Shown: positions 1 to 64,000, counted from the first letter of the stretch. The stretch is DNA of 64,000 bases from an uncultured bacterium (GCA_964576535.1 CAZNWB010000002.1:28470-92469), one strand, 5' to 3'. The notes: generated by a model from the sequence alone, not told the origin. Numbers and translations are program-made.

Positions 1-1
1 A

Positions 2-685
2 GGGATCACGACGATGGGTGGGGGAATTCTCGTTACCCATAGGGACGATCTGGCTCGGAGCATCGAGCAGGAGGTACGCAAGCTGCGCCGTCCTTCAGCG
101 CGGGAGGTCTGCACCGCCGTCGTCGGTTCCCTGGTCTATTCCGGCATGCTTCGGCCCTCGCGATACTGGATCGCCGATTGTCTTCCCTTCCTGGAGCTCG
201 GCGCCTCTCGGTTCGAGCCGGGTTTCCCGATAGTCAAACTGTCGGCATACCAGATGCGGCTCGCAACGCGGCTTCTTCCCCTCCTCGACTCGTACAACCG
301 GATTCGACGAGACCACGCGGATCAGTTGCGGTCTGGAATCGAGGGAGTTGAGGGGATTGAGATTCCTCGACCTGTCGAAGGAGCGAATCCGGTCTATCTC
401 CGCTTCCCTATCCTCACTCAGGATGAGGCTCACCGTTCATATCTGCTGGGACGCCTCAGGGAGGCCGGGATCAGTGCAAGCCCTTCCTATCCCACTCCCA
501 TCGGAGATATCCCGGGGATCACACGGTATCTGGCGCCCAATCAGGAGCCCTGCCCGGGGGCCCAGTCGATCGCAACACGGATTCTCACGCTGCCCACCCA
601 CCCTTGGGTTACGTCTCGCGACATTGATCGGATCGTGACGATTATCCGAAACAGTCATGGCAGCGCCGGCAAAGCGTTTCGTTAA
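2..685 (+). CDS. DegT/DnrJ/EryC1/StrS-family PLP sugar aminotransferase, C-terminal part (5' end outside window)
   Basis: Frame is open to the window edge. 'GGGILVT', 'YNRIRRDHADQL', 'PVYLRFPIL' and 'ATRILTLPTHPWVT' resemble the C-terminal half of this family. Confidence 0.7.
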   Translation, partial: GITTMGGGILVTHRDDLARSIEQEVRKLRRPSAREVCTAVVGSLVYSGMLRPSRYWIADCLPFLELGASRFEPGFPIVKLSAYQMRLATRLLPLLDSYNRIRRDHADQLRSGIEGVEGIEIPRPVEGANPVYLRFPILTQDEAHRSYLLGRLREAGISASPSYPTPIGDIPGITRYLAPNQEPCPGAQSIATRILTLPTHPWVTSRDIDRIVTIIRNSHGSAGKAFR

Positions 686-1742
686 GGTCCTTCTAGGACA
701 AGCCCTGGTTCAAACGGGGCTCTGGGAGCGGATTCTGCGGATGTGGGCCCAACGCCCCACCACGATTATCCTCGCCTATCACCGTGTGATTGAAAAGTGG
801 GACGAGACGCTGGACTACTCGCAGCCGGGCATGGTAGTGACGCGCCCGACCTTCGACCGTCAGCTCGCTTTTTTGAAGGAGCAGTTCGATATCGTCCCCC
901 TTGCCAGCCTGCTCGCGGACGAAAACACCGACTGGCCGGTTGATCGGCCCCGCTGCGTCATCACCTTTGACGATGGTTGGCGCGACAATTACGACTTGGC
1001 CTTTCCGATCCTTCGCAAACACGACATTCCCGCAACTGTCTTCCTGACGACAGATTTCATCGGAACCGACCGTGCGTTCTGGCACACCGAGCTCATCCAT
1101 TTGCTCATCCATGCGGAATTGTCACGGTTACTTGGACACGAAACCGAGTTGAGAGCTTACCCAGGTCCTGTGCGTCACCATCTCAAGCGGCTCGCGAGAC
1201 TTGAACGAGTTTCAGCTGAGCGTGACGTTGATCCTATCATAGAGACAGTCAAAGCGATGTGTGACGAAGGTGCCGTCGAGGAACTGATCCACACGCTCAT
1301 CCAGGCAGTGGGCCTTTCCAGGCCCCTCTTCCCGGAACGAAAGTTCTTTCTGGATTGGCATCAGGTTCGCGAGATGGCCGCCGCCGGGATCGAGATCGGA
1401 TCTCATGGCTGCTCGCACCGCATATTTACCCGGCTGCCCCCAGAGGAAGTGAAACAGGAATTGGTTCGGTCCAAGGCCGAAATCGAACACCGCGTCGGTC
1501 GCATCGTTGAGCACTTCGCGTTTCCGAACGAGGCTGCCAATGGAACCCTCCTGACGGCGGCGGCGGCTGCGGGATATCGAACCGCGTCTCTCGGCGGACC
1601 CGGAGCCATAGAAGGCGAGTTCGGGATCCGCGTGCTGCGACGATTCGGCATGCACGAGGGAGTCTCCGGTGGCTGGCCATCGTTTGACGAAGCGTTGCTC
1701 CATTTTGCGCTGTTCCGTGCACCGAAAGGCAGGCCAGCGTGA
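657..1742 (+). CDS. Polysaccharide deacetylase (NodB homology / CE4 domain)
   Basis: 'CVITFDDGWRDNYDLAFPILRKHDIPATVFLTTDFIG' and 'IGSHGCSHR' are NodB-type motifs. The 361-aa ORF overlaps the upstream gene. Confidence 0.85.
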   Translation: MAAPAKRFVKVLLGQALVQTGLWERILRMWAQRPTTIILAYHRVIEKWDETLDYSQPGMVVTRPTFDRQLAFLKEQFDIVPLASLLADENTDWPVDRPRCVITFDDGWRDNYDLAFPILRKHDIPATVFLTTDFIGTDRAFWHTELIHLLIHAELSRLLGHETELRAYPGPVRHHLKRLARLERVSAERDVDPIIETVKAMCDEGAVEELIHTLIQAVGLSRPLFPERKFFLDWHQVREMAAAGIEIGSHGCSHRIFTRLPPEEVKQELVRSKAEIEHRVGRIVEHFAFPNEAANGTLLTAAAAAGYRTASLGGPGAIEGEFGIRVLRRFGMHEGVSGGWPSFDEALLHFALFRAPKGRPA

Positions 1743-2950
1743 GTGCCCTCGTGACCCCCGGGAATCTGCGGAGTGCCCTGGCGGTGACGCGAAGTCTGGG
1801 TCGGCGAGGTATCACCGTTGCGGTTGCCGATGAGGGTCTCCGGAGTATGGCGGCGGCCTCGCGATATTGCCACGCTTCGATTCGCGTTCCGTCACCCGCG
1901 CGATCCGGAGAAGCCTTCGTACGCGCCATTCGCCAGGAGATCGGCCGAGGCGGACACCGTGTTCTCATTCCGACTGACGATGTCACCCTCTCGCTCATCT
2001 CGCAGGCCCGGTCGCACTTTGAAGGACTCGCAGTGCTTCCCTTTCCGGAGTTTGAGACTGTTCAGATCGCCCATGACAAAGGCGCCTTGGTGTCGCTGGC
2101 AGAGGAAAAGGGGATCCCCATTCCGAAGACGGTCGTTGTCCGCGAGCCAGACGACCTCAGGAGCGCGATCCGGCACGTCGGCCTTCCTGCCGTGGTCAAG
2201 GCACGCTTCTCAAGGTTTCCCCTTGGGGGTCAATGGAGGAACGGCGGCGGCGTCCATTATGTTCACACCGCGGCAGAGCTTGACAAAGCGTATCGGGCAG
2301 TCCGGGAGTTAGTTCCCCTTCCCCTGGTCCAAGAATACATTCCGGGTGATGGCCGCGGCGTCTTTGTCCTTATGAACCGGGGGCAACTCCGTGCGGCCTT
2401 CGCTCATCGGCGAATTCGCGAGAAGCCCCCTGGTGGCGGAGTCTCCGTTCTTTCCGAAAGCGTCGTCTTGGACTCACAGTTGCTGGAGCACTCTGAACGA
2501 ATCCTCGAATTCCTGAAGTGGCACGGTGTCGCGATGGTGGAATTCAGGCGAGACGCACGGGATGGGGTCTCCAAACTGCTCGAGATCAATGGGCGCTTTT
2601 GGGGCTCCCTGCAACTTGCCGTGGATGCAGGAGTCGATTTCCCTTACTTGCTCTACCGGTTGGCTGTAGACGGCGATGTTGAGCCAGTGTTCACGTACGA
2701 AGTGGGGATGCGCCTCCGCTGGTGGCTTGGCGACCTGGACTGGCTCTTTTTACGGCTCCGGGAGCGAGGCGGCGTCGCGGCGCAGCTTGGAGCAATCCTG
2801 GAGTTTCTGAAACCAACGGGCAAGATGACGAAGGCTGAAGTCTTTCGCCGTGACGACCCGGCACCGGCCCTCGTGGAACTTTCGCAGTATCTGCGACAGG
2901 CGCTCCGCGGCTTGGTCAGACGACTCGATCGCAGCGGTCGCCAGGAATGA
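1739..2950 (+). CDS. ATP-grasp domain carboxylate-amine ligase
   Basis: GTGA overlap with the preceding stop. 'AVVKARFS', 'LVQEYIPGDGRGVFVLM', 'HGVAMVEFRRD...KLLEINGRFWGSLQLAVDAGVDFP' are typical of the ATP-grasp fold. Confidence 0.75.
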   Translation: MSALVTPGNLRSALAVTRSLGRRGITVAVADEGLRSMAAASRYCHASIRVPSPARSGEAFVRAIRQEIGRGGHRVLIPTDDVTLSLISQARSHFEGLAVLPFPEFETVQIAHDKGALVSLAEEKGIPIPKTVVVREPDDLRSAIRHVGLPAVVKARFSRFPLGGQWRNGGGVHYVHTAAELDKAYRAVRELVPLPLVQEYIPGDGRGVFVLMNRGQLRAAFAHRRIREKPPGGGVSVLSESVVLDSQLLEHSERILEFLKWHGVAMVEFRRDARDGVSKLLEINGRFWGSLQLAVDAGVDFPYLLYRLAVDGDVEPVFTYEVGMRLRWWLGDLDWLFLRLRERGGVAAQLGAILEFLKPTGKMTKAEVFRRDDPAPALVELSQYLRQALRGLVRRLDRSGRQE

Positions 2951-4044
2951 AAACCATACTCCATGTCATTGAAACGGGTGGGCCGGGAGGAGCGGAGCGA
3001 ATGCTGGTGCACTTAGCGTCTGGGCTTGGTCCGGAGTACCGCTCCGAGGCAGCGTTGATCCGGGATAGCTGGCTTGGCAAGACCCTGCGAGGGCGAGGAG
3101 TTCCAGTCACCATGCTCCAACGCGGCGCTCGCGGCTTTGCCGCCACGCTCTGGGATCTAGTAAGGCTCATTCGGCTTCGGGGAGTGGCAATCCTTCACGC
3201 CCACGAATTCTTCATGAACACCCTGGGGCTTATGGCGTCGCGGCTGACGGGAGTTCCACTCGTAGCAACGGTCCACGGGAAGAATTACTACGCCGATCGA
3301 CTCAGACGACGCATTGCATACCGGCTGGTTGGAAGATTTGCCGGGCGGATGGTTACCGTCTCGGAAGATAACAAGCGCTTCTTGGCGGAGCGGATCGGGA
3401 TTCCTCGCAGTCGCGTGCAAGTGATTCCCAATGGGGTGCCCCTCGATCAGAACGCGTCGGAAGCAGGAATTTCCGCACTTCGAAAGGCTCTGGGGCTCAA
3501 TCACCACAACGAGATTGTTGGCACAGTAGGCAGTCTCTATCCCGTAAAAGGACATAAATATTTGATCGATGCGGCACGTGCGGTCCTCCGTCGATTCCAG
3601 GAAGCGGTCTTCCTGATTGTAGGGCGGGGGGGACTCCTTGAGGAACTAGAAGCCCAAGCCGACCAACTAGGGATTGCTTCCCATCTGCGCTTCCTGGGTC
3701 ACCGTGAGGATGTGCGGGACCTCCTGTCGGTCTGTGACGTTTTCGTCCTTCCGTCTCTGTCTGAAGGTCTGCCCCTCGCGTTACTCGAGGCGATGGCGGC
3801 CGGTGTGCCCGCCGTTGCCACGCGGGTCGGCGGTGTAGGCGAGGTCCTCGAAGACAGGAAGACCGGGCTGCTCGTTCCGCCGGGCGATAGCCGTGCCCTG
3901 GCCCAGGGCATCATGACCCTTTTGGAAGACCGGTCTCTTGCCAGGGAGCTCGCAGACGCCGCCCGAGGAATGGTGGCGAGCCGGTTCTCGTTGACTGGAA
4001 TGGTGCACGCCTACCAAGACCTTTACTCGGAGTTAATCCGGTAA
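2947..4044 (+). CDS. Glycosyltransferase family 4 (GT-B, group 1)
   Basis: ATGA start overlap. 'GGPGGAERMLVHLA' lies at the N-terminus. C-terminal 'LPSLSEGLPLALLEAMAAGVPAVATRVGGVGEVLEDRKTGLLVPPGD' is an EX7E-type motif. Confidence 0.85.
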   Translation: MKTILHVIETGGPGGAERMLVHLASGLGPEYRSEAALIRDSWLGKTLRGRGVPVTMLQRGARGFAATLWDLVRLIRLRGVAILHAHEFFMNTLGLMASRLTGVPLVATVHGKNYYADRLRRRIAYRLVGRFAGRMVTVSEDNKRFLAERIGIPRSRVQVIPNGVPLDQNASEAGISALRKALGLNHHNEIVGTVGSLYPVKGHKYLIDAARAVLRRFQEAVFLIVGRGGLLEELEAQADQLGIASHLRFLGHREDVRDLLSVCDVFVLPSLSEGLPLALLEAMAAGVPAVATRVGGVGEVLEDRKTGLLVPPGDSRALAQGIMTLLEDRSLARELADAARGMVASRFSLTGMVHAYQDLYSELIR

Positions 4045-4051
4045 GCCACGC

Positions 4052-5221
4052 GTGAAGATCCTCTTCTTTGTCTCGATGTTCCTGGTTGTTTATACCTATC
4101 TCGGCTATCCGCTCGTCCTCTGGGCCCTCACGAGACTCCGGCCGCGGGCCGTACTAAGGAAAAGGATTTCCCCTAACGTCTCGATCATCATCACGGCCAG
4201 GAACGAGGCAGACAAGATCCGGCAAAAGATCGAAAACACCCTCGCCCTGACTTATCCCAAAGAGCGACTCGAAGTCCTCGTGGCCTCCGATGCCTCAGAC
4301 GATGGCACTGACGAGATCGTGGAGGAATACGCTATACGCGGGGTCCGACTCGTGAGGGCGCCTCAGCGCAGGGGGAAGGAGTACGTACAGGAGCTTGCTG
4401 TGGCCGTGGCAACGGGGGATGTCCTCGTCTTTACGGATGCCGCGACAATCCTAGAGCCCGATGCCCTGGGGAGACTGATGCAGAATTTCTCCGATCCAAC
4501 CATCGGGGCGGTCAGCACCGAAGATGTCCTCGTGGATGCAACGGGGAACCCGACGGCCGAGGGACTCTACGTGAAGTACGAGATGTGGGTGCGCCGCCTT
4601 GAAAGCTATTTCCACTCTCTCGTCGGGTTGAGTGGATCCTGTTTTGCGATTCGCAAGGAGCTTTGCGCGGATTGGTCATCCACTCTCGCAAGCGATTTCA
4701 TGGGAGCCCTCCGCGCGGCTCGCAGAGGCTACCGGGCCATCGCGGACCCGTCGGCGCGAGGCAGGTTTGTCGCCGTCATGTCGGCTCAGGCTGAAATGCA
4801 CAGGAAGATCCGGACTTTTCTCCGAGGGATCACTGTCCTCGTGGCCAATCTGGATCTATTGAATCCCTTCCGCTACGGCCGATTTGCCTTCCAACTGGCG
4901 AGCCATAAACTCTTGAGGTTTGTTGCCCCATTCCTGTTACTGACAGCCTTGACGACTAGCGGTCTTCGTAGAAGCGATCCCATGTTCTACCTTCTCTTTT
5001 GGATGCAGGCCGGCTTCTATCTCCTGGGGTGCGCAGGCGGAGTCCTCCATCCCCTCCAGCGATACCGGTTTGTCCGGGTGGTCTACTATTTCACGATGGT
5101 TCAGTGGGCCATGTTGATGGGATGGGGGAAATACGCGTTGGGCCAGCAACAAGTCACTTGGGAGCCGTCGAAACGGCAGGGAATCACAGCAAGCGATTAT
5201 GCGTCAACCCAGCAACACTGA
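4052..5221 (+). CDS. Glycosyltransferase family 2 with C-terminal membrane helices
   Basis: 'VSIIITARNEADKI' and 'VASDASDDGTDEIV' (GT2 DxD region). N-terminal and C-terminal segments are hydrophobic. Confidence 0.8.
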   Translation: MKILFFVSMFLVVYTYLGYPLVLWALTRLRPRAVLRKRISPNVSIIITARNEADKIRQKIENTLALTYPKERLEVLVASDASDDGTDEIVEEYAIRGVRLVRAPQRRGKEYVQELAVAVATGDVLVFTDAATILEPDALGRLMQNFSDPTIGAVSTEDVLVDATGNPTAEGLYVKYEMWVRRLESYFHSLVGLSGSCFAIRKELCADWSSTLASDFMGALRAARRGYRAIADPSARGRFVAVMSAQAEMHRKIRTFLRGITVLVANLDLLNPFRYGRFAFQLASHKLLRFVAPFLLLTALTTSGLRRSDPMFYLLFWMQAGFYLLGCAGGVLHPLQRYRFVRVVYYFTMVQWAMLMGWGKYALGQQQVTWEPSKRQGITASDYASTQQH

Positions 5222-5405
5222 TAATGTCATCTTCGCTGAATCCTCGCATAAGTCGACAATCCTTTCATGGCCTTTTCGAGAAAAGTGCCTGAATTCCTCT
5301 TGATCCAGCCACCGCACTAATGCCAGATCGGATGCAAATGGTCGCTGCTCATGGTGGGACAGAGGCGCGTCGCCCTATGCTGGACTTCCGTGAGGTTGTC
5401 GTCGC

Positions 5406-6512
5406 GTGAGTATGGGACGCTTCATCCCTAGCGGTGGCACCGCGGGGAAGATCCTGTTGGTTATTACCGCGCTCGGGCTGACCTTTGCCGTCGCGGAGAT
5501 CGGCTATCGCCTCCTCGATCCCTATCCCTACATTTCGCCTGAGGAAATCCATAGCACGAGGCATGCCAACCTCTGGCAACATGACCCAATACTGGGGTGG
5601 AAGGGAGTGCCAGGGGCCCGTGAGCTATTCGCTACCCCAAATGCCAAAGTCTAGGTGCAGCATAACCGACTGGGCCATAGGGACATCGAGCCGGAGCGAC
5701 GATCTGCCGGGAAACCGGCTGTTGTGTTCCTCGGGGATTCGTTCACCTGGGGCTACGAGGTGACTTTGGAGGAGATGTTCGTGAATCGTCTGCGGGGAAG
5801 GATCAGCACGCTTGCGCTGTTCAACCTGGCTCACCCTGGGTATGGGACAGACCAGTCCCTTCTTACGTTTCGACACTGGCGCGACGAGCGGCCGCTCCGG
5901 CTGGTCGTCCTGATGTTCGGCGAAAACGACCACCTCGACAACAACAACCACATCCGCTATGGGAGGCCTAAGCCAAAATTTGAGATCGTCGACCACAGAC
6001 TGGTACTGGGCAATGTGCCTGTGCCTTTCAGTCGAGAGTTTTGGAAGGCTCCCCACGTGTCGACCAGTTCCTTGATGCAGCAGCTGACATATGTCGCCTA
6101 GCAGTCCCATGCCGTCCGTGATATCTGGTTCCGGATCCGCAACCACCTTGAGCGAGGGGAGCGAGTGGAGGACGGAACATTGGAGGGAGGATGGAAAGCG
6201 AGTGACTTCATGTTGACGAAGCGGATCATCGAGGATCTGCTGTCAGATGTGGCGAAGCGGGACGGGCAGCTGCTCGTCGTCGCAATCCCGTCGAAGGTGG
6301 AACTGGTGGCGGCGAAAGGGTACGTGCCCTATCAGGAGGCCGTGCAGTGCATCTGTGCAGAACTCGGCATCGAGTACCTGGATCTCGCGCCGTACTTCAA
6401 GCAGTCGTGGCTGCGCACGGCCTTCCGGTGGGGGATACACTGGAACCGCAACGGTCATGCGGTTGCGGCTGAGGCGCTCTACGGCCACCTCAAGAACCGG
6501 GGTCACATCTAA
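5406..6512 (+). pseudogene. Membrane-anchored SGNH/GDSL hydrolase interrupted by two in-frame TAG codons
   Basis: ORFs 5406-5654, 5655-6101 and 6165-6512 share one frame (all starts are 0 mod 3). They are separated only by TAG at 5652-5654 and 6099-6101. 'VVFLGDSFTWGYEV' (block I), 'HPGYGTDQ' (block II) and 'IHWNRNGHAVAAEAL' (block V-like) are spread across the pieces. Confidence 0.6.
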
Positions 6513-6526
6513 TAGGTACTGGCGCC

Positions 6527-7711
6527 GTGACGGGCCACCGAGTGTCCCATCGCTTGGGGATCCATCCAACTTCCTCGTTGTTCATCCTTCAATTCGGGTC
6601 CAACGTCGGCTACGCGATCGCGCCGCTCGAAACCTTATTCTACGAGGTGGGGCTTGAGATCGGAGGCGGCGATCCGCATCGGGTCCACTTCAGCTATCCC
6701 AGTCTCAAAAGGGGTCCCCCCCGCTCGTTGCCACAAGACTTTACGAACGTGATCATCTTCGACTTCTTGGACACCGCTCCACCCAACCTCCAGCGTCTTG
6801 GGGCCTACGTTGAGGACCACAGCATTCGTCTCGTAGTGATTTTCGACATTCAGCCTGTCCATCTTCTGCACCGGGCACTCCGGAAAGCAGGAGCGACGAC
6901 CATCCTGGGGTATTATGGGGCGCCAATTTCCTCGCTCATGCCTCTATGGAAGCTCCCCCTGAAAAGGCTACAGGTAGCGATGTCAAGCTCAAAGGTCGAC
7001 GGCCTGATCTTCGAATCGCACGCAATGGCGGACTTCGCGGTGTATGGTCGGGGCGTGCCAAAGCGCATGATCGATATCGTACCTCTCGGGGTGGACATCG
7101 GCCATTTCAGACACGAGCGCACTGACTATGCCTATCGAACACTCTCAATCCCCAGTAACCGGAAGATCGTAGTCTACGCGGGCCACATGGAACGGCGGAA
7201 AGGCGTTCACACCCTTGTTGAAGCGGCAATCGAACTTCTGGCCAAGCGTGGGCGCTCCGATGTCTGCTTCCTGATCTGTGGCAACACCGGAAATCAGAGT
7301 GAAGAATACGAGCGGATGTACGCTGGCCTCGGCATTGCGGATTGGATCCGTTTTGGCGGGTACCGTGAGGATATGGCACGACTCTATACGAGCTGCTTCT
7401 GCGGAGTCATCCCGTCGACAGGGTGGGACTCATTCCCACGCACGAGCATTGAGATGGCGGCGGCCGGGCTGCCTGTCGTCGCCTCGCGCTTGGATGGGTT
7501 ACCGGAGGCAGTGTTGCATGGTCAGACAGGAGTGCTCTTCGACCCAGGGAACGCGCAGGCGCTAGCGGATTGCCTCGAGGCACTCCTGGACCGGCCCGAC
7601 GTGGCTGCCGAGTATGGTCGGCGAGGCCGGGAACGGTGCGAACGCGAGCTGAACCTTGAAGTGCAGCGTGAACGTTTCCTCGCCGTGGTGCGTAAGCATA
7701 CGGCTAGTTAG
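6527..7711 (+). CDS. Glycosyltransferase family 4
   Basis: 'VVYAGHMERRKGVHTLVEAAIELL' and 'PSTGWDSFPRTSIEMAAAGLPVVASRLDGLPEAVLHGQTGVLFDPGN'. The GTG start is uncertain. Confidence 0.8.
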   Translation: MTGHRVSHRLGIHPTSSLFILQFGSNVGYAIAPLETLFYEVGLEIGGGDPHRVHFSYPSLKRGPPRSLPQDFTNVIIFDFLDTAPPNLQRLGAYVEDHSIRLVVIFDIQPVHLLHRALRKAGATTILGYYGAPISSLMPLWKLPLKRLQVAMSSSKVDGLIFESHAMADFAVYGRGVPKRMIDIVPLGVDIGHFRHERTDYAYRTLSIPSNRKIVVYAGHMERRKGVHTLVEAAIELLAKRGRSDVCFLICGNTGNQSEEYERMYAGLGIADWIRFGGYREDMARLYTSCFCGVIPSTGWDSFPRTSIEMAAAGLPVVASRLDGLPEAVLHGQTGVLFDPGNAQALADCLEALLDRPDVAAEYGRRGRERCERELNLEVQRERFLAVVRKHTAS

Positions 7712-7906
7712 TCTATGGGACGGGGACCCGCATCGCCAACACACCGCTTCTGCAGCTAGCGGAATGACGAAACATCCCGACATCCGTACGGTGCCACCCA
7801 CCCTCGACGTCTTTCATCCCATTGCTATTACTGAGCGCCCTGACGGCGATCCGTCCCACAACAAGCGATCACGTCTCAACCAAGCGATAGGCGCTTCATC
7901 GAGTCA

Positions 7907-8944
7907 ATGCTGAAAAAAGCGGCGTTCGCGATTATGAGCGTCACGGTCGCCATTGTGGCCGTGGAGGTTGCACTCGAATTGAGTGGGTGGTTTCCGACAA
8001 CCGAGCTCCACAGCGTTTCAGCAAGGGATTACGAAAGGATCCCAGGCATGTGGGATCCCAATCAAGATGTGAGAAGGCGAGCCTTTCCCCTTCCTCCATA
8101 CCGGGTCAGAACCAACTCCCTCGGTCTCCGTGGGCCGGAGACGACCCTCAAGCCACAGCGTCCACGTCTTTTGTGTATCGGCGACTCCTTCACATTCGGG
8201 GATTTCGTCGAAGACGACGAGTCCCTCCCCGCACAGCTGCAGCTAAATCTCGACCCAGGCTCGGAAGTGTTGAACGGTGGCGTCGGTGGGACGACGATCG
8301 TAGACCAGCGTGTCTTTCTCGAGAGGATGCTTTTTCTGGAACCGCGGGTCGTGCTCATCATATCCTCGGAAAACGATCTGGAGGATCTCCTTAGCGATCC
8401 GCCCCTCCACGTCTTGATGGCTCGGAACCGGACCCTCAAGAGCGGCAGACTCGCGCCCCTCTTTCTGGCCTTCCGGGACACCGCGCTGTTCAACCTCTCG
8501 CTCCGGGCCAAGTCGGCTACGCGTGCATGGAAAACCCGGTCGGCTGCGCAAGCGCGCGAGCAAGTGCCAGAACGCTTTGAAGAACTTGTGACCCGTTACG
8601 CCAAAGCGGCAAGCGAGATGCGTGACATGCTTCGTACGAGACACATTGAGTTGGTGTTCGCCGCCTTCCCAAGCTGGTTCAGGCTGAGCGGCAATCAAGC
8701 CCCGCGCGAGACCATCGGTCCTGTCCTCCGCGCCCTTCGTGCTGAGGGGATCGACGGAATCGATCTAACTCCCGCCCTTCGCGCCGCGGGACTCTCAGTA
8801 ACAGAGCTCTACCTACTCCCCCATGACGGGCATCCGTCGCCCAGAGCTTACGCCATCGTGGCAAAGGCGATCGCGCCGCGGCTACGTGCCGCCCTCGATC
8901 GCCCGGTCAAGTCCTCCCGAGGCCTGGCAGGTCATCGCGGGTAA
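7907..8944 (+). CDS. Membrane-anchored SGNH/GDSL hydrolase-type esterase or acyltransferase
   Basis: N-terminal hydrophobic helix. 'LLCIGDSFTFGDFV', 'NGGVGGTT' and 'LPHDGHPSPRAYAIVA' are SGNH blocks I, II and V. Confidence 0.7.
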   Translation: MLKKAAFAIMSVTVAIVAVEVALELSGWFPTTELHSVSARDYERIPGMWDPNQDVRRRAFPLPPYRVRTNSLGLRGPETTLKPQRPRLLCIGDSFTFGDFVEDDESLPAQLQLNLDPGSEVLNGGVGGTTIVDQRVFLERMLFLEPRVVLIISSENDLEDLLSDPPLHVLMARNRTLKSGRLAPLFLAFRDTALFNLSLRAKSATRAWKTRSAAQAREQVPERFEELVTRYAKAASEMRDMLRTRHIELVFAAFPSWFRLSGNQAPRETIGPVLRALRAEGIDGIDLTPALRAAGLSVTELYLLPHDGHPSPRAYAIVAKAIAPRLRAALDRPVKSSRGLAGHRG

Positions 8945-9004
8945 TTGGGACTTCTCAATGAGACGTAAATGTGGCAGGCCAGCGCAGCGCACGAGGAGCT
9001 AGCC

Positions 9005-10852
9005 ATGACAGATATCCTGGGCATCTCCGCTTTCTATCACGATAGCGCGGCGTGCTTGGTGCAAGATGGAGAGATCGTCGCGGCGGCGCAGGAAGAAAGG
9101 TTCACCCGCAAGAAGCACTATGCCGGATTCCCGAGCCAGTCGATACGCTACTGTCTCCGCGAAGGGGGTGTCTCACTGGAAGACCTGCGCTACATCGCGT
9201 TTTATGACAAGCCTTTGGTGAAGTTCGAACGACTACTGGAGACATATCTTGCTTTTGCTCCGCGAGGGATCCGATCGTTCGTGACGGCCATGCCGATCTG
9301 GCTCAAGGAGAAGCTGTTCCTAAAGAGGCTGCTGCAAACAGAACTCTTGGCGCTGACCGATGGTTTGAAGAAGGCGGCACTACCCCCGTTACTATTCGGC
9401 GAGCATCACGAATCCCACGCCGCGTCCGCCTTCTATCCCTCTCCGTTCGATACGGCCGCGGTCCTGTGTATGGACGGCGTAGGTGAATGGGCCACGACGT
9501 CCGCGTGGCTCGGCCGAGGGAAGGAACTCACACCGCTCTGGGAGATACCATTTCCGCACTCGCTGGGTCTCCTGTACGCGGCGTTTACCTACTACGCAGG
9601 CTTCAAGATCAATTCCGGGGAGTACAAGGTGATGGGCCTGGCTCCCTACGGCCAACCGAAATACGTCAAGAACATCTACGATCATCTCATCGACCTGAAG
9701 CCGGACGGAACGTTTCGACTCAACATGGAGTACTTCGATTACTGCACGGGACTGACCATGACCAGCCGAAAGTTCGACGCACTGTTCGGCGGTCCGCCCC
9801 GAGAGGCCGAAACGCTGCTGACGCAGCGAGAGATGGATTTGGCGCGGTCTATCCAGGACGTCACCGAAGAGGTAATGTTGCGCCTATCCAGGACGATACA
9901 CCTGGAAACCGGTGCAGAGAATCTTTGCCTTGCGGGCGGTGTCGCTCTGAACTGCGTAGGGAACGGACGAATCCTAAGGGAAGGCCCGTACAAGGGCCTG
10001 TGGATTCAGCCGGCCGCCGGTGATGCCGGGGGAGCAGTCGGTGTCGCCTTGGCTGCGTGGCACCGGTTAGAGGGACGGCCTCGAGAGACGAACGGCCACG
10101 GCGATGCGATGCGGGGAAGTTCCCTAGGACCGTCCTTCTCCAATGAAGAGATCGAGCGATTTTTGAACAAACAGGGGGCTCCTTACGTCCGGCTCGATGA
10201 CAGTGCGCTGTTTGATCGGGTCGCCGAGGAGCTCGCATCTGGAAAGATCGTCGGCTGGTTCCAGGGCCGAATGGAGTTCGGGCCCCGAGCGCTCGGAGGA
10301 CGCAGCATTCTCGGGGACGCGCGGAATCCCACCATGCAATCGGTGATGAATCTCAAGATCAAGTACCGGGAATCATTCCGACCGTTCGCGCCCTCGGTGC
10401 TGCGGGAGCGAGTCGCCGATTACTTCGAGATGAACACCGACAGCCCCTACATGCTGCTGGTCGCCCCCGTACTCGAGAAGCGTCGCACGGAGATGACCTC
10501 GGAGCAGGAGGCCTTATGGGGAATCGACCTCTTGAACGTGCCGCGCTCGGATATCCCTGCGGTGACCCATATCGATTACTCGGCCCGCATCCAGACGGTC
10601 CACGAGACCACGCATCGGCGATACTACGCGCTCTTGAAGGCGTTCGAAGCGAAGACCGGGTGCGGCGTCATCGTGAACACGTCGTTCAATGTCCGCGGGG
10701 AGCCGATCGTCTGCACTCCGGCCGATGCCTACCGCTGCTTCATGCGTACCGAGATCGATCTGCTCGTACTCGAGAACTGCGTGCTCGAGAAGGCGAAGCA
10801 GAAGCCTCTGGTCAACGACACAGACTGGAGAAAAGAATTCGAGTTGGACTGA
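9005..10852 (+). CDS. Carbamoyltransferase, NodU/CmcH family
   Basis: 'ILGISAFYHDSAACLVQDGEIVAAAQEERFTRKKH' (N-terminal ASKHA-like domain) and 'VNTSFNVRGEPIVCTPADAYRCF' (C-terminal YrdC-like domain). ATG at 9005 is preferred over the upstream ORF start at 8969. Confidence 0.9.
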   Translation: MTDILGISAFYHDSAACLVQDGEIVAAAQEERFTRKKHYAGFPSQSIRYCLREGGVSLEDLRYIAFYDKPLVKFERLLETYLAFAPRGIRSFVTAMPIWLKEKLFLKRLLQTELLALTDGLKKAALPPLLFGEHHESHAASAFYPSPFDTAAVLCMDGVGEWATTSAWLGRGKELTPLWEIPFPHSLGLLYAAFTYYAGFKINSGEYKVMGLAPYGQPKYVKNIYDHLIDLKPDGTFRLNMEYFDYCTGLTMTSRKFDALFGGPPREAETLLTQREMDLARSIQDVTEEVMLRLSRTIHLETGAENLCLAGGVALNCVGNGRILREGPYKGLWIQPAAGDAGGAVGVALAAWHRLEGRPRETNGHGDAMRGSSLGPSFSNEEIERFLNKQGAPYVRLDDSALFDRVAEELASGKIVGWFQGRMEFGPRALGGRSILGDARNPTMQSVMNLKIKYRESFRPFAPSVLRERVADYFEMNTDSPYMLLVAPVLEKRRTEMTSEQEALWGIDLLNVPRSDIPAVTHIDYSARIQTVHETTHRRYYALLKAFEAKTGCGVIVNTSFNVRGEPIVCTPADAYRCFMRTEIDLLVLENCVLEKAKQKPLVNDTDWRKEFELD

Positions 10853-10867
10853 ACGAAGGAGAGGTCA

Positions 10868-11266
10868 ATGATGACAGTCCAGGGTGATACGAAGCAGCTC
10901 CGCAACTTCGGCCTATTGGTCGGAGGGATCTTCAGCGCGATCGGATTGTGGCCCGCGATCATCCGAGGTGAGAATCCGCGACTATGGGCCTTGGCGCTTG
11001 GCGTCCTCCTGATTCTGCCGGCTCTGGTGCTGCCGAGGAGCCTGGGACCGGTGTATCGGATCTGGATGGCCCTGGGCAATGCCTTGAATTGGCTCAACAC
11101 GAGGATCATCCTCGGCGCAATCTTTTACGGACTCCTCACGCCGATGGGACTGACCATGCGCCGTTTGGGCCATGATCCGATGCGCCGCAGATTTGAGCCA
11201 AGCCTGGACACGTATCGCGTCGTGCGGCGTCCGCGCCCGGGTACTCACATGACGCGACAGTTTTGA
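10868..11266 (+). CDS. SxtJ-family small membrane protein
   Basis: 132 aa with about three hydrophobic helices. 'KQLRNFGLLVGGIFSAIG...' and 'TRIILGAIFYGLLTPMGLTMRRLGHDPM' fit my recollection of SxtJ-like proteins, which follow carbamoyltransferases. Confidence 0.6.
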   Translation: MMTVQGDTKQLRNFGLLVGGIFSAIGLWPAIIRGENPRLWALALGVLLILPALVLPRSLGPVYRIWMALGNALNWLNTRIILGAIFYGLLTPMGLTMRRLGHDPMRRRFEPSLDTYRVVRRPRPGTHMTRQF

Positions 11267-11287
11267 CGGTACGGAGGAGGAATTCAT

Positions 11288-11440
11288 ATGGGTGAGTTCG
11301 TCGTGGAGCTCTGGGCATTCATGAGGGAGCGGAAGAAGTTCTGGCTTCTCCCGCTCGTCATCGTTCTTCTGCTATTTGGCAGCTTGATCGTGCTCACCCA
11401 GGGATCGGCGGTGGCGCCGTTCATCTACACCCTGTTCTGA
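11288..11440 (+). CDS. DUF5989 / SxtK-like 50-aa membrane peptide (below the ORF-track length cutoff)
   Basis: ATG 11288 to TGA 11438-11440 gives 'MGEFVVELWAFMRERKKFWLLPLVIVLLLFGSLIVLTQGSAVAPFIYTLF'. The 'RKKFWL...APFIYTLF' pattern is what I recall for DUF5989. A GGAGG lies 8 nt upstream. Confidence 0.6.
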   Translation: MGEFVVELWAFMRERKKFWLLPLVIVLLLFGSLIVLTQGSAVAPFIYTLF

Positions 11441-11462
11441 TCGAGCCGGTGAGGATGCCGTC

Positions 11463-12563
11463 GTGAGGGCGCTCCGGAAAACGAAGAGGGTGGAGCCCAA
11501 GGAAGCCCGGCTGGTACTGGAAGACGGCGCACTGTTCGCCGGTCGGATGTTCGGGTTCCCGACCGGGGTCGCCGGCGAGGTCGTCTTCAATACCGGCATG
11601 GTGGGCTATCCCGAGACGCTGACAGACCCATCCTACCGCGGCCAGATTCTGGTACTGACGTATCCCATTGTCGGCAACTACGGGGTCCCCGAGCGTCGTC
11701 TGACGCAGGGACTCGACGAGACATTCGAGTCGGGAGAGATCCAGGTCGCCGGACTTGTCGTCGCCGAGGCGACGGAGGAGTACAGCCACTGGAGTGCTGC
11801 GAAAAGCCTGGGGCGGTGGCTCCAGGAGCAGGGAGTCCCAGGGCTTTCGGGCGTCGATACGCGTGCGCTGACCAAGCGACTCCGGGAGCGCGGCGTGATG
11901 CTCGGCAAGATCGTGAGCGCCGGCGAAGACGTCGAACTCCGAGACCCCAACCAGGACAACCTCGTCTCGCTCGTTAGCACCAAGGATCCAGTGGTCTACG
12001 AGAACGGCTCCACGCGGGTGGTGGTGATCGACTGTGGCTGCAAGAACAGCATCATCCGGAGCCTCTTGCTCCGCGGCGTCACGGTAATCCGCGTCCCCTG
12101 GGACTACGACTTCATGAACGAGACCTTCCACGGGGTGGTGATCTCCAACGGACCCGGAGACCCGAAGATCTGTGTCGAGACCATCGAGCACGTGCGGCGT
12201 GTGATGGAGCGAAAGTGCCCCATCCTCGGCATCTGCCTCGGTCATCAGATTCTGGCGCTCGCCGCTGGCGCAGACACCTACAAACTCAAGTTCGGACACC
12301 GCAGTCAGAACCAGCCGTGCACCTTGGTCGGTACCTCACGCTGCTACATCACGTCCCAAAACCACGGCTATGCCGTGGACGAGCGGACCTTGCCTGCCGG
12401 CTGGACGGCTTGGTTCCAGAATCTCAACGACGGCACGAACGAAGGCATCCGGCACCGGGAGCACCCGTTCATGAGCGTCCAATTCCATCCCGAAGCGGCG
12501 CCGGGGCCGCTCGACACCAACTTTCTGTTCGACGAGTTCATCGCCACCCTCCATGGACGCTAG
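11463..12563 (+). CDS. carA: Carbamoyl-phosphate synthase small (glutaminase) subunit
   Basis: 'GEVVFNTGMVGYPETLTDPSYRGQILVLTYPIVGNYGV' and the catalytic 'ILGICLGHQILALAAGA'; 'FHPEAAPGP'. Confidence 0.92.
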   Translation: MRALRKTKRVEPKEARLVLEDGALFAGRMFGFPTGVAGEVVFNTGMVGYPETLTDPSYRGQILVLTYPIVGNYGVPERRLTQGLDETFESGEIQVAGLVVAEATEEYSHWSAAKSLGRWLQEQGVPGLSGVDTRALTKRLRERGVMLGKIVSAGEDVELRDPNQDNLVSLVSTKDPVVYENGSTRVVVIDCGCKNSIIRSLLLRGVTVIRVPWDYDFMNETFHGVVISNGPGDPKICVETIEHVRRVMERKCPILGICLGHQILALAAGADTYKLKFGHRSQNQPCTLVGTSRCYITSQNHGYAVDERTLPAGWTAWFQNLNDGTNEGIRHREHPFMSVQFHPEAAPGPLDTNFLFDEFIATLHGR

Positions 12564-15500
12564 CCCCCACAAGGTCCTGATCCTCGGCAGCGGCGCCTTG
12601 AAGATCGGCGAGGCGGGCGAGTTCGACTATTCGGGCAGCCAGGCCATCAAGGCGCTCAAGGAGGAACGGATCGCGACGGTGCTCGTGAACCCGAACATTG
12701 CCACGATTCAGACCTCCGACTACCTGGCGGACCAGGTGTACTTGCTTCCCGTGACCCCCCAGTTTGTGGAGCGCGTGATCGAGCGGGAGCGGCCGGACGG
12801 AATCATGCTGAGCTTCGGGGGACAGACGGCTCTCAATTGCGGTCTCGCCCTGGAGGCGAGTGGTGTGCTACGGCGCTGGGGGGTCAAGGTCCTAGGGACG
12901 CCCATACAGACGATACGTGAGACGGAGGATCGGAGCCTATTCGCCCGCAAGCTCATGGAGATCGACGTGAAGGTGCCGCGGAGCGCCGCCGCGACGTCGA
13001 TCGACGCGGCTGCCCGTGTCGCCGAGGAGATCGGCTTTCCGGTGATGCTTCGGGCGGCGTACGCGTTGGGTGGGCTGGGTTCGGGGGTGTGCGCGTCGCC
13101 CGCCGAGGTGCGCGACCGAGCCGCCAAAGCGCTGGCTCACAGCGACCAGGTGCTGATCGAGGAATTCCTCGGCGGATGGAAGGAAGTCGAGTACGAGGTG
13201 GTCCGAGACCGCTTCGACAACTGTATCACCGTGTGCAACATGGAAAACCTCGAACCCATGGGGATCCACACGGGTGAGAGCATCGTCGTCGCGCCCAGCC
13301 AGACGCTGACGAACGCCGAGTACCATGGGCTGCGCCAAATCGCCATCCTGGTGGTGCGGAGCCTGGGGATCGTCGGTGAGTGCAACATCCAGTTCGCGCT
13401 CGATCCGCGCTCGGGCGACTATCGCGTAATCGAGGTGAACGCCCGGCTGTCTCGCAGTTCGGCCCTGGCGTCGAAGGCAACCGGATATCCACTGGCGCTG
13501 ATCGCCGCCAAGCTTGCCCTGGGCTTCAGCCTGCCCGAGCTCCGGAACTCGATCACGGGCGCCACCACGGCATGCTTCGAGCCGGCGTTGGACTACATCG
13601 TAGTGAAGATGCCTCGCTGGGACCTGCAGAAATTTCGCCACGTGTCCCGACAGATCGGGTCCGGCATGAAATCCGTCGGCGAGGTGATGGCCATCGGGCG
13701 CAGCTTCGAGGAAGCACTGCAAAAGGCGGTCCGGATGCTCGAGATCGGCGCCGTCGGGCTGGTTGGGAACGGTCATCTCCGGCTCGGAGATCTCGAGCAG
13801 GAGTTGCGGGAGCCGACCCCCGACAGGATCTTTGCGATCGCCGAGGCGCTCGCCCGGGGCGTCGCGATCCAACGGATCCACGAGCTGTCCCGAATCGATA
13901 CGTGGTTCCTGCAGAAGATCGATCGCATCGTGCGAACGGGGACTCGGCTGCGGCAGGAATCGGCAAGGAACCCCCTGCCCCGCGCGTTGCTGGCCGAGGC
14001 CAAGCGGAGTGGCTTCGCCGACCGACAAATCGCTGAGCTGACCGGGGCGGTTGAGGCGAACGTGCGCAGACAGCGTGAGGCCTACGGCATCCATCCCCGG
14101 GTGAAGCAGATCGATACGCTGGCCGCCGAGTATCCGGCGAAGACGAACTACTTGTACCTGACCTACAACGCCGATGAGGACGACGTCGCGGCGAGAGACT
14201 CGAACACCGTCGTCGTGCTCGGCTCCGGAGCGTACTGCATCGGCAGCTCGGTGGAGTTCGACTGGTGCAGTGTCAACACCGTCCTGACACTGAGGAAGCT
14301 CGGCTACCGAGCGGTCATGATCAACTGTAACCCTGAGACCGTGAGCACCGACTACAACGAATGCGACGCGCTCTACTTTGAGGAGCTGAGCCTCGAGTCG
14401 GTGCTGGCGATCTGTCGGCGGGAAAACCCCGTCGGCGTGATCGTCTCGGTCGGCGGGCAGATCCCGAACCGGCTCGCGATCCCACTCGACGAAGCGGGCG
14501 TCAAGGTGCTCGGCACGTCGCCTCTCAGCATCGACACCGCCGAAGATCGCCACAAGTTCTCGGAGTTGCTCGATGACCTGAGCATCGCACAGCCGGAGTG
14601 GAAGGAAGTGGTGACGTCCGATGCGGCGATGCGCTTCGCGGACAAGGTCGGTTACCCAGTCCTCGTCCGACCGTCGTACGTTCTGAGCGGGGCTGCGATG
14701 GGGGTGGCAGCAAACGAGCGCGAACTGGTGACCTTCCTGCGGAAGGCGGCGGAGGTGTCCCCAAAGCATCCGGTCGTGATGAGCAAGTTCGTCGAGAACG
14801 CCAAAGAGCTCGACATGGACGCCGTGGCGTGCCGGGGCCGCGTCCTCGTATCCGCGATCGCTGAACACGTCGAGAATGCGGGAGTGCACTCGGGGGACGC
14901 AACACTGGTGCTTCCCCCTCAGCGGACTTACCTGGAAACCATGCGGCGAATCAAGAAGGTCACCGACCAGATCGCCGGGGCGCTCGAGCTGCACGGACCG
15001 TTCAATATCCAGTTCATCGCCAAGGGCAACGACGTCAAAGTGATCGAGTGCAACGTCAGGGCCTCACGCAGCATGCCCTTCGTGTCGAAGGTGCTCAAGG
15101 TGAACTTCATCGAATGGGCGACCGAGGTGATGATGGGGCGACGGGACGCCTCGAGCGGAGCCCGGAATGGGTCGATGCTCGACCTCGAGTACGTCGGAGT
15201 GAAGGCGCCGCAGTTCTCGTTCACTCGGCTTGACGGCGCCGACCCGACGCTGGGAGTCGAGATGACCTCCACTGGGGAAGTGGCGTGCCTCGGCGACGAC
15301 TTCGAGGAGGCGTTCCTCAAGGCACTCCTCGCCGTTGGGTACCGACTTCCTGTGCGGAACGTCCTGCTGTCGACTGGTCCGGTGCAAGCCAAGGCCGCCT
15401 TCCTCGACGGGAGCCGGCTGCTCCAGGACCTCGGCGTGACCCTCTACGCGACTCGAGGAACCGCCGAATTCCTCCGCGCAAACGGTATCGACAGTACCGT

Positions 15501-15792
15501 GCTCCACTGGCCCCTCGAGAACCAGCGCCCGAACGTCATGGACTATCTGGAGCAGAAGCGGATCGACCTTGTGATCAACATCCCGAAGAGCTCTCACGAG
15601 GACGAGTTGACCAACGACTATCTGATCCGGCGCCGGGCCGTGGACTTCGGAGTCCCCCTCATCACCGACCTTCACCTCGCCCAGAGATTCGTCGAGGCGC
15701 TTGCCCGGAAGACCGTGGACGATTTGCTCGTCAAGAGCTGGGCCGAGTATGGGATGGCGGCAACGACCGCCTCCGGTGGAAGAAGCGCATGA
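12553..15792 (+). CDS. carB: Carbamoyl-phosphate synthase large subunit
   Basis: 1079 aa. Duplicated ATP-grasp halves ('KVLILGSGALKIGEAGEFDYSGSQA' / 'VVVLGSGAYCIGSSVEFDWCSV'), an oligomerisation domain and a C-terminal MGS-like domain. It overlaps carA by 11 nt. Confidence 0.95.
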   Translation: MDASPHKVLILGSGALKIGEAGEFDYSGSQAIKALKEERIATVLVNPNIATIQTSDYLADQVYLLPVTPQFVERVIERERPDGIMLSFGGQTALNCGLALEASGVLRRWGVKVLGTPIQTIRETEDRSLFARKLMEIDVKVPRSAAATSIDAAARVAEEIGFPVMLRAAYALGGLGSGVCASPAEVRDRAAKALAHSDQVLIEEFLGGWKEVEYEVVRDRFDNCITVCNMENLEPMGIHTGESIVVAPSQTLTNAEYHGLRQIAILVVRSLGIVGECNIQFALDPRSGDYRVIEVNARLSRSSALASKATGYPLALIAAKLALGFSLPELRNSITGATTACFEPALDYIVVKMPRWDLQKFRHVSRQIGSGMKSVGEVMAIGRSFEEALQKAVRMLEIGAVGLVGNGHLRLGDLEQELREPTPDRIFAIAEALARGVAIQRIHELSRIDTWFLQKIDRIVRTGTRLRQESARNPLPRALLAEAKRSGFADRQIAELTGAVEANVRRQREAYGIHPRVKQIDTLAAEYPAKTNYLYLTYNADEDDVAARDSNTVVVLGSGAYCIGSSVEFDWCSVNTVLTLRKLGYRAVMINCNPETVSTDYNECDALYFEELSLESVLAICRRENPVGVIVSVGGQIPNRLAIPLDEAGVKVLGTSPLSIDTAEDRHKFSELLDDLSIAQPEWKEVVTSDAAMRFADKVGYPVLVRPSYVLSGAAMGVAANERELVTFLRKAAEVSPKHPVVMSKFVENAKELDMDAVACRGRVLVSAIAEHVENAGVHSGDATLVLPPQRTYLETMRRIKKVTDQIAGALELHGPFNIQFIAKGNDVKVIECNVRASRSMPFVSKVLKVNFIEWATEVMMGRRDASSGARNGSMLDLEYVGVKAPQFSFTRLDGADPTLGVEMTSTGEVACLGDDFEEAFLKALLAVGYRLPVRNVLLSTGPVQAKAAFLDGSRLLQDLGVTLYATRGTAEFLRANGIDSTVLHWPLENQRPNVMDYLEQKRIDLVINIPKSSHEDELTNDYLIRRRAVDFGVPLITDLHLAQRFVEALARKTVDDLLVKSWAEYGMAATTASGGRSA

Positions 15793-16949
15793 GGATTGCG
15801 TGTATCGTTGGGGCGCGTCCGAACTTCATGAAAGCCGCTCCGCTTATCCGCGAGATGCGGGCCTATCCCGAGCTCTCCCCGATCCTGATTCACACAGGTC
15901 AACACTACGATTTCGCCATGGCCGGGCAGTTCTTTCACGATCTCGGCCTGCCGACGCCGGACGTCTCACTCGAGGTGGGCTCGGGTTCGCACGCGCACCA
16001 GACGGCCGAGGTGATGAAGCGCCTTGAGCCCGTACTCCAGGCGCTGCGACCCGAGATGGTGGTCGTGGTCGGGGACGTGAATTCGACGATGGCCGCGGCG
16101 CTCACCGCCGTCAAGATGCACATCCCAGTGGCCCATGTTGAGGCGGGGCTCCGCAGCTTTGATCGGACAATGCCCGAGGAGATCAACCGGCTCGTCACCG
16201 ATGCCATTTCTGATTATCTGTTCGCCACCGAGGAGAGCGGACGCGAAAACCTGCTCCGGGAAGGCATCGATGCGAAGAAGATCCATCTGGTGGGTAACGT
16301 GATGATTGATTCGCTCGAGCAGTGCCGCCCTCTTTGGCAGCGGTCCACGGTTCATCAGCGCCTCGGGGTCAGTCCGGGAGAGTACGGCGTCGTTACGCTC
16401 CACCGTCCCTCCAACGTCGACGACAGCGCGACGCTGGAGGGACTGATGGCCGGGCTAGCGCAGGTCGGAACCCTGGTACCGCTGATCTTTCCGGTCCATC
16501 CGCGGACGCGAATGCGCCTGGAGAGCATGAACGGCAACGTGGCAGAGCTTCGAGCTGTGGCGGACGGGGTGGCCAGCGAGGGGATCCGTTTGACGGAGCC
16601 ACTGGGCTACCTGGACTTTCTGGCGCTGGTGGCCGGAGCCCGAATCGTCCTGACGGATTCCGGAGGACTCCAGGAAGAGACGACCGCCCTCGGTGTCCCA
16701 TGCCTGACGCTCCGAGAGCAGACGGAGCGGCCGATCACGGTCACATGCGGAACGAACCGCGTGGTGGGCACGGTGCCGCAGCGGATCATCGAGGAGGCGA
16801 GCCAGGTCCTGGAAGGACCACCGCGCACGGCGTCACGCCCGTTCTTGTGGGATGGCAAGGCCTCGCAGCGCATCGTCGCGATTCTACGCGAGGAATGCGG
16901 CGGCCGAGGACCCGCATACGCAGAGCGTCACCGATGTGCGTCCGGATGA
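15789..16949 (+). CDS. wecB: UDP-N-acetylglucosamine 2-epimerase (non-hydrolysing)
   Basis: 'MRIACIVGARPNFMKAAPL', 'HTGQHYD', 'VVVVGDVNSTMAAALTA' and 'HVEAGLRSFDRTMPEEINR'. The ATG overlaps the carB stop (ATGA). The ORF-track start at 15285 is an artefactual extension inside carB. Confidence 0.9.
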   Translation: MRIACIVGARPNFMKAAPLIREMRAYPELSPILIHTGQHYDFAMAGQFFHDLGLPTPDVSLEVGSGSHAHQTAEVMKRLEPVLQALRPEMVVVVGDVNSTMAAALTAVKMHIPVAHVEAGLRSFDRTMPEEINRLVTDAISDYLFATEESGRENLLREGIDAKKIHLVGNVMIDSLEQCRPLWQRSTVHQRLGVSPGEYGVVTLHRPSNVDDSATLEGLMAGLAQVGTLVPLIFPVHPRTRMRLESMNGNVAELRAVADGVASEGIRLTEPLGYLDFLALVAGARIVLTDSGGLQEETTALGVPCLTLREQTERPITVTCGTNRVVGTVPQRIIEEASQVLEGPPRTASRPFLWDGKASQRIVAILREECGGRGPAYAERHRCASG

Positions 16950-16965
16950 CCAGGAGCTGCGCGAA

Positions 16966-17562
16966 ATGAATTCGGGGCTCTGGCAGAGCGTGGCGCGGCG
17001 GCTCACGCGCGCTCACGAGCGGCGGCGAATGCAACTGGCCGCCCGTCGCCCCGCCGAGCTGGCTGCTCGGGTCGCGCGGGCGCAAACGATCCTCTTCGTC
17101 TGTCTTGGAAACATCATCCGTAGCGCCTTCGCGGCAGAGCTCCTGCGCGCACACAGCCTTGGACGGCCGGATCTCCAGATCCATTCCGCCGGACTCCACA
17201 CCACACCGGATCGCCCGGCCGACCCGACCGCGGTGCAATGCGCACGGCGGTTCGGGGTAGACCTGAGCGCGCATCGCACGCGTCGTCTCGACCGGAGCGA
17301 CATCGAGGAAGCCGACGTCCTTCTCGCGATGGAAATCGACCACGTCCTGGAGATTGGCCGGCTCTTTCCGGAGTACCGGCACAAGGTCTATCTCTTCGGC
17401 TGTCTCACGGATGAGGATCCGCTGGACGTGGCCGATCCCGTGTACGCATCGAATGAAGTGTTCGAGGCGTGCTTTGGGCGGATCGACAGAGGAGTGCGAC
17501 GCATCGTCGAGATGCTGCCCTCGGCCACTCGAGCGCCGGCGCCGCCCAGCGAGGTCGGATAG
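16966..17562 (+). CDS. Low-molecular-weight protein-tyrosine phosphatase
   Basis: P-loop 'LFVCLGNIIRSAFAAE' (CX5R-S) and a 'DVADPVY' Asp loop. The start could also lie at a later in-frame Met. Confidence 0.8.
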   Translation: MNSGLWQSVARRLTRAHERRRMQLAARRPAELAARVARAQTILFVCLGNIIRSAFAAELLRAHSLGRPDLQIHSAGLHTTPDRPADPTAVQCARRFGVDLSAHRTRRLDRSDIEEADVLLAMEIDHVLEIGRLFPEYRHKVYLFGCLTDEDPLDVADPVYASNEVFEACFGRIDRGVRRIVEMLPSATRAPAPPSEVG

Positions 17563-18605
17563 TGGGAACAAGGATCCGGCCGGCTGTCGGATCGCTACTC
17601 CTCGTGGCGGTGTCGATTGGCGTCTCTCTAGCGCTGGCCGAGGTGGGGCTCAGGCTGCTGGGGCACCACGGTGAGCCGATCTCGAGGATCAGCAACAGCT
17701 ACCTCGTCGACGACCCAGTCCTCGATTGGCGCTACGTGCCCAATTCAGAAGTCCAAAGCGCGCGGGCAGTGTATCGGTACAACAGTGCGGGATTCCGGGA
17801 CACGGATCACGCGCTTCGGAAGCCCGCCGGCATCCAGCGACTCGTCGTGCTCGGCGATTCGGTCACGGAGGGCTACGGGGTCGAGTGGACGGACGTCTTT
17901 GCCCGCGTTCTTCAGTCAAGGCTGGGCGACCGGTACGAGGTGATCAACATCGCCCAAGGGGGTCTCAACACCCCTCAGGAGATTCATCTCTTCGAACGTG
18001 TTGGGTCGAGGTATAGTCCCGACCTGGTTGTCTTGAACTTCGTGCTGAACGACGTGGACTTCTACACGCAATTTCATCCCGCGCAGCGCGCCGGGGAACA
18101 GGCCGACTCGCGCATCGCAATGCTCAACCTCCCGATCTCTCCCCACGTTAAGCGGCTCCTGAAGTCATCTGCGCTGATCTACTTCCTGAATGATCGGGTT
18201 CTGAGCCTTAAAGAGACCCTGGTCGGCATCGATGGCAGTGGAGACTATTACGAGCGAATATGGGCGAGCGAGAAGAACCCCCGGAAGGTGACGGACGGAT
18301 TCTCGAGGCTGGCGGAGCTGCAGAGGAAGGATCACTTCGGGGTGGTGGTGATGATCTGGCCCCTCGTTACGGACTACCGAAGCTATCGGTTCGGGTGGAT
18401 CCACGCGTGGGTGGCGCGCGAGGCGACGAAGGTCGGCTTCACCGTGATCGATCTGCTTCCGCAACTTTCGAGCGTGCCGTACCACAAGCTTCAGGTGTCG
18501 GCGGAGGACACTGTCCATCCGAACGCGCTTGGGCACCGGCTGGGCGCGGAAGCGTTCCTGGCATGGTATCGATCGCCGGGCCGCCTCGAGGCTCGGGAGC
18601 GCTGA
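17562..18605 (+). CDS. Membrane-anchored SGNH/GDSL hydrolase-type protein
   Basis: GTG overlaps the preceding TAG. Hydrophobic N-terminus 'LLLVAVSIGVSLALAEVGLRLLG'. 'LVVLGDSVTEGYGV', 'AQGGLNT' and 'EDTVHPNALGHRL'. Confidence 0.7.
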   Translation: MGTRIRPAVGSLLLVAVSIGVSLALAEVGLRLLGHHGEPISRISNSYLVDDPVLDWRYVPNSEVQSARAVYRYNSAGFRDTDHALRKPAGIQRLVVLGDSVTEGYGVEWTDVFARVLQSRLGDRYEVINIAQGGLNTPQEIHLFERVGSRYSPDLVVLNFVLNDVDFYTQFHPAQRAGEQADSRIAMLNLPISPHVKRLLKSSALIYFLNDRVLSLKETLVGIDGSGDYYERIWASEKNPRKVTDGFSRLAELQRKDHFGVVVMIWPLVTDYRSYRFGWIHAWVAREATKVGFTVIDLLPQLSSVPYHKLQVSAEDTVHPNALGHRLGAEAFLAWYRSPGRLEARER

Positions 18606-18607
18606 CC

Positions 18608-20464
18608 GTGTGCGGCATTGCCGGCGTGCTCCACATTGATCCACAGGCGCGCGTGGCAAAACGCGAGCTCGCGAGGATGCGCGATGCGCTTCGACACCGC
18701 GGTCCGGACGGCCAAGGTGTCGTGGTGGACGGGCCGTGCGGGCTCTGCCACACACGTCTCGCGATCATCGACCTCTCTCCCCGCGCGCATCAGCCGATGG
18801 CGAGCGCAAGTGGCCGGTACTGGCTTACCTATAACGGCGAGATCTACAACTACCGCGAGCTCCGCCAGGAGCTGCGCGCGGCGGGCCGCGATTTCCAGTC
18901 GGATTCGGACACCGAGGTGATCCTCCATCTCATGGAGTGGGGAGGGGTGACGGCGCTCGAGCGACTGGAGGGAATGTTCGCATTCGCGCTTTACGACCGG
19001 GTGCGCCGCCAGCTGCTGCTGGTTCGGGATCGCACCGGCATCAAGCCCCTATTCTGGACGATGGGACCGGAAGGCTTCGCCTTCGCGTCCGAGCCTAAAG
19101 CGCTGCCACCCTCGGCGCGGCGTGGGGCTCCACCCGTCGAGCGGCTAGCAGAATACGTCGCGTTCCGCCATTGGGTCGACGTCGAGTCTCCACTCCCCGG
19201 TGTGAAGACCCTGCCGCCGGGGCACCGGCTCGTGACCGACGGCCGCCACGTGTCCATCGAGCGGTGGTGGACGCCCGCGTCGGGGCAGGCGGGCACTCCG
19301 GAGGCTACCTGGAGTATCTTGTCGGCGGCCGTGCGCCGACAGCTCGTGAGCGACGTCCCAGTCGGGATCTTCCTGTCTGGCGGGGTGGACTCGGCGCTGG
19401 TCGCCGCTGCCGCCCGCGAAGCGGTGCCTGAACTGGAAACCTTCACTGTGGGATTCCAGGAGCCCGACTGGGACGAAACGGCCCGCGCACGCGTCGTGTC
19501 AGACCTTCTGGGCACCGAAGCTCACGAGCTGCAATTGGATGCCGAGCAGTACGCGCTCGACCTCGGCACCGCCGTCTGGCACCTCGACGCGCCCCTGAAC
19601 CACGCCCATTGTGTGCACCTCCTCGCCCTGTCACGGTTTGCGCGGAAACGCATCACGGTAGCCCTGACAGGCGAGGGGAGCGACGAGTTGTTCGGGGGCT
19701 ATCCCCGGTACCGACTGTTTTCCATGGCTCGCTGGCTTCGCGCGTTCCCGGGCCTCGGGCTGCGGCACGCGGCGCGACGGCTCCACCCAAGGCAGCCACG
19801 CTGGGCTCGGTTACTGGAGTCGGGCGCCGTCGATGTGGCGACGGCGGCTGCGCTGAACGCAGCATTCGTGCCGATCGAGGAAGCGGCCCGTCTGGTTGGT
19901 CTGAACGATCCGGAACGCGTGCTCGAGCCGCGCCGACGGCTGTTCCACGAGGCCGAGCGTCGCGGCCTCGACGAAGTCGAGAGTTTGCTCGAGCTCGAGC
20001 GCCAGACCTATCTGGTGTCGCTGCTGCAGCGAATGGATCGGATGAGTATGGCTGCCGGGCTCGAGTGCCGCGTGCCGTTCCTCGATGAGCGGGTCATCGA
20101 GCACGCGATGTCACTCCCGGGCGGACAACGGCTCGACCTGTTCGATACGAAGAAGCCTGTCCGCCGCGCCGCAGCCGGTCGCTTTGGACGCCGCTACGCA
20201 AATGCTCCCAAGTCGGGCTTCGGGGTGCCGATTGGCAGCTGGTTCCGGCAGAATGGGAGCCTGGGCGCGCTGTTGGTGCGGTGTCTCGATGACTCCCGGA
20301 CCCGGAGCCGCGGTTGGTTCGACGTCGCATTGGCACGGCGGAGATTCGAAGAACATCGGTCGGGGCTGCTGGATCACACGGAGACGCTCTGGGGCTTACT
20401 CAATCTCGAGCTCTGGGCGCGGGTGTGTCTCGACGGCGATGGTCCCGGTGAGGGGGCGCTGTAA
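18608..20464 (+). CDS. Asparagine synthase (glutamine-hydrolysing) family amidotransferase
   Basis: GTG-TGC start gives the N-terminal nucleophile 'MCGIAG'. 'YNGEIYN', 'GMFAFALYD...RDRTGIKPLFW' and the PP-loop 'FLSGGVDSALVAA'. The upstream part of ORF 18260 overlaps the previous gene. Confidence 0.85.
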   Translation: MCGIAGVLHIDPQARVAKRELARMRDALRHRGPDGQGVVVDGPCGLCHTRLAIIDLSPRAHQPMASASGRYWLTYNGEIYNYRELRQELRAAGRDFQSDSDTEVILHLMEWGGVTALERLEGMFAFALYDRVRRQLLLVRDRTGIKPLFWTMGPEGFAFASEPKALPPSARRGAPPVERLAEYVAFRHWVDVESPLPGVKTLPPGHRLVTDGRHVSIERWWTPASGQAGTPEATWSILSAAVRRQLVSDVPVGIFLSGGVDSALVAAAAREAVPELETFTVGFQEPDWDETARARVVSDLLGTEAHELQLDAEQYALDLGTAVWHLDAPLNHAHCVHLLALSRFARKRITVALTGEGSDELFGGYPRYRLFSMARWLRAFPGLGLRHAARRLHPRQPRWARLLESGAVDVATAAALNAAFVPIEEAARLVGLNDPERVLEPRRRLFHEAERRGLDEVESLLELERQTYLVSLLQRMDRMSMAAGLECRVPFLDERVIEHAMSLPGGQRLDLFDTKKPVRRAAAGRFGRRYANAPKSGFGVPIGSWFRQNGSLGALLVRCLDDSRTRSRGWFDVALARRRFEEHRSGLLDHTETLWGLLNLELWARVCLDGDGPGEGAL

Positions 20465-20468
20465 CCCC

Positions 20469-21746
20469 ATGGCTGTGCCGGACAGCGTCGCAGCGACGGC
20501 TTCTTTTTCAGCAAGCACAGCGAGGCGGACTGACGGCCGGAGCACTCTCGCCATCCGGATGCTCATCCTCTTCCTCGTGCTCGAATACGTCCGGCCGTCG
20601 CTCGTTACCGAGCTCAAACTTCAGATGGTGATCATCGTGGTGATGCTGGTGCTGTGGTTCCAGGCTCGGAACCGCCCGTGGTCCAGCATCCTCACGGCTC
20701 AGGTCCTCTTCCTCATCGTCTGCGCCCAGGCGATTCCATACGCCTGGAACAACTATGCAGCCTATTTCACGACGCGGACCATGTTCGGCCACGTCGTGAT
20801 CGCGCTCGCGCTCGCCTGGCTTCTGGCCACACGCGCGACCTTCCGGACGGTGGCGTGGGCGTGGCTTCTGATCATGGGCTATGCGGCAGTATACGGAATC
20901 ACCCACGGTGGGACTGGACCAGGCGCCATGCTCGGAGACGAGAATGATCTGGCTCTCGGCTGCGCGACGGCTTTTCCCTTCGCGTTCTATGGGTTCGAGC
21001 GGCTCTCGGGCGGCCGTCGGTGGCTGTGCGGCGCGATTGGCGGACTGATGGTCGTCGCGATCGTGGTGAGCTTCTCGCGGGGTGGCTTCGTCGCCCTGGT
21101 CGCTGTTACTCTCTACTGCTGGCTAGCGTCTCGGCACAAGCTCCGCGGCCTCGTCACGGTGGCCCTCCTTGCCTCGCTGCTAATGATAACGGCTCCGGAA
21201 GAGGGCCGGACGGGTCACTCTTACGTTGAGCGGATGAGGACAATCTTCAAGACGGACGAGGGAACGGCCGAAGGCCGGCAGTTCCTCTGGAAGGCCGCTA
21301 GGAACATGTGGAAGGCCAATCCGATCCTGGGAGTGGGCGGAGGAAATTTCCCTTTCCTCGTCGGGCGCTATCAGCCCACGGATTTCAACAAGCGGGAATA
21401 TCTTGAGCGGGATTGGTCTGGCACCGTCACGCACTCCGCCTACTTCCAGGTGCTGGCTGAGCACGGCTCAGCAGGGATTCTGCTCCTGGGCTACATCGTG
21501 TGGGCCCACTTCCGGACGCTCCGTCGGTTGCGACGACTGGCGGCCTCCCATCCCGAGATCCCGTCCGATATGCGACGTGACGCGGAGATGTATGGGGGGG
21601 CGCTCGGAGGAGCGGTTGCCGGATACTGTGTCGCAGGGGCCTTCCTGTCGGTCGCATACTATCCGTACCTCTGGTACTTCAGCGCGATGGCCGTGGCGCT
21701 CGAGGCCGCGGTCCAGCGGCAACTGACAGCCATCGGTCCGAGATGA
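20469..21746 (+). CDS. O-antigen ligase/polymerase-like (Wzy_C) polytopic membrane protein
   Basis: About 10 hydrophobic segments, 'SFSRGGFVALVAVTLY', and a large loop with 'GVGGGNFPF'. ATG 20469 is preferred over 20085. Confidence 0.7.
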   Translation: MAVPDSVAATASFSASTARRTDGRSTLAIRMLILFLVLEYVRPSLVTELKLQMVIIVVMLVLWFQARNRPWSSILTAQVLFLIVCAQAIPYAWNNYAAYFTTRTMFGHVVIALALAWLLATRATFRTVAWAWLLIMGYAAVYGITHGGTGPGAMLGDENDLALGCATAFPFAFYGFERLSGGRRWLCGAIGGLMVVAIVVSFSRGGFVALVAVTLYCWLASRHKLRGLVTVALLASLLMITAPEEGRTGHSYVERMRTIFKTDEGTAEGRQFLWKAARNMWKANPILGVGGGNFPFLVGRYQPTDFNKREYLERDWSGTVTHSAYFQVLAEHGSAGILLLGYIVWAHFRTLRRLRRLAASHPEIPSDMRRDAEMYGGALGGAVAGYCVAGAFLSVAYYPYLWYFSAMAVALEAAVQRQLTAIGPR

Positions 21747-21756
21747 GGGGAAGGCT

Positions 21757-23208
21757 ATGAGTGGAACTGATTCCGTCATTCTGCTGGAATTCAACGAGCT
21801 GAGCCCGCCTCTCATGGCACGCTTCATGGCGGAAGGCAGACTCCCGAACTTCAGCCGGCTCTATCACGAATCGAGGGTCTACGTCACCGACGCGCAAGAG
21901 TCGGGCCGTTATCTGCAGCCCTGGATTCAATGGGTGACGGTTCACTCCGGGCTCACCGCGGGCGAGCATGGCGTGTGCGAACTGGGGGAGGCGCATAAGC
22001 TGGGACGGCAGTGCCTGACGGAGATCGTATCGGCGGCGGGTCTGCGGGTCTGGAACTGCGGAAGCATGAACGCGCGGTATGACGAGAGAATCAACGGGTG
22101 CGTCCTCCCCGATCCGTGGACCACAGGCGTGCAGCCGCATCCGGACGCGCTGCTCCCCTACTTCCGGTTCATCCAGAAGAGCGTCCAAGAGCACACCAGC
22201 GGGGACCAGGCACTGGCCATCTCCGATTACGTGGCGTTCAGCCGGTTCATGGTGACCCACGGTCTGTCGCTGTCGACCGGGGTGGCGATCGTGAGACAGT
22301 TGCTCCGCGAGCGGCACGGAAAGTACAAGTGGATGCGCGTAGCGGTGATGGACCGGCTCCAGTGGGACGTCTTCCGCTGGTACTACAAGAGAGTCAGACC
22401 GAACTTTGCCACCTTTTTTCTGAACAGCACCGCGCACCTCCAGCACAAGTACTGGCGAAATCTCGAGCCAGAGCGCTTCAGGATCCGGCCCACGGCCGAG
22501 GAGCAAGCAGAGCTAGAAAAGGCAATCCCCTTCGGGTACGAGCAAATGGATCGTCTGGTCGGCAACTTCATGAAGCTGGCCGACGAGGGGACGACGCTGA
22601 TCTTCTGCACCGCGCTGAGTCAGCAGCCCTGCCTGGTCTACGAGGATTCGGGTGGGAAGACGTTCTACCGTACGCGAGGAATTGACAAGCTACTCCAGTT
22701 TGCTGGGGTGACGACGGCATGTCGTTACTTCCCGGTCATGTCCGAAGAGTTTCACCTGCGTTTCGAGAATGAGGCGCACGCGCGGGTGGCCCACCGCCGG
22801 TTGACGTCATTGCGAGTGGAAGATAAGCCGGCCCTGGATCTGCGATGTGAGGGATCGCAGCTGTTCGGCGGCTGTCACGTCTTCACCCAGCTGCCCGGCG
22901 ATGCGGTACTGCGCAGTGAGGAAACTGGTGCCTCCAAGCCGTTCTTCGACTTCTTCTACCAGGCCCAGAGCCTCAAAAGCGGTATGCATCACCCGGACGG
23001 GATGCTATGGATCCGGCTGCCGGATGGGCGCCACGCCGTGACGGAGGAAAAGGGTTCCCTGGTCTCGATTGCGCCGACCGTTCTCCACCTACTCGATGTG
23101 CCAGTCCCGACCTGGATGAATGGAGCGCCACTGGTCACGCGGTCGTCAGCCGGTCCCAAGACTGGCGCAGCCCCGGTGCCGACGGCCACCTCGCTCACAC
23201 GGAGCTAG
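21757..23208 (+). CDS. Alkaline-phosphatase-superfamily (nucleotide pyrophosphatase/phosphodiesterase-like) protein
   Basis: N-terminus 'VILLEFNELSPPLMARFMAEGRLPNFSRLY...PWIQWVTVHSGLTAGEHGV' parallels the '..GLDG...L...G.LPNL..L....P.....W.s..TG..P..HG' layout of this superfamily. Confidence 0.5.
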   Translation: MSGTDSVILLEFNELSPPLMARFMAEGRLPNFSRLYHESRVYVTDAQESGRYLQPWIQWVTVHSGLTAGEHGVCELGEAHKLGRQCLTEIVSAAGLRVWNCGSMNARYDERINGCVLPDPWTTGVQPHPDALLPYFRFIQKSVQEHTSGDQALAISDYVAFSRFMVTHGLSLSTGVAIVRQLLRERHGKYKWMRVAVMDRLQWDVFRWYYKRVRPNFATFFLNSTAHLQHKYWRNLEPERFRIRPTAEEQAELEKAIPFGYEQMDRLVGNFMKLADEGTTLIFCTALSQQPCLVYEDSGGKTFYRTRGIDKLLQFAGVTTACRYFPVMSEEFHLRFENEAHARVAHRRLTSLRVEDKPALDLRCEGSQLFGGCHVFTQLPGDAVLRSEETGASKPFFDFFYQAQSLKSGMHHPDGMLWIRLPDGRHAVTEEKGSLVSIAPTVLHLLDVPVPTWMNGAPLVTRSSAGPKTGAAPVPTATSLTRS

Positions 23209-23263
23209 GTTGTTCCTCTGCGAACATATGCGGACGTCGAGCCCCTGCTCTAGGACCATCGAC

Positions 23264-24535
23264 ATGGCTCAGGGCGAGTCGACTCGCCCCGCGCCGGGGG
23301 AAGACGCGCGCCCCGGTAAACCTCTGCGGATCCTCAAGGTGTTCGACGGGGACTACCCGTGGGATGTGCGAGTCGAGAAGATCGTCAGGACCCTTCTCGG
23401 CCGCGGCCATTCGGTTCGCCTCCTGTGCCGCAACCGAAAGGCGCGCCCACGGTACGAGAAGCTCGCCGACGGCTTGGAGATCTGTCGCCTGCCCACCCGT
23501 ACGGATGCGCTGTCGGCGCCGTTTTGTCTGACCCCGATCTGGATCTCAGCCCTATTTTCGCAGATCGCGCGCTTCCGCCCGCATCGGCTGCTCGTGCGCG
23601 ACCTGCCACTGGCTCCGCTCGCGCTCGCGGCCGGTCGGCTGACCGGCATTCCCATCATCGCGGACCTGGCGGAGCCGTACCCAGCCTCACTCCGGAGCCA
23701 GTGGCAGTTCGAGCGGATGTCCGCCGTCGACCGAGTGGTTCGCAACCCGTACTTGGCCGACCTCGCCGAACGACTCGTGGTGCGGGCGGTGGATCGGGTT
23801 CTGGTCGTCTGCCCGGAGGCCGGTCGGCGGCTCGAAGGGCAGGGGCTTCCCGCTGGCGGGTGGACCGAGGTCGGCAACACGGTCGCGCTCGACTGGTTTT
23901 CTCCCCGCGGTGAGGTCGTGTCGGATCTCTCGGAGCTTGAAGGGCGGTTTCTCCTCCTCTTCTCGGGTCTGATCGCCGGCGACCGCGGCCTGGACGTCGC
24001 CCTGGAAGCCCTCGCCCTCCTCCGTCGCCGTCAGCCGGGCCGCTTCGTGCTCGTCGTCGTCGGAGCGGAGCGCCCCACGGTGGTCCATCGGCACAGCTCG
24101 GTCCGTGCCGAGCTCGAGAAGAGGGCCGGCGAGCTGACGCTCGACGGTGACGTTCGCTTCACGGGTTGGATCGACCACACGCGCCTTCCGGATGTCATCC
24201 GGCACGCCCAAATCGGCCTGCTGCCGTTCCGCGCGTGCGAGCACATCAACGCGACGCTCGCCAACAAGCTCTTCGAGTACATGACGCTAGGGCTCCCCGT
24301 GGTCGCGTCCGATGTTCCTCCGATAGTGCGTGTGCTCGATGAGACGGGGGCTGGGATTACTTTTCGAAGCGGGGATGCTCACGACCTCGCCGACAAGATT
24401 GAGTGGCTCGCGGCGGACCCGGAAGCGCAAGCGCGGTACGCGGCGGCGGGGCGCAAAGCTACGAGCGAGACCTACAACTGGGAAACCGACGGGCGACGGT
24501 TGCTGCACGCCGTCGAGAACCCTGCGGCGACTTGA
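23264..24535 (+). CDS. Glycosyltransferase family 4
   Basis: 'LRILKVFDGDYPWDVRVEKIVRTLLGRGHSV' and C-terminal 'LANKLFEYMTLGLPVVASDVPPIVRVLDETGAGITFRSGD'. ATG 23264 is preferred over 23120. Confidence 0.8.
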   Translation: MAQGESTRPAPGEDARPGKPLRILKVFDGDYPWDVRVEKIVRTLLGRGHSVRLLCRNRKARPRYEKLADGLEICRLPTRTDALSAPFCLTPIWISALFSQIARFRPHRLLVRDLPLAPLALAAGRLTGIPIIADLAEPYPASLRSQWQFERMSAVDRVVRNPYLADLAERLVVRAVDRVLVVCPEAGRRLEGQGLPAGGWTEVGNTVALDWFSPRGEVVSDLSELEGRFLLLFSGLIAGDRGLDVALEALALLRRRQPGRFVLVVVGAERPTVVHRHSSVRAELEKRAGELTLDGDVRFTGWIDHTRLPDVIRHAQIGLLPFRACEHINATLANKLFEYMTLGLPVVASDVPPIVRVLDETGAGITFRSGDAHDLADKIEWLAADPEAQARYAAAGRKATSETYNWETDGRRLLHAVENPAAT

Positions 24536-24538
24536 CCC

Positions 24539-25939
24539 GTGGCCGGTACCGGCTTCTACTCGCGGCTGCCCGTTGCCCTTCAGCATCTCGCAACAGCCAC
24601 GTACGGCTTCCGAATGCGCCGGATTCGGTATGGCAAGGTGTTTGCCGAGACTCGGCGTCGGCTCGCAGTCTCCGAGAGGCTCTCTCGGGAGGACCTGGAC
24701 CAGCTTCAGTCGCATGAGCTGCGGCGAACCGTCATCCAGGCCGTATCGCGCACCCCGTACTATCGCAACTTGTTCCGGGAGCTCGGGCTGGCGCCCGACA
24801 TGATCCGGACTCCACGAGATCTCCTCAGGCTACCCCTGCTCGACAAGGAGACGGTCATCGCTCAGGCGGACGAACTGCGCGCGGTGGGTGTACCCTCGGT
24901 TCGCACGTACTTCACGAGTGGCACGACCGGCACGACGCTCGCCGTCCCGATCGATGACGCCTCGCGGCAGCGCAACTACGCGTTCTTCGCGCGCGCCCTG
25001 TCCTGGGCTGGCGTCGAGAACGGCCGGAGCGCGACTTTTGCCGGCCGGCCAATCGTGCCGGCCAAGTGGAGTCGGCCTACAACGGTGTGGCGTTGGAACC
25101 CGGCCATGCGAAACCGGCTGTTCAGCTCGTATCATTTAAGTCCGGCGAACGCGGTCGCGTACTCACGCGCATTGTGCACGTGTGCGCCCGACTACATCGA
25201 CAGCTACCCGTCTTCGCTCTCGCTGTTGGCGTCGCTGCTCCGCGACGGCGGTCTTCCAGCGCCACGTCCGAAGGCGATCATCACGTCCGCCGAGACGTTA
25301 ACCGAGCCCCAGCGTGAGCTGATCGAGGAGGTGTTTGGGGCACGTTGCTTCGACCAGTATGGGTGCACGGAGCAATCGGTGTTCACGTCGCAGTGTGAGC
25401 GCGGGACCTACCATGTCCACCCAGAGTATGGGATCGTCGAGGTCCTGCGTGACGGAGAGCCGGTGAGGGTAGGCGAGTCCGGAGAGATTGTGTGCACCAG
25501 TTTCACGAACGATGCGTTCCCACTCTTGCGCTACCGGCTGGGCGATATGGCCGTGCTCGGAGAGGGTGACTGTCCCTGCGGTCGCGCATTTCCGGTGCTC
25601 CATCGGATCATCGGCCGCCTCGACGACGTTCTAGTGACGCCTGACGGCCGACGGGTGGGTCGCCTCGACCCGGTGTTCAAGGGCCGCCGGACAATCCGGG
25701 AGGCACAGCTCGTGCAGGACTCGGAGTCTAGCGTGACGGTGCGCATCGTGCCGGGCCCCCAGTACACGGACGACGATGGATTGGCGGTTGTCAAGGAGCT
25801 CGAGGCGCGCCTGGGACCGGCCATGCGAATTGCCGTGGAGCGCGTCGCCGGAATCGAGCGGACCCAGGGCGGCAAGTTTCGCGCCGTGGTCAACCGGCGC
25901 TGCAGCGGTCTTGCCGCGGCCGGGGAGGCGAGTCGATGA
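24539..25939 (+). CDS. Phenylacetate-CoA ligase / CapK / F390-synthetase-like adenylate-forming enzyme
   Basis: 'YFTSGTTGTTLAVP' (AMP motif), 'FDQYGCTEQ' and 'RYRLGDMAVL...CPCGRAFPVLHRIIGRLDDVLVTPDGRRV'. Confidence 0.75.
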   Translation: MAGTGFYSRLPVALQHLATATYGFRMRRIRYGKVFAETRRRLAVSERLSREDLDQLQSHELRRTVIQAVSRTPYYRNLFRELGLAPDMIRTPRDLLRLPLLDKETVIAQADELRAVGVPSVRTYFTSGTTGTTLAVPIDDASRQRNYAFFARALSWAGVENGRSATFAGRPIVPAKWSRPTTVWRWNPAMRNRLFSSYHLSPANAVAYSRALCTCAPDYIDSYPSSLSLLASLLRDGGLPAPRPKAIITSAETLTEPQRELIEEVFGARCFDQYGCTEQSVFTSQCERGTYHVHPEYGIVEVLRDGEPVRVGESGEIVCTSFTNDAFPLLRYRLGDMAVLGEGDCPCGRAFPVLHRIIGRLDDVLVTPDGRRVGRLDPVFKGRRTIREAQLVQDSESSVTVRIVPGPQYTDDDGLAVVKELEARLGPAMRIAVERVAGIERTQGGKFRAVVNRRCSGLAAAGEASR

Positions 25940-27093
25940 AGGAGTCATCGACCGCGACGAAACAGTTCGGTCTGTTCAAGACCATTCTGTGCAGCACCCT
26001 CATCGTGGCGCTGTTCTTTGCGGCCGCCGAGATCGCCCTCCGCACCTGGGTCTACCTCTTTCGTTCCCCCGCAGAACGCTTCGACTTAGCAACTGGGACG
26101 TTCGTCTTGCGGCCGGGCAACCATCCTAGGTTCGGAGCAGAGCCGCTTCACGTCAATTCTCGGGGATTTGTCGGTGCGGACTTCGAAGACCCGCCTCCCC
26201 CCGGGGTGACGCGAATCGTGGCGCTGGGAGACTCTTGTACCTTCGGGCAGGGGACCTTTGACGGGACCTACCCGGCACAACTCCAGATCCGTCTCAACAG
26301 CATGGGTGGACGGCCGGGATATCAAGTGATTAATGCCGGCATCGAGGGGCTCGACTCCGCGCTTGCTTTCCGCCGCCTCCAGAGCAAGGTGATTCCGCTC
26401 GGCCCGGACATCGTGACGATCTACATCGGCTGGAACGACCTGATGAAAGTGAACCCCATAGGCCAGACCGAGCATCCCAAACTGGCTATCCTGGCGCGCA
26501 CCATGGACCGCTTGTGGCTGACGAAAGGACTTCGAAAGCTCCTCTTCTACTATGTCCGACCGCGTCTCCGCGATCCCGCGACCGGGCCGACGAGCCGCAC
26601 AGGTGCCTTCCGCGAATACAGACCGGCGGTGTTCGAGGGCAACTTGCGTGCCATCATCGCATCGAGCCGCATGGCTGGGGCCCGGGTGGTCGTCATGACG
26701 CTTCCGAGCATCGTTAGCGACGACATGGCTCTCGAGGACATCCGCCGTGCGAACGTGGTCTTTCCGTATTTCTCGAGCGCCTATGCCGTGGGCGACTACG
26801 TGGACTTGATCGAGGCGTACAATCGATCGATTCGCAGAGTCGCTTCCAAGGAGGAAGTCGTGCTCGTTGATCTCGCGACGGAGATCAATGGCCGACCAGA
26901 CCGCCGGCAGCTGTTTTTCGATACGATGCACCCGAACCAACGAGGCCGGGAACTGATTGCCCACATCCTGGCCACACGTCTGCGCGAGAGCGGGTTGCTT
27001 GCCCTCAACGGAAGGCCCGCAAGCCGCAGTGGCAAGAAATCATCCGGAGAGGTCGTGCGGACGGACTTCACTCGGACTCCCATCGAGCGGTGA
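25936..27093 (+). CDS. Membrane-anchored SGNH/GDSL hydrolase-type protein
   Basis: ATGA start overlap and an N-terminal helix. 'IVALGDSCTFGQG', 'NAGIEGLDS' and 'FFDTMHPNQRGRELIA'. Confidence 0.7.
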   Translation: MKESSTATKQFGLFKTILCSTLIVALFFAAAEIALRTWVYLFRSPAERFDLATGTFVLRPGNHPRFGAEPLHVNSRGFVGADFEDPPPPGVTRIVALGDSCTFGQGTFDGTYPAQLQIRLNSMGGRPGYQVINAGIEGLDSALAFRRLQSKVIPLGPDIVTIYIGWNDLMKVNPIGQTEHPKLAILARTMDRLWLTKGLRKLLFYYVRPRLRDPATGPTSRTGAFREYRPAVFEGNLRAIIASSRMAGARVVVMTLPSIVSDDMALEDIRRANVVFPYFSSAYAVGDYVDLIEAYNRSIRRVASKEEVVLVDLATEINGRPDRRQLFFDTMHPNQRGRELIAHILATRLRESGLLALNGRPASRSGKKSSGEVVRTDFTRTPIER

Positions 27094-27124
27094 CGTGAAC
27101 TCCGGACCGTCCTCTTGACTCTGC

Positions 27125-28264
27125 ATGGCCCCCCTGAGAATTCTGCACATTGCGTCCGGGGATGCGTGGGGCGGGGCGGAGCGCCTGGTTGCTCTACTCG
27201 TCGAGGGTGCCTCGGGCCACTCCGAGCTTGAGGTGGCCGTGCTTCTCTTGAACGACGGCGAGCTGGTCAACAGGATCCGCGCTGTCGGTGCGAGCGTCCA
27301 CATCATCGAAGAGGAAGGTCGATCGTTTCTGACGTTATGCCGCAACGTCCGGGCGTTCCTGAAGGGCGGCGCTGTCGACGTGATTCATGCCCACCGGTAT
27401 AAGGAAGTGGCACTGGCGCTGTGCGCCGCTCTGACCTTGCGCCGACCGGTCGTGATGACCGTGCACGGGCTCGAACCCTGGCCGCAGATGAGAGGAGGAC
27501 GGGGACTACGAATCTGGACGATTCTCGTCCTCGCGCGGATCTGTGGAGTATGGTTCGTTGCGGTCTCGAACGAGATCGAGCGGCGTTTGCGCCGACGGCT
27601 GGGGAGGTGGCGCATCCGCCGAATAGCAAACGCCATGCCCGCGGTCGGCCGCGTGTGCGACCACTTGAACCTTCGCGCCGAATCCGGCTGGAGCGCCTCC
27701 AGGTCGGTGGTTGGATTCGTCGGGCGACTGGAAGAGGTGAAGGGCCCCGATCTGTTTCTGGATCTCGTCCCGCTGTGTGACGAGGACGTCGGCTTCGCAG
27801 TCATCGGATCCGGGTCGATGGAGGCGGATCTTCGTGCTCGTGTGACGTTGAAAGGCCTTGGCGACCGCGTGGTGTTTCTCGGTCAGGTCCCCGACGCCAC
27901 TCTATACCTGCCCCAGCTCGATGTCCTCGCGCTGACATCGCGACACGAGGGCCTGCCGTTGGTCCTCCTCGAGGCCGCGGCCTGCGAGGTGCCCGTGGTC
28001 GCGTTCGACGTGGGCGGAGTACGCGAGGTACTCGATGGAAGCCCGGCGGCCCGGTGTGTCCCGTTCGGAGATTTGCACGGATTTGCGCGCGAAGTCAGGG
28101 GGCTGCTCCAGAGGGGCTCGGCTTCGGAGGAAGCGGCGAGATGGGCGAATTCGGTCCGCAGCCGATTCGGTTTGGCGAAGGCGATCGCTTCCTATCTGGA
28201 CGTATACCGCCGCGCGACGAGATCGATTGAAGGGTCACCAAGTGGTCGTCCAGCCGCCGTGTGA
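27125..28264 (+). CDS. Glycosyltransferase family 4
   Basis: 'LRILHIASGDAWGGAERLV' and 'LTSRHEGLPLVLLEAAACEVPVVAFDVGGVREVL'. Confidence 0.85.
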   Translation: MAPLRILHIASGDAWGGAERLVALLVEGASGHSELEVAVLLLNDGELVNRIRAVGASVHIIEEEGRSFLTLCRNVRAFLKGGAVDVIHAHRYKEVALALCAALTLRRPVVMTVHGLEPWPQMRGGRGLRIWTILVLARICGVWFVAVSNEIERRLRRRLGRWRIRRIANAMPAVGRVCDHLNLRAESGWSASRSVVGFVGRLEEVKGPDLFLDLVPLCDEDVGFAVIGSGSMEADLRARVTLKGLGDRVVFLGQVPDATLYLPQLDVLALTSRHEGLPLVLLEAAACEVPVVAFDVGGVREVLDGSPAARCVPFGDLHGFAREVRGLLQRGSASEEAARWANSVRSRFGLAKAIASYLDVYRRATRSIEGSPSGRPAAV

Positions 28265-28273
28265 GGATGCATC

Positions 28274-29131
28274 ATGAGGGGGCCTGACTGGCTCGCCGTC
28301 GCCGTCTCGAGATTGGGCATCCCGCCCCGGCTGCCGAGGCGAGGCCCACTGGTCATGATGTACCATGGCATCGGAGGCGAGGATGGTGTGACGGTCGAGG
28401 CGCTCGAACGACAGCTGGTGGCTCTCACCAAGCGCCGACGAGTCGTTCCTTTGGCGGATGCAGTGGAAAGCCTCGGCCGGTGGGAGTCCGGCGATCTTGC
28501 GGCCATCACCTTTGACGATGGATACCGGGACTGTGTCGAGCTGGCCTTGCCGCTCTTGCGGGCGAAACGGCTCCATGCAACGTTGTTCGTTCCAGCCGGG
28601 TGGCTCGGAAAGAGGAACGCCTGGGATACGAAGCGACCGCAGCGGGAAATCCTGACGGCCCGAGAGCTGCGCGAGCTCGACCCGGACAGTATCACCATCG
28701 GAGCACACGGTCTTACACACACCCGACTGTCGCGAATGCCGGTCAGGCAATTGCACGCTGAGACAAGCGTCGCCCGGAAGGTCTTGGAAGACGCTTGCGG
28801 GCGCGCGGTGACGCTGTATGCCTATCCGTATGGACAGCGTGACGATTTCGATGTTGCCGCCGAGCGGGCGGTCCAGGAGGCGGGCTTTATTGCCGCGTGT
28901 TCGACCAGATTCGGACGAGGTAGCCGGCCGGTAGACCGCTTCCGTCTTCGGCGTGTCGGTGTCGAGCCGTGTGACTCGCTCACGAGGGTGGAAGGAAAGC
29001 TTGACGGCGCCTATGACTGGATGGCGTTGAAGGAAGTGCTGGGCGCATTCGGCCGCGGGGCCGTGCGACGCGCCGGGGGTGGGAGTTGGAATATCAGGTC
29101 ATCGACAGCGTTGAAGGTTTCGGGACGCTAG
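28274..29131 (+). CDS. Polysaccharide deacetylase (NodB/CE4)
   Basis: 'AAITFDDGYRDCVELALPLLRAKRLHATLFVPAGWLG' and 'IGAHGLTH'. Confidence 0.85.
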   Translation: MRGPDWLAVAVSRLGIPPRLPRRGPLVMMYHGIGGEDGVTVEALERQLVALTKRRRVVPLADAVESLGRWESGDLAAITFDDGYRDCVELALPLLRAKRLHATLFVPAGWLGKRNAWDTKRPQREILTARELRELDPDSITIGAHGLTHTRLSRMPVRQLHAETSVARKVLEDACGRAVTLYAYPYGQRDDFDVAAERAVQEAGFIAACSTRFGRGSRPVDRFRLRRVGVEPCDSLTRVEGKLDGAYDWMALKEVLGAFGRGAVRRAGGGSWNIRSSTALKVSGR

Positions 29132-30171
29132 CGGGACACTGGGAACGGCTCGCCGCAGCGGGTGGCGTGCGGACGCCGTACCAGTCCTTCGCGTGGCTCC
29201 AGCAGTGGCTGCGATACCGGAGGGAAGACGTCGAGCCGCTGGTCATCGTGCTCCAGGATGGTGAGACGATCGCACCTTTGGGGAGCATGGGTACAGCCGG
29301 AGTGCGCCAGCTGCGCATGCTGGGCGCGCCCGACTCCGACTATGTTGGCATCGTCACGACTCGGCCCCTCGATGAAGCCTGGGATGAGGTGGCCCGTGTG
29401 CTCGCGGACCGCCGCCACAGCTTTGATGTCGTGCATCTCCAGTCCGTCCGAGAGCGCGACCAGATCATGTCGGCGCTGAGGCGCCACCTCCAGGGTAAAG
29501 GCCTCGAGCGCCCCTACGAACAGTGCCCCTGGATTCCCACGGATCGATCGTGGGAGGAGCTGAGCAAGAGTCGGGGCAATGGGCTCCGGAGCGAGCTGAA
29601 ACGCTGGGATCGACGCATTCGTGAACTCGGCCAGCTGAAGGTAGAGCAGGTGGGCCCACCCCTCGCCGACGAGCTGGTGGACGAGCTCGAAGCGGTGGAG
29701 CGCGAGTCGTGGAAGTGGGAACACGGAGACTCCGCGTTCCGCCCCGGCTCGCAGCGTCAATTCCTTCAAGCCGTATTGCGGGACCCACGTGCTGATGTGG
29801 TGGTGTGGCTCCTGCGCGTGTCGGGTCGCCTCGTCGCCTACGCTCTGGTCCTCGTCGGGGCGGATCGCTGGTATTACTACCTTCCCTCTTTTCGAAAGGA
29901 TGTCCCGAGCGCGGGTTCGTTGCTGCTGGCTCAGATCGTCGAAGCCGCTTGCGTCGGCGGCTGCCCGGTCGTCGATCTTCTGCGAGGGGATCACGGCTAC
30001 AAGCGCACGTGGACCGATCACACGGACACTGTCTACGAGATTGTATGGCCGTCAAGTCTTCTGGGGCGGGTGGCGGCCCTTGCCTACGCGACACGCTGGC
30101 GGGCCGCCCGAAGCAATCGCCTAAGAAACCTCCGCGGCCGCCTTCAGCGCATCGGCGATCGCCGACAGTAG
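29086..30171 (+). CDS. CelD/BioF2-like (FemAB-related) GNAT acyltransferase
   Basis: TTG start. N-terminus 'FGTLAGHWERLAAAG..TPYQSFAWLQQWL' and C-terminal 'VVVWLLRVSGRLVAYALVLV...YYYLPSFRKD' are typical of the cellulose-biosynthesis CelD-like / PEP-CTERM-associated FemAB family. Confidence 0.7.
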   Translation: MEYQVIDSVEGFGTLAGHWERLAAAGGVRTPYQSFAWLQQWLRYRREDVEPLVIVLQDGETIAPLGSMGTAGVRQLRMLGAPDSDYVGIVTTRPLDEAWDEVARVLADRRHSFDVVHLQSVRERDQIMSALRRHLQGKGLERPYEQCPWIPTDRSWEELSKSRGNGLRSELKRWDRRIRELGQLKVEQVGPPLADELVDELEAVERESWKWEHGDSAFRPGSQRQFLQAVLRDPRADVVVWLLRVSGRLVAYALVLVGADRWYYYLPSFRKDVPSAGSLLLAQIVEAACVGGCPVVDLLRGDHGYKRTWTDHTDTVYEIVWPSSLLGRVAALAYATRWRAARSNRLRNLRGRLQRIGDRRQ

Positions 30172-30260
30172 ATTGAAACTCGATTTCGCAGGGCTCGCGG
30201 GGTGATGGGGCGTGAGGATGCTCGTGCTACGCAAGACCGGCGCGCGAGTGTTGCCGCCGC

Positions 30261-31586
30261 ATGATGGTCACAGGATCGCGGGCCGCGAACCTGCTCAACG
30301 TCGGCTGGGCCATGGCGCTGCGGACTGCTAAGAAGATCGGCTTTGTCGCTTCGCTGCTGCTCGTCTGCGTGATCATCGAAGGACTCTCCTTTATCGTGAT
30401 TGCTCTTTCGCCTCGACTGCTGGGAGAAGAGATTCGCCGCACTCGTGAGGTCTTTGACGAACAGTCTGGCAAGATTCGTCAGCTCATGGAATCGAATCCG
30501 AGGCATCTGCTGCTGTTTGATCCCCGGCTGGGTTGGCGCTATCGTCCCGGCTACAGGGACCCACGAAACCAGATTAACCTACAGGGACTGCGGAGCACTA
30601 GGGTGTATGCCCCGGTGCCCGCCTCAGGAGTCCTGCGTATCGCGGCATTCGGCGATTCGTTCGTGTACTGCAATGAGGTAGCGAACGCCGAGTCGTGGCC
30701 CGCTCTAATGGAGGCGATGTTCCCCTACCTTGAGATTCTGAACTATGGCGTCGGTGGCTATGGAACTGACCAGGCCTATCTGCGCTTCATGATCGAGGGC
30801 GGCGTTCTAGCCCCCGATGTGGTGATCATGGGGTTTGCCTCGGTGAATCTGGGGCGTGCGGTGAACGTCTACCGTCGATTCATCTCGAATCGGGATCTGC
30901 CACTGGTCAAGCCGCGGTTCATTCCTGGTCCTGACGGCGACCTCTTATTGTTGGGGAGCCCGCTCAAGGAGGCAGCGGACTACGGGAAGTATCTTGAGAA
31001 TCCGCGTAAGGTCATTGAACTGGGCCGGTATGACTACTGGTACGAACCGGCTGTATACGAGAATCCACTCTATGATCTCTCTGCGACTGTGAGGGTGTTG
31101 ACGACGCTCTGGGTGCGCGCGCGCAGGCGATACCTTGAGAGGGAAGGGCTCTTGGAAGGAGGCGGGTTCCTTCGGGCAGTTGAGTTCAATTCTCACTCCA
31201 CCGCGTTCCGGATAGAGACCATGTTGCTCGAAAGATTCCGGAGCGAGGTTGCGGCGTCCGGGGCTCTCCCGATCGTCGTCATCTTCCCTGACAGAGATTC
31301 CGTCGCAGGGGCGCGGCGCGGACGGCGGAAGGTATTCGATCCTCTGTTGGACCATCTCGAGAAGAGGGCAATGGCGTACGTGGACCTGAGTGACGCCTTT
31401 GTCGCCGAGGCCAAGGAGGCCGGGGAGAGTCGGTGGTTTATGCCAGGGGACCATTACTCGGGCGACGGTAACAGGACGATCGCAGCGTGGCTCGCCCGCG
31501 AACTGGAGCAGCGGGTTAGAGTTGAATGCCAGAGGAGACCGAGGAGTACGCTTCGTGCGTGCGGCGCGTTCCATGCATTCCGATGA
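30261..31586 (+). CDS. Membrane-anchored SGNH-like hydrolase (divergent)
   Basis: N-terminal helix. 'RIAAFGDSFVYCNEV', 'NYGVGGYGTDQAYL' and 'PGDHYSGDGNRTIAAWLA'. Confidence 0.55.
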   Translation: MMVTGSRAANLLNVGWAMALRTAKKIGFVASLLLVCVIIEGLSFIVIALSPRLLGEEIRRTREVFDEQSGKIRQLMESNPRHLLLFDPRLGWRYRPGYRDPRNQINLQGLRSTRVYAPVPASGVLRIAAFGDSFVYCNEVANAESWPALMEAMFPYLEILNYGVGGYGTDQAYLRFMIEGGVLAPDVVIMGFASVNLGRAVNVYRRFISNRDLPLVKPRFIPGPDGDLLLLGSPLKEAADYGKYLENPRKVIELGRYDYWYEPAVYENPLYDLSATVRVLTTLWVRARRRYLEREGLLEGGGFLRAVEFNSHSTAFRIETMLLERFRSEVAASGALPIVVIFPDRDSVAGARRGRRKVFDPLLDHLEKRAMAYVDLSDAFVAEAKEAGESRWFMPGDHYSGDGNRTIAAWLARELEQRVRVECQRRPRSTLRACGAFHAFR

Positions 31587-31650
31587 CGGACCAGGGCTCG
31601 TTGGTAGAGGTGGAGGCTATCGCCGGAGGTCGGAGGTGACGTCTGTAGTG

Positions 31651-31692
31651 GTGGTGGTGTGGCTCATGCGCGTGTCGGGCCGCCTTGTTGCC
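31651..31692 (+). repeat. 42-nt displaced copy of an internal segment of the CelD-like gene (source 29797-29838)
   Basis: gtggtggtgtggctcAtgcgcgtgtcgggCcgcctTgtTgcc versus 29797-29838 is 38/42 identical. It encodes 'VVVWLMRVSGRLVA' versus 'VVVWLLRVSGRLVA'. Confidence 0.75.
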
Positions 31693-31796
31693 ATCAGGCG
31701 CTGTTGCCCGCGTAGTGTCACGGGCGGGATTGGAGGGTCTCGGCGCTCGGTGTCCTCCGATCTACACCGAGAACGCACGAGGCCGACCGTATGTTC

Positions 31797-32105
31797 CTAG
31801 CGATCGATTCGGGCTCTGGAGATCGTGCGTGCTCCGATGGACACCATGCCACAGCTGCTTCTCGGTCACGAGCGCGAAGGAGCACTCGACGAGGTTGATC
31901 CGCGAGACCCCCTTCGGCGTGAAGGGCCGAGCCGGTTCGATGGTGGCGACGCGGCCGTACTTTCAGGCGACGCTTCGGATTGGCAAGCAACGATCTCTGG
32001 TCATCCCGTCCCCAACTTTTCCGATGCGTCCGCGCTTCTTCATAGGGATCACCTCACCGGGCTGCACCAGCTCGCAACACCGAACCAAAACGGCGCCGCA
32101 CAGTG
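31797..32105 (-). mobile_element. IS630-family transposase C-terminal remnant (frameshifted)
   Basis: The minus-strand frame reads 'PFTPKGVSRINLVECSFALVTEKQLWHGVHRSTHDLQ'. This parallels the IS630 'HFTPTHASWLNQVE.WF..LT.K.L.RG.F.SV.EL' terminus. Upstream frames are broken. Confidence 0.55.
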
Positions 32106-32114
32106 GAGCGAGGT

Positions 32115-32377
32115 TCAATGAGGCGCGCACTCCAGCTCCAGCAGTTGGTGCGGGGGGTCGCGTAATGACTTCGGCATCCGGGAGCAGGCTGTGCGCAAGT
32201 GGGCCGGCCGGCTCAGGACACCGCCGGGCTCGCCGATGGGTCGTGCTGTCCCTACCGGTGCCCGCGGGCCACCTCGGATGCCGTCGTGGCGCAGGTTGAG
32301 GCGTTGCGGCGTCAGCGCTGGACGAACCGCCAAATCGCTCCGGTTCTCTCTAGCCTTCATCGCAGTTCCGGGTGACT
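32115..32377 (+). mobile_element. IS481-family transposase N-terminal (HTH) remnant with frameshifts and stops
   Basis: Pieces 'FGIREQAVRKWAGRLR' and 'TAGLADGSCCPYRCPRATSDAVVAQVEALRRQRWTNRQIAPVL' parallel IS481 'FGVSRRTVYKWLARYR..EAGLHDRSSRPHRSPRRTPPEVVARIEALRRQRLTGRQIAAEL'. No DDE domain follows. Confidence 0.6.
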
Positions 32378-32381
32378 TGGC

Positions 32382-33371
32382 GTGCCACTTCGAATCTTAT
32401 TCCTGGGCAATCCCGGCTACGGTGGCCTTTTGCTTCGGGAGCTACTGCCCTTCGACGTCGAGGTCGTCGGCGTCTTCCACAGGGCTACGAGTCTTTGGTC
32501 TCGCTGCAAGAAGACCTATCGCAGGTACCTCACGAGTCGTAAGAAGCTCGAACAAGCAGTCTGCCGACTCCGCGACAAGATAGACTCGTTCTTCGACGAG
32601 CATCTGCCCCCGGTGCACTTCGGGGAAGATGTCATTTCGATCGCGGGAGAGCACGGCATCAGAATGTTCGATGGATCGCGCGTGAGGAACCGTGCCTGCC
32701 ACGAGCTGCTACGTCGTTTGGAGGTAGACGTGATCTTGGTCGCCACCTTCAGCGAATTCCTTCCGGCTCAGATGCTCCGCATTCCCAAGCTCGCAGCTAT
32801 CAACATGCACCCTTCACTTCTCCCGAAGTATCGTGGCGGCTTCCCTGAGTTCTGTGCAGTATACAACGGTGAGAGGAGGACCGGCATTACCTTCCACCTT
32901 ATGGAGGAAAGATTCGACTCCGGCAATGTCCTCCTGCAAAGGCGAGTGGAGATTCTGGAGAACGAGACGACCCTTGCGCTAAAGAGGCGGCTCGCCAGAC
33001 TTGCATGTGAGGCACTCCCGGATCTTCTCGAGCTCATTGCTCGCAACGAGCTAACCGGGCAGCCTCAAGAGCCATCCAGCGTCTCGTACTGCCGGCTCAA
33101 GCCAGATTTTGACCGAATCAAACCAGAGATGACTGTGCGACAGATTCAGAACATCATAAACGCCTGTCACGACGTCGAAGACATCGGCACTCCATATCTT
33201 CTCCTGGGCACCGAGAAGCTTCAGGCCCTATCCTACGGGGTCACAGGGATCCCGTTCAATGCCGCAGACGGAAGGATATGGCTTGACCTAGTTCGCTACA
33301 GGCATAAGATTTACACAGGTGAAGGACTGCGTTCTCTTGGACGAAGACTTGGCATCGAATACAGTTCTTGA
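32382..33371 (+). CDS. Formyltransferase (Fmt/ArnA-N-like; probably a sugar or acyl N-formyltransferase)
   Basis: 'LRILFLGNPGYG', 'DVILVATFSEFLPAQML' and 'INMHPSLLPKYRGGFP' (the HxSLLPxxRG motif), plus a C-terminal domain. Placed in an EPS context. Confidence 0.8.
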   Translation: MPLRILFLGNPGYGGLLLRELLPFDVEVVGVFHRATSLWSRCKKTYRRYLTSRKKLEQAVCRLRDKIDSFFDEHLPPVHFGEDVISIAGEHGIRMFDGSRVRNRACHELLRRLEVDVILVATFSEFLPAQMLRIPKLAAINMHPSLLPKYRGGFPEFCAVYNGERRTGITFHLMEERFDSGNVLLQRRVEILENETTLALKRRLARLACEALPDLLELIARNELTGQPQEPSSVSYCRLKPDFDRIKPEMTVRQIQNIINACHDVEDIGTPYLLLGTEKLQALSYGVTGIPFNAADGRIWLDLVRYRHKIYTGEGLRSLGRRLGIEYSS

Positions 33372-33830
33372 CCGTGGATTCCGCGAGCGCTTGGCCGCGC
33401 GTGCCGCTCTCAGCGCCAGCGAAGAGGCGCGCATGCGCGGCGATGATGCTCAGCGGACGGGATGTGGACCTACATTTTCCCGGCGCAGTGAGTGCCGCCC
33501 GGATCATCCGCTGTGGGCGATATGGGTGCGCCCGGCGTCTCCGACTCGGTGCACCAGAAGTGGAAGCTGGCAGCCCAGCTCCGTCTTGACCGCAAGGTCG
33601 CCCGCCCCGGCCGCAGCGGCGCCTCGGGGGGGTGAAGTTCCGAAGGATCGAGATCGCGCCGGCACCCACTTCCTGCAGTTGCCACCAGATCACCATGGCG
33701 ATCCACTGACATTGGCAAGGTGGCACGAGTCAACGAAAACAAGTACTTGCCACATGGCAACCCGGTTGCATCGAGGATTTCGGTTAGGACTAGAGTCACC
33801 AGGAAAGCGCATTCCAGGAAAGGAGCTTGT

Positions 33831-35117
33831 ATGAAGCACCTTAGCAAAGCCTGCATCCGTCGAGGTTGGTTCATGTTCCTCTTGCTCAATGTCGGGACTT
33901 TCTTGCCCCTCTTCGCCCTTCTTCTTGTCCCCGTCGCTGGCGAAGCCGCTTCCTACTGCGACCGTGTGCGGGCGGGGGGCGACCTCGTCGATCCGCAACT
34001 GTTACTCTGCGAGGATTTCGAGGCCCCGACGTTGATTAACGATGTCGGCTTCGGTCAGGGAGCCCCAAACTATGGGCCGTGGTACGACCATACTGGGGCG
34101 GGTGGCTGTCTTCGTGGCATCAATAGTTACTGGACTCGGCACTACGGCAACGGCCTGGACAATGCGCTCTGGCCATCCGGGACTCCAGCGAGTCCGACGC
34201 ACGGCTGCACCTGCACGTACGGCCTTTGCATGGATGGAGCGTGGGATGCGAGCGATCGGTGGCAGGCGAACTCCTTCGCGGTCCTGGGGATTTTGCAGAA
34301 CTCTGACTTCAACGTTGAAGTGTCGTCCATCACCAGGCCGACGAATACGTCGAGCGGCACTCCTGGCGTATTTCAGGGCAACGCATCTCTTGGGCATCGC
34401 ATTATGGCGGGGGAGCCGAACGCGGGAAGTATCCTGGGGGGAAAGTCGTGGTCGGCCGTGCGGACGTTTGGGATCACGATGGCCGTCGCGTATCCCACCA
34501 ACTCTGGCACCTCCGGGATTTGGGGGAATCCGTGGAAGCATAATGAATGGGATCCAAGCGGGTCGGGATTATTTCTCTTTCATAACGAAAACAGTTTGAA
34601 CTCGCAGGTGCCGTTTGAGCACTTCATTTTCATCAGTGGAGGCATGACCGAGGCCCAGTGTATCGCCAGGGTCGCTGCCGCCACGAAGACGGCGGGAGTG
34701 TTCAGTTGTGTGGGTGATATCTATTTCTCCTATAACGCCGACCCTGGTTATAGTCGGGCGACGGACTGGCCGTTTGGGACGTGGGGGTGTGTCGAAGGTG
34801 ACTTTCAGAACATGGGCCTCTCGAATTCCTCCATCAAAATTTGGTTCACGGGCCCGGCGGGCGTGCGGAAGAAGATCATCGATATTAGCGGGATGAACCT
34901 GACCGGGACGGTCGTGAGTGGAGGCGTCAGTGGATTTGTCTGGAATAACTACTCGAATGCGAACCAAGGCGGCGGCACGCCGACCACCCAGACGACGTTT
35001 CGCTATGAAGATAATGTCCATATCCGCGCGGGGGCCCCGGTGTCGTGCGCGCAGATCGGGTTCGCATCCGTATCCGGCGTTCCTCCTGCCGCACCAAGTT
35101 CACTGATAGTCCAATGA
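33831..35117 (+). CDS. Secreted protein of unknown function (signal peptide; Trp/Gly/Asn-rich)
   Basis: AGGAG lies 6 nt upstream of ATG 33831. 'MKHLSKACIRRGWFMFLLLNVGTFLPLFALLLVPVAGEA' looks like a signal sequence. No motif recognised with confidence. Confidence 0.5.
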   Translation: MKHLSKACIRRGWFMFLLLNVGTFLPLFALLLVPVAGEAASYCDRVRAGGDLVDPQLLLCEDFEAPTLINDVGFGQGAPNYGPWYDHTGAGGCLRGINSYWTRHYGNGLDNALWPSGTPASPTHGCTCTYGLCMDGAWDASDRWQANSFAVLGILQNSDFNVEVSSITRPTNTSSGTPGVFQGNASLGHRIMAGEPNAGSILGGKSWSAVRTFGITMAVAYPTNSGTSGIWGNPWKHNEWDPSGSGLFLFHNENSLNSQVPFEHFIFISGGMTEAQCIARVAAATKTAGVFSCVGDIYFSYNADPGYSRATDWPFGTWGCVEGDFQNMGLSNSSIKIWFTGPAGVRKKIIDISGMNLTGTVVSGGVSGFVWNNYSNANQGGGTPTTQTTFRYEDNVHIRAGAPVSCAQIGFASVSGVPPAAPSSLIVQ

Positions 35118-35554
35118 CCGCTCATTGAAGCATCTTTTATAGACTTCCTAGTCCACGGGCGGCGATGGCCGATCCGCCGAACGCGCGCGCGAGGTGTCGT
35201 CTGGGGAGTTGAGCTCCGGAAAATCTGACCCCCTCTCTTTCAGGAAATTCTGGCCGGTTAGCAGCCGCTCTACGCTCACGCTCTTCCGTGGGAGGACCAA
35301 AGGTGATGGCCTCCCCGGGAAATGGGGAGGGGTGTTCAGCGCGCCATGACCCAGGATAAGATCCAAGTCCTTCGCGCGGCACGGATTCCAGAAAACAGGG
35401 CGGCCCCCCGCACCGGCACTTCGGTCCGCAGCAGTTGATCCGACGTCTTCGCCCTCTTCCCTGCCAAATGGCCAAGGCGTTGTTGACCCGGAGACGAGAG
35501 CGTGTCTCGATGACGTTCGTGCTTGCAATCCTCCAGTAATTCGACCAGCTAGAC

Positions 35555-36181
35555 ATGGATGGGCGCATGACCTGGGACCGCATTTGCCGACTTTTGGGAT
35601 TTGCTGGCGTCGCCTTATTTATCGCCAGCGCCTTCACCCCCCTGCCTCATCTCCTTGACGTGTGGACGGCTGCTCCCTCACAGCTCGAGCCATCCGATGC
35701 CATCGTGATCCTAGGGGCCGGTGTCTCGGCTGGCGGAATACTCAGCCCTGAATCGGCCCTCCGAACCGATCGTGGGATTGCCCTTTACCAGCAGGGGCTC
35801 GCGCCGCTCCTAGTTTTCCTGGGTGGGGGAGAAGAGGGTAGACCGACGGAGGCCGAAGTCAGTGCTGCACTCGCCCGTTACAGGGGAATTCCGTCGGAGG
35901 CGATCCTCACGGAAACTACGGCGCACACCACCCGAGAGGAGGCGATCCTCGTCCGAGCGCTCCTCGAGCCAAGAGGAGTTCGAACGATTCTGCTGGTGAC
36001 CAACTCGGGGTCTCTGTTGAAAGCCAGGCCCGTGTTCGAGCGGGCAGGTTTTGTGGTGCACGCGGTCTCTGTAGATACTTTCGTCGACCCTGGGAAGCCT
36101 GAGCACCGTCTGGCGCTTATGCGTGGGATCTTGGAAGACCTTGTTGGGTGGGCGTATTACCGGATTGCGGGATATCTCTAG
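35555..36181 (+). CDS. DUF218 / YdcF(ElyC)-family protein
   Basis: N-terminal helix. 'SDAIVILGAGV', 'PLLVFLGGGEEGRPTEAEV' and 'ETTAHTTREEAILVRALL...ILLVTNS'. Confidence 0.75.
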   Translation: MDGRMTWDRICRLLGFAGVALFIASAFTPLPHLLDVWTAAPSQLEPSDAIVILGAGVSAGGILSPESALRTDRGIALYQQGLAPLLVFLGGGEEGRPTEAEVSAALARYRGIPSEAILTETTAHTTREEAILVRALLEPRGVRTILLVTNSGSLLKARPVFERAGFVVHAVSVDTFVDPGKPEHRLALMRGILEDLVGWAYYRIAGYL

Positions 36182-36198
36182 AACATGGAGGGGCGACC

Positions 36199-36528
36199 GT
36201 GACGGTGATCTTTACATTGGGTCTGGCAGGGCTTACGTCCGTCGGCGCATACCTGCTCGGACTAAAGGGGTTTCGGCTTCCGGCCCAGGATTTTGGCTTG
36301 GCGGTCAAGAAGACGCTGGAGTGTGCCGGGGCAACCATGCTCTTCTTCGCTATAAATCTTATAGTCGCCATAACCATCATCCTAGCCGTGCGTGGGTTCA
36401 CGGGAATATTTGTGTCGGTTTACGTTACCGATGACGCTGTTTGGCTGGGGTTGTCCCTTCTCCAGGGGCTCACCTTCCAGTGGTGGAGGGAGTTGTCCCA
36501 CAGGCCCAGTCCCAGCCAAGGGCGGTGA
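36199..36528 (+). CDS. Small hypothetical membrane protein (about 3 TM)
   Basis: GTG 36199 with 'GGAGGGG' upstream. Hydrophobic stretches 'VIFTLGLAGLTSVGAYLLGL' and 'MLFFAINLIVAITIILAV'. No homology recognised. Confidence 0.35.
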   Translation: MTVIFTLGLAGLTSVGAYLLGLKGFRLPAQDFGLAVKKTLECAGATMLFFAINLIVAITIILAVRGFTGIFVSVYVTDDAVWLGLSLLQGLTFQWWRELSHRPSPSQGR

Positions 36529-36644
36529 ACGACGCCGGAGCCCATCCTCGCGATTTATCTCCGAAGGGTCGAACAGTTATCTCCTAAACGTTTGCCGCCT
36601 CAGGCACTGGCATTGGGGCTGACAAAAAATCCCTGCGGCATGAC

Positions 36645-36666
36645 AGACACTATATATATAGAGTCT
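36645..36666. promoter_or_regulatory. AT-rich near-perfect 22-bp palindrome (possible -10/operator) at the left edge of the low-GC insert
   Basis: 'agacacTATATATATAgagtct' is 20/22 self-complementary. It sits immediately upstream of the ORF starting at 36669. Confidence 0.3.
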
Positions 36667-36668
36667 CA

Positions 36669-38282
36669 ATGTTGGACGTCGTGATGAAGAGCTTAATTGG
36701 GTCTCCTCAAACTATCACAAAGCGGTGCCTGTCATGGGCCTGGTCTAGGAATTCACTCGCACACGCGGACGTGATTATTCTGCCTGTAGGCCTTCTTGGC
36801 GTGTGGCTCGCTGCGGTAATCTTTACCACGACAAGGCATGAATTTTGGCGCGACGAAGTTCGGGCTTTGTCGTTGGCCCGTACGGCCGTTTCGCCTATGC
36901 ACCTTCTTGAATTGATTAACAATAATAATGAGGGACATCCCGTTCTGTGGTATCTGCTCCTTTATATCGGTCGCTCGATTGCCGACACGCCAGTCATCCT
37001 GCCAATTATTAGTATTTTAATTGCTTTTGCTGCCGTAGCGATATTCGTGTTTCTTTCTCCGTTTCCTCTCTGGTTCAAGGGTCTTTTCATTTTCGGCGCA
37101 CTTCCTTTCTACGAATACTCTGTCGTGGCGCGGAATTACGGTATCAGCATGCTGCTGTTTTTTCTCTGCGCGACGCTATACCCGAATCGAAACAAATGCC
37201 CTTTGCTGCTGGCTTTTGTTCTGGCATTGCTGGCGAATACCAACGCCCATTCAGCGATATTGGTATGCCTGATTGCGGCCATGTGGGCCTGGGATGCGGT
37301 CATCGAGCATAAGACCGTATCGGTTAAGGTGCTGGGCCGGTCGCTCTACGTGCCGCTTGTGATTGTCGGTGTCGGCGTTTTGCTGTGTGTCGCCGTCACC
37401 ATGCCCGGCAAGAACACGATTGTGACTCACGTCTATTCCGTTGGCCAAAGGGATCTTGCCAGATCTTTTATTGCTGCTGCGGTTTATCCGGGTGGAGTTT
37501 TCTCTCAGATCGTGCCGGGACTTCCGCGGCCTACTAGTGATTTGCTGCTCTACATTGCTGTTCTTGGCCTCATTGTCCGCGGCAATCTGTTTCTGGCCGC
37601 CCTTAGTGGCCAGGTCGCTCTCGGCATGTTTTTCGGCGTGGTCTATGGCGGCGGCTATCGCCACCAAGGGCTGTTTTTGATTTTTCTACTGACTCTTTAT
37701 TGGATCGCCCTCGAATCGCCGCACCTTGGGGCCGCCACCAAGATGAAGCGCATCATGTTTAACGTAGGCCTCTACGTCTCCGTCCTGATTATGCTGTTCG
37801 GAAGCGTCCTCCTAGCGAAGAGCGCCGCATTGGAGGACATCCGGATCGAAAGGAGTTCTAGTAGGGCGTTCGGCCAGTTTCTGAATGGATCCCGCGTCTA
37901 TCGAGATGCCATCCTCGTCCCCGAGCCAGACTACATTGCGGAGTCCCTGCCGTATTACGCGAAAAACGCGATTTATCTTTCTAGAGAGCGGCGATTTGGC
38001 ACGACGGTATCCTTTACAACGGACGCCGATTATCGTCTCTCGTTGGGCGAGTTGTTATTCGCCGCTCGTGACATCAAAACGCATTCCGGCAAACCGGTTT
38101 TGATTGTGCTCGGCCACTGGGATCTGGTCACACGCGCGGCCGGCGAGAAGCGGTTTTCCTACAACAAGGTCTTCTCTTGGAGTGCTGAGGAGATCGCCGA
38201 ACTAAACCGATCGGCGGAACTCGTCGCACAGTTTAACTCTGCAAGTGGCGACGAAAACTACAGGGTCTATGCCCTCAAGTGA
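36669..38282 (+). CDS. Polytopic membrane protein, GT-C (ArnT/PMT-like) glycosyltransferase candidate
   Basis: More than 10 hydrophobic segments, then a soluble C-terminal domain of about 150 aa. N-terminal loop 'EFWRDEVRALSLAR...NNNNEGHPVLWYLLLY'. Markedly lower GC than its surroundings. Confidence 0.5.
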   Translation: MLDVVMKSLIGSPQTITKRCLSWAWSRNSLAHADVIILPVGLLGVWLAAVIFTTTRHEFWRDEVRALSLARTAVSPMHLLELINNNNEGHPVLWYLLLYIGRSIADTPVILPIISILIAFAAVAIFVFLSPFPLWFKGLFIFGALPFYEYSVVARNYGISMLLFFLCATLYPNRNKCPLLLAFVLALLANTNAHSAILVCLIAAMWAWDAVIEHKTVSVKVLGRSLYVPLVIVGVGVLLCVAVTMPGKNTIVTHVYSVGQRDLARSFIAAAVYPGGVFSQIVPGLPRPTSDLLLYIAVLGLIVRGNLFLAALSGQVALGMFFGVVYGGGYRHQGLFLIFLLTLYWIALESPHLGAATKMKRIMFNVGLYVSVLIMLFGSVLLAKSAALEDIRIERSSSRAFGQFLNGSRVYRDAILVPEPDYIAESLPYYAKNAIYLSRERRFGTTVSFTTDADYRLSLGELLFAARDIKTHSGKPVLIVLGHWDLVTRAAGEKRFSYNKVFSWSAEEIAELNRSAELVAQFNSASGDENYRVYALK

Positions 38283-38660
38283 TTCTTCAGGGCTCTCGGT
38301 GTCCTTCGCCCTGCCCGAAATTCAACACACGATCTGATCAAGTAAAGTAGGTTTTTACGATACTGTTGTTGCTCTTTCCTTCCTTCGAACCCTATATCGC
38401 GAAGAGGCCGCGTGTTCTTTGTGACGACATTTCCTTTCAACGCGCTCCCGAGAGAGATCTAATCTTAAGGTTCGAATCCAATCTTCAATATAGGCAAACC
38501 CTCACATTGCCCGGCCCTACGACGGGTCTCGAACTTAGGCCCACTTAGCTGCAGGCCTTCGAAGAGGGTATCGCAGTCTAGCAGGAAGGTGTGATTCGGG
38601 CGGCATAGACGAGCGTCACGATGGCCGTTGGAGCACCTGGACATCTCTGGCGAAGAACAT

Positions 38661-39461
38661 ATGATACACGGAAAAAAGGTCGTAGTTGTTCTACCCGCAT
38701 ACCGCGCGATTCGAACCCTTGAAAGGGCTTATCGAGAAATACCGCGGGATGTGGTCGATGAGATTCTGCTTGTAGACGACGCGAGTGATGACACCACTTC
38801 CGATCTTGCTCGCACACTTGGCATAAAGACCTTCGTCCATCCCCGGAATCTCGGATACGGCGCTAACCAAAAAACCTGTTACATGGAGGCATTAGCTGCC
38901 GGCGCCGATATTGTCGTAATGCTCCATCCCGACTATCAGTATGATCCCCGGCTCGTGACTGCTATGGCGGCAATGGTAGGATCGGGTATCTACGACGTGG
39001 TCCTAGGATCGCGCATCCTCGGGAATACAGCTCGTTCAGGTGGTATGCCCTTATATAAATACATTTCGAATAGGGCACTAACAGCCTTTCAGAACTTACT
39101 CATGGGTACCAAACTTTCAGAATTTCACACTGGCTACCGGGCCTACTCGCGACGAGTTCTTGAAAGGCTTCCCCTGTTGGCAAACTCTGATGACTTTATC
39201 TTTGACAATCAGATCCTCGCGCAATGCGTCTGGTCCGGGTTCTCGATTGGCGAGATATCATGCCCGACTAAGTACTTCCCAGAGGCTAGTTCAATCAACT
39301 TCCGGCGCTCAGTCCATTATGGATTGGGGGTTGTCTGGACGAGCATTGGATTTCGTCTACGAAAGTGTGGACTATCGCGCTCCGCCATTTATTCTAATGT
39401 ATCAAGTTTTCGCCTTTCGCCAGTGACCCAAGGCGAATCTCCAAGAGACACATTGTCGTGA
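38661..39461 (+). CDS. Glycosyltransferase family 2, polyprenyl-phosphate sugar synthase (Dpm1/ArnC-like)
   Basis: '[19 protein letters not shown]', '[12 protein letters not shown]' and 'YGANQKTCY...[15 protein letters not shown]'. Confidence 0.8.
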
Positions 39462-39495
39462 TACGAACGACGATCAGCGCCAGCATTTAGCCGTT

Positions 39496-39960
39496 ATGCC
39501 ACGTCCCGGGGCACGGTGGCTCCACGCCGATGCGGAAACGAAGGGCGACAAGCCGGAGCGCGTGATGATCTCCTTCGGCTCCGAGCACGGGCCCCTCGAA
39601 CAGCGTCAGGTCGAAATGGTCTGGGAAGAAGCGCGCACGCTGATCCCCAAGTCATCCATCATCGTTTTTGCGCCCTTTCAGTTCACCCCTGAAGCCGCGA
39701 AGGACATTGACGAGCTGACCAAAGAGAAAACCGGCATGACCTTCCTGACTTCCCAGATGAACGCCGACCTGCTGACTGAAGACCTGAAGAAAAAGTGCGC
39801 CTCGAACCAGAGCTTCTGGCTGGTGGCCCGCCCGGACGTGAAACTGCGCCAGATCAAGAAAGGCGAACACAAGGACAAGAAGGACAAGAGGGAAGTTGAA
39901 GTCCGAGGGTTCGACTACTATAACACCCGCACGGGCACCATCGCCGTTGTGGGCTTTCTG
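39496..39960 (+). pseudogene. Orphan C-terminal fragment of a large site-specific DNA methyltransferase
   Basis: 'VMISFGSEHGPLEQRQVE', 'FAPFQFTPEAAKDIDE' and 'SQMNADLLTEDLKKKCASNQSFWLVARPDVKL...VEVRGFDYYNTRTGTI' match my recollection of the tail of large N6-adenine methylases. No catalytic domain is present, and the frame then degenerates. Confidence 0.45.
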
Positions 39961-40047
39961 CTGCTGAAGCTCTTCCATCGCGTCCGTCGCCAGCTCCTCA
40001 GGTGGCATGTGGAAAGCCAGATCGCGATGTAGGCGACTCTCAAGCCG

Positions 40048-42249
40048 ATGCTGAACCTGCGCGCCGTCCTGTTCATCTTGTTCGTTGCCTCGGGGTTCTG
40101 CAGTCTGTTGTATCAGGTCATTTGGCTGCGGCTGGCCTTCGCAGCGTTCGGGATCATTACGCCCGTGCTGTCGATCCTGCTTTCCGTGTTTATGCTGGGT
40201 CTGGCCCTGGGTTCCTGGCTGGCCGGTCGACTGGTGGAACCCTTGGCCGCTCGCATGCGCGTATCCCCTGCACATATCTACGGCCTGGCGGAACTGGGCA
40301 TCGGGGCAGGCGCATTGACCGTGCCGGCTGTCTTCGATTGGGGAGAGCGTGCCCTGCGGGGGCTGGGAGAGGCATCGTCGGGTCGGTACCTGCTGTTCTC
40401 CGCGCTCATCATCACCCTGGCCGTTGTGGGCTTCGCCGCCCTGATGGGAACAACGTTCCCATTGATGATGGCGTTCATCCGTAGCGTGCGGCAACCTGAC
40501 CCGGGCAGCTTCAGCTACCTCTATCTCGCCAACGTGATTGGCGCCATGGCCGGCGCATCCATGACCGCGTACGTATTGATCGAGGTGCTGGGGGTCCGGC
40601 GGACATTGCTCGCCGGGGCGCTCGTGAATCTGCTTGTCAGTCTGGCCGCCTTTCGATTGCCCGGGATCGCGCGTCGGGCCGACGGGGGTGGCCACTCTGC
40701 GCGTCCCCGAGGTGTTCAACTCGAATCGGCCCTCCCGGACGCCGGACCGTCGCGCGGCATTCGATTGACTCTCCTCTTCGGCACCGGCCTCACTTCACTG
40801 GGCATGGAAGTGGTGTGGACGCGGGCCTTCACGCCGGTCATGTGGACGACCATCTACGCGTTTGCCGCACTGCTGTCCGTCTACTTGTTGGCCACGTGGG
40901 GGGGGTCCGCGGTTTACCGGTATCACCGGTCGCGCGGCAGCGTGTGGCGCACGGAGATGCTGCTGGGTGCACTGTTCATCGCGTCGCTGCTGCCGCTGGT
41001 GGTGAATGATCCTCGCTGGCATGCCAAGCGGCTCATCGTGTTGTCGAGCGTCGTTCCCATCTCGGCGTTGCTGGGCTATCTGACCCCTCGGCTGATCGAT
41101 GACCATGCGAAAGGGGAACCCGATGCGGCGGGCTTGGCGTATGCGGTCAACGTCGTCGGTTGCATTGCCGGTCCGCTGGTGGCCGGTTATCTGTTGCTGC
41201 CTTTTCTGGGCGTCAAATGGTCGCTGATCCTGCTCGCCCTGCCTTACGCGGCGTTCTTCGCGTATGCGATGCCGCCAATGCCGCGCTCCGCGGCGTATGC
41301 GACCGGGACGATCGGCGTGGCGGTGCTGCTAGTGGGAGTGGCGTACACGTCGACATACGAAGATCCTGCGCTGTACCGCGCGGCCGTGGTGCGGAGAGAT
41401 CACACGGCCACGGTGGTTTCCCACGGAGAGGGCATGGACAAGCGTCTGTTGGTGAACGGCGTCGGCATCACTTACCTGACGACCATCACCAAGTTCATGG
41501 CGCACCTGCCCATGGTGATGCGCGCCGATCCGCCGAAGGCCACCCTGGTGATCTGTTTGGGAATGGGGACGACTTTCCGCTCCCTGGCGAGCTGGGAGGT
41601 CCGGACCACGGCCGTGGAGCTGGTGCCGAGCGTCCGGGATGCCTTCGGCTTCTACTTCGACGACGCGCCCAGTGTCCTGGCCCGGCCCCACACGCAGATC
41701 GTCGTGGACGACGGACGCAGGTTCCTCAATCGCACGAACGAACGGTTTGATCTGGTCACTCTGGATCCCCCACCCCCTGTGGAGGCGGCAGGATCGAGTC
41801 TCCTGTACTCCGTGGAATTCTACCGGGTGCTGCGGGCACGGCTGTCGCCGGGCGGTGTCCTGCAACAGTGGTTTCCCGGGGGAGAGGAGGCCATCCTAAG
41901 GGCGGTGGCCAATTCGGTGCGTCAGGTGTTTCCGCATGTGAAGGTCTTTCGTTCGATCGAAGGCTCGGGCTATCACTTCATCGCGTCGGATCGGACGCTC
42001 GAAACGCCCGCGGTGGACCTCGCCATGTCTCGAATGCCCCCGTCCGCCACCCGGGACCTGATGGAGTGGCATCCGGGGCGCGAGGCGCGGGATCTGTGGC
42101 GAGACATGCTGAAGCAGGAGCTGGACATCAACACTCTGACCCCGAGGGGTTCCCCGCTCGCCGTGACCGACGACCGTCCATTCAACGAGTACTTCTGGCT
42201 GCGCCGATGGCTGGAGCGCATCCGCGCCGAATTGGAACGCACGCTCTAG
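40048..42249 (+). CDS. Fused polytopic-membrane / spermidine-synthase-like (class I methyltransferase fold) protein
   Basis: N-terminus 'FILFVASGFCSLLYQVIWLRLAFAAFG' plus about 12 TM segments. C-terminus 'LVICLGMGTTFRSL...AVELVPSV...FDLVTLDPPPP...SLLYSVEFY'. Confidence 0.75.
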   Translation: MLNLRAVLFILFVASGFCSLLYQVIWLRLAFAAFGIITPVLSILLSVFMLGLALGSWLAGRLVEPLAARMRVSPAHIYGLAELGIGAGALTVPAVFDWGERALRGLGEASSGRYLLFSALIITLAVVGFAALMGTTFPLMMAFIRSVRQPDPGSFSYLYLANVIGAMAGASMTAYVLIEVLGVRRTLLAGALVNLLVSLAAFRLPGIARRADGGGHSARPRGVQLESALPDAGPSRGIRLTLLFGTGLTSLGMEVVWTRAFTPVMWTTIYAFAALLSVYLLATWGGSAVYRYHRSRGSVWRTEMLLGALFIASLLPLVVNDPRWHAKRLIVLSSVVPISALLGYLTPRLIDDHAKGEPDAAGLAYAVNVVGCIAGPLVAGYLLLPFLGVKWSLILLALPYAAFFAYAMPPMPRSAAYATGTIGVAVLLVGVAYTSTYEDPALYRAAVVRRDHTATVVSHGEGMDKRLLVNGVGITYLTTITKFMAHLPMVMRADPPKATLVICLGMGTTFRSLASWEVRTTAVELVPSVRDAFGFYFDDAPSVLARPHTQIVVDDGRRFLNRTNERFDLVTLDPPPPVEAAGSSLLYSVEFYRVLRARLSPGGVLQQWFPGGEEAILRAVANSVRQVFPHVKVFRSIEGSGYHFIASDRTLETPAVDLAMSRMPPSATRDLMEWHPGREARDLWRDMLKQELDINTLTPRGSPLAVTDDRPFNEYFWLRRWLERIRAELERTL

Positions 42250-42323
42250 GGACCTAGCTGCTCGATGCTGGAGCCGTTGGGATAGGTCAGGTTTCGGCGA
42301 TTAATTGACATTGTCACGGCTCT

Positions 42324-42599
42324 TCAGCGCCAGCACGAAAAAGGCATCCCGTATGTGAGGGTGCGCGCCGATTTCAAGAAAACCGGCTTAAGTATTACCG
42401 ATTTCAAATCCTGAAACGCCGGATGAGACTGATTCGCACGATAGTAAACTCGATTCCCCCTTGATGCCTGGTCAACGATCCCAGCCTGAACGAGCCTAGC
42501 CAGACCCCTTTGGATCAAAAACAGCCGCTCACCAGTCAGCTCCGCCAACTCCCGTTGGCAGAAGTCCCGAGTTGGGGAGAGAATAAACAATCTGAGCAA
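42324..42599 (-). CDS. Winged-helix (ArsR-like) DNA-binding protein, probably a truncated HTH-nucleotidyltransferase gene
   Basis: 'DFCQRELAELTGERLFLIQRGLARLVQAGIVDQASRGNRVYYRANQSHPAFQDLKSVILK' resembles the N-terminal HTH of nucleotidyltransferase-domain proteins. This is the only credible minus-strand CDS. Confidence 0.5.
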   Translation of the reverse strand: MLRLFILSPTRDFCQRELAELTGERLFLIQRGLARLVQAGIVDQASRGNRVYYRANQSHPAFQDLKSVILKPVFLKSARTLTYGMPFSCWR

Positions 42600-42640
42600 G
42601 GCAACGATGGCCTTCCCCGCAAATAACCCTTTAAAGGAGG

Positions 42641-43666
42641 ATGGCCTTCATGCAACGTAAAGCATCCGACGTATCAATTGAGGTCTTCTCCACTTGCCCT
42701 TCGTCGAGCACGGTGCACCCCAAGGACTATATCCAACACGTCGTGGATGTCGCGCGCTGGAGCGAACAATACGGTTGCAAAGGCATCCTCGTGTATACAG
42801 ATAATTCTCTGATCGACCCGTGGCTAGTGTCCCACATTATTATCCAGCAGACGAGAACGCTATGCCCGCTCGTCGCAGTCCAGCCCGTTTACATGCATCC
42901 GTATTCCGTCTCCAAACTGGTTACGTCCTTCGGCTATCTCTACGGAAGACGCGTCTATCTCAACATGGTCGCCGGGGGCTTTAAGAATGACCTGACCGCG
43001 CTGAATGACACAACGCCCCACGACAAACGATACGATCGCCTGAGGGAATACACGCTCATCATCAAGCAGCTTCTCGCGGGCGACTCGGTCACATACAAAG
43101 GCGAGTTCTATGCCGTCGAGCATCTGAAGCTCACCCCGCCATTGCCTCGCGAGCTCTTCCCCGGAATCTTCGTCTCGGCCTCGTCCGAAGCAGGGCTAGC
43201 CACCGCCCAAGCTATCGGTGCCACTGCCGTGCACTACCCCAAACCGTCGCGCGAATACGAAGCCACGTCGGTACGTCCTGACAGCGACGCCGGAATTCGA
43301 ATCGGGATCATTACACGCGAGGATGAAGCAGAAGCCTGGACCATCGCCCACGAGCGTTTTCCCGAAGATCGGAAGGGCCAGCTGACCCACCAGCTGGCTA
43401 TGAAGATCTCGGATTCTGTCTGGCACAAACAGTTATCTCAGCTCGCGGCGGAGGCCGACAGCAATCCCTACTGGCTCGTTCCCTTCCAGAATTACAAGAC
43501 GTTCTGTCCTTATCTCGTCGGAAGTTATAAACGAGTTGCAGACGAACTAGCCAGATACATCCTCGCAGGATACAACACGTTTATCCTCGATATCCCCCCG
43601 ACAGAGGAAGAATTGCACCATACCAACGTGGTTTTCGCCCAAGCCTTAAAGGAGGCGACCAAATGA
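42641..43666 (+). CDS. LLM-class (luciferase-like) flavin-dependent oxidoreductase
   Basis: AAGGAGG RBS upstream. 'IEVFSTCPSS...', 'GCKGILVYTDNSLIDPWLV', 'LVAVQPVYMHPYSVSKLV' and 'YLNMVAGGFKNDL'. Confidence 0.8.
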   Translation: MAFMQRKASDVSIEVFSTCPSSSTVHPKDYIQHVVDVARWSEQYGCKGILVYTDNSLIDPWLVSHIIIQQTRTLCPLVAVQPVYMHPYSVSKLVTSFGYLYGRRVYLNMVAGGFKNDLTALNDTTPHDKRYDRLREYTLIIKQLLAGDSVTYKGEFYAVEHLKLTPPLPRELFPGIFVSASSEAGLATAQAIGATAVHYPKPSREYEATSVRPDSDAGIRIGIITREDEAEAWTIAHERFPEDRKGQLTHQLAMKISDSVWHKQLSQLAAEADSNPYWLVPFQNYKTFCPYLVGSYKRVADELARYILAGYNTFILDIPPTEEELHHTNVVFAQALKEATK

Positions 43667-45270
43667 AAGCGCTACTTCAGCAGTGGGTAACCGATCAAGC
43701 CCAGAGACGCCCTGACGCGCTCGCCCTGGTCATGAAGGGGCAGCAACTCACCTATGGCCAGCTGGAGCAACGCAGTAACCAGCTGGCCCGATCGTTCAAA
43801 GCCGCCGGCTGCCAGAAAGGAGATCGGGTGGGCTTGCTCATGCCCAAATCTCCGTCGGCCATCGTCGGCATTCTCGGAACTCTCAAGGCGGATTGCATCT
43901 ATGTACCCCTCGATCCCGCGAGTCCAGCTCCCAGGACGGCGCAGATGATCGCCTCCTCCGAGCCCCGCTGCCTCCTCGCGACCGAGCCGACCGCATCCTT
44001 GTTGGATGAGCTTTGGTCGGATCAAAAGTTTCGCTCGTCCATCTCTGTTGTCTGGATGGACTCGGCCACGGTCGCAGGAAAGAACTTCACCCCAGAGCTT
44101 TTGCAGAGCGACTGGCAGAGCTATTCTGCCGAGCCCCTGGATTATCTCAATCGCCCCGAAGATCCCGCCTACATTCTTTTCACCTCCGGCTCCACGGGGG
44201 TTCCCAAGGGGGTGGTCATCACCCACTCCAACGTCATCCATTTTATCGAATGGGCGACGGAGTACTTCGGCATGAGCGCATCGGATCGGGTTTCGGGCCA
44301 TCCCCCCCTCCATTTCGATTTGTCCGTTTTCGATATATTCGGGACATTCGCAGCCGGCGCCCAACTCCATCTGGTCCCGCCGGAACTGAGTCTCCTGCCC
44401 CACAAATTAGCCGACTTCATCCGCGCTCAGGAGCTCACGCAGTGGTTCTCGGTGCCCTCCGTTTTGACCTACATGGCCAAGTTCGACGTGATCCGGCCAA
44501 ACGATTTCCCGGCCTTGAACCGCCTTCTCTGGTGCGGCGAAGTGCTGCCAACGCCTGTCCTCATGTACTGGATGAAGCGCCTGCCCGGAGTTCGCTTCAC
44601 CAATCTCTACGGCCCCACCGAGGCCACGATCGCCAGCAGCTACTATACGGTTCCCGACTATCCACAGGATGAGCGGGCCGCGATTCCGATCGGGACCGCG
44701 TGCGCCGGCGAAGAGTTGCTTGTGCTGGATGATCGCTTGCAGCCAGTGCCACCGGGCGAGATCGGCGATCTTTACATCCGGGGCGTCGGACTGAGCCCCG
44801 GCTATTGGCGCGATCCCGAAAAGACCCGCGCCGCCTTTTTGCCCAATCCGACCACCGGCGATGGATCGGATCGCATATACAAGACTGGCGACCTCGCACA
44901 CATGGGGGACGATGGTCTCGTGTACTTTCTCGGCAGAGCCGACTCACAAATCAAAAGCCGAGGCTACCGCATCGAGCTCGGCGAAATCGAGACGCACCTG
45001 CATCCCATGCCCTCTCTCAAAGAGTCCGCCGTCGTCGCCATCAACGCCGAGAGCTTCGAAGGCGCCACCATCTGCTGTGCGTACGTCCCCGCTCCCAACG
45101 CCGATGTCACACCAGTCACCCTGCGAAAGGAATTAGCCGAGAAACTGCCGTCCTACATGCTGCCATCCCGGTGGATGGCCTTCGACAAGCTGCCCAAGAA
45201 CGCCAACGGCAAGATTGACCGCCCCCAGTTAAGAAAGGAGTTTCAACGCAATGCAACTCCAGCCCATTGA
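43663..45270 (+). CDS. Stand-alone amino-acid adenylation enzyme (NRPS A-domain / DltA-like)
   Basis: ATGA overlap. 'LTYGQLEQRSNQLA', 'AYILFTSGSTGVPKGVVITH', 'NLYGPTEATI', 'YKTGDLA', 'GRADSQIKSRGYRIELGEIE' and 'LPKNANGKIDR'. Confidence 0.85.
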   Translation: MKALLQQWVTDQAQRRPDALALVMKGQQLTYGQLEQRSNQLARSFKAAGCQKGDRVGLLMPKSPSAIVGILGTLKADCIYVPLDPASPAPRTAQMIASSEPRCLLATEPTASLLDELWSDQKFRSSISVVWMDSATVAGKNFTPELLQSDWQSYSAEPLDYLNRPEDPAYILFTSGSTGVPKGVVITHSNVIHFIEWATEYFGMSASDRVSGHPPLHFDLSVFDIFGTFAAGAQLHLVPPELSLLPHKLADFIRAQELTQWFSVPSVLTYMAKFDVIRPNDFPALNRLLWCGEVLPTPVLMYWMKRLPGVRFTNLYGPTEATIASSYYTVPDYPQDERAAIPIGTACAGEELLVLDDRLQPVPPGEIGDLYIRGVGLSPGYWRDPEKTRAAFLPNPTTGDGSDRIYKTGDLAHMGDDGLVYFLGRADSQIKSRGYRIELGEIETHLHPMPSLKESAVVAINAESFEGATICCAYVPAPNADVTPVTLRKELAEKLPSYMLPSRWMAFDKLPKNANGKIDRPQLRKEFQRNATPAH

Positions 45271-45757
45271 CACCACGACCCTCCAGATCGTCGCTCAGTG
45301 GATGGCCGCCAAAGAGAACTACCAGTGGCTGGACTTTGGCAACGGCAATCAGATCCTGACCCCTATCTCGCTCAAAATCATGTCTCAGCGCGGCATCCAC
45401 CTTCTCCGGGTATTTACTTCAGACTCGGACGATTCGCCCATTGGCCTCGTCGCATTCTCCAATATCTCGCCCCCTTTCAAGACGGCAACATTGTGGTATG
45501 TCCTCGGCAACAAGGCCTACGCCGGAAAGGGCTATACCACCCGCGCCGTCTCCACACTCCTCACGATCGGGTTCACCGAGTTGCGCCTCGCGACCGTAAA
45601 TGCCTGGGCCGTAGATCAAAATACGCCCTCCATTTCAGTCTTAAAACGGAACAACTTCCAATTGATTGGCCGCCAGCGTGAATGTCATTACATAGATGGC
45701 CGTCCCTTCGACCGCTTGCTCTTTGACCTGTTGGCTGCCGAGCACAAGGAACTGTGA
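45251..45757 (+). CDS. GNAT-family N-acetyltransferase (RimJ/RimL-like)
   Basis: 'AYAGKGYTTRAVSTLLTIGFTELRLATVNAWAVDQNTPSISVLKRNNFQLIG'. Confidence 0.75.
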   Translation: MQLQPIDTTTLQIVAQWMAAKENYQWLDFGNGNQILTPISLKIMSQRGIHLLRVFTSDSDDSPIGLVAFSNISPPFKTATLWYVLGNKAYAGKGYTTRAVSTLLTIGFTELRLATVNAWAVDQNTPSISVLKRNNFQLIGRQRECHYIDGRPFDRLLFDLLAAEHKEL

Positions 45758-45758
45758 C

Positions 45759-46040
45759 ATGTCCTCGAACAATCATCTGCCCGATCACATTAAGACCCTC
45801 TTCCTTCAGAAGCTCAATATGGAGGTCCCGTCCGTTGACACAGATTTGTTGGACACGGGCCTCTTGGACTCCCTGCAGTTGGTCGAATTGCTCGTCGTCC
45901 TCGAACAGGAGTTTGGGACCACAATTTCATTCGACGAGATCGAGCTGGATAATTTCAGAACGATCAGAAACATTGCCCACCTCATCGAACATAACCAGGC
46001 CTCACATACACCTAGCGGATCCCCTGCGCCCACTCGCTAG
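45759..46040 (+). CDS. Acyl/peptidyl carrier protein
   Basis: 93 aa. The phosphopantetheine-attachment motif is 'LLDTGLLDSLQLVELLVVLEQEFG'. ATG 45759 lies directly after the GNAT stop. Confidence 0.8.
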   Translation: MSSNNHLPDHIKTLFLQKLNMEVPSVDTDLLDTGLLDSLQLVELLVVLEQEFGTTISFDEIELDNFRTIRNIAHLIEHNQASHTPSGSPAPTR

Positions 46041-46058
46041 AGAAGACGGGTCCTAGAA

Positions 46059-47267
46059 ATGGTCACTGAGTGTCTAAACCGTGTTAGCGGGTTCGCGAAC
46101 TACCTCCGACTCCCACCAACTGCAAGAGCCGAGCACAGGGCCGACCGATCCGGACTTGCCCAAGACGACCCAGGCTTGGACCGCGCCATTAAAGAGGGGG
46201 TCGCTTGGCTGTGTTGGGCACAGGACCACTCAGCTTCCAAAGACGGGGGTGTCGCCCGCCACCTCAGTCTGATTACTGGCTGGGGCACTTCCTACCCCGA
46301 GACAACGGGCTACATTGTCCCGACGCTCCTCACATACGCGCACCGATATCAGGATGCGACTGTCCGCCAACGCGCGAAAAGGATGCTTGATTGGCTGGCG
46401 TCGATCCAGCTTCGCGATGGCGGATTTCAGGGGGGGCCCGTCGGCGCCACGCCGCTCGTCCCCGTCACCTTCAACACGGGGCAAATTTTATTTGGGCTGG
46501 CCGCTGGCGCGAGAGAATTTGGAGAGTACGTCGAGCCAGTACTGCGGGCGGCTAACTGGTTAGTGAAGGTGCAAGATCCTGATGGGTGCTGGCGGCGGTA
46601 TCCCTCTCCGTTCGTGACACCAGGGGAGAAGACCTACGATACCCACGTCGCCTGGGCGCTTTTGGAAGTGGCCCGCCTCACGTCCGACAGAGTATACGCA
46701 GAGGCTGCGCTCGCCAACTTGCGCTGGGCCCTGTCTTTGCAGCACGAGAACGGCTGGTTTGACAACTGCTGTCTGACCGACCCCGCTCAGCCGTTGACGC
46801 ACACGTTGGGGTATGCGTTACGCGGAGTTCTTGAGGGCTATCGATTTACGGATGACAGCCGCTTCTTGAAGGCCGCTTGTACGACGGCTGATGGGATTCG
46901 AGCAGCGCTCCGAGATGACGGCTTCCTTCCAGCCCGGCTATACCCGAATTGGAGGGGGACAGTCTCATGGGCTTGCCTCACCGGCTCGGCTCAAATCGCG
47001 ATCTGTTGGCTCATGCTGTATCAGATTACGGGTGACACCAAATATCTGCATGCGGGATCTGCCGCAAACCGCTATTTGAGACGGACGATGAAAGTCAACG
47101 GACAGCCCGAAACCCGGGGCGCCATCAAGGGCTCATTCCCCGTCTACGGCGGCTACGGTACCTACGAATACCTGAGCTGGGCGGTCAAGTTTTGCATCGA
47201 CGCGAACCAGCTGGAGAAACAAATCCGGGATGGGGGTCTGCGTGCGGAACGCCCTTCGTACTCTTAA
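46059..47267 (+). CDS. Alpha/alpha-toroid repeat protein (prenyltransferase / squalene-oxidase-repeat-like)
   Basis: Repeated 'Q..DGG.' type motifs ('SIQLRDGGFQGG', 'KVQDPDGCWR', 'SLQHENGWFD') spaced about 50-60 aa apart. Confidence 0.5.
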   Translation: MVTECLNRVSGFANYLRLPPTARAEHRADRSGLAQDDPGLDRAIKEGVAWLCWAQDHSASKDGGVARHLSLITGWGTSYPETTGYIVPTLLTYAHRYQDATVRQRAKRMLDWLASIQLRDGGFQGGPVGATPLVPVTFNTGQILFGLAAGAREFGEYVEPVLRAANWLVKVQDPDGCWRRYPSPFVTPGEKTYDTHVAWALLEVARLTSDRVYAEAALANLRWALSLQHENGWFDNCCLTDPAQPLTHTLGYALRGVLEGYRFTDDSRFLKAACTTADGIRAALRDDGFLPARLYPNWRGTVSWACLTGSAQIAICWLMLYQITGDTKYLHAGSAANRYLRRTMKVNGQPETRGAIKGSFPVYGGYGTYEYLSWAVKFCIDANQLEKQIRDGGLRAERPSYS

Positions 47268-48132
47268 AGAGGTCTTACCCGCGGGCCTCGTGACCACACT
47301 GAAGCACGGCCGGAATACCTTCTTCGCGTATTGGGACCGACTCTTTTCCGTAGATAAGGAAGCCTTCAGGCAGGGGCTCCGGGATCTCGGCATTCGATCC
47401 GGAGAGATCCTGTATGTTCGAAGCTCCTACGATCATATGCGCTCCATTCGTGTCACGCCAGTGGAGAGTATCGAAATCCTCTGCGAGATCGTGGGGAGCT
47501 CCGGGACGGTGGCCATGCCCACATACCCGACGACCGGGCTCTCTCAGGAATATCTCGACGAGAACCCCTTCTTCGACTGGCGCCGTACCCCCTCGCGGTC
47601 CGGCCTCCTTACGGAGGTCTTCCGCCGGATGCCGGGAACCGAGCGCAGTCTTCACCCCACCCACTCCCTGGCCGCCCGGGGCGCCGTGGCCCATTGGCTC
47701 ACCCATGGCCATGAAGAGTGCGAGACCCCCTTCGACGAACATTCGCCCTACCAGAAGCTCCTCGACGCGAACGCCTTCGTCCTGAGCATCGGCCACTTTG
47801 ACGATACGCCCCTGCGTCACCTTGCGGACCATGCCGTTCAGGATCAGATTCCCTATCCGATTTACACCGACCGAGCCACGAAAGTCCGCGTGATCGCAAA
47901 GGACGGCACGGAACACGTGATCATGGTTCGGGCGCATAATCCAGCGCTTCGTTGCGACTTCCGCATCGTGCTTCCGCTTATGGCCCGCGAAGGCCTCCTG
48001 AAGATGAGCAGGGTGGGCAGAGTACCCGTGTTCCTGTTCAGGCTCCGGCCATACGTCGAGGCCTATCGCCGCTACTACGAACAGGGGTTATTTTGGCACT
48101 ACCTGGAACCACTTGCGGCCGGGCGACGATGA
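47230..48132 (+). CDS. AAC(3)-family (aminoglycoside N3-acetyltransferase-like) acyltransferase
   Basis: 'GTVAMPTYPT', 'TPSRSGLLTEVFRRMPGTERSLHPTHSLAARG' and 'HSPYQKLLDANAFVLSIG' follow the Antibiotic_NAT pattern. Confidence 0.65.
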   Translation: MGVCVRNALRTLKEVLPAGLVTTLKHGRNTFFAYWDRLFSVDKEAFRQGLRDLGIRSGEILYVRSSYDHMRSIRVTPVESIEILCEIVGSSGTVAMPTYPTTGLSQEYLDENPFFDWRRTPSRSGLLTEVFRRMPGTERSLHPTHSLAARGAVAHWLTHGHEECETPFDEHSPYQKLLDANAFVLSIGHFDDTPLRHLADHAVQDQIPYPIYTDRATKVRVIAKDGTEHVIMVRAHNPALRCDFRIVLPLMAREGLLKMSRVGRVPVFLFRLRPYVEAYRRYYEQGLFWHYLEPLAAGRR

Positions 48133-48749
48133 AATTGCTCGGCATCTCGGGCAGTGCGACCAAGAGCGGCCGAACACGAGCCGCAGTGCAGCTCGCGCTC
48201 GACTCAGCGCGCCATATCTTGCCGGAACTTGACACCCAGCTCGTCGACCTCTGTGAATGGAAGGTGTCGCTGTTCGACGGGCGGCCGCTCGCCGAGTACA
48301 CGGACGACACACAAGGTGTCGTCGAGATGATTCAGCATGCAGATTGCTTCCTCATCGGCAGCCCTATATATCGCGGCACGTACACCGGGGCTCTCAAGAA
48401 TCTCTTGGACCATGTCCCACTCGAGGCCTTGATGGGGAAGGTCGTAGGGCTCATCGCGACAGGAGCGACGGCACATCATTATTTGGCCATCGACCACGAA
48501 CTCCGGGCCCTGATGGCATATTTCAATGCCTACGTGCTGCCCGGCAGCGTGTATATCGAACAGGCTCAATTCCGGGAGCAAGATGTGGTTGATTCTCAAG
48601 CGCTTCAGCACTTGTACCAGCTCGGCCAGAGCGTCGTGCAAGCCGCCAAAGTACTGCGCGGAGTGGTACCTTCGCCTCCTCCGCTAGCGCAATGGATACG
48701 AGCGACGCGTCCTCGCAAGTCAACTCACCGTCTTAACCCCAGCGCGTAG
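48129..48749 (+). CDS. NAD(P)H-dependent FMN reductase (likely partner of the LLM oxidoreductase)
   Basis: ATGA overlap. 'MKLLGISGSATKSGRTR', 'ADCFLIGSPIYRGTYTGALKNLLDH' and 'VGLIATGATAHHYL'. Its last codons and stop lie inside repeat copy A. Confidence 0.75.
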   Translation: MKLLGISGSATKSGRTRAAVQLALDSARHILPELDTQLVDLCEWKVSLFDGRPLAEYTDDTQGVVEMIQHADCFLIGSPIYRGTYTGALKNLLDHVPLEALMGKVVGLIATGATAHHYLAIDHELRALMAYFNAYVLPGSVYIEQAQFREQDVVDSQALQHLYQLGQSVVQAAKVLRGVVPSPPPLAQWIRATRPRKSTHRLNPSA

Positions 48750-48779
48750 GCGAACGATCCTGCTGGGGCTCGGAGTGCT
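48741..48779 (+). repeat. Copy A: 39-nt fragment of the 5' end of the PrsT-like gene
   Basis: 'agcgcgtaggcgaacgatcctgctGgggctcggaGtgct' versus 63474-63512 is 37/39 identical. It encodes 'ARRRTILLGLGVL'. Confidence 0.8.
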
Positions 48780-48844
48780 ACTGATGGCAAGTACCAGCAT
48801 CGACGCGAATCTGCGGGAGAAGGCACTCTGGCGCTTAGGGGCGG

Positions 48845-49831
48845 ATGAGCATGCAATTTCACGCTGAACCAGTCGCGTCCACTATGCTGCTTCAGGCGCT
48901 GGCGGCGCGCGCCCCAACCAATCCCTTTGTCACACCATCCTACGTCGCCGCGCGCGCCACGCTTGGCGAGCGGCCATGGATATTGGGACTCCAGCAGGAG
49001 GGGCGGTGGGCGGTTGCATGCCTCGCGTTTCTCAGCCCGGGCTGGTTGGCCCGATCGGCGGAAGTGCCTTCCCTCCCGCTCCTCACTTCTGACAACAGTG
49101 CCTTCTGGCAGGGAATACTTTCGTTCGCCCGAAGGCATCAAGTGTGGGAGCTATTCTTGGAGAGCTTCGCGTCTCCTTCTCTCGAACTGCCCCCGCTACC
49201 CGGGGAGCGGGCTCGGCACGCGCGCCGCGAGTATCTAATCGATTTGTCCAATGGGGATCCTTGGCAGACCCTTTCGTCCCATCACAGGCGCAATGTGACA
49301 CGAGCGAAGAAAGAGGGTCTGGCACTACGGCGTACCGCCAACGCGGAGGCTTGCGAGACACACGCTCGGCTAATCTCCGCCTCGTTGTCTCGACGCGCCG
49401 CGCGAGGGGAGGCGGTGGTGACAGTGGCTGAATACACGGATTTCCACCGGGCTCTCATCGGGAGCGGAGCGGCAGAACTCTTTCAGGCTGTCCGCGGAAA
49501 CGAAGTAATCTCGTCAGTCCTCGTTCTGAAGGCGGCGCAAGGAGCGTACTATCAATCCGCGGGCACGCTACAAGATGGAATGGCATGTGGCGCCTCGCAC
49601 TTCCTAATCCATGAAACCTGTCAGGTGCTCAAAGCCGAGAATGTGCATCTGTTCAACCTCGGGGGAGCTGGACCGCACGAGCTGGGGCTGCAGCGATTCA
49701 AGGCGGGGTTCGGCGCGAGAGAACTGCGCCTCGAGGCCGTGCAACTCGTTCTGGCCAGTGGGATCAAGCGCACACTGAGAACTGCGGCGCGGTTACTCTT
49801 GCCCCAGAAGGCTTTCCACGCGCTGTTCTAA
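48845..49831 (+). CDS. FemAB-family / GNAT (Acetyltransf_6-like) aminoacyl- or acyl-transferase
   Basis: 'LSSHHRRNVTRAKKEGLALRR', 'GAYYQSAGT...GASHFLIHE' and 'FNLGGA...GLQRFKAGFGA'. Confidence 0.6.
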   Translation: MSMQFHAEPVASTMLLQALAARAPTNPFVTPSYVAARATLGERPWILGLQQEGRWAVACLAFLSPGWLARSAEVPSLPLLTSDNSAFWQGILSFARRHQVWELFLESFASPSLELPPLPGERARHARREYLIDLSNGDPWQTLSSHHRRNVTRAKKEGLALRRTANAEACETHARLISASLSRRAARGEAVVTVAEYTDFHRALIGSGAAELFQAVRGNEVISSVLVLKAAQGAYYQSAGTLQDGMACGASHFLIHETCQVLKAENVHLFNLGGAGPHELGLQRFKAGFGARELRLEAVQLVLASGIKRTLRTAARLLLPQKAFHALF

Positions 49832-49918
49832 GAACCCCGGGACGCTCTGGGCCGTGTTTACGGATGATCCAAGACACCACGGCCGGATCTAGAGCCTTGG
49901 AAGTCATCTGATGAAGCT

Positions 49919-50686
49919 TTGATAGACCTCGCGACTGAAAGGCGAGAATTGTTATCTCTTCAACCTGGAGGTAGCGATGAAAGGGTGGTTCCCGTAGTAG
50001 CGGCCTACGACTGGCTCTATATCGGGTCATACGGCTGTCGGGTGAGTCCCTTCGTCCTAAACCTGATCTCGAACTTCCTCTTCGTCCCGCTGACAATCTT
50101 CCGTGGGCGAGTTACGCCACAGCGCTGGGTGCGCTACTGGATTTGCCCCTCCGACGTACATTCGGGCACCCCGCCCGCACCCCGGCTCACGCCGGTGACA
50201 GACGAAATCATCCGGCAACTTCGCAATCACCCGGACCGCACCCACAATGAATTACAGTCCGGATTGCGATGGTGGGACCATGGACTGCGCCGAGCCTATG
50301 TCTGGCTCGAAACCGAGGGCCCGCTCTGTATCCAGTGGCTCCTAACCGACGGTGATAATGCGAAGCTCAGGACCCTGCCGATCTGGGCGGGGATGTACCC
50401 GCCGCTTCCACCGGAACGCGGCCAAGTCGAACATCTGCTCAGGTTCACAAATGCGGGGCGAGGGGTTGCCACACAGTTCGCGCGCGCCATGTATGAGGAG
50501 GCGCGACGCGCCGGATTGCGAGACCTTATCACCCACATCCACGAGAACAACGTCCCAGCGCGCGTGTGGGCCGAGCGAACGGGCTGGCGGCGCTACGGGA
50601 CCATCACGCGATACGGATTCGATTTGCCGGGATTGCGAGATCTCAACATCTGCCTACATCGTACGAGCCCTAGTCGGCAATCGTGA
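49919..50686 (+). CDS. GNAT-family acetyltransferase (start uncertain)
   Basis: C-terminal 'GRGVATQFARAMYEEARRAGLRDLITHIHENNVPARVWAERTGWRRYG' is an acetyl-CoA-binding-type motif. The TTG start at 49919 is speculative. Confidence 0.5.
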   Translation: MIDLATERRELLSLQPGGSDERVVPVVAAYDWLYIGSYGCRVSPFVLNLISNFLFVPLTIFRGRVTPQRWVRYWICPSDVHSGTPPAPRLTPVTDEIIRQLRNHPDRTHNELQSGLRWWDHGLRRAYVWLETEGPLCIQWLLTDGDNAKLRTLPIWAGMYPPLPPERGQVEHLLRFTNAGRGVATQFARAMYEEARRAGLRDLITHIHENNVPARVWAERTGWRRYGTITRYGFDLPGLRDLNICLHRTSPSRQS

Positions 50687-50730
50687 GTTGGAGCCGCCGC
50701 GCGACAGGCAGTGGGCCGGAGGGTAAGCGA

Positions 50731-52263
50731 ATGCTCTATACAGTGGCTGACATACTGAGACGTGGCCGGGGACCGAGCCCGGGTGAGAAGGTGGCCATCG
50801 TAGATGGCGACCAACGTGTCACCTATCGAGAACTACACGACCTGGCCCTCGGGTACGGGAACTTATTGAGCGAATCCGGCCTGAAGAAGGGCGATCGTGT
50901 GGCGATCTTCCTGCGGCGCTCTGTCAAGGCGGTGGCTGGCTTGTTCGCCACGTATTTTGCAGGTGGCGTTGCGGTCATCATCAACGAGATGCTACGCCCC
51001 AAGCAAGTGAACTACATCCTAGAGCACAGCCAGGCCTCCTTCCTCATTACCGACAGTCGCCAGCTGCTGTACGTCCCCGAGCCAGCCATTCAGAAGGAAC
51101 GGATCATTAATCTGGATGAAGCGAAACCCACCAGCGCGACCTCTACCTCCGCCTCGGCGATCGGGACCGATCTGGCTCTCATTATCTATACATCGGGATC
51201 CACAGGCCTCCCGAAGGGCGTCATGATCAGTCACGATAATCTCTTATCCGGCGCCGAGATCGTGGCGGACTATTTGAATCTCTCGGCGGATGACACGCTG
51301 ATCAGTCTCCTTCCATTCAGCTTCGATTACGGTCTAAACCAGCTCCTGACGGCCCTGCTCGTCGGTGGGACTCTGGTGATTCAGCGTTCCCTATTTCCGC
51401 CTGATATTTGTAAGACACTGCAACGGGAGAAGGTGACCGGTATGGCAGGCGTCCCCACGCTGTGGCTCCAGCTCATCGACAAACACTCACCCTTTATGAA
51501 GACGACCTTTCCCCGCCTTCGGTATCTTACCAATACCGGCGGCCGCTTGCCGGAGCACGTGGTCCGATTGATTCGAAAGACCCATCCGCAGGTGGACCTC
51601 TATCTCATGTACGGCCTGACGGAGGCCTTTCGATCCACCTATCTGCCGCCAAACCAGACGGATCTGCGACCTACTTCCATTGGAAAAGCCATACCAAACG
51701 TCGAGGTTCTCGTCGTCAACGAGCAGGGGCGCCCCTGCGGCGTCGATGAGGTCGGCGAACTCGTCCACAGAGGCACCACTGTGGCCATGGGCTACTGGCG
51801 TGATCCCAATGCCACGGCCAAAGTATTTCGACCCCACCCATTCCAACAGCCTGGAGGGAATTCGAACGAGAAGGTGGCTTTTTCGGGGGACCTTGTCAAA
51901 AAGGACGGCGACGGGTATCTGTACTACGTCGGCCGGCGCGACCAACTGATCAAATCCCAGGGATTTCGCGTCAGCCCGGAAGAGATCGAGCACTGCGTTT
52001 TCTCCTCACACTTAGTTTCCAACGCCGCCGCCTTCGCCGTTTCGAGCAACGAAGTTGATCCTGATATCGTCGTCGCCGTGAAGCCCAGAGACCCCTCGAG
52101 TTTTCGTCACGAGCTCCTGCACGACTTCTGCAAGCGTGAGATGCCACCTTACTTGCGGCCTCGCGTGATCTGGTGCTTGGACGATTTCCCCCTGACACCA
52201 ACCGGAAAACCGGACCGTGTCGCTCTTCAGAAAGCCTATGTGGACACCCATAAGCGCTCTTGA
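50731..52263 (+). CDS. AMP-dependent acyl-CoA/acyl-carrier ligase
   Basis: 'LALIIYTSGSTGLPKGVMISHDN', 'MYGLTEA', 'FSGDLVKKDGDGYLYYVGRRDQLIKSQGFRVSPEEIE' and 'PLTPTGKPDR'. Confidence 0.85.
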   Translation: MLYTVADILRRGRGPSPGEKVAIVDGDQRVTYRELHDLALGYGNLLSESGLKKGDRVAIFLRRSVKAVAGLFATYFAGGVAVIINEMLRPKQVNYILEHSQASFLITDSRQLLYVPEPAIQKERIINLDEAKPTSATSTSASAIGTDLALIIYTSGSTGLPKGVMISHDNLLSGAEIVADYLNLSADDTLISLLPFSFDYGLNQLLTALLVGGTLVIQRSLFPPDICKTLQREKVTGMAGVPTLWLQLIDKHSPFMKTTFPRLRYLTNTGGRLPEHVVRLIRKTHPQVDLYLMYGLTEAFRSTYLPPNQTDLRPTSIGKAIPNVEVLVVNEQGRPCGVDEVGELVHRGTTVAMGYWRDPNATAKVFRPHPFQQPGGNSNEKVAFSGDLVKKDGDGYLYYVGRRDQLIKSQGFRVSPEEIEHCVFSSHLVSNAAAFAVSSNEVDPDIVVAVKPRDPSSFRHELLHDFCKREMPPYLRPRVIWCLDDFPLTPTGKPDRVALQKAYVDTHKRS

Positions 52264-53425
52264 ACCATTTTTCGAACCCCAGAAACGCTTCGACGCCCTG
52301 AGCGCGGCGACTTTCCGGCGATTCGGGCCGAAGATCGTCGACCTCTCCTACGCGAATCCCTATGACGGGCCGGATGATGAGGTTCGTCAGGCCCTGCACT
52401 CGGCCATAGGGAACACAAAGGATCTTTCGCTCCAATATACCCCATACGGCGGCAAGACCACCACGCGTCGGTTGATTGCCTCGAAGTTGAGTGCCGAGTA
52501 TGGCGTTCCCTTCCACTTCCGCGATGTCGTCATGACGCCCGGGGCGATGGCGGCGCTCAACGTCACGTTCAGAACCCTGTTCGGGCCGGAAGATGAAGTC
52601 CTCGTGCCGACGCCGTGTTGGTTCGACTACCCACTCTATCTGCAGAATCTCGGCATTCCGTACCGGTTCGTGACAACCACCGAAGATAAGCATCTGGACC
52701 TGTCGGCGATTGGTCGCGCCCTAAGCGCACGGACTCGAGCCATTCTCCTCAGCCATCCGTGTTGCCCCACTGGGGTGGTGTATTCGCGAGACGAAATCGA
52801 CGGGCTGGCGGACCTGCTGACGCACGCCGAGCAACGACTCAACGCGCCCATTTACTTGATCAGCGACGAGGTACATCGACACCTGATTTGGCGTACCACC
52901 GAATTTTACAGCCCGCTACAAGCTTACCCCCGCAGCCTCACCATCTACTCGTTTGGTAAGGTGCTATCCCTCCAGGGGCAACGTATCGGGTATGTGGCCG
53001 TGTCCCCCCGAATGCCCGAGCGAGACAGCATGAGAGCGCAGCTGGAGCGATGCGTGAGAATCACCGGATTCTGCGCTCCGACTGCGCTCATGCAGAACGC
53101 CATCTGCCGGCTGCTGGACTACCACCCCCGGCTCGACCTACTCGCCCGCCATCAAGAAACGATCCGGACCAACTTAAAGGCGTGGGGGTACGCGGTGTGC
53201 GACGCCCCGGCCACCTTCTTCGTCTATGTCAAGTCGCCTCTCGCCGATGATTTCGCGTTCACCGAGCTATTGGCGGCCCGAGGGGTGCTCGTCACGCCCT
53301 CGACGCTTTTCCACGAAACCGGATACATTCGTATTTCTCTCACGGCGAAATCCGAGGCCATCGCCGCGGGCCTCCCGGAGTTCCAACGCGTTTTAGAAGA
53401 CCTTGCCCAGTACAAGCATGCTTGA
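52238..53425 (+). CDS. Class I/II PLP-dependent aminotransferase
   Basis: 'IVDLSYANP', 'VLVPTPCWFDYP' and 'SLTIYSFGKVLSLQGQRIGY' (Lys of the SxxK PLP site). Overlaps the ligase gene by 26 nt. Confidence 0.75.
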   Translation: MWTPISALEPFFEPQKRFDALSAATFRRFGPKIVDLSYANPYDGPDDEVRQALHSAIGNTKDLSLQYTPYGGKTTTRRLIASKLSAEYGVPFHFRDVVMTPGAMAALNVTFRTLFGPEDEVLVPTPCWFDYPLYLQNLGIPYRFVTTTEDKHLDLSAIGRALSARTRAILLSHPCCPTGVVYSRDEIDGLADLLTHAEQRLNAPIYLISDEVHRHLIWRTTEFYSPLQAYPRSLTIYSFGKVLSLQGQRIGYVAVSPRMPERDSMRAQLERCVRITGFCAPTALMQNAICRLLDYHPRLDLLARHQETIRTNLKAWGYAVCDAPATFFVYVKSPLADDFAFTELLAARGVLVTPSTLFHETGYIRISLTAKSEAIAAGLPEFQRVLEDLAQYKHA

Positions 53426-54761
53426 GTCGATGACGATGATACACAACTTCTGCTGGGCCGGGGATTCGCCTTGGATGCCCGCGCAGCGCGACTCTACGGC
53501 CAGCAGTATCGACATGCTGCCAACCCTACACGGCCAATTCGCACTCGCTCTCACAAGCCCCGAAGACACCACAGTCACGCTAATTCGTGACCGCCTCGGA
53601 GCCAACAAACTGTTCTTTGCCCTTCACGAATCGGGAACAGTATTGGTCGCCAACTATCTCATCGACCTCGCCCGTCGCGGTGTCCCGTTCGAGTGCATCT
53701 ACTCGGTACCGGCTGGCCACTTCATGGAAATAGACCTGCAGCACCGAGCGCTGCGCCTGATCCCATATTTCTCCCCACGCATAGACGACACCGAAAAGGG
53801 GCAACTCCGGGCTGTAGTCGCCACGACGATCCGCACACACCTTGACCGCTGGTTCAAGAGATTGGCGGAGCAATTCCACTCCCGCCGCATATTTGTGTGC
53901 GTCTCGGGCGGCCTCGATAGTGGCCTCATCGCGGCCTTCGCGAAAAGATATTTTCCCGACGTGACGGCATACACGTTTGGATACACGCAAACCGGCGACG
54001 AGTCCACGGAGGATGCCTACTATGGACGCCTCCTCGCCGAACACCTCGAGCTTCCGTTTCGCTTCGTCCCGGCCTCGTCAGACGACGTACTGAAGGCCGT
54101 CGAGAGTGCACTCGTATACGGGCAGGACTGGCGTGATTTCAACGTCCACTGCGCGATCGTGAACGAATTGCTCGCACGCGCAATGGCGTCTGATTTGGGC
54201 CAGGCAACAGACGGCCTCCCCCCGCTGGTCCTCACAGGGGATCTGATGAACGAGTTCATCGCCGACTATACCCCCGTGGTCTACGGCGGGAGGGAGTATT
54301 ACCCGTTGCCGAAGCTCGACCGCGCCTCCTTGAGACTCGCCTTGATTCGTGGCTTAGACGCTGGCGATCGAGAGGTCGGCATCTTTGCCAGGCATGGGCT
54401 CGATCTCATTCAGCCCTACGGGCTACTCCTCGATCTGTATCTGGCGCTACCAGGCTCTCTCCTTCGCGAGGGGCACGCAAAGCAGACGCTCGCACGCGCA
54501 ATTGCGGGCGACCTCTTGCCAGATTGGATTTTCCATCGAACGAAGGTCCGGGCCCAGATCGGCAACTCCAAGGAACCCGCCGGCATACTCCCCGTACTCT
54601 CAGAGTCCGGCCGCGACGCCGAGTGGATCCAGAACACCTTTCGCGAGCTGCTCGGAATCGAGCACGGCGCATCGCTGAGCCGGTTCATTCGGGCTGGGAT
54701 CTATCGCTTCATCAACGATTTCCCAAGGCGAACAACCACAAATGGCTATTTTATCAACTAG
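53418..54761 (+). CDS. Asparagine-synthetase-B-like PP-loop ATPase with a truncated, Cys1-less N-terminal domain
   Basis: 'IFVCVSGGLDSGLIAA' (SGGxDS) and 'GQFALAL...IRDRLGANKLFF'. No Cys follows the initiator Met, and the N-terminal domain is about 80 aa shorter than in the paralogue at 18608. Confidence 0.7.
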   Translation: MLESMTMIHNFCWAGDSPWMPAQRDSTASSIDMLPTLHGQFALALTSPEDTTVTLIRDRLGANKLFFALHESGTVLVANYLIDLARRGVPFECIYSVPAGHFMEIDLQHRALRLIPYFSPRIDDTEKGQLRAVVATTIRTHLDRWFKRLAEQFHSRRIFVCVSGGLDSGLIAAFAKRYFPDVTAYTFGYTQTGDESTEDAYYGRLLAEHLELPFRFVPASSDDVLKAVESALVYGQDWRDFNVHCAIVNELLARAMASDLGQATDGLPPLVLTGDLMNEFIADYTPVVYGGREYYPLPKLDRASLRLALIRGLDAGDREVGIFARHGLDLIQPYGLLLDLYLALPGSLLREGHAKQTLARAIAGDLLPDWIFHRTKVRAQIGNSKEPAGILPVLSESGRDAEWIQNTFRELLGIEHGASLSRFIRAGIYRFINDFPRRTTTNGYFIN

Positions 54762-55035
54762 CATCGCTCCGGCGATCGAGGAGTTCATCCGACGGGAGCA
54801 TCAGATACCAGACAATGACCCTTTGTACACCCGAGACGCCCACTTGTTCGAATCGGGCTTTGTAGATTCTCTGGGATTTACTCAACTGATTGCCTTCATT
54901 GAGTCCACGTTCGAGATGACATTTGACGTCGAGCATCTGTTCAGCGAGGAATTCACGACAATCAACGGCATCAGTGAGGTGATTCACGCACGCCTCAACA
55001 ACCGACAAGCCAAATCCTCCTGCGCGAACCCCTAA
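54742..55035 (+). CDS. Acyl carrier protein
   Basis: 97 aa. 'LFESGFVDSLGFTQLIAFIESTFEM' carries the Ser attachment motif. Overlaps the AsnB-like gene by 20 nt. Confidence 0.75.
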   Translation: MAILSTSIAPAIEEFIRREHQIPDNDPLYTRDAHLFESGFVDSLGFTQLIAFIESTFEMTFDVEHLFSEEFTTINGISEVIHARLNNRQAKSSCANP

Positions 55036-55297
55036 CGGGCCGCCTCGGCACTGATCATTCTAGAGCCGACGCAGCTTCACGGGGATATTCGGCTTACAGC
55101 GTACCGATGACATAGTTTGGTCAGCGTCTCCTCTAGAGCTCACCCTCCAGTGGTCAGGAATGTTGCCGGGAAAGTGTATGGGAGATGGAATGAGCCGCGC
55201 TAGGAGACGTTCGCGACCGATACGCCGGAGAGTCGCATGGCAAGGCCATAATGGAAAACCCCCGTACGCGTCCGGGAAAGAAGAGCCTCTGAAACTC

Positions 55298-56260
55298 ATG
55301 TTACTACGGGTTTTCGGAAGAACTGGTCTCGAAGTCACTGCACTGGGTTACGGCGCCATGGAGATTCGGGGGCCGCGAATCTGGGGCGGCCGGTCGGTGA
55401 CCAACGCACAGGCGGAGGGCATCCTCAACGCCGTTTTGGATCAGGGGATTAACTTTATCGATACCGCCTATGATTACGGGAAGAGCGAGGACTACGTTGG
55501 TCGATTCCTCAGCCACCGGCGGAAGGAGTTCTATCTGGCGACCAAGTGCGGCTGTACCGTCGTACCCGCCGGAGATCACGACGAGACACCTCATGTCTGG
55601 ACTCGGAAAAACCTTCTCCGGAATATCGAGAATAGCCTGCGCCGCATGAGGACGGATTATGTGGACGTCTGGCAGCTCCACAATCCATCGGTCGAGCAGG
55701 TACGGGCAGGAGATCTCGTTAAGGTGATGGAGGAGGTTCGAGCCGCCGGGAAGGTGCGGTGGATCGGGGTCTCCTCAAGTTTGCCCGACATTATCCCGTT
55801 CATCGAGTGGGGAGTGTTTGGCAGCTTCCAGATCCCGTATTCGGGGCTCGAGCGCCGTCATGAGCAGGTGGTCACCGCCGCCGCACGCGCGGGGGCGGGG
55901 ACAATCATTCGCGGTGGGGTGGCCCGAGGAGCCCCCAGCCCGCAGCGCTGGATCCGCATTCTACTCGGACTCCGGCGGGGCGATCAGTGGGTAGTGTGGA
56001 AGAAGGCCGCGCTGGACGACCTGCGAGCGCCCGGAGAAAGTCGCACCGCCTTCCTTCTCCGTTTTACGCTCTCTCATCCCGATATGCATACAACCATCGT
56101 CGGAACCGTGAATCCCCACCATTTGGCTGAGAACGTGCGGGCGGCCGAGGCCGGCCCGCTGTCCCCTGACACGTATGCGGAGGCTAAGCGTCGGCTGGCC
56201 GCCGCGGGGGAGAACCCCGTCGAGTCCCGGCGCGATCTGTCATGCGCCCTGCCTCGGTAG
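55298..56260 (+). CDS. Aldo/keto reductase
   Basis: 'GRTGLEVTALGYGAMEIRG', 'GINFIDTAYDYGKSEDYVG', 'LATKCG' and 'DYVDVWQLHNP'. ATG 55298 is preferred over 55160. Confidence 0.85.
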   Translation: MLLRVFGRTGLEVTALGYGAMEIRGPRIWGGRSVTNAQAEGILNAVLDQGINFIDTAYDYGKSEDYVGRFLSHRRKEFYLATKCGCTVVPAGDHDETPHVWTRKNLLRNIENSLRRMRTDYVDVWQLHNPSVEQVRAGDLVKVMEEVRAAGKVRWIGVSSSLPDIIPFIEWGVFGSFQIPYSGLERRHEQVVTAAARAGAGTIIRGGVARGAPSPQRWIRILLGLRRGDQWVVWKKAALDDLRAPGESRTAFLLRFTLSHPDMHTTIVGTVNPHHLAENVRAAEAGPLSPDTYAEAKRRLAAAGENPVESRRDLSCALPR

Positions 56261-56467
56261 GCTTGGGCTAACATGTTCCCTCTAACGCCAGAGGCACGAG
56301 CCACATCGGCAAGCCGAATTCGCCCTTCCCCAATTCAGCCCCGGCCGGGCATGCTGTCGAGGTCCGCCAACTACTTGGAGGGGATGGCCAAGCACATGAA
56401 CCATGCTCGCGAACACCGACAAGGTGTGTCCCGTTGGATTCACTGCCTTCCCACGTGAACTGGAAAG

Positions 56468-56941
56468 GTGACGATGTTCCGCAGACCGCATAAACGAACG
56501 ATCCTGCTCGGGCTCGGACTGCTGGTAATCGGTGTGGCGATCGCCGCCGGGGTCTTGTGGTCTCCAGCGGCAAGGAAGGCCCGCCACCTCGAACGCGCCG
56601 ATCGGTATTTCAGCCAGGAGCAGTACCGGCAAGCTATCATCGAATACCGAAACGTCCTCCAGATCGAGGCGACCAACGCGCGATCTGTCCGGCAGCTTGG
56701 CCTTGCTCACTACCAGCTCGGTGAGATGGGGCACGCACTCCGTTATCTTGCGAGATCACAAGAACTCGGGCCAAACGACGTAGGGGTCAGGCTCAAGCTC
56801 GCGACGATCTATCTCCTCACCCGGCGGCCGGACAAGCAGCTCGCCGAGCATAAGGTTCCCCGGCGGATGGATATGAGCGACGAAATGCCACGTGGCGCCT
56901 TGGGGAAGATCAAACTCCGCGCCGAGGATCTCCGCATCTGA
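56468..56941 (+). pseudogene. Copy B: truncated duplicate of the PrsT-like TPR gene (first ~115 codons, then unrelated tail)
   Basis: 'RTILLGLGLLVIGVAIAAGVLWSPAARKARHLERADRYFSQEQYRQAIIEYRNVLQIEATNARSVRQLGLAHYQLGEMGHALRYLARSQELGPNDVGVRLKLATIYLLTR' aligns residue for residue with the gene at 63448. Nucleotide homology runs from about 56487 to 56850. Confidence 0.7.
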
Positions 56942-56988
56942 GCCGGGTAGCCGTCGAGCACGAAGTTCTGCGCATCCTGCGCCACAGC

Positions 56989-57933
56989 GTGCTGCTGGGC
57001 AGCGACCGGCCGGTCTCGCTGACAGAGCCGGTGGCGGATCTGGGCCTGGGATTGGACTCCTTGGGGCTGGTCGAATTCGTCGTCGCGTTGGAAAAGACCT
57101 TCCATGTCCAGTTCCCCGACACGGTTTGGACGCATCGGGAGCAGCTCACCGTCCAGAGTCTCGTCGATTTCATTCTCGCGTCCAATGCGGTGGCATCGCC
57201 CGTCGTCCAAGCACCCCCGCTGCTCCTTCTGGAAACGGGCCCAGCGGACGTTTCCAAGTGGGCCAAGCTAGTCCTGGCGGTTCGCGAACGCGGTGTCTGG
57301 CGCGGCCTGCTCTGGGCTGCCTCCCGCTTTTTCGCACGCGTGCTGCGTCTTGTCTATGAACGCCAGACTTACTTCATTGTGGAATTTGATCTGTCCAGGC
57401 AGCCGCTCCGTGAGTATGCGGCCCCGGAGGGGGTCGTGTTGCGCGAGCTGACGGCTGCGGACGCCGGCGCCCTCCAAGATTTCTGGAACAAGGAACCCGA
57501 CAAGTCCGAAATGGGAAGCTTTCGAGAGCGCCCAGACGGCGACTATATCCGGCTCGGTGCTTGGAGTGGGGGCGAGTTGGTCGGTATCGATTGGCTTTCG
57601 GGGGCGGGCCACGATGCGCACAAGATACGCCTGAGAATCAGGACACGTCCCGGATCTTGCTGGGGCCAGGGCTTATATGAGGGGAAGATGTATCAGGGGA
57701 AGGGAGTGGGCCTGGCTTTGCTGGCACGTTCATTAACCGAAGCTCAGCGGCGCGGCTACGAGAGGCAGGTCACGTACGTCGCCGCCACGAACGCGAGAAT
57801 GCTCAGCGCGACCATCCATTTGCTCGGCTTCAAGAAGATCGGACACATCCAGACCACGTGGATTCTCCGTCGGCCTTATTCGTCCTGGCAGGTCGGAGAG
57901 GAATCCGGTCGCGGCGGAACGGTGGTCGTCTAG
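56989..57933 (+). CDS. Carrier-protein (PP-binding) - GNAT acyltransferase fusion
   Basis: N-terminus 'PVADLGLGLDSLGLVEFVVALEKTF' (Ser attachment). C-terminus 'GKGVGLALLARSLTEAQRRGYERQVTYVAATNARMLSATIHLLGFKKIG'. The first canonical start is GTG 56989, although the carrier-like frame is open from 56854. Confidence 0.65.
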   Translation: MLLGSDRPVSLTEPVADLGLGLDSLGLVEFVVALEKTFHVQFPDTVWTHREQLTVQSLVDFILASNAVASPVVQAPPLLLLETGPADVSKWAKLVLAVRERGVWRGLLWAASRFFARVLRLVYERQTYFIVEFDLSRQPLREYAAPEGVVLRELTAADAGALQDFWNKEPDKSEMGSFRERPDGDYIRLGAWSGGELVGIDWLSGAGHDAHKIRLRIRTRPGSCWGQGLYEGKMYQGKGVGLALLARSLTEAQRRGYERQVTYVAATNARMLSATIHLLGFKKIGHIQTTWILRRPYSSWQVGEESGRGGTVVV

Positions 57934-57980
57934 TGTCGGGAGGGCCGGGCTTTCCCAGCCTTTTTGCCAAGGGAATCCTC

Positions 57981-59489
57981 ATGGACAGCCGGCGCTTTGA
58001 AACATCTGGCGCGCTATGGCGGCTTTTTCATGCGCGGGCGCGGTCGTGGTGGGAACGATTAGCCCTATCGACCACGCGGGGAGAGATGACATTCCGGGAC
58101 CTCTTTGTGACCGCCGAGAAAGTGGCCGCCGCGTTAGGACGAAGCGGCGTCCACGAAGGCAGTGTGATGGGACTCGTGTTGCCGAACTCCCTGGCTTTCG
58201 TCCCGGCGTTCCTCGCCCTCTGCAAGCTGGACGCCACCGTGGCGATGATTTCGCCCAAGTACGGCGCCGGTGAACTGCACGCCATCCGCAACGGCGTACG
58301 ACCGGACGGCTTCCTGACCACCACCGCGCTCGCGACAGCACCACCTTACAACGGCTGTGGCTCCGGCGCTGCGGTGATCGGTGCCGCGGCGGGGGAAGAA
58401 CTGGCCCTGGTGGTTTCTCCTCCGGGCGCCGAGGCGCCCCCCACGACCGGGGTGCTCGAGGATACCGCGGTTATCAAGTTCTCTTCCGGGTCCACGGGCG
58501 TGCCCAAAGGCATCGCGCTGACCGCGGCGAACCTCATGGCCGAGGCCCGCAACGTGGCGGCCACCCTCGCCCTTACGCCCGAAGACCGCATCTTGGCGGG
58601 CGTTCCTCTGTTTCATTCCTATGGGTTCGATCTCGGCGTACTGGCGATGCTGGTCTCGGGCACGCCCCTGCTCCTGCGGGAGTCCTTCGTGCCGCGCCGT
58701 GTTCTCGCGGATCTGTCCGCCCAGAGGGTCACGGTCTTCCTGGGCGTACCCGCCATCTACCGCACCCTGGTGGACACCCCCCTTGCTTCCGTGCCGGATT
58801 TGTTCCACGTCCGCTACCTGATGTCATGCACGGCCCCCTTGTCGCCTGAGCTGATTTCGGCGTTTCACCAGAGATTCCGCGTGCCGATCTGCCAGCATTA
58901 CGGCTCGTCGGAGACCGGCGGCGTAACCACCCACGTTCCGGCCGAGGTGCTACGGCGTCCCACCTCGGTCGGCTTGCCGATGAACGGCGTCGAGGTGGAA
59001 GTGGTGAACGAGAAAGGGGAAGCGCTGGCGCCCGGCATGGAAGGCGAAGTCGTCGTCAGAAGCGCGGCCGTCGCCCGGGGCTATCTCATGGGGATGCCGG
59101 TGGGCGATTCGCCGTTCAGGAGAGGCGCCTATTGGACCGGCGATCTCGGGGTCATCGATGACGAGGGGTTTCTCCATCTGCGCGGGCGCCGGGACACCAT
59201 CATCAACGTCGGAGGATTGAAAGTATCGCCGCAGGAGGTGGTGCAAGTGCTGGAGGCCTTTCCGGCGGTCCGGGAGGCAGCCGTCGTCGGCCTCAGGAAT
59301 GCCATGGGTGAGGAGCTGGTCTACGCGGTCGTTACGCTACGCGGTGTCGCGACCGAGGCGGAGATCCTGGCCTTCTGCCGCACCCGGCTCGCAGATTACA
59401 AGGTTCCCCGGCGCATCGAGATTCGCGCCGAGATGCCACGCACCCCGTCGGGGAAGATCACGTTGCGCCCCGAGCATATTTCCCCATGA
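57981..59489 (+). CDS. AMP-dependent synthetase/ligase (aryl/acyl-carrier ligase type)
   Basis: 'AVIKFSSGSTGVPKGIALT', 'QHYGSSETGG', 'YWTGDLGVIDDEGFLHLRGRRDTIINVGGLKVSPQEV' and 'MPRTPSGKI'. An alternative GTG start at 57933 overlaps the upstream stop. Confidence 0.8.
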   Translation: MDSRRFETSGALWRLFHARARSWWERLALSTTRGEMTFRDLFVTAEKVAAALGRSGVHEGSVMGLVLPNSLAFVPAFLALCKLDATVAMISPKYGAGELHAIRNGVRPDGFLTTTALATAPPYNGCGSGAAVIGAAAGEELALVVSPPGAEAPPTTGVLEDTAVIKFSSGSTGVPKGIALTAANLMAEARNVAATLALTPEDRILAGVPLFHSYGFDLGVLAMLVSGTPLLLRESFVPRRVLADLSAQRVTVFLGVPAIYRTLVDTPLASVPDLFHVRYLMSCTAPLSPELISAFHQRFRVPICQHYGSSETGGVTTHVPAEVLRRPTSVGLPMNGVEVEVVNEKGEALAPGMEGEVVVRSAAVARGYLMGMPVGDSPFRRGAYWTGDLGVIDDEGFLHLRGRRDTIINVGGLKVSPQEVVQVLEAFPAVREAAVVGLRNAMGEELVYAVVTLRGVATEAEILAFCRTRLADYKVPRRIEIRAEMPRTPSGKITLRPEHISP

Positions 59490-59798
59490 ACAGGGACAAC
59501 GTGGAAAGAGAAGTCGTCCGATGCCTGCGCCAGATTGGCGCGTGGACTTGAGCCGGCTCGCGTTTTGCCTGGCCGAAGCGGGGAGGCGTGGCTACCTCAC
59601 CCAGTTCACGATAGTTCGGGCGACGAGTGTGAGGAGGGTATTTCGCAGCCCTTCGTCGACGTGGCGGATCGGCGACCGCTCCGGGCGGGGCAGGGTCGTG
59701 CTGCTCTAGCTCCAAGCGACGGCCGAGCGACGCGACGCGCGCGCTGGGCTATTTTTGAAATGACGCACATTCATGCAGGTAGATGAGAGGGAGGGAAG

Positions 59799-61604
59799 AT
59801 GATGCCTACAAACCAGGAACTCGAGATTGGTGGATCACCCTTGACGATCGAGCAGGCAGACCAGGAATTGGAGATTGGTGGATCACCCTTGACGATCGAG
59901 CAGGTCTTGGCGGTCGCAGACAACCGAGACATCCGCATACGGTTGGCGGATCCGTCGCGGGCGCGCATGACCAGAACGTACCGCTATGTCAAGGACACCG
60001 TTGAAGACTTTCTGCGGCTGTCCGCGGCCGGGAAGCTCGCGTCGCGGGATCGCCTGATCTATGGCGTGAACACGTCATTCGGCGCCTTGAAAGACATCAC
60101 CATGACCACGAGCGAGCAGGCGCGACGCCTGCAACAGAATATCGTGGCTAGCCATGCGGCCGGCGTGGGTAGTGCATTCGAAATCCCGATCATTCGCGCC
60201 GCGATGCTGTTGCAGGCCCATGCCCTGGCCAGCGGCCGTTCCGGGGTCCGCTACGGCGTCGTCGAGCGGCTGGTCGCGCTTCTGAATCGCGGCATCCATC
60301 CCCTCGTTCCTGAACAGGGCTCGGTCGGCGCCAGCGGAGATCTGGTGCCCCTGGCGCATGCCGCGCTGGTTTTGATCGGGAAAGGACGAGCCCAGCATCG
60401 GGGCGCGCTCTACGAGGGGACCGAGGTCGAAGCGCTGCTGCGTGACGCAGGCATATGCGATCTTGAGTGGAAGGATCTAAAGCTCGACTACAAAGAAGGA
60501 CTCGCGCTGGTCAATGGCACCTACACCTCGACCGCCCTTGCCCTCCTCGCCTACCGCCAAGCGGAGACGCTGGTCAAGCATGCCGATATCGCGGCTTGCA
60601 TGAGCCTGGAGGCCACGCTGGGTCATACGCGAGCCTTCGACCGGGTCGTGCACGAGACGCGGCCGCACCAGGGGATGAAAGACTGCGCCGAGAATTTTCG
60701 TACGCTCTTCTCGGTCAGGGACCCTCATACCGGCGAGCCGAGGCTCTCGAGCGAGTTGCTCAACAGGAGCGCGCACGTGCATGATTGCTATTCGCTACGC
60801 TGCTCCCCCCAAGTCCATGGCACGGTGCGGGACGCGCTACGCTTCGTGAGGGAAACCCTCGCGGTCGAGATCAATGCGATCACCGATGATCCCATATTTT
60901 TCAACCCAGAGGAGCTGGACGGCAGCGACATGAAGCCGGTCGACGGCAGGACGGACAAGCTCCATTTCGAGGAGGGCAGCATGCACGGACAACCCGTTGC
61001 GCTGGCCATGGACGTACTCGGCATCGCCCTCACGACCATCGGCGTCATTTCCGAGCGGCGAGTGCAGATGTTGTTGGACAAGAATCACAACGAAGGCCTG
61101 CCGGCGCAGCTCGTCAATAACGACAGCGGCACGAACTCCGGGCTGATGATCGCCCAGTACACGGCCGCGGCCCTCGTGGCGGAGAGCAAGACGCTTTCCC
61201 ACCCGGCTTCGAACGAATCCATTCCGACGTCGGGGAATTACGAGGATCACGTGAGCATGGCCCCGATCGGGGGCCGGAAGGCTCGCACCATCGGCAGGAA
61301 CGTGCAGAACATTCTGGCCATTGAGTTCCTGTGCGCGGTACACGCCTTATGCTTCAGAACCGGAGTGTTGAGTTCGCCACGATCACCGAACGCCGACGGC
61401 GGGGATCACGCGCCAGACGGGCGGATTAGAGGGAGGCCGGCGCCCGGAAGCCTGGCCGCGGTGGAGGCGATACGTCCCGTCATTCGGATGGTTGACTGCA
61501 ACGACGAAGAGTTGCACGGAAGCATAGCCGCGATTGCCGGGATGATTGGCGACAGGACCATAGCGACGGCTGTCGAGCGGGCTATAGGCACGGTGTTGCT
61601 ATAA
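59799..61604 (+). CDS. MIO-dependent aromatic-amino-acid ammonia-lyase family enzyme, histidine ammonia-lyase type
   Basis: RBS 'GAGGGAGGGAAG' upstream. 'YGVNTSFG', 'NIVASHAAGVG', 'GSVGASGDLVPLAHAALVLIGKG' (Ala-Ser-Gly MIO triad) and 'CYSLRCSPQVHG'. At 601 aa it is longer than my recollection of typical HutH (about 510 aa). Confidence 0.85.
   Translation: MMPTNQELEIGGSPLTIEQADQELEIGGSPLTIEQVLAVADNRDIRIRLADPSRARMTRTYRYVKDTVEDFLRLSAAGKLASRDRLIYGVNTSFGALKDITMTTSEQARRLQQNIVASHAAGVGSAFEIPIIRAAMLLQAHALASGRSGVRYGVVERLVALLNRGIHPLVPEQGSVGASGDLVPLAHAALVLIGKGRAQHRGALYEGTEVEALLRDAGICDLEWKDLKLDYKEGLALVNGTYTSTALALLAYRQAETLVKHADIAACMSLEATLGHTRAFDRVVHETRPHQGMKDCAENFRTLFSVRDPHTGEPRLSSELLNRSAHVHDCYSLRCSPQVHGTVRDALRFVRETLAVEINAITDDPIFFNPEELDGSDMKPVDGRTDKLHFEEGSMHGQPVALAMDVLGIALTTIGVISERRVQMLLDKNHNEGLPAQLVNNDSGTNSGLMIAQYTAAALVAESKTLSHPASNESIPTSGNYEDHVSMAPIGGRKARTIGRNVQNILAIEFLCAVHALCFRTGVLSSPRSPNADGGDHAPDGRIRGRPAPGSLAAVEAIRPVIRMVDCNDEELHGSIAAIAGMIGDRTIATAVERAIGTVLL
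59813..59908 (+). repeat. In-frame 48-bp tandem duplication (2 copies) inside the ammonia-lyase N-terminus
   Basis: 59813-59856 versus 59861-59904 is 42/44 identical. It encodes 'QELEIGGSPLTIEQAD' followed by 'QELEIGGSPLTIEQVL'. Confidence 0.9.
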
Positions 61605-61924
61605 CTGTTCCACGGCGCCTCGCGATATCGCAGTTACAGTCGGTTTTCGGGCCGGAGAGTGTATTCCTGGAGTTGACTCCCACCACTCTGTGCCGTACGC
61701 ATCAGGCGCACAAGCGCGCGGTGAGATGCCGCGCTCGCGGTACTCACACCTACATAGGATCTACAGTGGTGCAGATTCTCCACCCGTGTAAGTGCGGTCT
61801 CTGACCGCAAGCTTTCCTCTCGTGAGCCTGCCACGCGGGATCATCGCTAGACAGACGTTGGTCAGTTGCGCGAATGCTTTAAACGGGCGCGCGGCTCACT
61901 CAGCAGCGTAAGAGGGAGGAGAAA

Positions 61925-62608
61925 ATGGGTCCATATCGGAAATCCCGGTTTAGCAGCAAACGGTGGCGTGCGCGGGCGCTGCGGTGGCGATGCTGGCTCG
62001 ACCGGCCCTTCGAGCACCTCCTGAACGTCCGGACGCCCCCCGACCTCGGGCCGGGCGGGAAGCGCGGCAGCCTCGGTGACGGCACCTGTCATGTGCCGTT
62101 CCCCTATCTGATGCTCCCATACCTGATGTCGCCGCTGCGGATCTCCGCGACGGATGTCGTGTTCGACGTGGGAGCTGGGGCCGGCCGCGTCGTGTGCTAC
62201 CTGGCCCGGCGCCCCATCCGGAAAGTCGTCGGAGTGGAGCTCATGCCGGACCTAGCCGAGCGCGCGTCGAGAAACCTCGCGACCCTCCGCGGTCGGCGCG
62301 CGGAGACCGAGATCATCTGCACCGACGCCGCGCTGGCGGACTACTCCGGAGGCACAGTGTACACGTTCTACTACCCTTTCGGTCCGGAGACCCTCGAGGC
62401 GGTACTAGGACGCATCCGTTCCTCGCTCACCGACGGCCGGACCATCCGTCTGGCGTTTTTCGACGTAGAAGAGGAGCACCGAGAGGTCCTCGCCTCCTGT
62501 GGCTGGCTCTGGTGTTACGCGCGTCGCGAGCCGCCGTTCTACATGACGAACGGTGCGTACTGGACGAGCTCGCCGTCTCCCGACCAAGCCCGTCTGGGAG
62601 TCCGTTGA
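61925..62608 (+). CDS. Class I SAM-dependent methyltransferase
   Basis: RBS 'AGGGAGGAG' upstream. 'VVFDVGAGAGRVVCYLARRPIRKVVGVELMPDLAERA' is the GxGxG motif I plus acidic motif II. Confidence 0.7.
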   Translation: MGPYRKSRFSSKRWRARALRWRCWLDRPFEHLLNVRTPPDLGPGGKRGSLGDGTCHVPFPYLMLPYLMSPLRISATDVVFDVGAGAGRVVCYLARRPIRKVVGVELMPDLAERASRNLATLRGRRAETEIICTDAALADYSGGTVYTFYYPFGPETLEAVLGRIRSSLTDGRTIRLAFFDVEEEHREVLASCGWLWCYARREPPFYMTNGAYWTSSPSPDQARLGVR

Positions 62609-62820
62609 GCCGCTCGGCGCGTCTGCGCCTGGCCACCCGCCGGACCTGGGCGCGCCTGATCCGCAAGATCTACGAGGCGGACCCCCTCCTCTGTCCCTGG
62701 TGCGGCGCCACGATGAAGGTCATTGCCGTGATCGAGGATGAGGAGGTTATCTACCGAATCCTGGCCCACCTGCACCTGCTGGCTCCAGGGGACGGCCCAC
62801 CGCCCCCACCCACGGAAGTC
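62605..62820 (+). mobile_element. IS91-family transposase C-terminal fragment
   Basis: 'TWARLIRKIYEADPLLCPWCGATMKVIAVIEDEEVIYRILAHLHLL' parallels the IS91 tail 'LLKRVFE.DPL.CP.CGG.MRIIA.IED..VI.KIL.HLGL'. No catalytic domain lies upstream. Confidence 0.65.
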
Positions 62821-63051
62821 GGCTCCGGCGCCCCAGCCAGTGGTGGACCCCGGGAGCTGATCCGGTCTACGACGACCTCGCCTGGGCCGAACCCGCTTGA
62901 CCCCTTTGTCTGCCACCCCGCCGACGGACCAGGGAAGGCTGCCATCTGCCCGATGGCCTGTATCAGGGAGTGACTGGATGATGGACTCTGTGGCTCTCTC
63001 CTGGACGGAACGTCAGGCCCCGGCCACGCCGGCCACGCCCGAGAATGGCCT

Positions 63052-63375
63052 TTAAAGGCCTAGCTTGGTTTTTACTTGCTCGACAAAGCGGTCCTTCACC
63101 TGAGACGAGGTGTCGACGTAGTGCTCCGCGGCAATCTCGGATTTCGCGCGCGAAATCTCAATCGCCAACCCCAAGAGACCCCCATCTATCCCTGGGCTGT
63201 CGGTGCAGTTTCGGGGCAAGGCGCTACACCGCCGCATGCGTGAAGCCACCGCACGATTCGTCGACTTCTGGAACCGTCCATCACTGAAAACCCAATGGCG
63301 CCTGGGCAAGAGGAAGGTATAGACCATAGTAACGGTGCGCTTCCCGTGGATGAAGGGCAAGTGGTGCCGCGCCAT
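63052..63375 (-). pseudogene. Possible degenerate tyrosine-recombinase (integrase) C-terminal remnant
   Basis: 'FQKSTNRAVASRM...GLLGLAIEISRAKSEIAAEHYVDTSSQVKDRFVEQV' loosely parallels 'FHDLRHTFASRL...ELLGH.SI.MT.RY.H.S...L..AV'. The catalytic residues are not all conserved. Confidence 0.3.
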
Positions 63376-63447
63376 CGGATCGCGTCGAACCCTGACTGCT
63401 GAGGCTGCCGGACGGCCTCACGGGCGCTGGCGACTAGGGAGGAGTTG

Positions 63448-64000
63448 ATGAAGCTGAAGGCGGATCTCCATAGAGCGCGTAGGCGAACGATCCTGCTCGG
63501 GCTCGGACTGCTCCTCATCGCTGTGGCGATCGCAGCCGGGCTCCTATGGTCTCCGGGGGCACGGAAGGCCCGCCATCTCGCCCGGGGCGATCGGTATCTC
63601 GGTCAGGCGCAATACCGGGAAGCTGTCATCGAATACCGAAACGTCCTCCAGATCGAGGCGAGCAACGCGCGCGCGATCCGGCAGCTTGGCTTCGCTCACT
63701 ACGGGCTCGGTGAACTGGGGCACGCATTCCGCTATCTCGCGAGGTCGCAGGAACTCGGGCCAGACGACGTAGGGGTTCGGCTCAGGCTCGCAACGATCTA
63801 TCTCCTGACCCGGCAGCCGGAGAAGGCCCGGGAGCAGGCAGCGTCCGTTCTTGAGAAAGAGCCGAAGAACCTCGAGGCGCTCGGCCTGCTGGCGGGGGCG
63901 GCGAACACACCGCAGGAAATTGACGCCACGGTCCGTCGCCTCGAGGAAGCGCGCGCTGACCTCGGCGATAAAGCGAAGTTCCACCTCGCGCTTGGGACCC
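63448..64000 (+). CDS. Copy C: PrsT-like PEP-CTERM-system TPR-repeat protein, N-terminal part (3' end outside window)
   Basis: RBS 'GGGAGGAG' upstream. A signal/anchor 'RRRTILLGLGLLLIAVAIAAG' is followed by TPR-type repeats 'AQYREAVIEYRNVLQIEASNARAIRQLGFAHYGLGELGHAFRYLARSQEL'. The frame is open to the window end. It is absent from the ORF track because no stop falls within the window. Confidence 0.7.
   Translation, partial: MKLKADLHRARRRTILLGLGLLLIAVAIAAGLLWSPGARKARHLARGDRYLGQAQYREAVIEYRNVLQIEASNARAIRQLGFAHYGLGELGHAFRYLARSQELGPDDVGVRLRLATIYLLTRQPEKAREQAASVLEKEPKNLEALGLLAGAANTPQEIDATVRRLEEARADLGDKAKFHLALGT

Follow-up and report, generated by a model that had tools for sequence, protein, structure and literature searches.

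The 64,000-nt stretch of DNA analysed here (the window) ends within prsT, a conserved polysaccharide-export gene that encodes a TPR-repeat protein, and two partial copies of the 5′ part of this gene are located upstream of it on the same (+) strand. From left to right the copies are designated A, B and C. Copy C (63448-64000) is the 5′ part of an intact gene that continues past the end of the window; the remainder is found on a JGI contig (Ga0136847_10082994, L157, positions 4668-6872). The complete gene encodes 734 amino acids and scores 335 bits against TIGR02917, above the curated equivalog cut-off of 312.2, which identifies the product as PrsT, the TPR-repeat protein of the XrtA/PEP-CTERM system, and agrees with a preliminary description of the window in which this copy was called intact-looking. 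Copy B (56474-56836) covers a prsT allele from its start to about codon 121, and on its own it matches TIGR02917 as a fragment at 43 bits. Copy A (48741-48788) is a 48-nt internal piece without a start codon and covers the membrane-anchor segment of C (codons ~9-25). Homology with C ends at about nt 75 of the gene in A and, in C numbering, about nt 378 in B.

Repeat search, local alignment and blastn agree on how the copies are related. B (56483-56836) and C (63472-63825) are identical at 302 of 354 nt (85%) in an ungapped alignment (E 4e-115) that includes exact shared runs of 29 and 36 nt, and the ORF at 56468-56941, which contains B, has 79% amino acid identity with C over 118 aligned residues. 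A is identical to C (63474-63521) at 43 of 48 nt (E 1.6e-12) and to B at 32 of 37 nt; over the same 48 nt, B matches C at only 40 positions. The spacing of the repeats is 7744 nt (A to B) and 6989 nt (B to C), and a conserved stretch, CGAACGATCCTGCT, is common to all three. This self-comparison upholds the repeat statistics behind the three copies that had been proposed, including the match of A at 37 of its first 39 nt and its overlap with the stop codon of the FMN reductase gene, whose TAG (48747-48749) lies inside copy A. It had also been proposed that all three blocks of homology begin at the same point. The A/C and B/C similarities do start no more than 2 nt apart, but a sharp left breakpoint is seen only in copy A; copy B still has a ribosome-binding site and an ATG of its own, and the B/C similarity continues weakly leftward as far as the start codons. 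In all three copies the lipobox cysteine is replaced by tryptophan (...AAG(L/V)LWSP...); the cysteine is present in 142 of 147 related loci. Together with L002, L003, L075 and P0003, the copies represent a membrane-anchored prsT subclass that lacks this cysteine.

Three gene sets, recognized with NCBIfam and Pfam models and all on the + strand, precede the copies. Set 0 (42641-48749), upstream of A, encodes an LLM monooxygenase, an amino-acid adenylation enzyme, a GNAT acetyltransferase, an ACP, an SQHop-cyclase-like protein, an AAC(3)-like acetyltransferase and the FMN reductase. It is a third adenylation/ACP/GNAT set, missing from the earlier two-cassette account, and in blastn its left edge showed no remnant of prsT. 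Set 1 (48845-56260) encodes FemAB-like and GNAT-like proteins, an acyl-CoA ligase of the exosortase-associated type, an aminotransferase, an AsnB-like protein, an ACP and an aldo-keto reductase (AKR). Set 2 (56989-62608) consists of an ACP-GNAT fusion, a FadD-like ligase, a HAL/aminomutase-like enzyme and a methyltransferase, and it also holds a 16-codon 5′ remnant of an ACP gene (59501-59551). The gene content that the preliminary description gave for the A-to-B and B-to-C intervals was thus confirmed. Mean GC3, the composition check suggested there, was 0.70, 0.69 and 0.77 for sets 0, 1 and 2, and 0.79 for the gene just upstream of set 0.

To the right of each partial copy lies a gene that has lost its 5′ part. 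Copy B runs in frame into the final ~32 codons of a paralogous acyl-CoA ligase gene (56846-56941, +), which is what had been read as an unrelated tail; the stump shows 75% nucleotide identity to 59387-59477 (E 1.7e-11) and 52% amino acid identity to the ligase C-terminus, and its NCBIfam matches are the C-termini of acyl-CoA synthetases. Copy A is likewise fused in frame to a stump that probably represents the 3′-terminal ~22 codons of a gene for an SQHop-cyclase-like protein (48797-48867, +). Here 22 of 25 nt match 47194-47218 (E 0.002), the peptide IDANLREK fits a conserved C-terminal motif of the family, and the stump is the best non-self match in the window to a C-terminal profile of the family (E 0.09), all of which is suggestive of a cyclase-like 3′ end. 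The right end of set 2 carries a third stump, the ~50 C-terminal residues of an IS91-family transposase (62641-62800, +; NCBIfam ISCR model, E 7e-5), with 44-51% identity to annotated IS91 transposases by tblastn. The IS91 fragment that had been reported is therefore present, if only as this short stump; the integrase-like remnant reported beside it is not borne out, as ORFs of at least 40 amino acids on both strands of the 62.5-63.5 kb region gave no Pfam or NCBIfam match to an integrase at E values up to 0.1. No tRNA was found.

The wider context is that of a polysaccharide locus. PEP-CTERM-type glycosyltransferases, an amidotransferase, an O-antigen-ligase-like protein and a ligase are encoded upstream, and the downstream neighbour of copy C encodes an XDD4 exosortase-dependent surface protein; a tblastn search of the window with the xrt product of L133 as query detected no exosortase homologue. 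Within this context prsT is best explained as the conserved right-edge gene of a variable stretch in an exopolysaccharide locus of the exosortase/PEP-CTERM type.

The contig was assembled from a metagenome, and the arrangement could in principle be an artefact in which strain variants of one population were chained at their common prsT sequence. The identical stretches of 29 and 36 nt in B and C offer places for such chaining, and Logan contigs do break at the 36-nt run. However, the junctions fall outside the exact shared runs and were recovered independently: both the A and the B junction occur in an independent JGI contig (L001) with 100% identity, two Logan assemblies from other runs also contain the join between B and the ligase stump, a third has the AKR-to-B join, and the C side lies on a second JGI contig, which differs at 2 of 5220 nt. 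An assembly artefact is extremely unlikely.

Copy B evolved under constraint. Between B and C, dS is 0.33, dN 0.11 and omega 0.33, and at 19 differences that could be polarised the outgroup-majority residue is kept by B at 10 and by C at 9. Since derived amino acid changes are not more numerous in B than in C, B was a working allele for most of the divergence and was truncated late. Neither B nor C has a closer known relative than the other, the two being 79% identical while no other sequence exceeds 75%.

Comparison with 148 related loci shows that prsT lacks a conserved upstream context. Of 54 loci, 46 have no more than 925 nt between the exosortase gene (xrt) and prsT, and the other 8 have inserts of 3.2-7.7 kb there. 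The anatomy of remnant, insert and intact gene recurs in two other lineages. One is a Syntrophobacteraceae MAG (L027), which has an 807-nt prsT pseudogene and a 30-nt mini-remnant with junctions at about +13 and +880 of prsT. The other is represented by L133, another Rokubacterium, and L134, in which a prsT remnant immediately follows the exosortase gene (junction at about +270 in L133); the remnant belongs to the membrane-anchor class, and the intact copy 5 kb further on to the lipoprotein class. The intact prsT of L133 and L134 is 80-81% identical to that of L109 and L111, whereas the exosortases of L133 and of L109/L111 are only 58-62% identical. Judged by N-terminal class and by this discordance between xrt and prsT, the displaced and intact copies of L133 would stem from different lineages. 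Empty sites, in which prsT directly follows xrt, were found as comparators for L133 (L109, L111, L119 and L120); for the window's own lineage, whose searched relatives are not close enough, neither a donor nor a pre-insertion or cassette-free sequence was found. In none of the 148 loci is there another full-length prsT less than 10 kb away; full-length paralogues in relatives had been named in the preliminary description as one finding that would count against insertion.

A and B are best explained as traces left by a series of recombination events through which additional sugar-decoration gene sets were stacked upstream of prsT. With slightly better than even confidence, we attribute the arrangement to additive recombination anchored by homology and lacking a specific site. 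DNA of related bacteria, carrying another decoration set together with the start or all of its own prsT, would have integrated on two or more occasions. On the right, homologous pairing inside prsT or past its end would have guided the exchange, and on the left a non-homologous join would have been made within the resident prsT. This could proceed by homology-facilitated illegitimate recombination (HFIR) or through integration of a circularised fragment by a single crossover. Each event would keep the resident gene sets and move the 5′ end of the resident prsT upstream, where it remains as a dead stub, while a single intact prsT is left on the right; the stubs would subsequently have been trimmed by small deletions, and the start of A would have been lost in this way. 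The outcome would be the three stacked sets of adenylating enzyme, carrier protein and acyltransferase. The junctions at about +75 (A) and +378 (B), and at other positions in L027 and L133, do not represent one site, a 5′-truncated gene lies to the right of each junction (the ligase after B and probably the SQHop-like gene after A), and further gene stubs (the ACP 5′ stub and the IS91 3′ stub) occur along the locus. Some observations are less readily accommodated. That B and C are mutual nearest relatives also fits two paralogues in one lineage, the greater closeness of A than of B to C over 48 nt does not fit a simple order with the oldest copy on the left, and the missing start of A needs an additional deletion. 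HFIR is also described as rare in experiments (PMC5361080, with reference to earlier work).

A possible but rather doubtful alternative is a two-step history, in which whole blocks, foreign or paralogous, each with a complete prsT, once stood in tandem and the redundant upstream copies were later deleted. Such deletions would run from within prsT into the next gene set, and this corresponds to the decay of tandem paralogues offered as an alternative in the preliminary description. The constraint on B, its retained ribosome-binding site and ATG, and the close relationship of B and C are consistent with it; genes truncated on both sides of a junction are expected of deletions, and the ACP and IS91 stubs would be other deletion scars. 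It requires more events, however, and every deletion must happen to begin inside prsT, and two full-length prsT copies within 10 kb are seen in none of the 148 related loci. Additive acquisition is needed here too, so this history differs from anchored recombination only in the origin of the stubs.

The preliminary description favoured serial accretion of islands at a single att-like site in the prsT 5′ end, each event displacing a partial copy; in the site-specific form considered here, each island would bring a replacement 5′ end. The repeated gain of gene sets, each displacing a 5′ piece, stands, given cassettes that are not paralogous, a constrained copy B and recurrence with empty sites; the single site does not. 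Three direct repeats sharing CGAACGATCCTGCT, similarities that start almost together, inserts of like size (7.7 and 7.0 kb) and an IS91 stump near C are what such islands might leave, yet neither an integrase nor a tRNA is present in the respective searches, the crossover side of the repeats differs between A and B and again in L027 and L133, and the repeats are 85-90% identical without a conserved core. The common left edge is the start of conserved coding sequence, and B retains its start codon. Because the left ends of the proposed cassettes are truncated genes, they are not self-contained mobile units, and site-specific integration is very unlikely. In-situ tandem duplication of a ~7 kb unit, consisting of a gene set and the prsT 5′ end, followed by divergence, would account for the similar spacing and for the same enzyme classes in both units. 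But the three ligases are only 23-28% identical in pairwise comparison and the intervals are therefore not duplicates of each other; gene order and content are unlike, nucleotide similarity between the intervals is confined to the prsT pieces, and the regions upstream of B and C are dissimilar. Duplication would also make B a pseudogene from birth, at odds with its lack of excess derived changes. It is largely refuted, as the intervals are not homologous along their whole length, and has very little probability left. A broader proposal, in which a dedicated, unrecognised mechanism makes the very start of prsT a genuine cross-phylum hotspot, is improbable; such a mechanism could, for example, integrate 5-8 kb fragments packaged by gene-transfer agents or another circular intermediate. 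If it were true, polysaccharide-decoration cassettes would be modular, and direct-repeat recombination at the stubs would allow precise cassette loss and regenerate an intact prsT.

Partial duplications are also left by rolling-circle capture by ISCR/IS91 elements, as in complex class 1 integrons, where a circular intermediate is integrated by homologous recombination. The IS91 stump at the right end of set 2, with the upstream genes on its co-mobilised side, resembles this arrangement, but only ~50 C-terminal residues and no intact Y2 transposase are left, the B junction lies away from the IS end, and no IS remnant accompanies A, L027 or L133. Integrase-borne accretion of islands at tRNA, tmRNA or gene-end att sites similarly leaves direct partial repeats of the target gene that bracket successive inserts, with one intact copy at one end. 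Unlike these islands, the prsT inserts have no recombinase, constant crossover point or conserved core, and their ends are truncated genes.

The closest published analogues are arrays formed by sequential displacement, such as the orphan immunity genes of Vibrio cholerae T6SS clusters (Kirchberger et al. 2017, PMC5361080) and, among the sources cited there, rhs C-terminal displacement and the CDI/Rhs orphan modules (Jackson 2009; Poole 2011). These arrays and the prsT locus have in common a conserved gene at the edge of a variable region, incoming modules that enter by recombination with the conserved part as anchor, and displacement of the previous variable part, which takes a piece of conserved sequence along; repeated events enlarge the array without an integrase. 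The prsT locus shows an anchor gene at a hypervariable border, partial copies with variable truncation and independent recurrence. It differs in that the 5′ end of the anchor is displaced upstream, a mirror image of the 3′ tips displaced downstream in T6SS and rhs arrays; in that the cargo consists of biosynthetic decoration genes of a polysaccharide locus and not of toxin/immunity pairs; and in that the stubs appear dead, whereas the other arrays hold a reservoir of usable tips. HFIR is the mechanism proposed for the published displacement analogue (PMC5361080, which cites de Vries & Wackernagel 2002; Prudhomme et al. 2002; Meier & Wackernagel 2003). It likewise combines a homologous anchor with an illegitimate join, so that foreign DNA is added beside the anchor and the join positions vary and interrupt genes. 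As presented in that source, HFIR is an experimental finding in naturally transformable species, whereas the prsT case concerns an uncultured Rokubacteria-like organism.

The prsT case is thus best explained as a known kind of genome mosaicism that involves no dedicated insertion site. The gene, usually located right after the exosortase gene, would be a conserved boundary where new decoration genes pile up, and the added sets probably modify the polysaccharide. As markers, prsT 5′ stubs could provide a count of past acquisitions in uncultured bacteria of soils and sediments. Short calls annotated as TPR proteins, such as the 155-amino-acid ORF of copy B, are explained as remnants, and caution is warranted before they are read as genes. 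Finally, given the identical 29- and 36-nt stretches, homologous deletion between B and C could drop set 2 and restore a hybrid prsT; loss of set 2 in this way would be predicted to give a surface-polymer chemistry that varies within the population.

The entire window is a single plus-strand polysaccharide locus, whose content includes PEP-CTERM-type glycosyltransferases, an amidotransferase and an O-antigen-ligase-like protein. Within it, three direct copies of the 5′ end of prsT, the TPR-repeat polysaccharide-export gene of exosortase/PEP-CTERM-type loci (TIGR02917), were recovered alike by repeat finding, local alignment and blastn, which bears out the preliminary description. Copy C is intact and begins at 63448. 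Copy B (56474-56836) aligns with it without gaps (56483-56836 against 63472-63825; 302 of 354 nt, 85%, E 4e-115), and the ORF at 56468-56941 is 79% identical to C over 118 residues. Copy A (48741-48788), which overlaps the TAG of the FMN-reductase ORF, matches 63474-63521 at 43 of 48 nt (E 1.6e-12). The spacing from start to start is 7744 nt for A to B and 6989 nt for B to C. No fourth prsT remnant was detected by blastn and tblastn where gene set 0 (42641-48749) begins or elsewhere in the window, which also has no tRNA and no Rfam match; promoter and terminator consensus scans of it were uninformative.

Copy C is cut by the end of the window, and its remainder was found on JGI contig Ga0136847_10082994, which overlaps window positions 58781-64000 with 2 mismatches. 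The full gene encodes an intact 734-aa protein that passes the PrsT equivalog cut-off of 312 bits with a score of 335, and it is directly followed by a gene for an exosortase-dependent XDD4 surface protein. The three-copy structure is no assembly chimera: the A and B junctions both occur at 100% identity on an independent JGI contig, the B-to-ligase junction is also present in two Logan assemblies from other runs, and the join of the reductase to B is found in a third. Several prsT calls on long contigs (P0016, P0039, P0041, P0048 and P0052) have out-of-frame tails after 150-250 aa, and none of the 59 database matches to a PrsT N-terminal query exceeds 312 aa. Assemblies of these high-GC genomes seem often to contain prsT in split or frameshifted form. 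Exact-protein look-ups with ORF B (GTG start) and with the HAL-like protein of the locus (two different starts) gave no match.

The edges of the copies show what was joined to what. All three homology blocks had been described as beginning at the same point; a true breakpoint lies there in A only. B still has a ribosome-binding site and an ATG of its own, and between B and C a weak similarity, with 15 nt of difference in length, extends as far as the start codons. The shared left edge is mostly the onset of conserved coding sequence. On the other side, the supposedly unrelated tail of B turns out to hold the ~32 C-terminal codons of an acyl-CoA ligase and, behind them, the beginning of an ACP gene. 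This tail matches the 3′-terminal part of the gene set 2 ligase gene (59387-59545) at 75% nucleotide identity (E 1.7e-11) and the C-terminus of that ligase at 52% protein identity, and its NCBIfam matches are ligase C-termini. Behind the complete gene set 2 ligase the ACP is reduced to a 16-codon stub. In the ACP-GNAT gene that follows copy B, the place of the stub's GTG start (59501) is taken by GTC (56954), so that the ACP-GNAT ORF may be N-terminally shortened or decaying. The frame of copy A runs on into 'SIDANLREK...' and stops 15 codons further. The peptide is similar to the C-terminal motif (V/I-D-A/S-N-x-L-E-K/R) conserved in a large SQHop-cyclase-like family, a member of which is encoded 1.5 kb upstream; the fused piece matches this gene at 22 of 25 nt (E 0.002), and in a search with a C-terminal profile the peptide was the best non-self match among 1850 six-frame peptides (E 0.09). 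Fusion of A to the 3′ stump of a SQHop-cyclase-like gene is probable, not proven. Upstream of C, the IS91 fragment described earlier is present, as a ~50-aa C-terminal stump only, and the integrase-like remnant has no counterpart in Pfam and NCBIfam searches of every small ORF in all frames. Because ligase and probable SQHop-like stumps stand at the junctions, the intervals begin with truncated genes and are neither self-contained cassettes nor clean mobile units. A perfect 18-nt palindrome, GATTTCGCGCGCGAAATC, lies at 63140-63157, ~290 nt before intact prsT begins, and could be an operator or the end of an element.

Tandem duplication of the intervals was rejected, as the ligases of the three gene sets are 23-28% identical to one another and, apart from these and the prsT pieces, the intervals share no match. 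The third adenylation/ACP/GNAT set lies upstream of A (42641-48749), where these genes are accompanied by an LLM-class monooxygenase and the FMN reductase. Composition differs between sets, with a GC3 of 0.69 in gene set 1 (48845-56260) and 0.77 in gene set 2 (56989-62608); the lower value is common to gene set 0 (0.70), and the gene upstream of set 0 has 0.79. Gene set 1 was sought in other contexts through its last gene, an aldo-keto reductase (55298-56260), and was not recovered, the nearest homologues (77-86%) lying in unrelated, non-polysaccharide neighbourhoods; this gene may be a hitch-hiker rather than a pathway member. Among 160 loci, no match was obtained for the intergenic DNA preceding B and C or for the gaps at 42.3 and 59.5 kb. 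The extreme 5′ end of the HAL/aminomutase-like gene carries a 48-nt tandem duplication (59809-59904, 94% identical), giving a repeated 16-aa N-terminal peptide, NQELEIGGSPLTIEQA. Elsewhere in the locus, a low-GC patch (36669-39461; 0.50-0.53 against about 0.64 in the flanks) with a GT2 glycosyltransferase and a 537-aa ORF that could not be annotated looks like a further foreign segment. The genes carA and carB (carbamoyl-phosphate synthase; 8969-15792) lie inside the polysaccharide cluster beside the gene of a NodU-like carbamoyltransferase, an arrangement that suggests carbamoylation of the polymer.

No known sequence is closer to copies B and C than they are to each other (79%, with at most 75% for any other), and the two share an unusual N-terminus in which W replaces the lipobox Cys. 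Their divergence amounts to a dS of 0.33 and a dN of 0.11 (omega 0.33). When the 19 amino-acid differences were polarised against 36 outgroup sequences, the residue of the outgroup majority was found in B 10 times and in C 9 times. A copy dead since duplication would be expected to hold an excess of derived changes, which B lacks; B is therefore what is left of an allele that worked through most of the B-C divergence. The PrsT subclass with W for Cys (48742-48788, 56474-56580 and 63448-63560; also L002, L003, L075 and L133 at 4850-4920) is predicted from this replacement to be membrane-anchored and not a lipoprotein; the Cys is kept in 142 of 147 related loci.

Relatives, none of which came up in a genome scan with copy C by itself, were found with an alignment query; the set comprised 72 loci from genomes and 80 from metagenomes. 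The nearest relatives mark the organism as Rokubacteria/Methylomirabilota-like. Species-representative genomes proved too distant, with no conserved context upstream of prsT, and hence provide no empty site for this lineage. A second full-length prsT within 10 kb occurs in 0 of 148 loci, which counts against decay of tandem TPR paralogues, the alternative initially set beside island gain. Where an exosortase gene lies upstream, it is at most 925 nt from prsT in 46 of 54 loci, and inserts of 3.2-7.7 kb separate the two in the other 8, including the closest relative (L074). In about 40 related loci (for example L011, L017 and L089) a nearly constant ~630 nt runs from the end of the exosortase match to prsT, probably an exosortase C-terminal extension absent from the 385-aa query.

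Remnants of prsT were also found in two other lineages. A Syntrophobacteraceae MAG (L027) carries a prsT pseudogene of 807 nt, interrupted by one frameshift and one stop, whose identity to the intact gene is 84% and further on 93%. Next in line are deacetylase and GNAT genes, then a mini-remnant of 30 nt that comprises a ribosome-binding site, the ATG and 5 codons (28 of 30 nt), a methyltransferase gene and lastly intact prsT. In the second lineage (L133/L134), a frameshifted remnant directly 3′ of the exosortase gene is separated from intact prsT by 5 kb (unknown, porin-like and FemAB-like genes), and the N-terminus is of membrane-anchor type in the remnant and of lipoprotein type in the intact copy. 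Summed tblastn scores show that the L133 remnant did not arise recently from intact prsT; for a ranking of prsT alleles against the remnant their noise was too high. The intact prsT of L133 is 80-81% identical to those of L109/L111, which follow straight after the exosortase gene, whereas the exosortases are only 58-62% identical, so that these loci supply both an empty-site comparison and phylogenetic discordance.

The junctions fall at about +13, +75, +270, +378 and +880 of prsT (window, L027 and L133), on their far side lie truncated cargo genes, and a recombinase is absent, all of which argues against a site-specific att mechanism. Additive integration would instead be anchored by prsT homology, the join within the 5′ portion of the resident gene being illegitimate (homology-facilitated illegitimate recombination). 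A circularised fragment ending inside prsT and integrated by a single crossover would fit equally, and anchored integration is not separable from the insertion of a whole block whose redundant full-length prsT was deleted afterwards. A simple order with the oldest copy on the left does not fit, since over the same 48 nt A is nearer to C (43 of 48) than B is (40 of 48). A has also lost its start by a further deletion. For rhs tip displacement and for the arrays of orphan immunity genes in Vibrio T6SS clusters, PMC5361080 gives the same logic as a proposal; the prsT case is its mirror image, in a biosynthetic locus.

The prsT mosaic is real and well supported. Serial gain of gene sets, as first described, is broadly right; the att site and integrase of that description find no support. 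The case is a further example of a known evolutionary process, and its generalisation is that the exosortase-prsT boundary is an insertion hotspot.

Follow-up and report, generated by a model that had tools for sequence, protein, structure and literature searches.

A translationally coupled four-gene operon centred on a carrier protein, conserved in at least nine phyla and present in an EPS locus of an uncultured bacterium

We report that positions 50731-55035 of a 64-kb stretch of DNA from an uncultured bacterium (the window; all positions follow its numbering) constitute a translationally coupled, tightly conserved four-gene operon, here referred to as the core, encompassing genes for a ligase, a PLP aminotransferase, an AsnB-like protein and a small carrier protein (Table 1). 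The product of the core is probably an uncommon acyl group, transferred by other enzymes to polysaccharides or peptides. The initial annotation regarded the interval 48845-56260 as one repeat-bounded cassette of seven genes; we find that it consists of three unrelated things, the four-gene operon, a FemAB-like and GNAT pair, and a passenger aldo-keto reductase (AKR).

Table 1. Positions of the core, its neighbours and the repeats in the window
Feature	Position	Strand	Remarks
Alpha/alpha-toroid (SQHop_cyclase_C-like) protein	46059..47267	+	outside interval 48845-56260
Repeat copy A	48741..48788	+	48-nt remnant of TPR gene 5' end; 90% identical to 63474-63521
FemAB/Acetyltransf_6-family transferase	48845..49831	+	Pfam
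GNAT-like protein	49919..50686	+	weak Acetyltransf_3
Ligase (core gene 1)	50731..52263	+	longest ORF opens with GTG at 50683; likely start ATG at 50731
PLP aminotransferase (core gene 2)	52238..53425	+	longer ORF from 52217
Cys-less AsnB-like protein (core gene 3)	53418..54761	+	longer ORF from TTG at 53403
Carrier protein, 97 aa (core gene 4)	54742..55035	+	PP-binding
Aldo-keto reductase (AKR)	55298..56260	+	longer ORF from 55160; Aldo_ket_red
Repeat copy B	56468..56941	+	truncated 157-aa copy of TPR gene 5' end
TPR gene, apparently intact copy	starts 63448	+	runs off window end

Reading the ORFs of the window returned all seven genes at the positions and on the plus strand given by the initial annotation, and Pfam and NCBIfam domain matches bear out the identities that it had assigned to them. 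The core and its neighbours are all on the same strand. The ligase and aminotransferase genes overlap by 26 nt (52238-52263), the aminotransferase and AsnB-like genes by 8 nt (53418-53425) and the AsnB-like and carrier genes by 20 nt (54742-54761), as previously stated, and an independent JGI gene call on an identical contig (L001) agrees with the starts behind these overlaps. The GNAT stop is separated from the ligase start by 44 nt, and scanning 47.5-57.5 kb for promoters and terminators gave nothing exceeding shuffles.

Using tblastn, the four core genes were found together and colinear in approximately 32 to 36 of 45 genome loci, and in addition in L007 and L009; genes in the related loci were called with a home-made ORF and GC3 heuristic. 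The spacing is constant: counted from the AsnB-like start, the ligase is situated at approximately -2.7 kb, the aminotransferase at -1.2 kb and the carrier at +1.3 kb, and the aminotransferase stop abuts or overlaps the AsnB-like start in the loci examined. This colinear recurrence and the overlaps support the proposal that the four genes form a co-translated, carrier-centred set. The core is present in at least nine phyla (Rokuibacteriota, Gemmatimonadota, Acidobacteriota, Planctomycetota, Myxococcota, Actinomycetota, Chloroflexota, Spirochaetota and Proteobacteria), and three cultured strains (Sulfidibacter corallicola M133, Acanthopleuribacter pedis KCTC 12899 and Asanoa iriomotensis NBRC 100142) are among its carriers. 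Full-text literature searches for the four-gene combination, and the 2006 PEP-CTERM paper, yielded no account of the module, and we found no curated family for it. Aminotransferase-AsnB fusions seen in the first ORF maps arose only from extending ORFs too far upstream, and the two genes are fused in 0 of 36 loci; one database protein of 1055 aa (P0494) is a candidate fusion bearing both domains. A variant in Alphaproteobacteria combines the short AsnB-like gene with a full-length AsnB and an ACP gene, and has neither ligase nor aminotransferase.

The ligase matches AMP-binding in Pfam (283.8 bits), and in the PDB it is matched best by NRPS A domains and beta-aminoacyl-ACP ligases. It is a close relative of TIGR03098 (acyl-CoA ligase, exosortase A system-associated), with a score of 551.3 bits that is below the cut-off of 592.35, and it scores 278.7 bits against TIGR01733, also below the cut-off (317.4). 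Among 32 ligase orthologues the pocket motifs FSFDYGLNQ, MYGLTEAFRST and PTGK are near-invariant, the pattern D-Y-N-x-T-[ST]-M...R-S...K is present in 31, and the amine-binding Asp of FSFDYG (Asp235) as well as the Lys of PTGK (Lys517) in all 32. The adjoining carrier (PP-binding, 28.6 bits; DltC/AmcB-like according to its NCBIfam matches) has the motif GFVDSLGFTQL, and 33 of 33 carrier orthologues keep the Ser of G(Y/F)(V/L)DS. Hence the ligase and carrier together display what is expected of NRPS-type adenylation, i.e. Asp235, Lys517 and a neighbouring carrier with a phosphopantetheinyl Ser, and the ligase is a stand-alone NRPS-type adenylation enzyme (carrier-protein ligase). Since the amine-binding Asp is kept and the pocket, including a conserved Arg, is invariant, it probably loads one particular amino acid, acidic or dicarboxylic, onto the 97-aa carrier. 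To our knowledge the pocket code agrees with no NRPS specificity code, with its register being ambiguous near TEAFRS, around which HMMER puts a gap of two residues. A special kinship to the LgrA Gly domain was discarded, since the high PDB score against LgrA (332 bits) adds up the matches to two A domains (140 + 190).

The second core protein matches Aminotran_1_2 (141.8 bits) and, below the cut-off of 376, NF005305 (298 bits). Alignment to Thermus AspAT (1b5o/1bjw) revealed that the PLP Lys (SFGK), the Asp of SDE that contacts PLP-N1 and the alpha-carboxylate Arg are kept, and the same three residues are conserved across 37 orthologues, while the equivalents of Asn194 and Tyr225 are mostly Cys and His in this family. 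With these three hallmarks of fold-type I aminotransferases, the protein is classified, as judged from its sequence, as a class I/II PLP aminotransferase.

For the AsnB-like protein, the matches comprise Asn_synthase (58 bits) and the tail of GATase_7, and the score against TIGR01536 (glutamine-hydrolysing asparagine synthase) is 62.5 bits, far from the cut-off of 267.1. The description "Cys-less" is correct: the protein begins MLESM, the family consensus is MLESLLxIxNF, and there is no conserved Cys after Met1. The alignment to ASNS, from residue ~110 onwards, covers just the second half of the N-domain, and the first half of the glutaminase domain is absent. The SGGLDS (PP-loop), TGDLMNE and RxKVRAQ motifs are invariant in the family, which is a distinct one (157 representatives at E<=1e-30 among 1.84 billion). 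Foldseek with the AF2 model (pLDDT 85.9) gave TM values of 0.6-0.69 to BLS, AsnB, ASNS and CarA at 16-20% identity (E ~1e-16 for 1mbz, 1ct9, 6gq3 and 1q15); both the SGGxDS PP-loop and the two-domain fold of the AsnB/BLS/CarA superfamily are present. The invariant Asp275 presumably occupies the position of Glu348 in AsnB and of Tyr348 in BLS, one residue of the catalytic Tyr348-Glu382 dyad, a register that follows from motif pattern (TGDLMNE vs TGYGAD), and the C-terminal catalytic Lys of the BLS type is apparently kept as RxK376, likewise assigned by motif pattern.

The gene following the carrier varies by lineage, and an acyl-transfer enzyme is found there in approximately 20 of 36 core loci. 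Specifically, 12 loci have a GNAT, referred to as X5 (10 of 10 members tested match Acetyltransf_9), five have a hexapeptide transferase, alone or together with a GNAT, and in L021, L024 and L030 the carrier gene is followed by C-A-T(-TE) NRPS modules opening with a C domain; our crude survey identified no exit enzyme after the carrier in the remaining ~16 of the 36. In the window the gene after the carrier is that of the AKR and not of a recognised exit enzyme; tblastn returned no X5 homologue in the window, and when the X5 profile was compared by hhalign with every transferase of the window the probabilities did not exceed 0.5%.

The annotation of the window genes, with two deacetylases, confirms that the surroundings are an EPS locus. 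Near the core, genes for polysaccharide deacetylase, GT4 and full-length AsnB are present in 10, 9 and 8 of 36 loci, respectively. Several core loci have NRPS genes in place of EPS genes, so the EPS link is contextual and not obligatory. Approximately 50 window ORFs, a set that excluded the minus-strand ORF 5625-6146, gave no match to exosortase, and the matches to exosortase systems in the window are sub-threshold stp2, stp3 and PEP_O_lig_1 alone. The window ends inside the TPR gene, a homologue of which comes after EpsH and EpsI in L059.

Of the remaining genes in the interval, the FemAB-like gene codes for a protein that matches Acetyltransf_6 (36.8 bits) and FemAB (30.1 bits) in Pfam, its only family memberships; it falls outside the PEP-CTERM FemAB family, since TIGR03019 scores 19.1 bits against a cut-off of 260.35. 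It has more than 300 homologues, many 43-68% identical and several with a fused C-terminal GNAT. The 49919 protein is a weak GNAT (Acetyltransf_3, 21.6 bits, below the cut-off of 25.4) and is 25% identical to residues 332-499 of one such fusion, P0219 (BLASTP, E=2e-5); it appears to be the split counterpart of the C-terminal GNAT in the FemAB-GNAT fusions. Moreover, the 46059 protein (SQHop_cyclase_C, 36.9 bits) is 58-64% identical to the products of genes directly upstream of the FemAB-like homologues in L056, L058 and L059, where its homologue always precedes. The FemAB-like, GNAT and toroid genes form a conserved module of their own, distinct from the core.

The AKR (Aldo_ket_red, 132.6 bits) is 65-86% identical to AKRs of ~303 aa from many phyla, including Chloroflexi and Paenibacillus, and homologues at 77-81% identity adjoin housekeeping or unrelated genes. 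It is a general, strongly conserved reductase and probably a passenger gene outside the module. The flanking repeats reported earlier do exist (48741-48788, 56478-56777 and 63467-63766), and are 5' fragments of a TPR-protein gene: copy B has 300 nt at 84% identity to 63467-63766, TPR Pfam matches in the JGI call, and 37% identity to the N-terminal end of the TPR protein encoded after EpsH/EpsI in L059. A remnant of an IS91-like transposase may be present near the core (weak tblastn matches to plasmid transposases, nothing in Pfam). In this locus, the repeat-bounded "cassettes" and the functional modules have different limits.

We lean slightly towards a pathway in which the core makes a carrier-tethered amino-dicarboxylate derivative, the free carboxylate of which is amidated or cyclised before the unit is handed to an amine acceptor. 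The ligase would load an amino acid, probably acidic or dicarboxylic, on the carrier, and the aminotransferase would either make this amino acid from a 2-oxo acid or act on the tethered substrate at a free alpha-amino-acid head group; it may also work on free metabolites only. The AsnB/BLS-fold enzyme, ATP-dependent and presumably unable to hydrolyse glutamine, would adenylate the remaining free carboxylate and then yield an amide where NH3 attacks, or a lactam where the amine of the substrate itself does. Finally, a lineage-specific transferase would pass the finished acyl group to an amine acceptor; for EPS loci like that of the window, the probable acceptor is a de-N-acetylated amino sugar. 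Gene identities, conservation of the operon, invariant motifs, the fold and the changing exit enzymes are observations, and the substrate class, the sequence of steps, the choice between amide and lactam, the acceptor and the enzyme that off-loads the carrier in the window are inferred. A bolder version, which we consider unlikely, is that the AsnB-like enzyme closes a lactam on the tethered amino-dicarboxylate, a beta-lactam (Asp-type) or a 5-oxoprolyl type (Glu-type), and that the operon is a widespread, undescribed lactam-acyl route for EPS amino sugars or NRPS starters.

The initial annotation envisaged one seven-gene pathway, in which the AKR reduces a keto acid, transamination and amidation follow on the carrier, and the FemAB-like and GNAT proteins attach the unit to the polymer. 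The genes are indeed adjacent on one strand, with the short GNAT-ligase gap, and the window has no other exit enzyme after the carrier gene. However, tblastn placed the FemAB-like, GNAT and AKR genes with the core in 0 of 47 non-identical loci; no core-bearing locus of another genome has the AKR gene, and the contexts of the FemAB-like and AKR genes elsewhere are without the core. The FemAB-GNAT module in L056, L058 and L059 has no ligase or ACP gene within 8 kb, and the amine-binding Asp of the ligase is at odds with a keto-acid substrate. As close AKR homologues occur in unrelated neighbourhoods, the reduction step is without support, and we judge the seven-gene pathway quite improbable.

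It is rather unlikely that the core is a small-molecule pathway (NRPS-starter or free-acid) unrelated to EPS, residing here only because the region accumulates mobile cassettes. The C-A-T(-TE) modules directly downstream of three cores, the megasynthases near those of L037 and L039, the duplicated TPR-gene fragments that bracket the unit and the transposase remnant speak for it. Nevertheless, in L007, L009, L011-L015 and L020 the core lies on the same strand among genes for GT4, Wzy_C, deacetylase, sugar aminotransferase and full-length AsnB, and is likewise embedded in the actinomycete loci L017, L018 and L051. In another reading, the AsnB-like protein does not touch the carrier-bound unit but uses free ammonia to amidate uronic-acid carboxylates of the polysaccharide, a role presumed for full-length AsnB paralogues of EPS loci, and is only genetically linked to ligase and carrier. 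Such paralogues are common in the same loci, and the alphaproteobacterial variant fits this idea, but the AsnB-like gene stays between the aminotransferase and carrier genes, with overlapping stops and starts, even in NRPS-linked loci without glycan genes, and we hold amidation of the polysaccharide itself to be highly improbable.

Known systems resemble parts of the core. The XrtA-associated set (TIGR03098, TIGR03099, TIGR03100/03101 and an ACP) shares a stand-alone AMP-forming ligase, a PLP enzyme and a small carrier; the EPS locus of the window resembles those of PEP-CTERM systems in style, and both sets are uncharacterised. In keeping with the initial annotation, the two differ: the core PLP enzyme is a class I/II aminotransferase and not an Orn/DAP-type decarboxylase, there is a Cys-less AsnB homologue instead of hydrolases, a profile search of the seven proteins and their neighbours gave no matches to TIGR03099 or TIGR03100/03101, the ligase is just under the TIGR03098 cut-off, and the core is also present beside NRPS genes and in actinomycetes. 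Annotation of carrier-protein cassettes in EPS loci, the exosortase-A set among them, goes back approximately twenty years, and we know of no biochemical characterisation.

Biosynthesis of the vicenistatin starter unit (VinN/VinL/VinO) relies on a stand-alone A domain that charges a stand-alone ACP with an aspartate-type amino acid; the tethered aspartate-type head group is then modified by a PLP enzyme, and a further, separate transferase hands the unit over (PMC11284099). Beta-amino-acid ACP ligases of this type (HitB, IdnL1 and CmiS6) are among the best solved matches of the ligase (~170 bits), whereas the core has an aminotransferase in place of the decarboxylase, an extra AsnB-fold enzyme, no VinM/VinK-type partners and only distant sequence identity. 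Beta-lactam and carbapenam synthetases share with the AsnB-like protein the fold (TM 0.6-0.66), the lack of an N-terminal nucleophile and the PP-loop, at 16-18% identity and with an N-domain ~100 residues shorter in the AsnB-like protein; unlike the core, BLS and CarA use free substrates and no carrier protein. In the DltA/DltC and AlmE/AlmF/AlmG systems an A-domain ligase and a small carrier serve a separate transferase that aminoacylates an envelope polymer, while the core has no DltB/DltD or AlmG homologue, a different substrate pocket and, as proposed, two extra tailoring enzymes before transfer. The RfbK-O tetronate module of Vibrio cholerae O1 also places a carrier and an AMP-ligase in a polysaccharide locus and supplies an amino sugar with an unusual N-acyl group; its tailoring enzymes are a dehydrogenase and a reductase, unlike those of the core.

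The core is clearly delimited, its ligase pocket is invariant, and it is connected with GNATs, hexapeptide transferases or NRPS condensation domains. These features and its spread over at least nine phyla, with three cultured strains among its carriers, make the question of its function experimentally tractable with four small soluble proteins, which could make a new decoration of polysaccharides or a peptide starter unit, possibly a lactam.

The seven open reading frames that the initial annotation had combined into one set (cassette II, 48845-56260) are present at the assigned positions, and domain searches match each label (see the table). Independent JGI calls on L001, a metagenome contig identical to the window, give the same starts for the aminotransferase, AsnB-like, carrier protein (ACP) and aldo-keto reductase (AKR) genes, and with the L001 starts the proposed overlaps of 26, 8 and 20 nt between successive genes from ligase to ACP were recovered. 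The single cassette was not borne out. A scan of one genome per GTDB species gave 45 loci. By tblastn of these with the seven window proteins, the FemAB-like, GNAT and AKR genes were never found with the other four, i.e. the ligase, aminotransferase, short Cys-less AsnB-like and ACP genes (hereafter the core). Specifically, in approximately 32 to 36 of the 45 loci the ligase, aminotransferase and ACP genes surround the AsnB-like gene with conserved order, a shared strand and near-constant offsets; the colinear core is present in essentially every locus with an AsnB-like match of at least approximately 37% identity and a long enough contig, and the aminotransferase stop and AsnB-like start abut or overlap throughout. 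Core loci belong to Rokuibacteriota, Gemmatimonadota, Acidobacteriota, Planctomycetota, Myxococcota, Actinomycetota, Chloroflexota, Spirochaetota and Proteobacteria, and cultured carriers are Sulfidibacter corallicola M133 and Acanthopleuribacter pedis KCTC 12899 (both Acidobacteriota) and Asanoa iriomotensis NBRC 100142 (Actinomycetota).

Many full-length metagenome homologues of the AsnB-like protein have 50-65% identity, and a profile search of 1.84 billion cluster representatives gave 157 matches at E<=1e-30, 490 at E<=1e-10 and 10,616 at E<=0.001; the short AsnB-like proteins are a discrete family inside the AsnB superfamily. A distant branch (33-38% identity, mostly Alphaproteobacteria) has the short AsnB-like gene with a full-length AsnB and an ACP, without ligase and aminotransferase, and in three alphaproteobacterial loci (L049, L050 and L053) this set is preceded by three conserved genes of approximately 300-500 aa. 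The 1055-aa database protein P0494 carries an aminotransferase segment and a short AsnB-like domain in one chain; this could reflect a natural fusion, or else an error in assembly or gene calling.

The FemAB-like protein belongs to a well-populated family, many members of which are 505-530-aa fusions with a C-terminal GNAT, and GNAT 49919 is weakly homologous to exactly this C-terminal part (25% identity, E=2e-5). Three independent loci (L056, L058 and L059) have a SQHop_cyclase_C-like gene immediately before the FemAB-like or fusion gene, and in L056 and L059 the two overlap. The product of the SQHop_cyclase_C-like gene is 58-64% identical to the alpha/alpha-toroid protein 46059. The pair is conserved in EPS (exopolysaccharide) loci, and none of the three loci contains a ligase, aminotransferase, short AsnB-like or ACP gene within 8 kb. 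Thus 46059, 48845 and 49919 form a separate conserved triad; in the window, genes for the AAC(3)-like protein and the FMN reductase, together with the first TPR remnant, interrupt it. Just downstream of the pair in L059 are exosortase EpsH, EpsI and a TPR protein, the N-terminus of which is approximately 36% identical to that of the window TPR gene. The AKR is 65-86% identical to reductases of approximately 303 aa in Chloroflexi, Paenibacillus, Cohnella and others, and homologues with 77-81% identity adjoin genes for thymidylate kinase, DNA polymerase III delta' and Met-tRNA synthetase, or are located among unrelated small genes; it is best read as a passenger gene.

Among solved structures the ligase is best matched by NRPS A domains and by the beta-amino-acid ligases that load ACPs, rather than by fatty-acyl-CoA ligases. 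LgrA was rejected as a special relative since two domains add up to its top score. The A4 Asp (FSFDYGLNQ), the A10 Lys and MYGLTEAFRST are near-invariant in 32 orthologues across phyla, which implies that these would have one common substrate bearing an amino group; a conserved Arg, where the register is ambiguous, hints that this substrate may also have an acidic group. Alignment of the aminotransferase with Thermus AspAT revealed that the PLP Lys, the Asp and the alpha-carboxylate Arg are all kept; these are conserved in 37 orthologues, so that the substrate would be expected to carry a free alpha-carboxylate; in place of Asn194 and Tyr225 most orthologues have Cys and His. The AF2 model of the AsnB-like protein (pLDDT 85.9, pTM 0.90) is about equally close to beta-lactam synthetase (BLS), AsnB/ASNS and carbapenam synthetase (TM 0.6-0.69, 16-20% identity). 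SGGLDS is invariant in this protein, which lacks both the Cys nucleophile and the first half of the glutaminase domain. From the motif pattern, TGD275LMNE would correspond to AsnB SGE348GSDE and BLS TGY348GAD, and RxK376 would supply the lysine equivalent to AsnB K449 and BLS K443. The protein presumably adenylates a carboxylate but is unable to make ammonia from glutamine, and the nucleophile must then be free NH3 or a substrate amine. All 33 carrier orthologues keep the Ser of G(Y/F)(V/L)DS.

The gene after the ACP varies by lineage among 36 core loci. It encodes a protein of approximately 365 aa in 12; ten of these proteins were searched and all hit the GNAT family Acetyltransf_9, with a best E of 1e-6. 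In L007 and L009, contexts of two AsnB-like homologues and both EPS loci, a gene for a protein of approximately 365 aa follows the order ligase, aminotransferase, AsnB-like and ACP. A hexapeptide-repeat acyltransferase, usually followed by a GNAT, is found in five, including both cultured Acidobacteria, while L021, L024 and L030 have a single NRPS module starting with a condensation domain (C-A-T-TE or C-A-T). Such a module directly after a stand-alone carrier implies amide formation with the acyl group on the carrier as donor. An identified acyl-transfer catalyst thus follows the ACP in approximately 20 of the 36 loci, an argument for a thioester-activated acyl donor as the product of the core. 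Rokuibacteriota, Gemmatimonadota, Acidobacteriota and actinomycete loci have EPS genes close to the core (polysaccharide deacetylase in 10/36, GT4 in 9/36, full-length AsnB in 8/36 and DegT/GFO sugar-amination genes in 3/36); other loci have megasynthases in their place.

We propose that the aminotransferase would supply or edit an alpha-amino-dicarboxylate, which the ligase would attach to the carrier as a thioester; the AsnB-fold enzyme would adenylate the remaining carboxylate to give an amide or a lactam, and a lineage-specific transferase would pass the unit to an amine. For EPS loci, the probable acceptor is the amino group of a sugar that the co-occurring deacetylase has uncovered. We hold this four-step picture as a whole to be slightly favoured, and its chemistry is rated lower; lactam formation on the carrier appears improbable. 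A documented precedent is VinN/VinL/VinO, in which a PLP enzyme acts on a carrier-tethered aspartate-type head group (PMC11284099). Candidates for carrier off-loading in the window are 49919/48845, 45251, 47230 and 56989.

The window is a long EPS locus on a single strand, and all its large ORFs are on the plus strand. Matches to the PEP-CTERM-specific families stp2, stp3, PEP_O_lig_1 and TIGR03108 are all below cut-off. A 733-aa protein encoded at 40048-42249 joins MFS-like membrane and spermidine-synthase-like domains; its score of 62 bits to NF037959 ('fused MFS/spermidine synthase') exceeds the cut-off of 40.

Two more carrier-protein sets, cassettes I and III, flank cassette II. Cassette I begins with genes for an LLM monooxygenase, an amino-acid adenylation ligase and a GNAT (42641-45757); this head has counterparts with 53-67% identity in L013, L035 and L025, and adjoins the core in two Rokuibacteriota loci and one Gemmatimonadota locus. 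A Pfam scan of its candidate ACP (45754-46056) gave no match; the JGI annotation of L001 has a 93-aa PP-binding gene that overlaps it. One protein of approximately 1600 aa in L037 and in L039 combines a formyltransferase, an A domain with an LLM monooxygenase inserted in it, and a PCP. In cassette III, a tandem 48-nt duplication (59809-59904, 94% identity) at the extreme 5' end of the HAL/aminomutase-like gene would repeat 16 N-terminal residues.

The repeats reported to bound cassette II exist and can now be read as 5' ends of a TPR-protein gene. The three copies share 77-90% identity across their common 48 nt, and the two longer ones 84% across 300 nt. These copies bracket the gene sets for carrier proteins, which suggests that insertions or recombinations took place one after another where the TPR gene starts. 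A short peptide at approximately 62665-62800, IYEADPLLCPWCGATMKVIAVIEDEEVIYRILAHLHLL, matches the C-terminal ends of plasmid transposases annotated as IS91/ISPps1 family (44-51% identity, E 8e-8 to 7e-5) and had no match in a Pfam search; lying shortly before the apparently intact TPR gene, it probably represents what is left of a transposase.

Features of the window and of homologous loci
Feature	Locus	Position	Remark
Polysaccharide deacetylases (two)	window	657 and 28274
Full-length AsnB	window	18260	TIGR03108-like, 375 bits, under cut-off
Wzy_C/PEP_O_lig-like protein	window	20085
Additional Acetyltransf_6 protein	window	29086	after deacetylase 28274
GT4 and GT2 glycosyltransferases	window		several
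WecB, Wzb-like phosphatase, carbamoyl-phosphate synthase, NodU-like carbamoyltransferase	window
GDSL esterases and formyltransferase	window		three or four; one
LLM monooxygenase	cassette I	42641
A-domain ligase	cassette I	43663
GNAT	cassette I	45251
Candidate ACP	cassette I	45754	short ORF
Alpha/alpha-toroid protein	cassette I	46059
AAC(3)-like	cassette I	47230
FMN reductase	cassette I	47952
TPR remnant	window	48741-48788	48 nt
FemAB-like	cassette II	48845	Acetyltransf_6/FemAB
GNAT	cassette II	49919	weak match
Ligase	cassette II	50683/50731	AMP-binding; TIGR03098 551 bits, cut-off 592
Aminotransferase	cassette II	52217/52238	class I/II
Short AsnB-like	cassette II	53403/53418	Asn_synthase domain, glutaminase-domain tail only
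ACP	cassette II	54742	PP-binding
AKR	cassette II	55160/55298	aldo-keto reductase
TPR copy	window	56468-56941	157 aa, truncated
ACP-GNAT fusion	cassette III	56989
Ligase	cassette III	57858
HAL/aminomutase-like	cassette III	59799-61604
TPR copy	window	63448-64000	apparently intact, runs past window end
Cassette I head counterpart	L013	295-3609
Cassette I head counterpart	L035	~1616-4708	ACP present
Cassette I head counterpart	L025	6791-9725	ACP present
Toroid/FemAB-like(-GNAT) pair	window	46059-47267 with 48845-50686
Toroid/FemAB-like(-GNAT) pair	L056	6815-9533
Toroid/FemAB-like(-GNAT) pair	L058	6889-8969
Toroid/FemAB-like(-GNAT) pair	L059	6827-9572
Short AsnB-like directly beside full-length AsnB and ACP	L047, L049, L050, L053, L055		Alphaproteobacteria
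Short AsnB-like directly beside full-length AsnB and ACP	L044, L045, L052

The nearest annotated system is the exosortase-A-associated ligase/PLP-decarboxylase/hydrolase/ACP set, which resembles the core in its ligase type and in having a PLP enzyme and a carrier. As anticipated in the initial annotation the core differs from it: the ligase scores below cut-off, and tests for the decarboxylase and hydrolases were negative. No exosortase was found among the scanned window ORFs (the minus-strand ORF 5625-6146 lay outside the scan). None of the AsnB-like, aminotransferase and carrier proteins reaches the cut-off of an NCBIfam model, and no description of the four-gene module came from full-text literature searches or from the 2006 PEP-CTERM paper. 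We classify the core as a carrier-protein-dependent tailoring or acyl-donor cassette, which is of moderate interest since it is sharply defined, widespread and directly testable.
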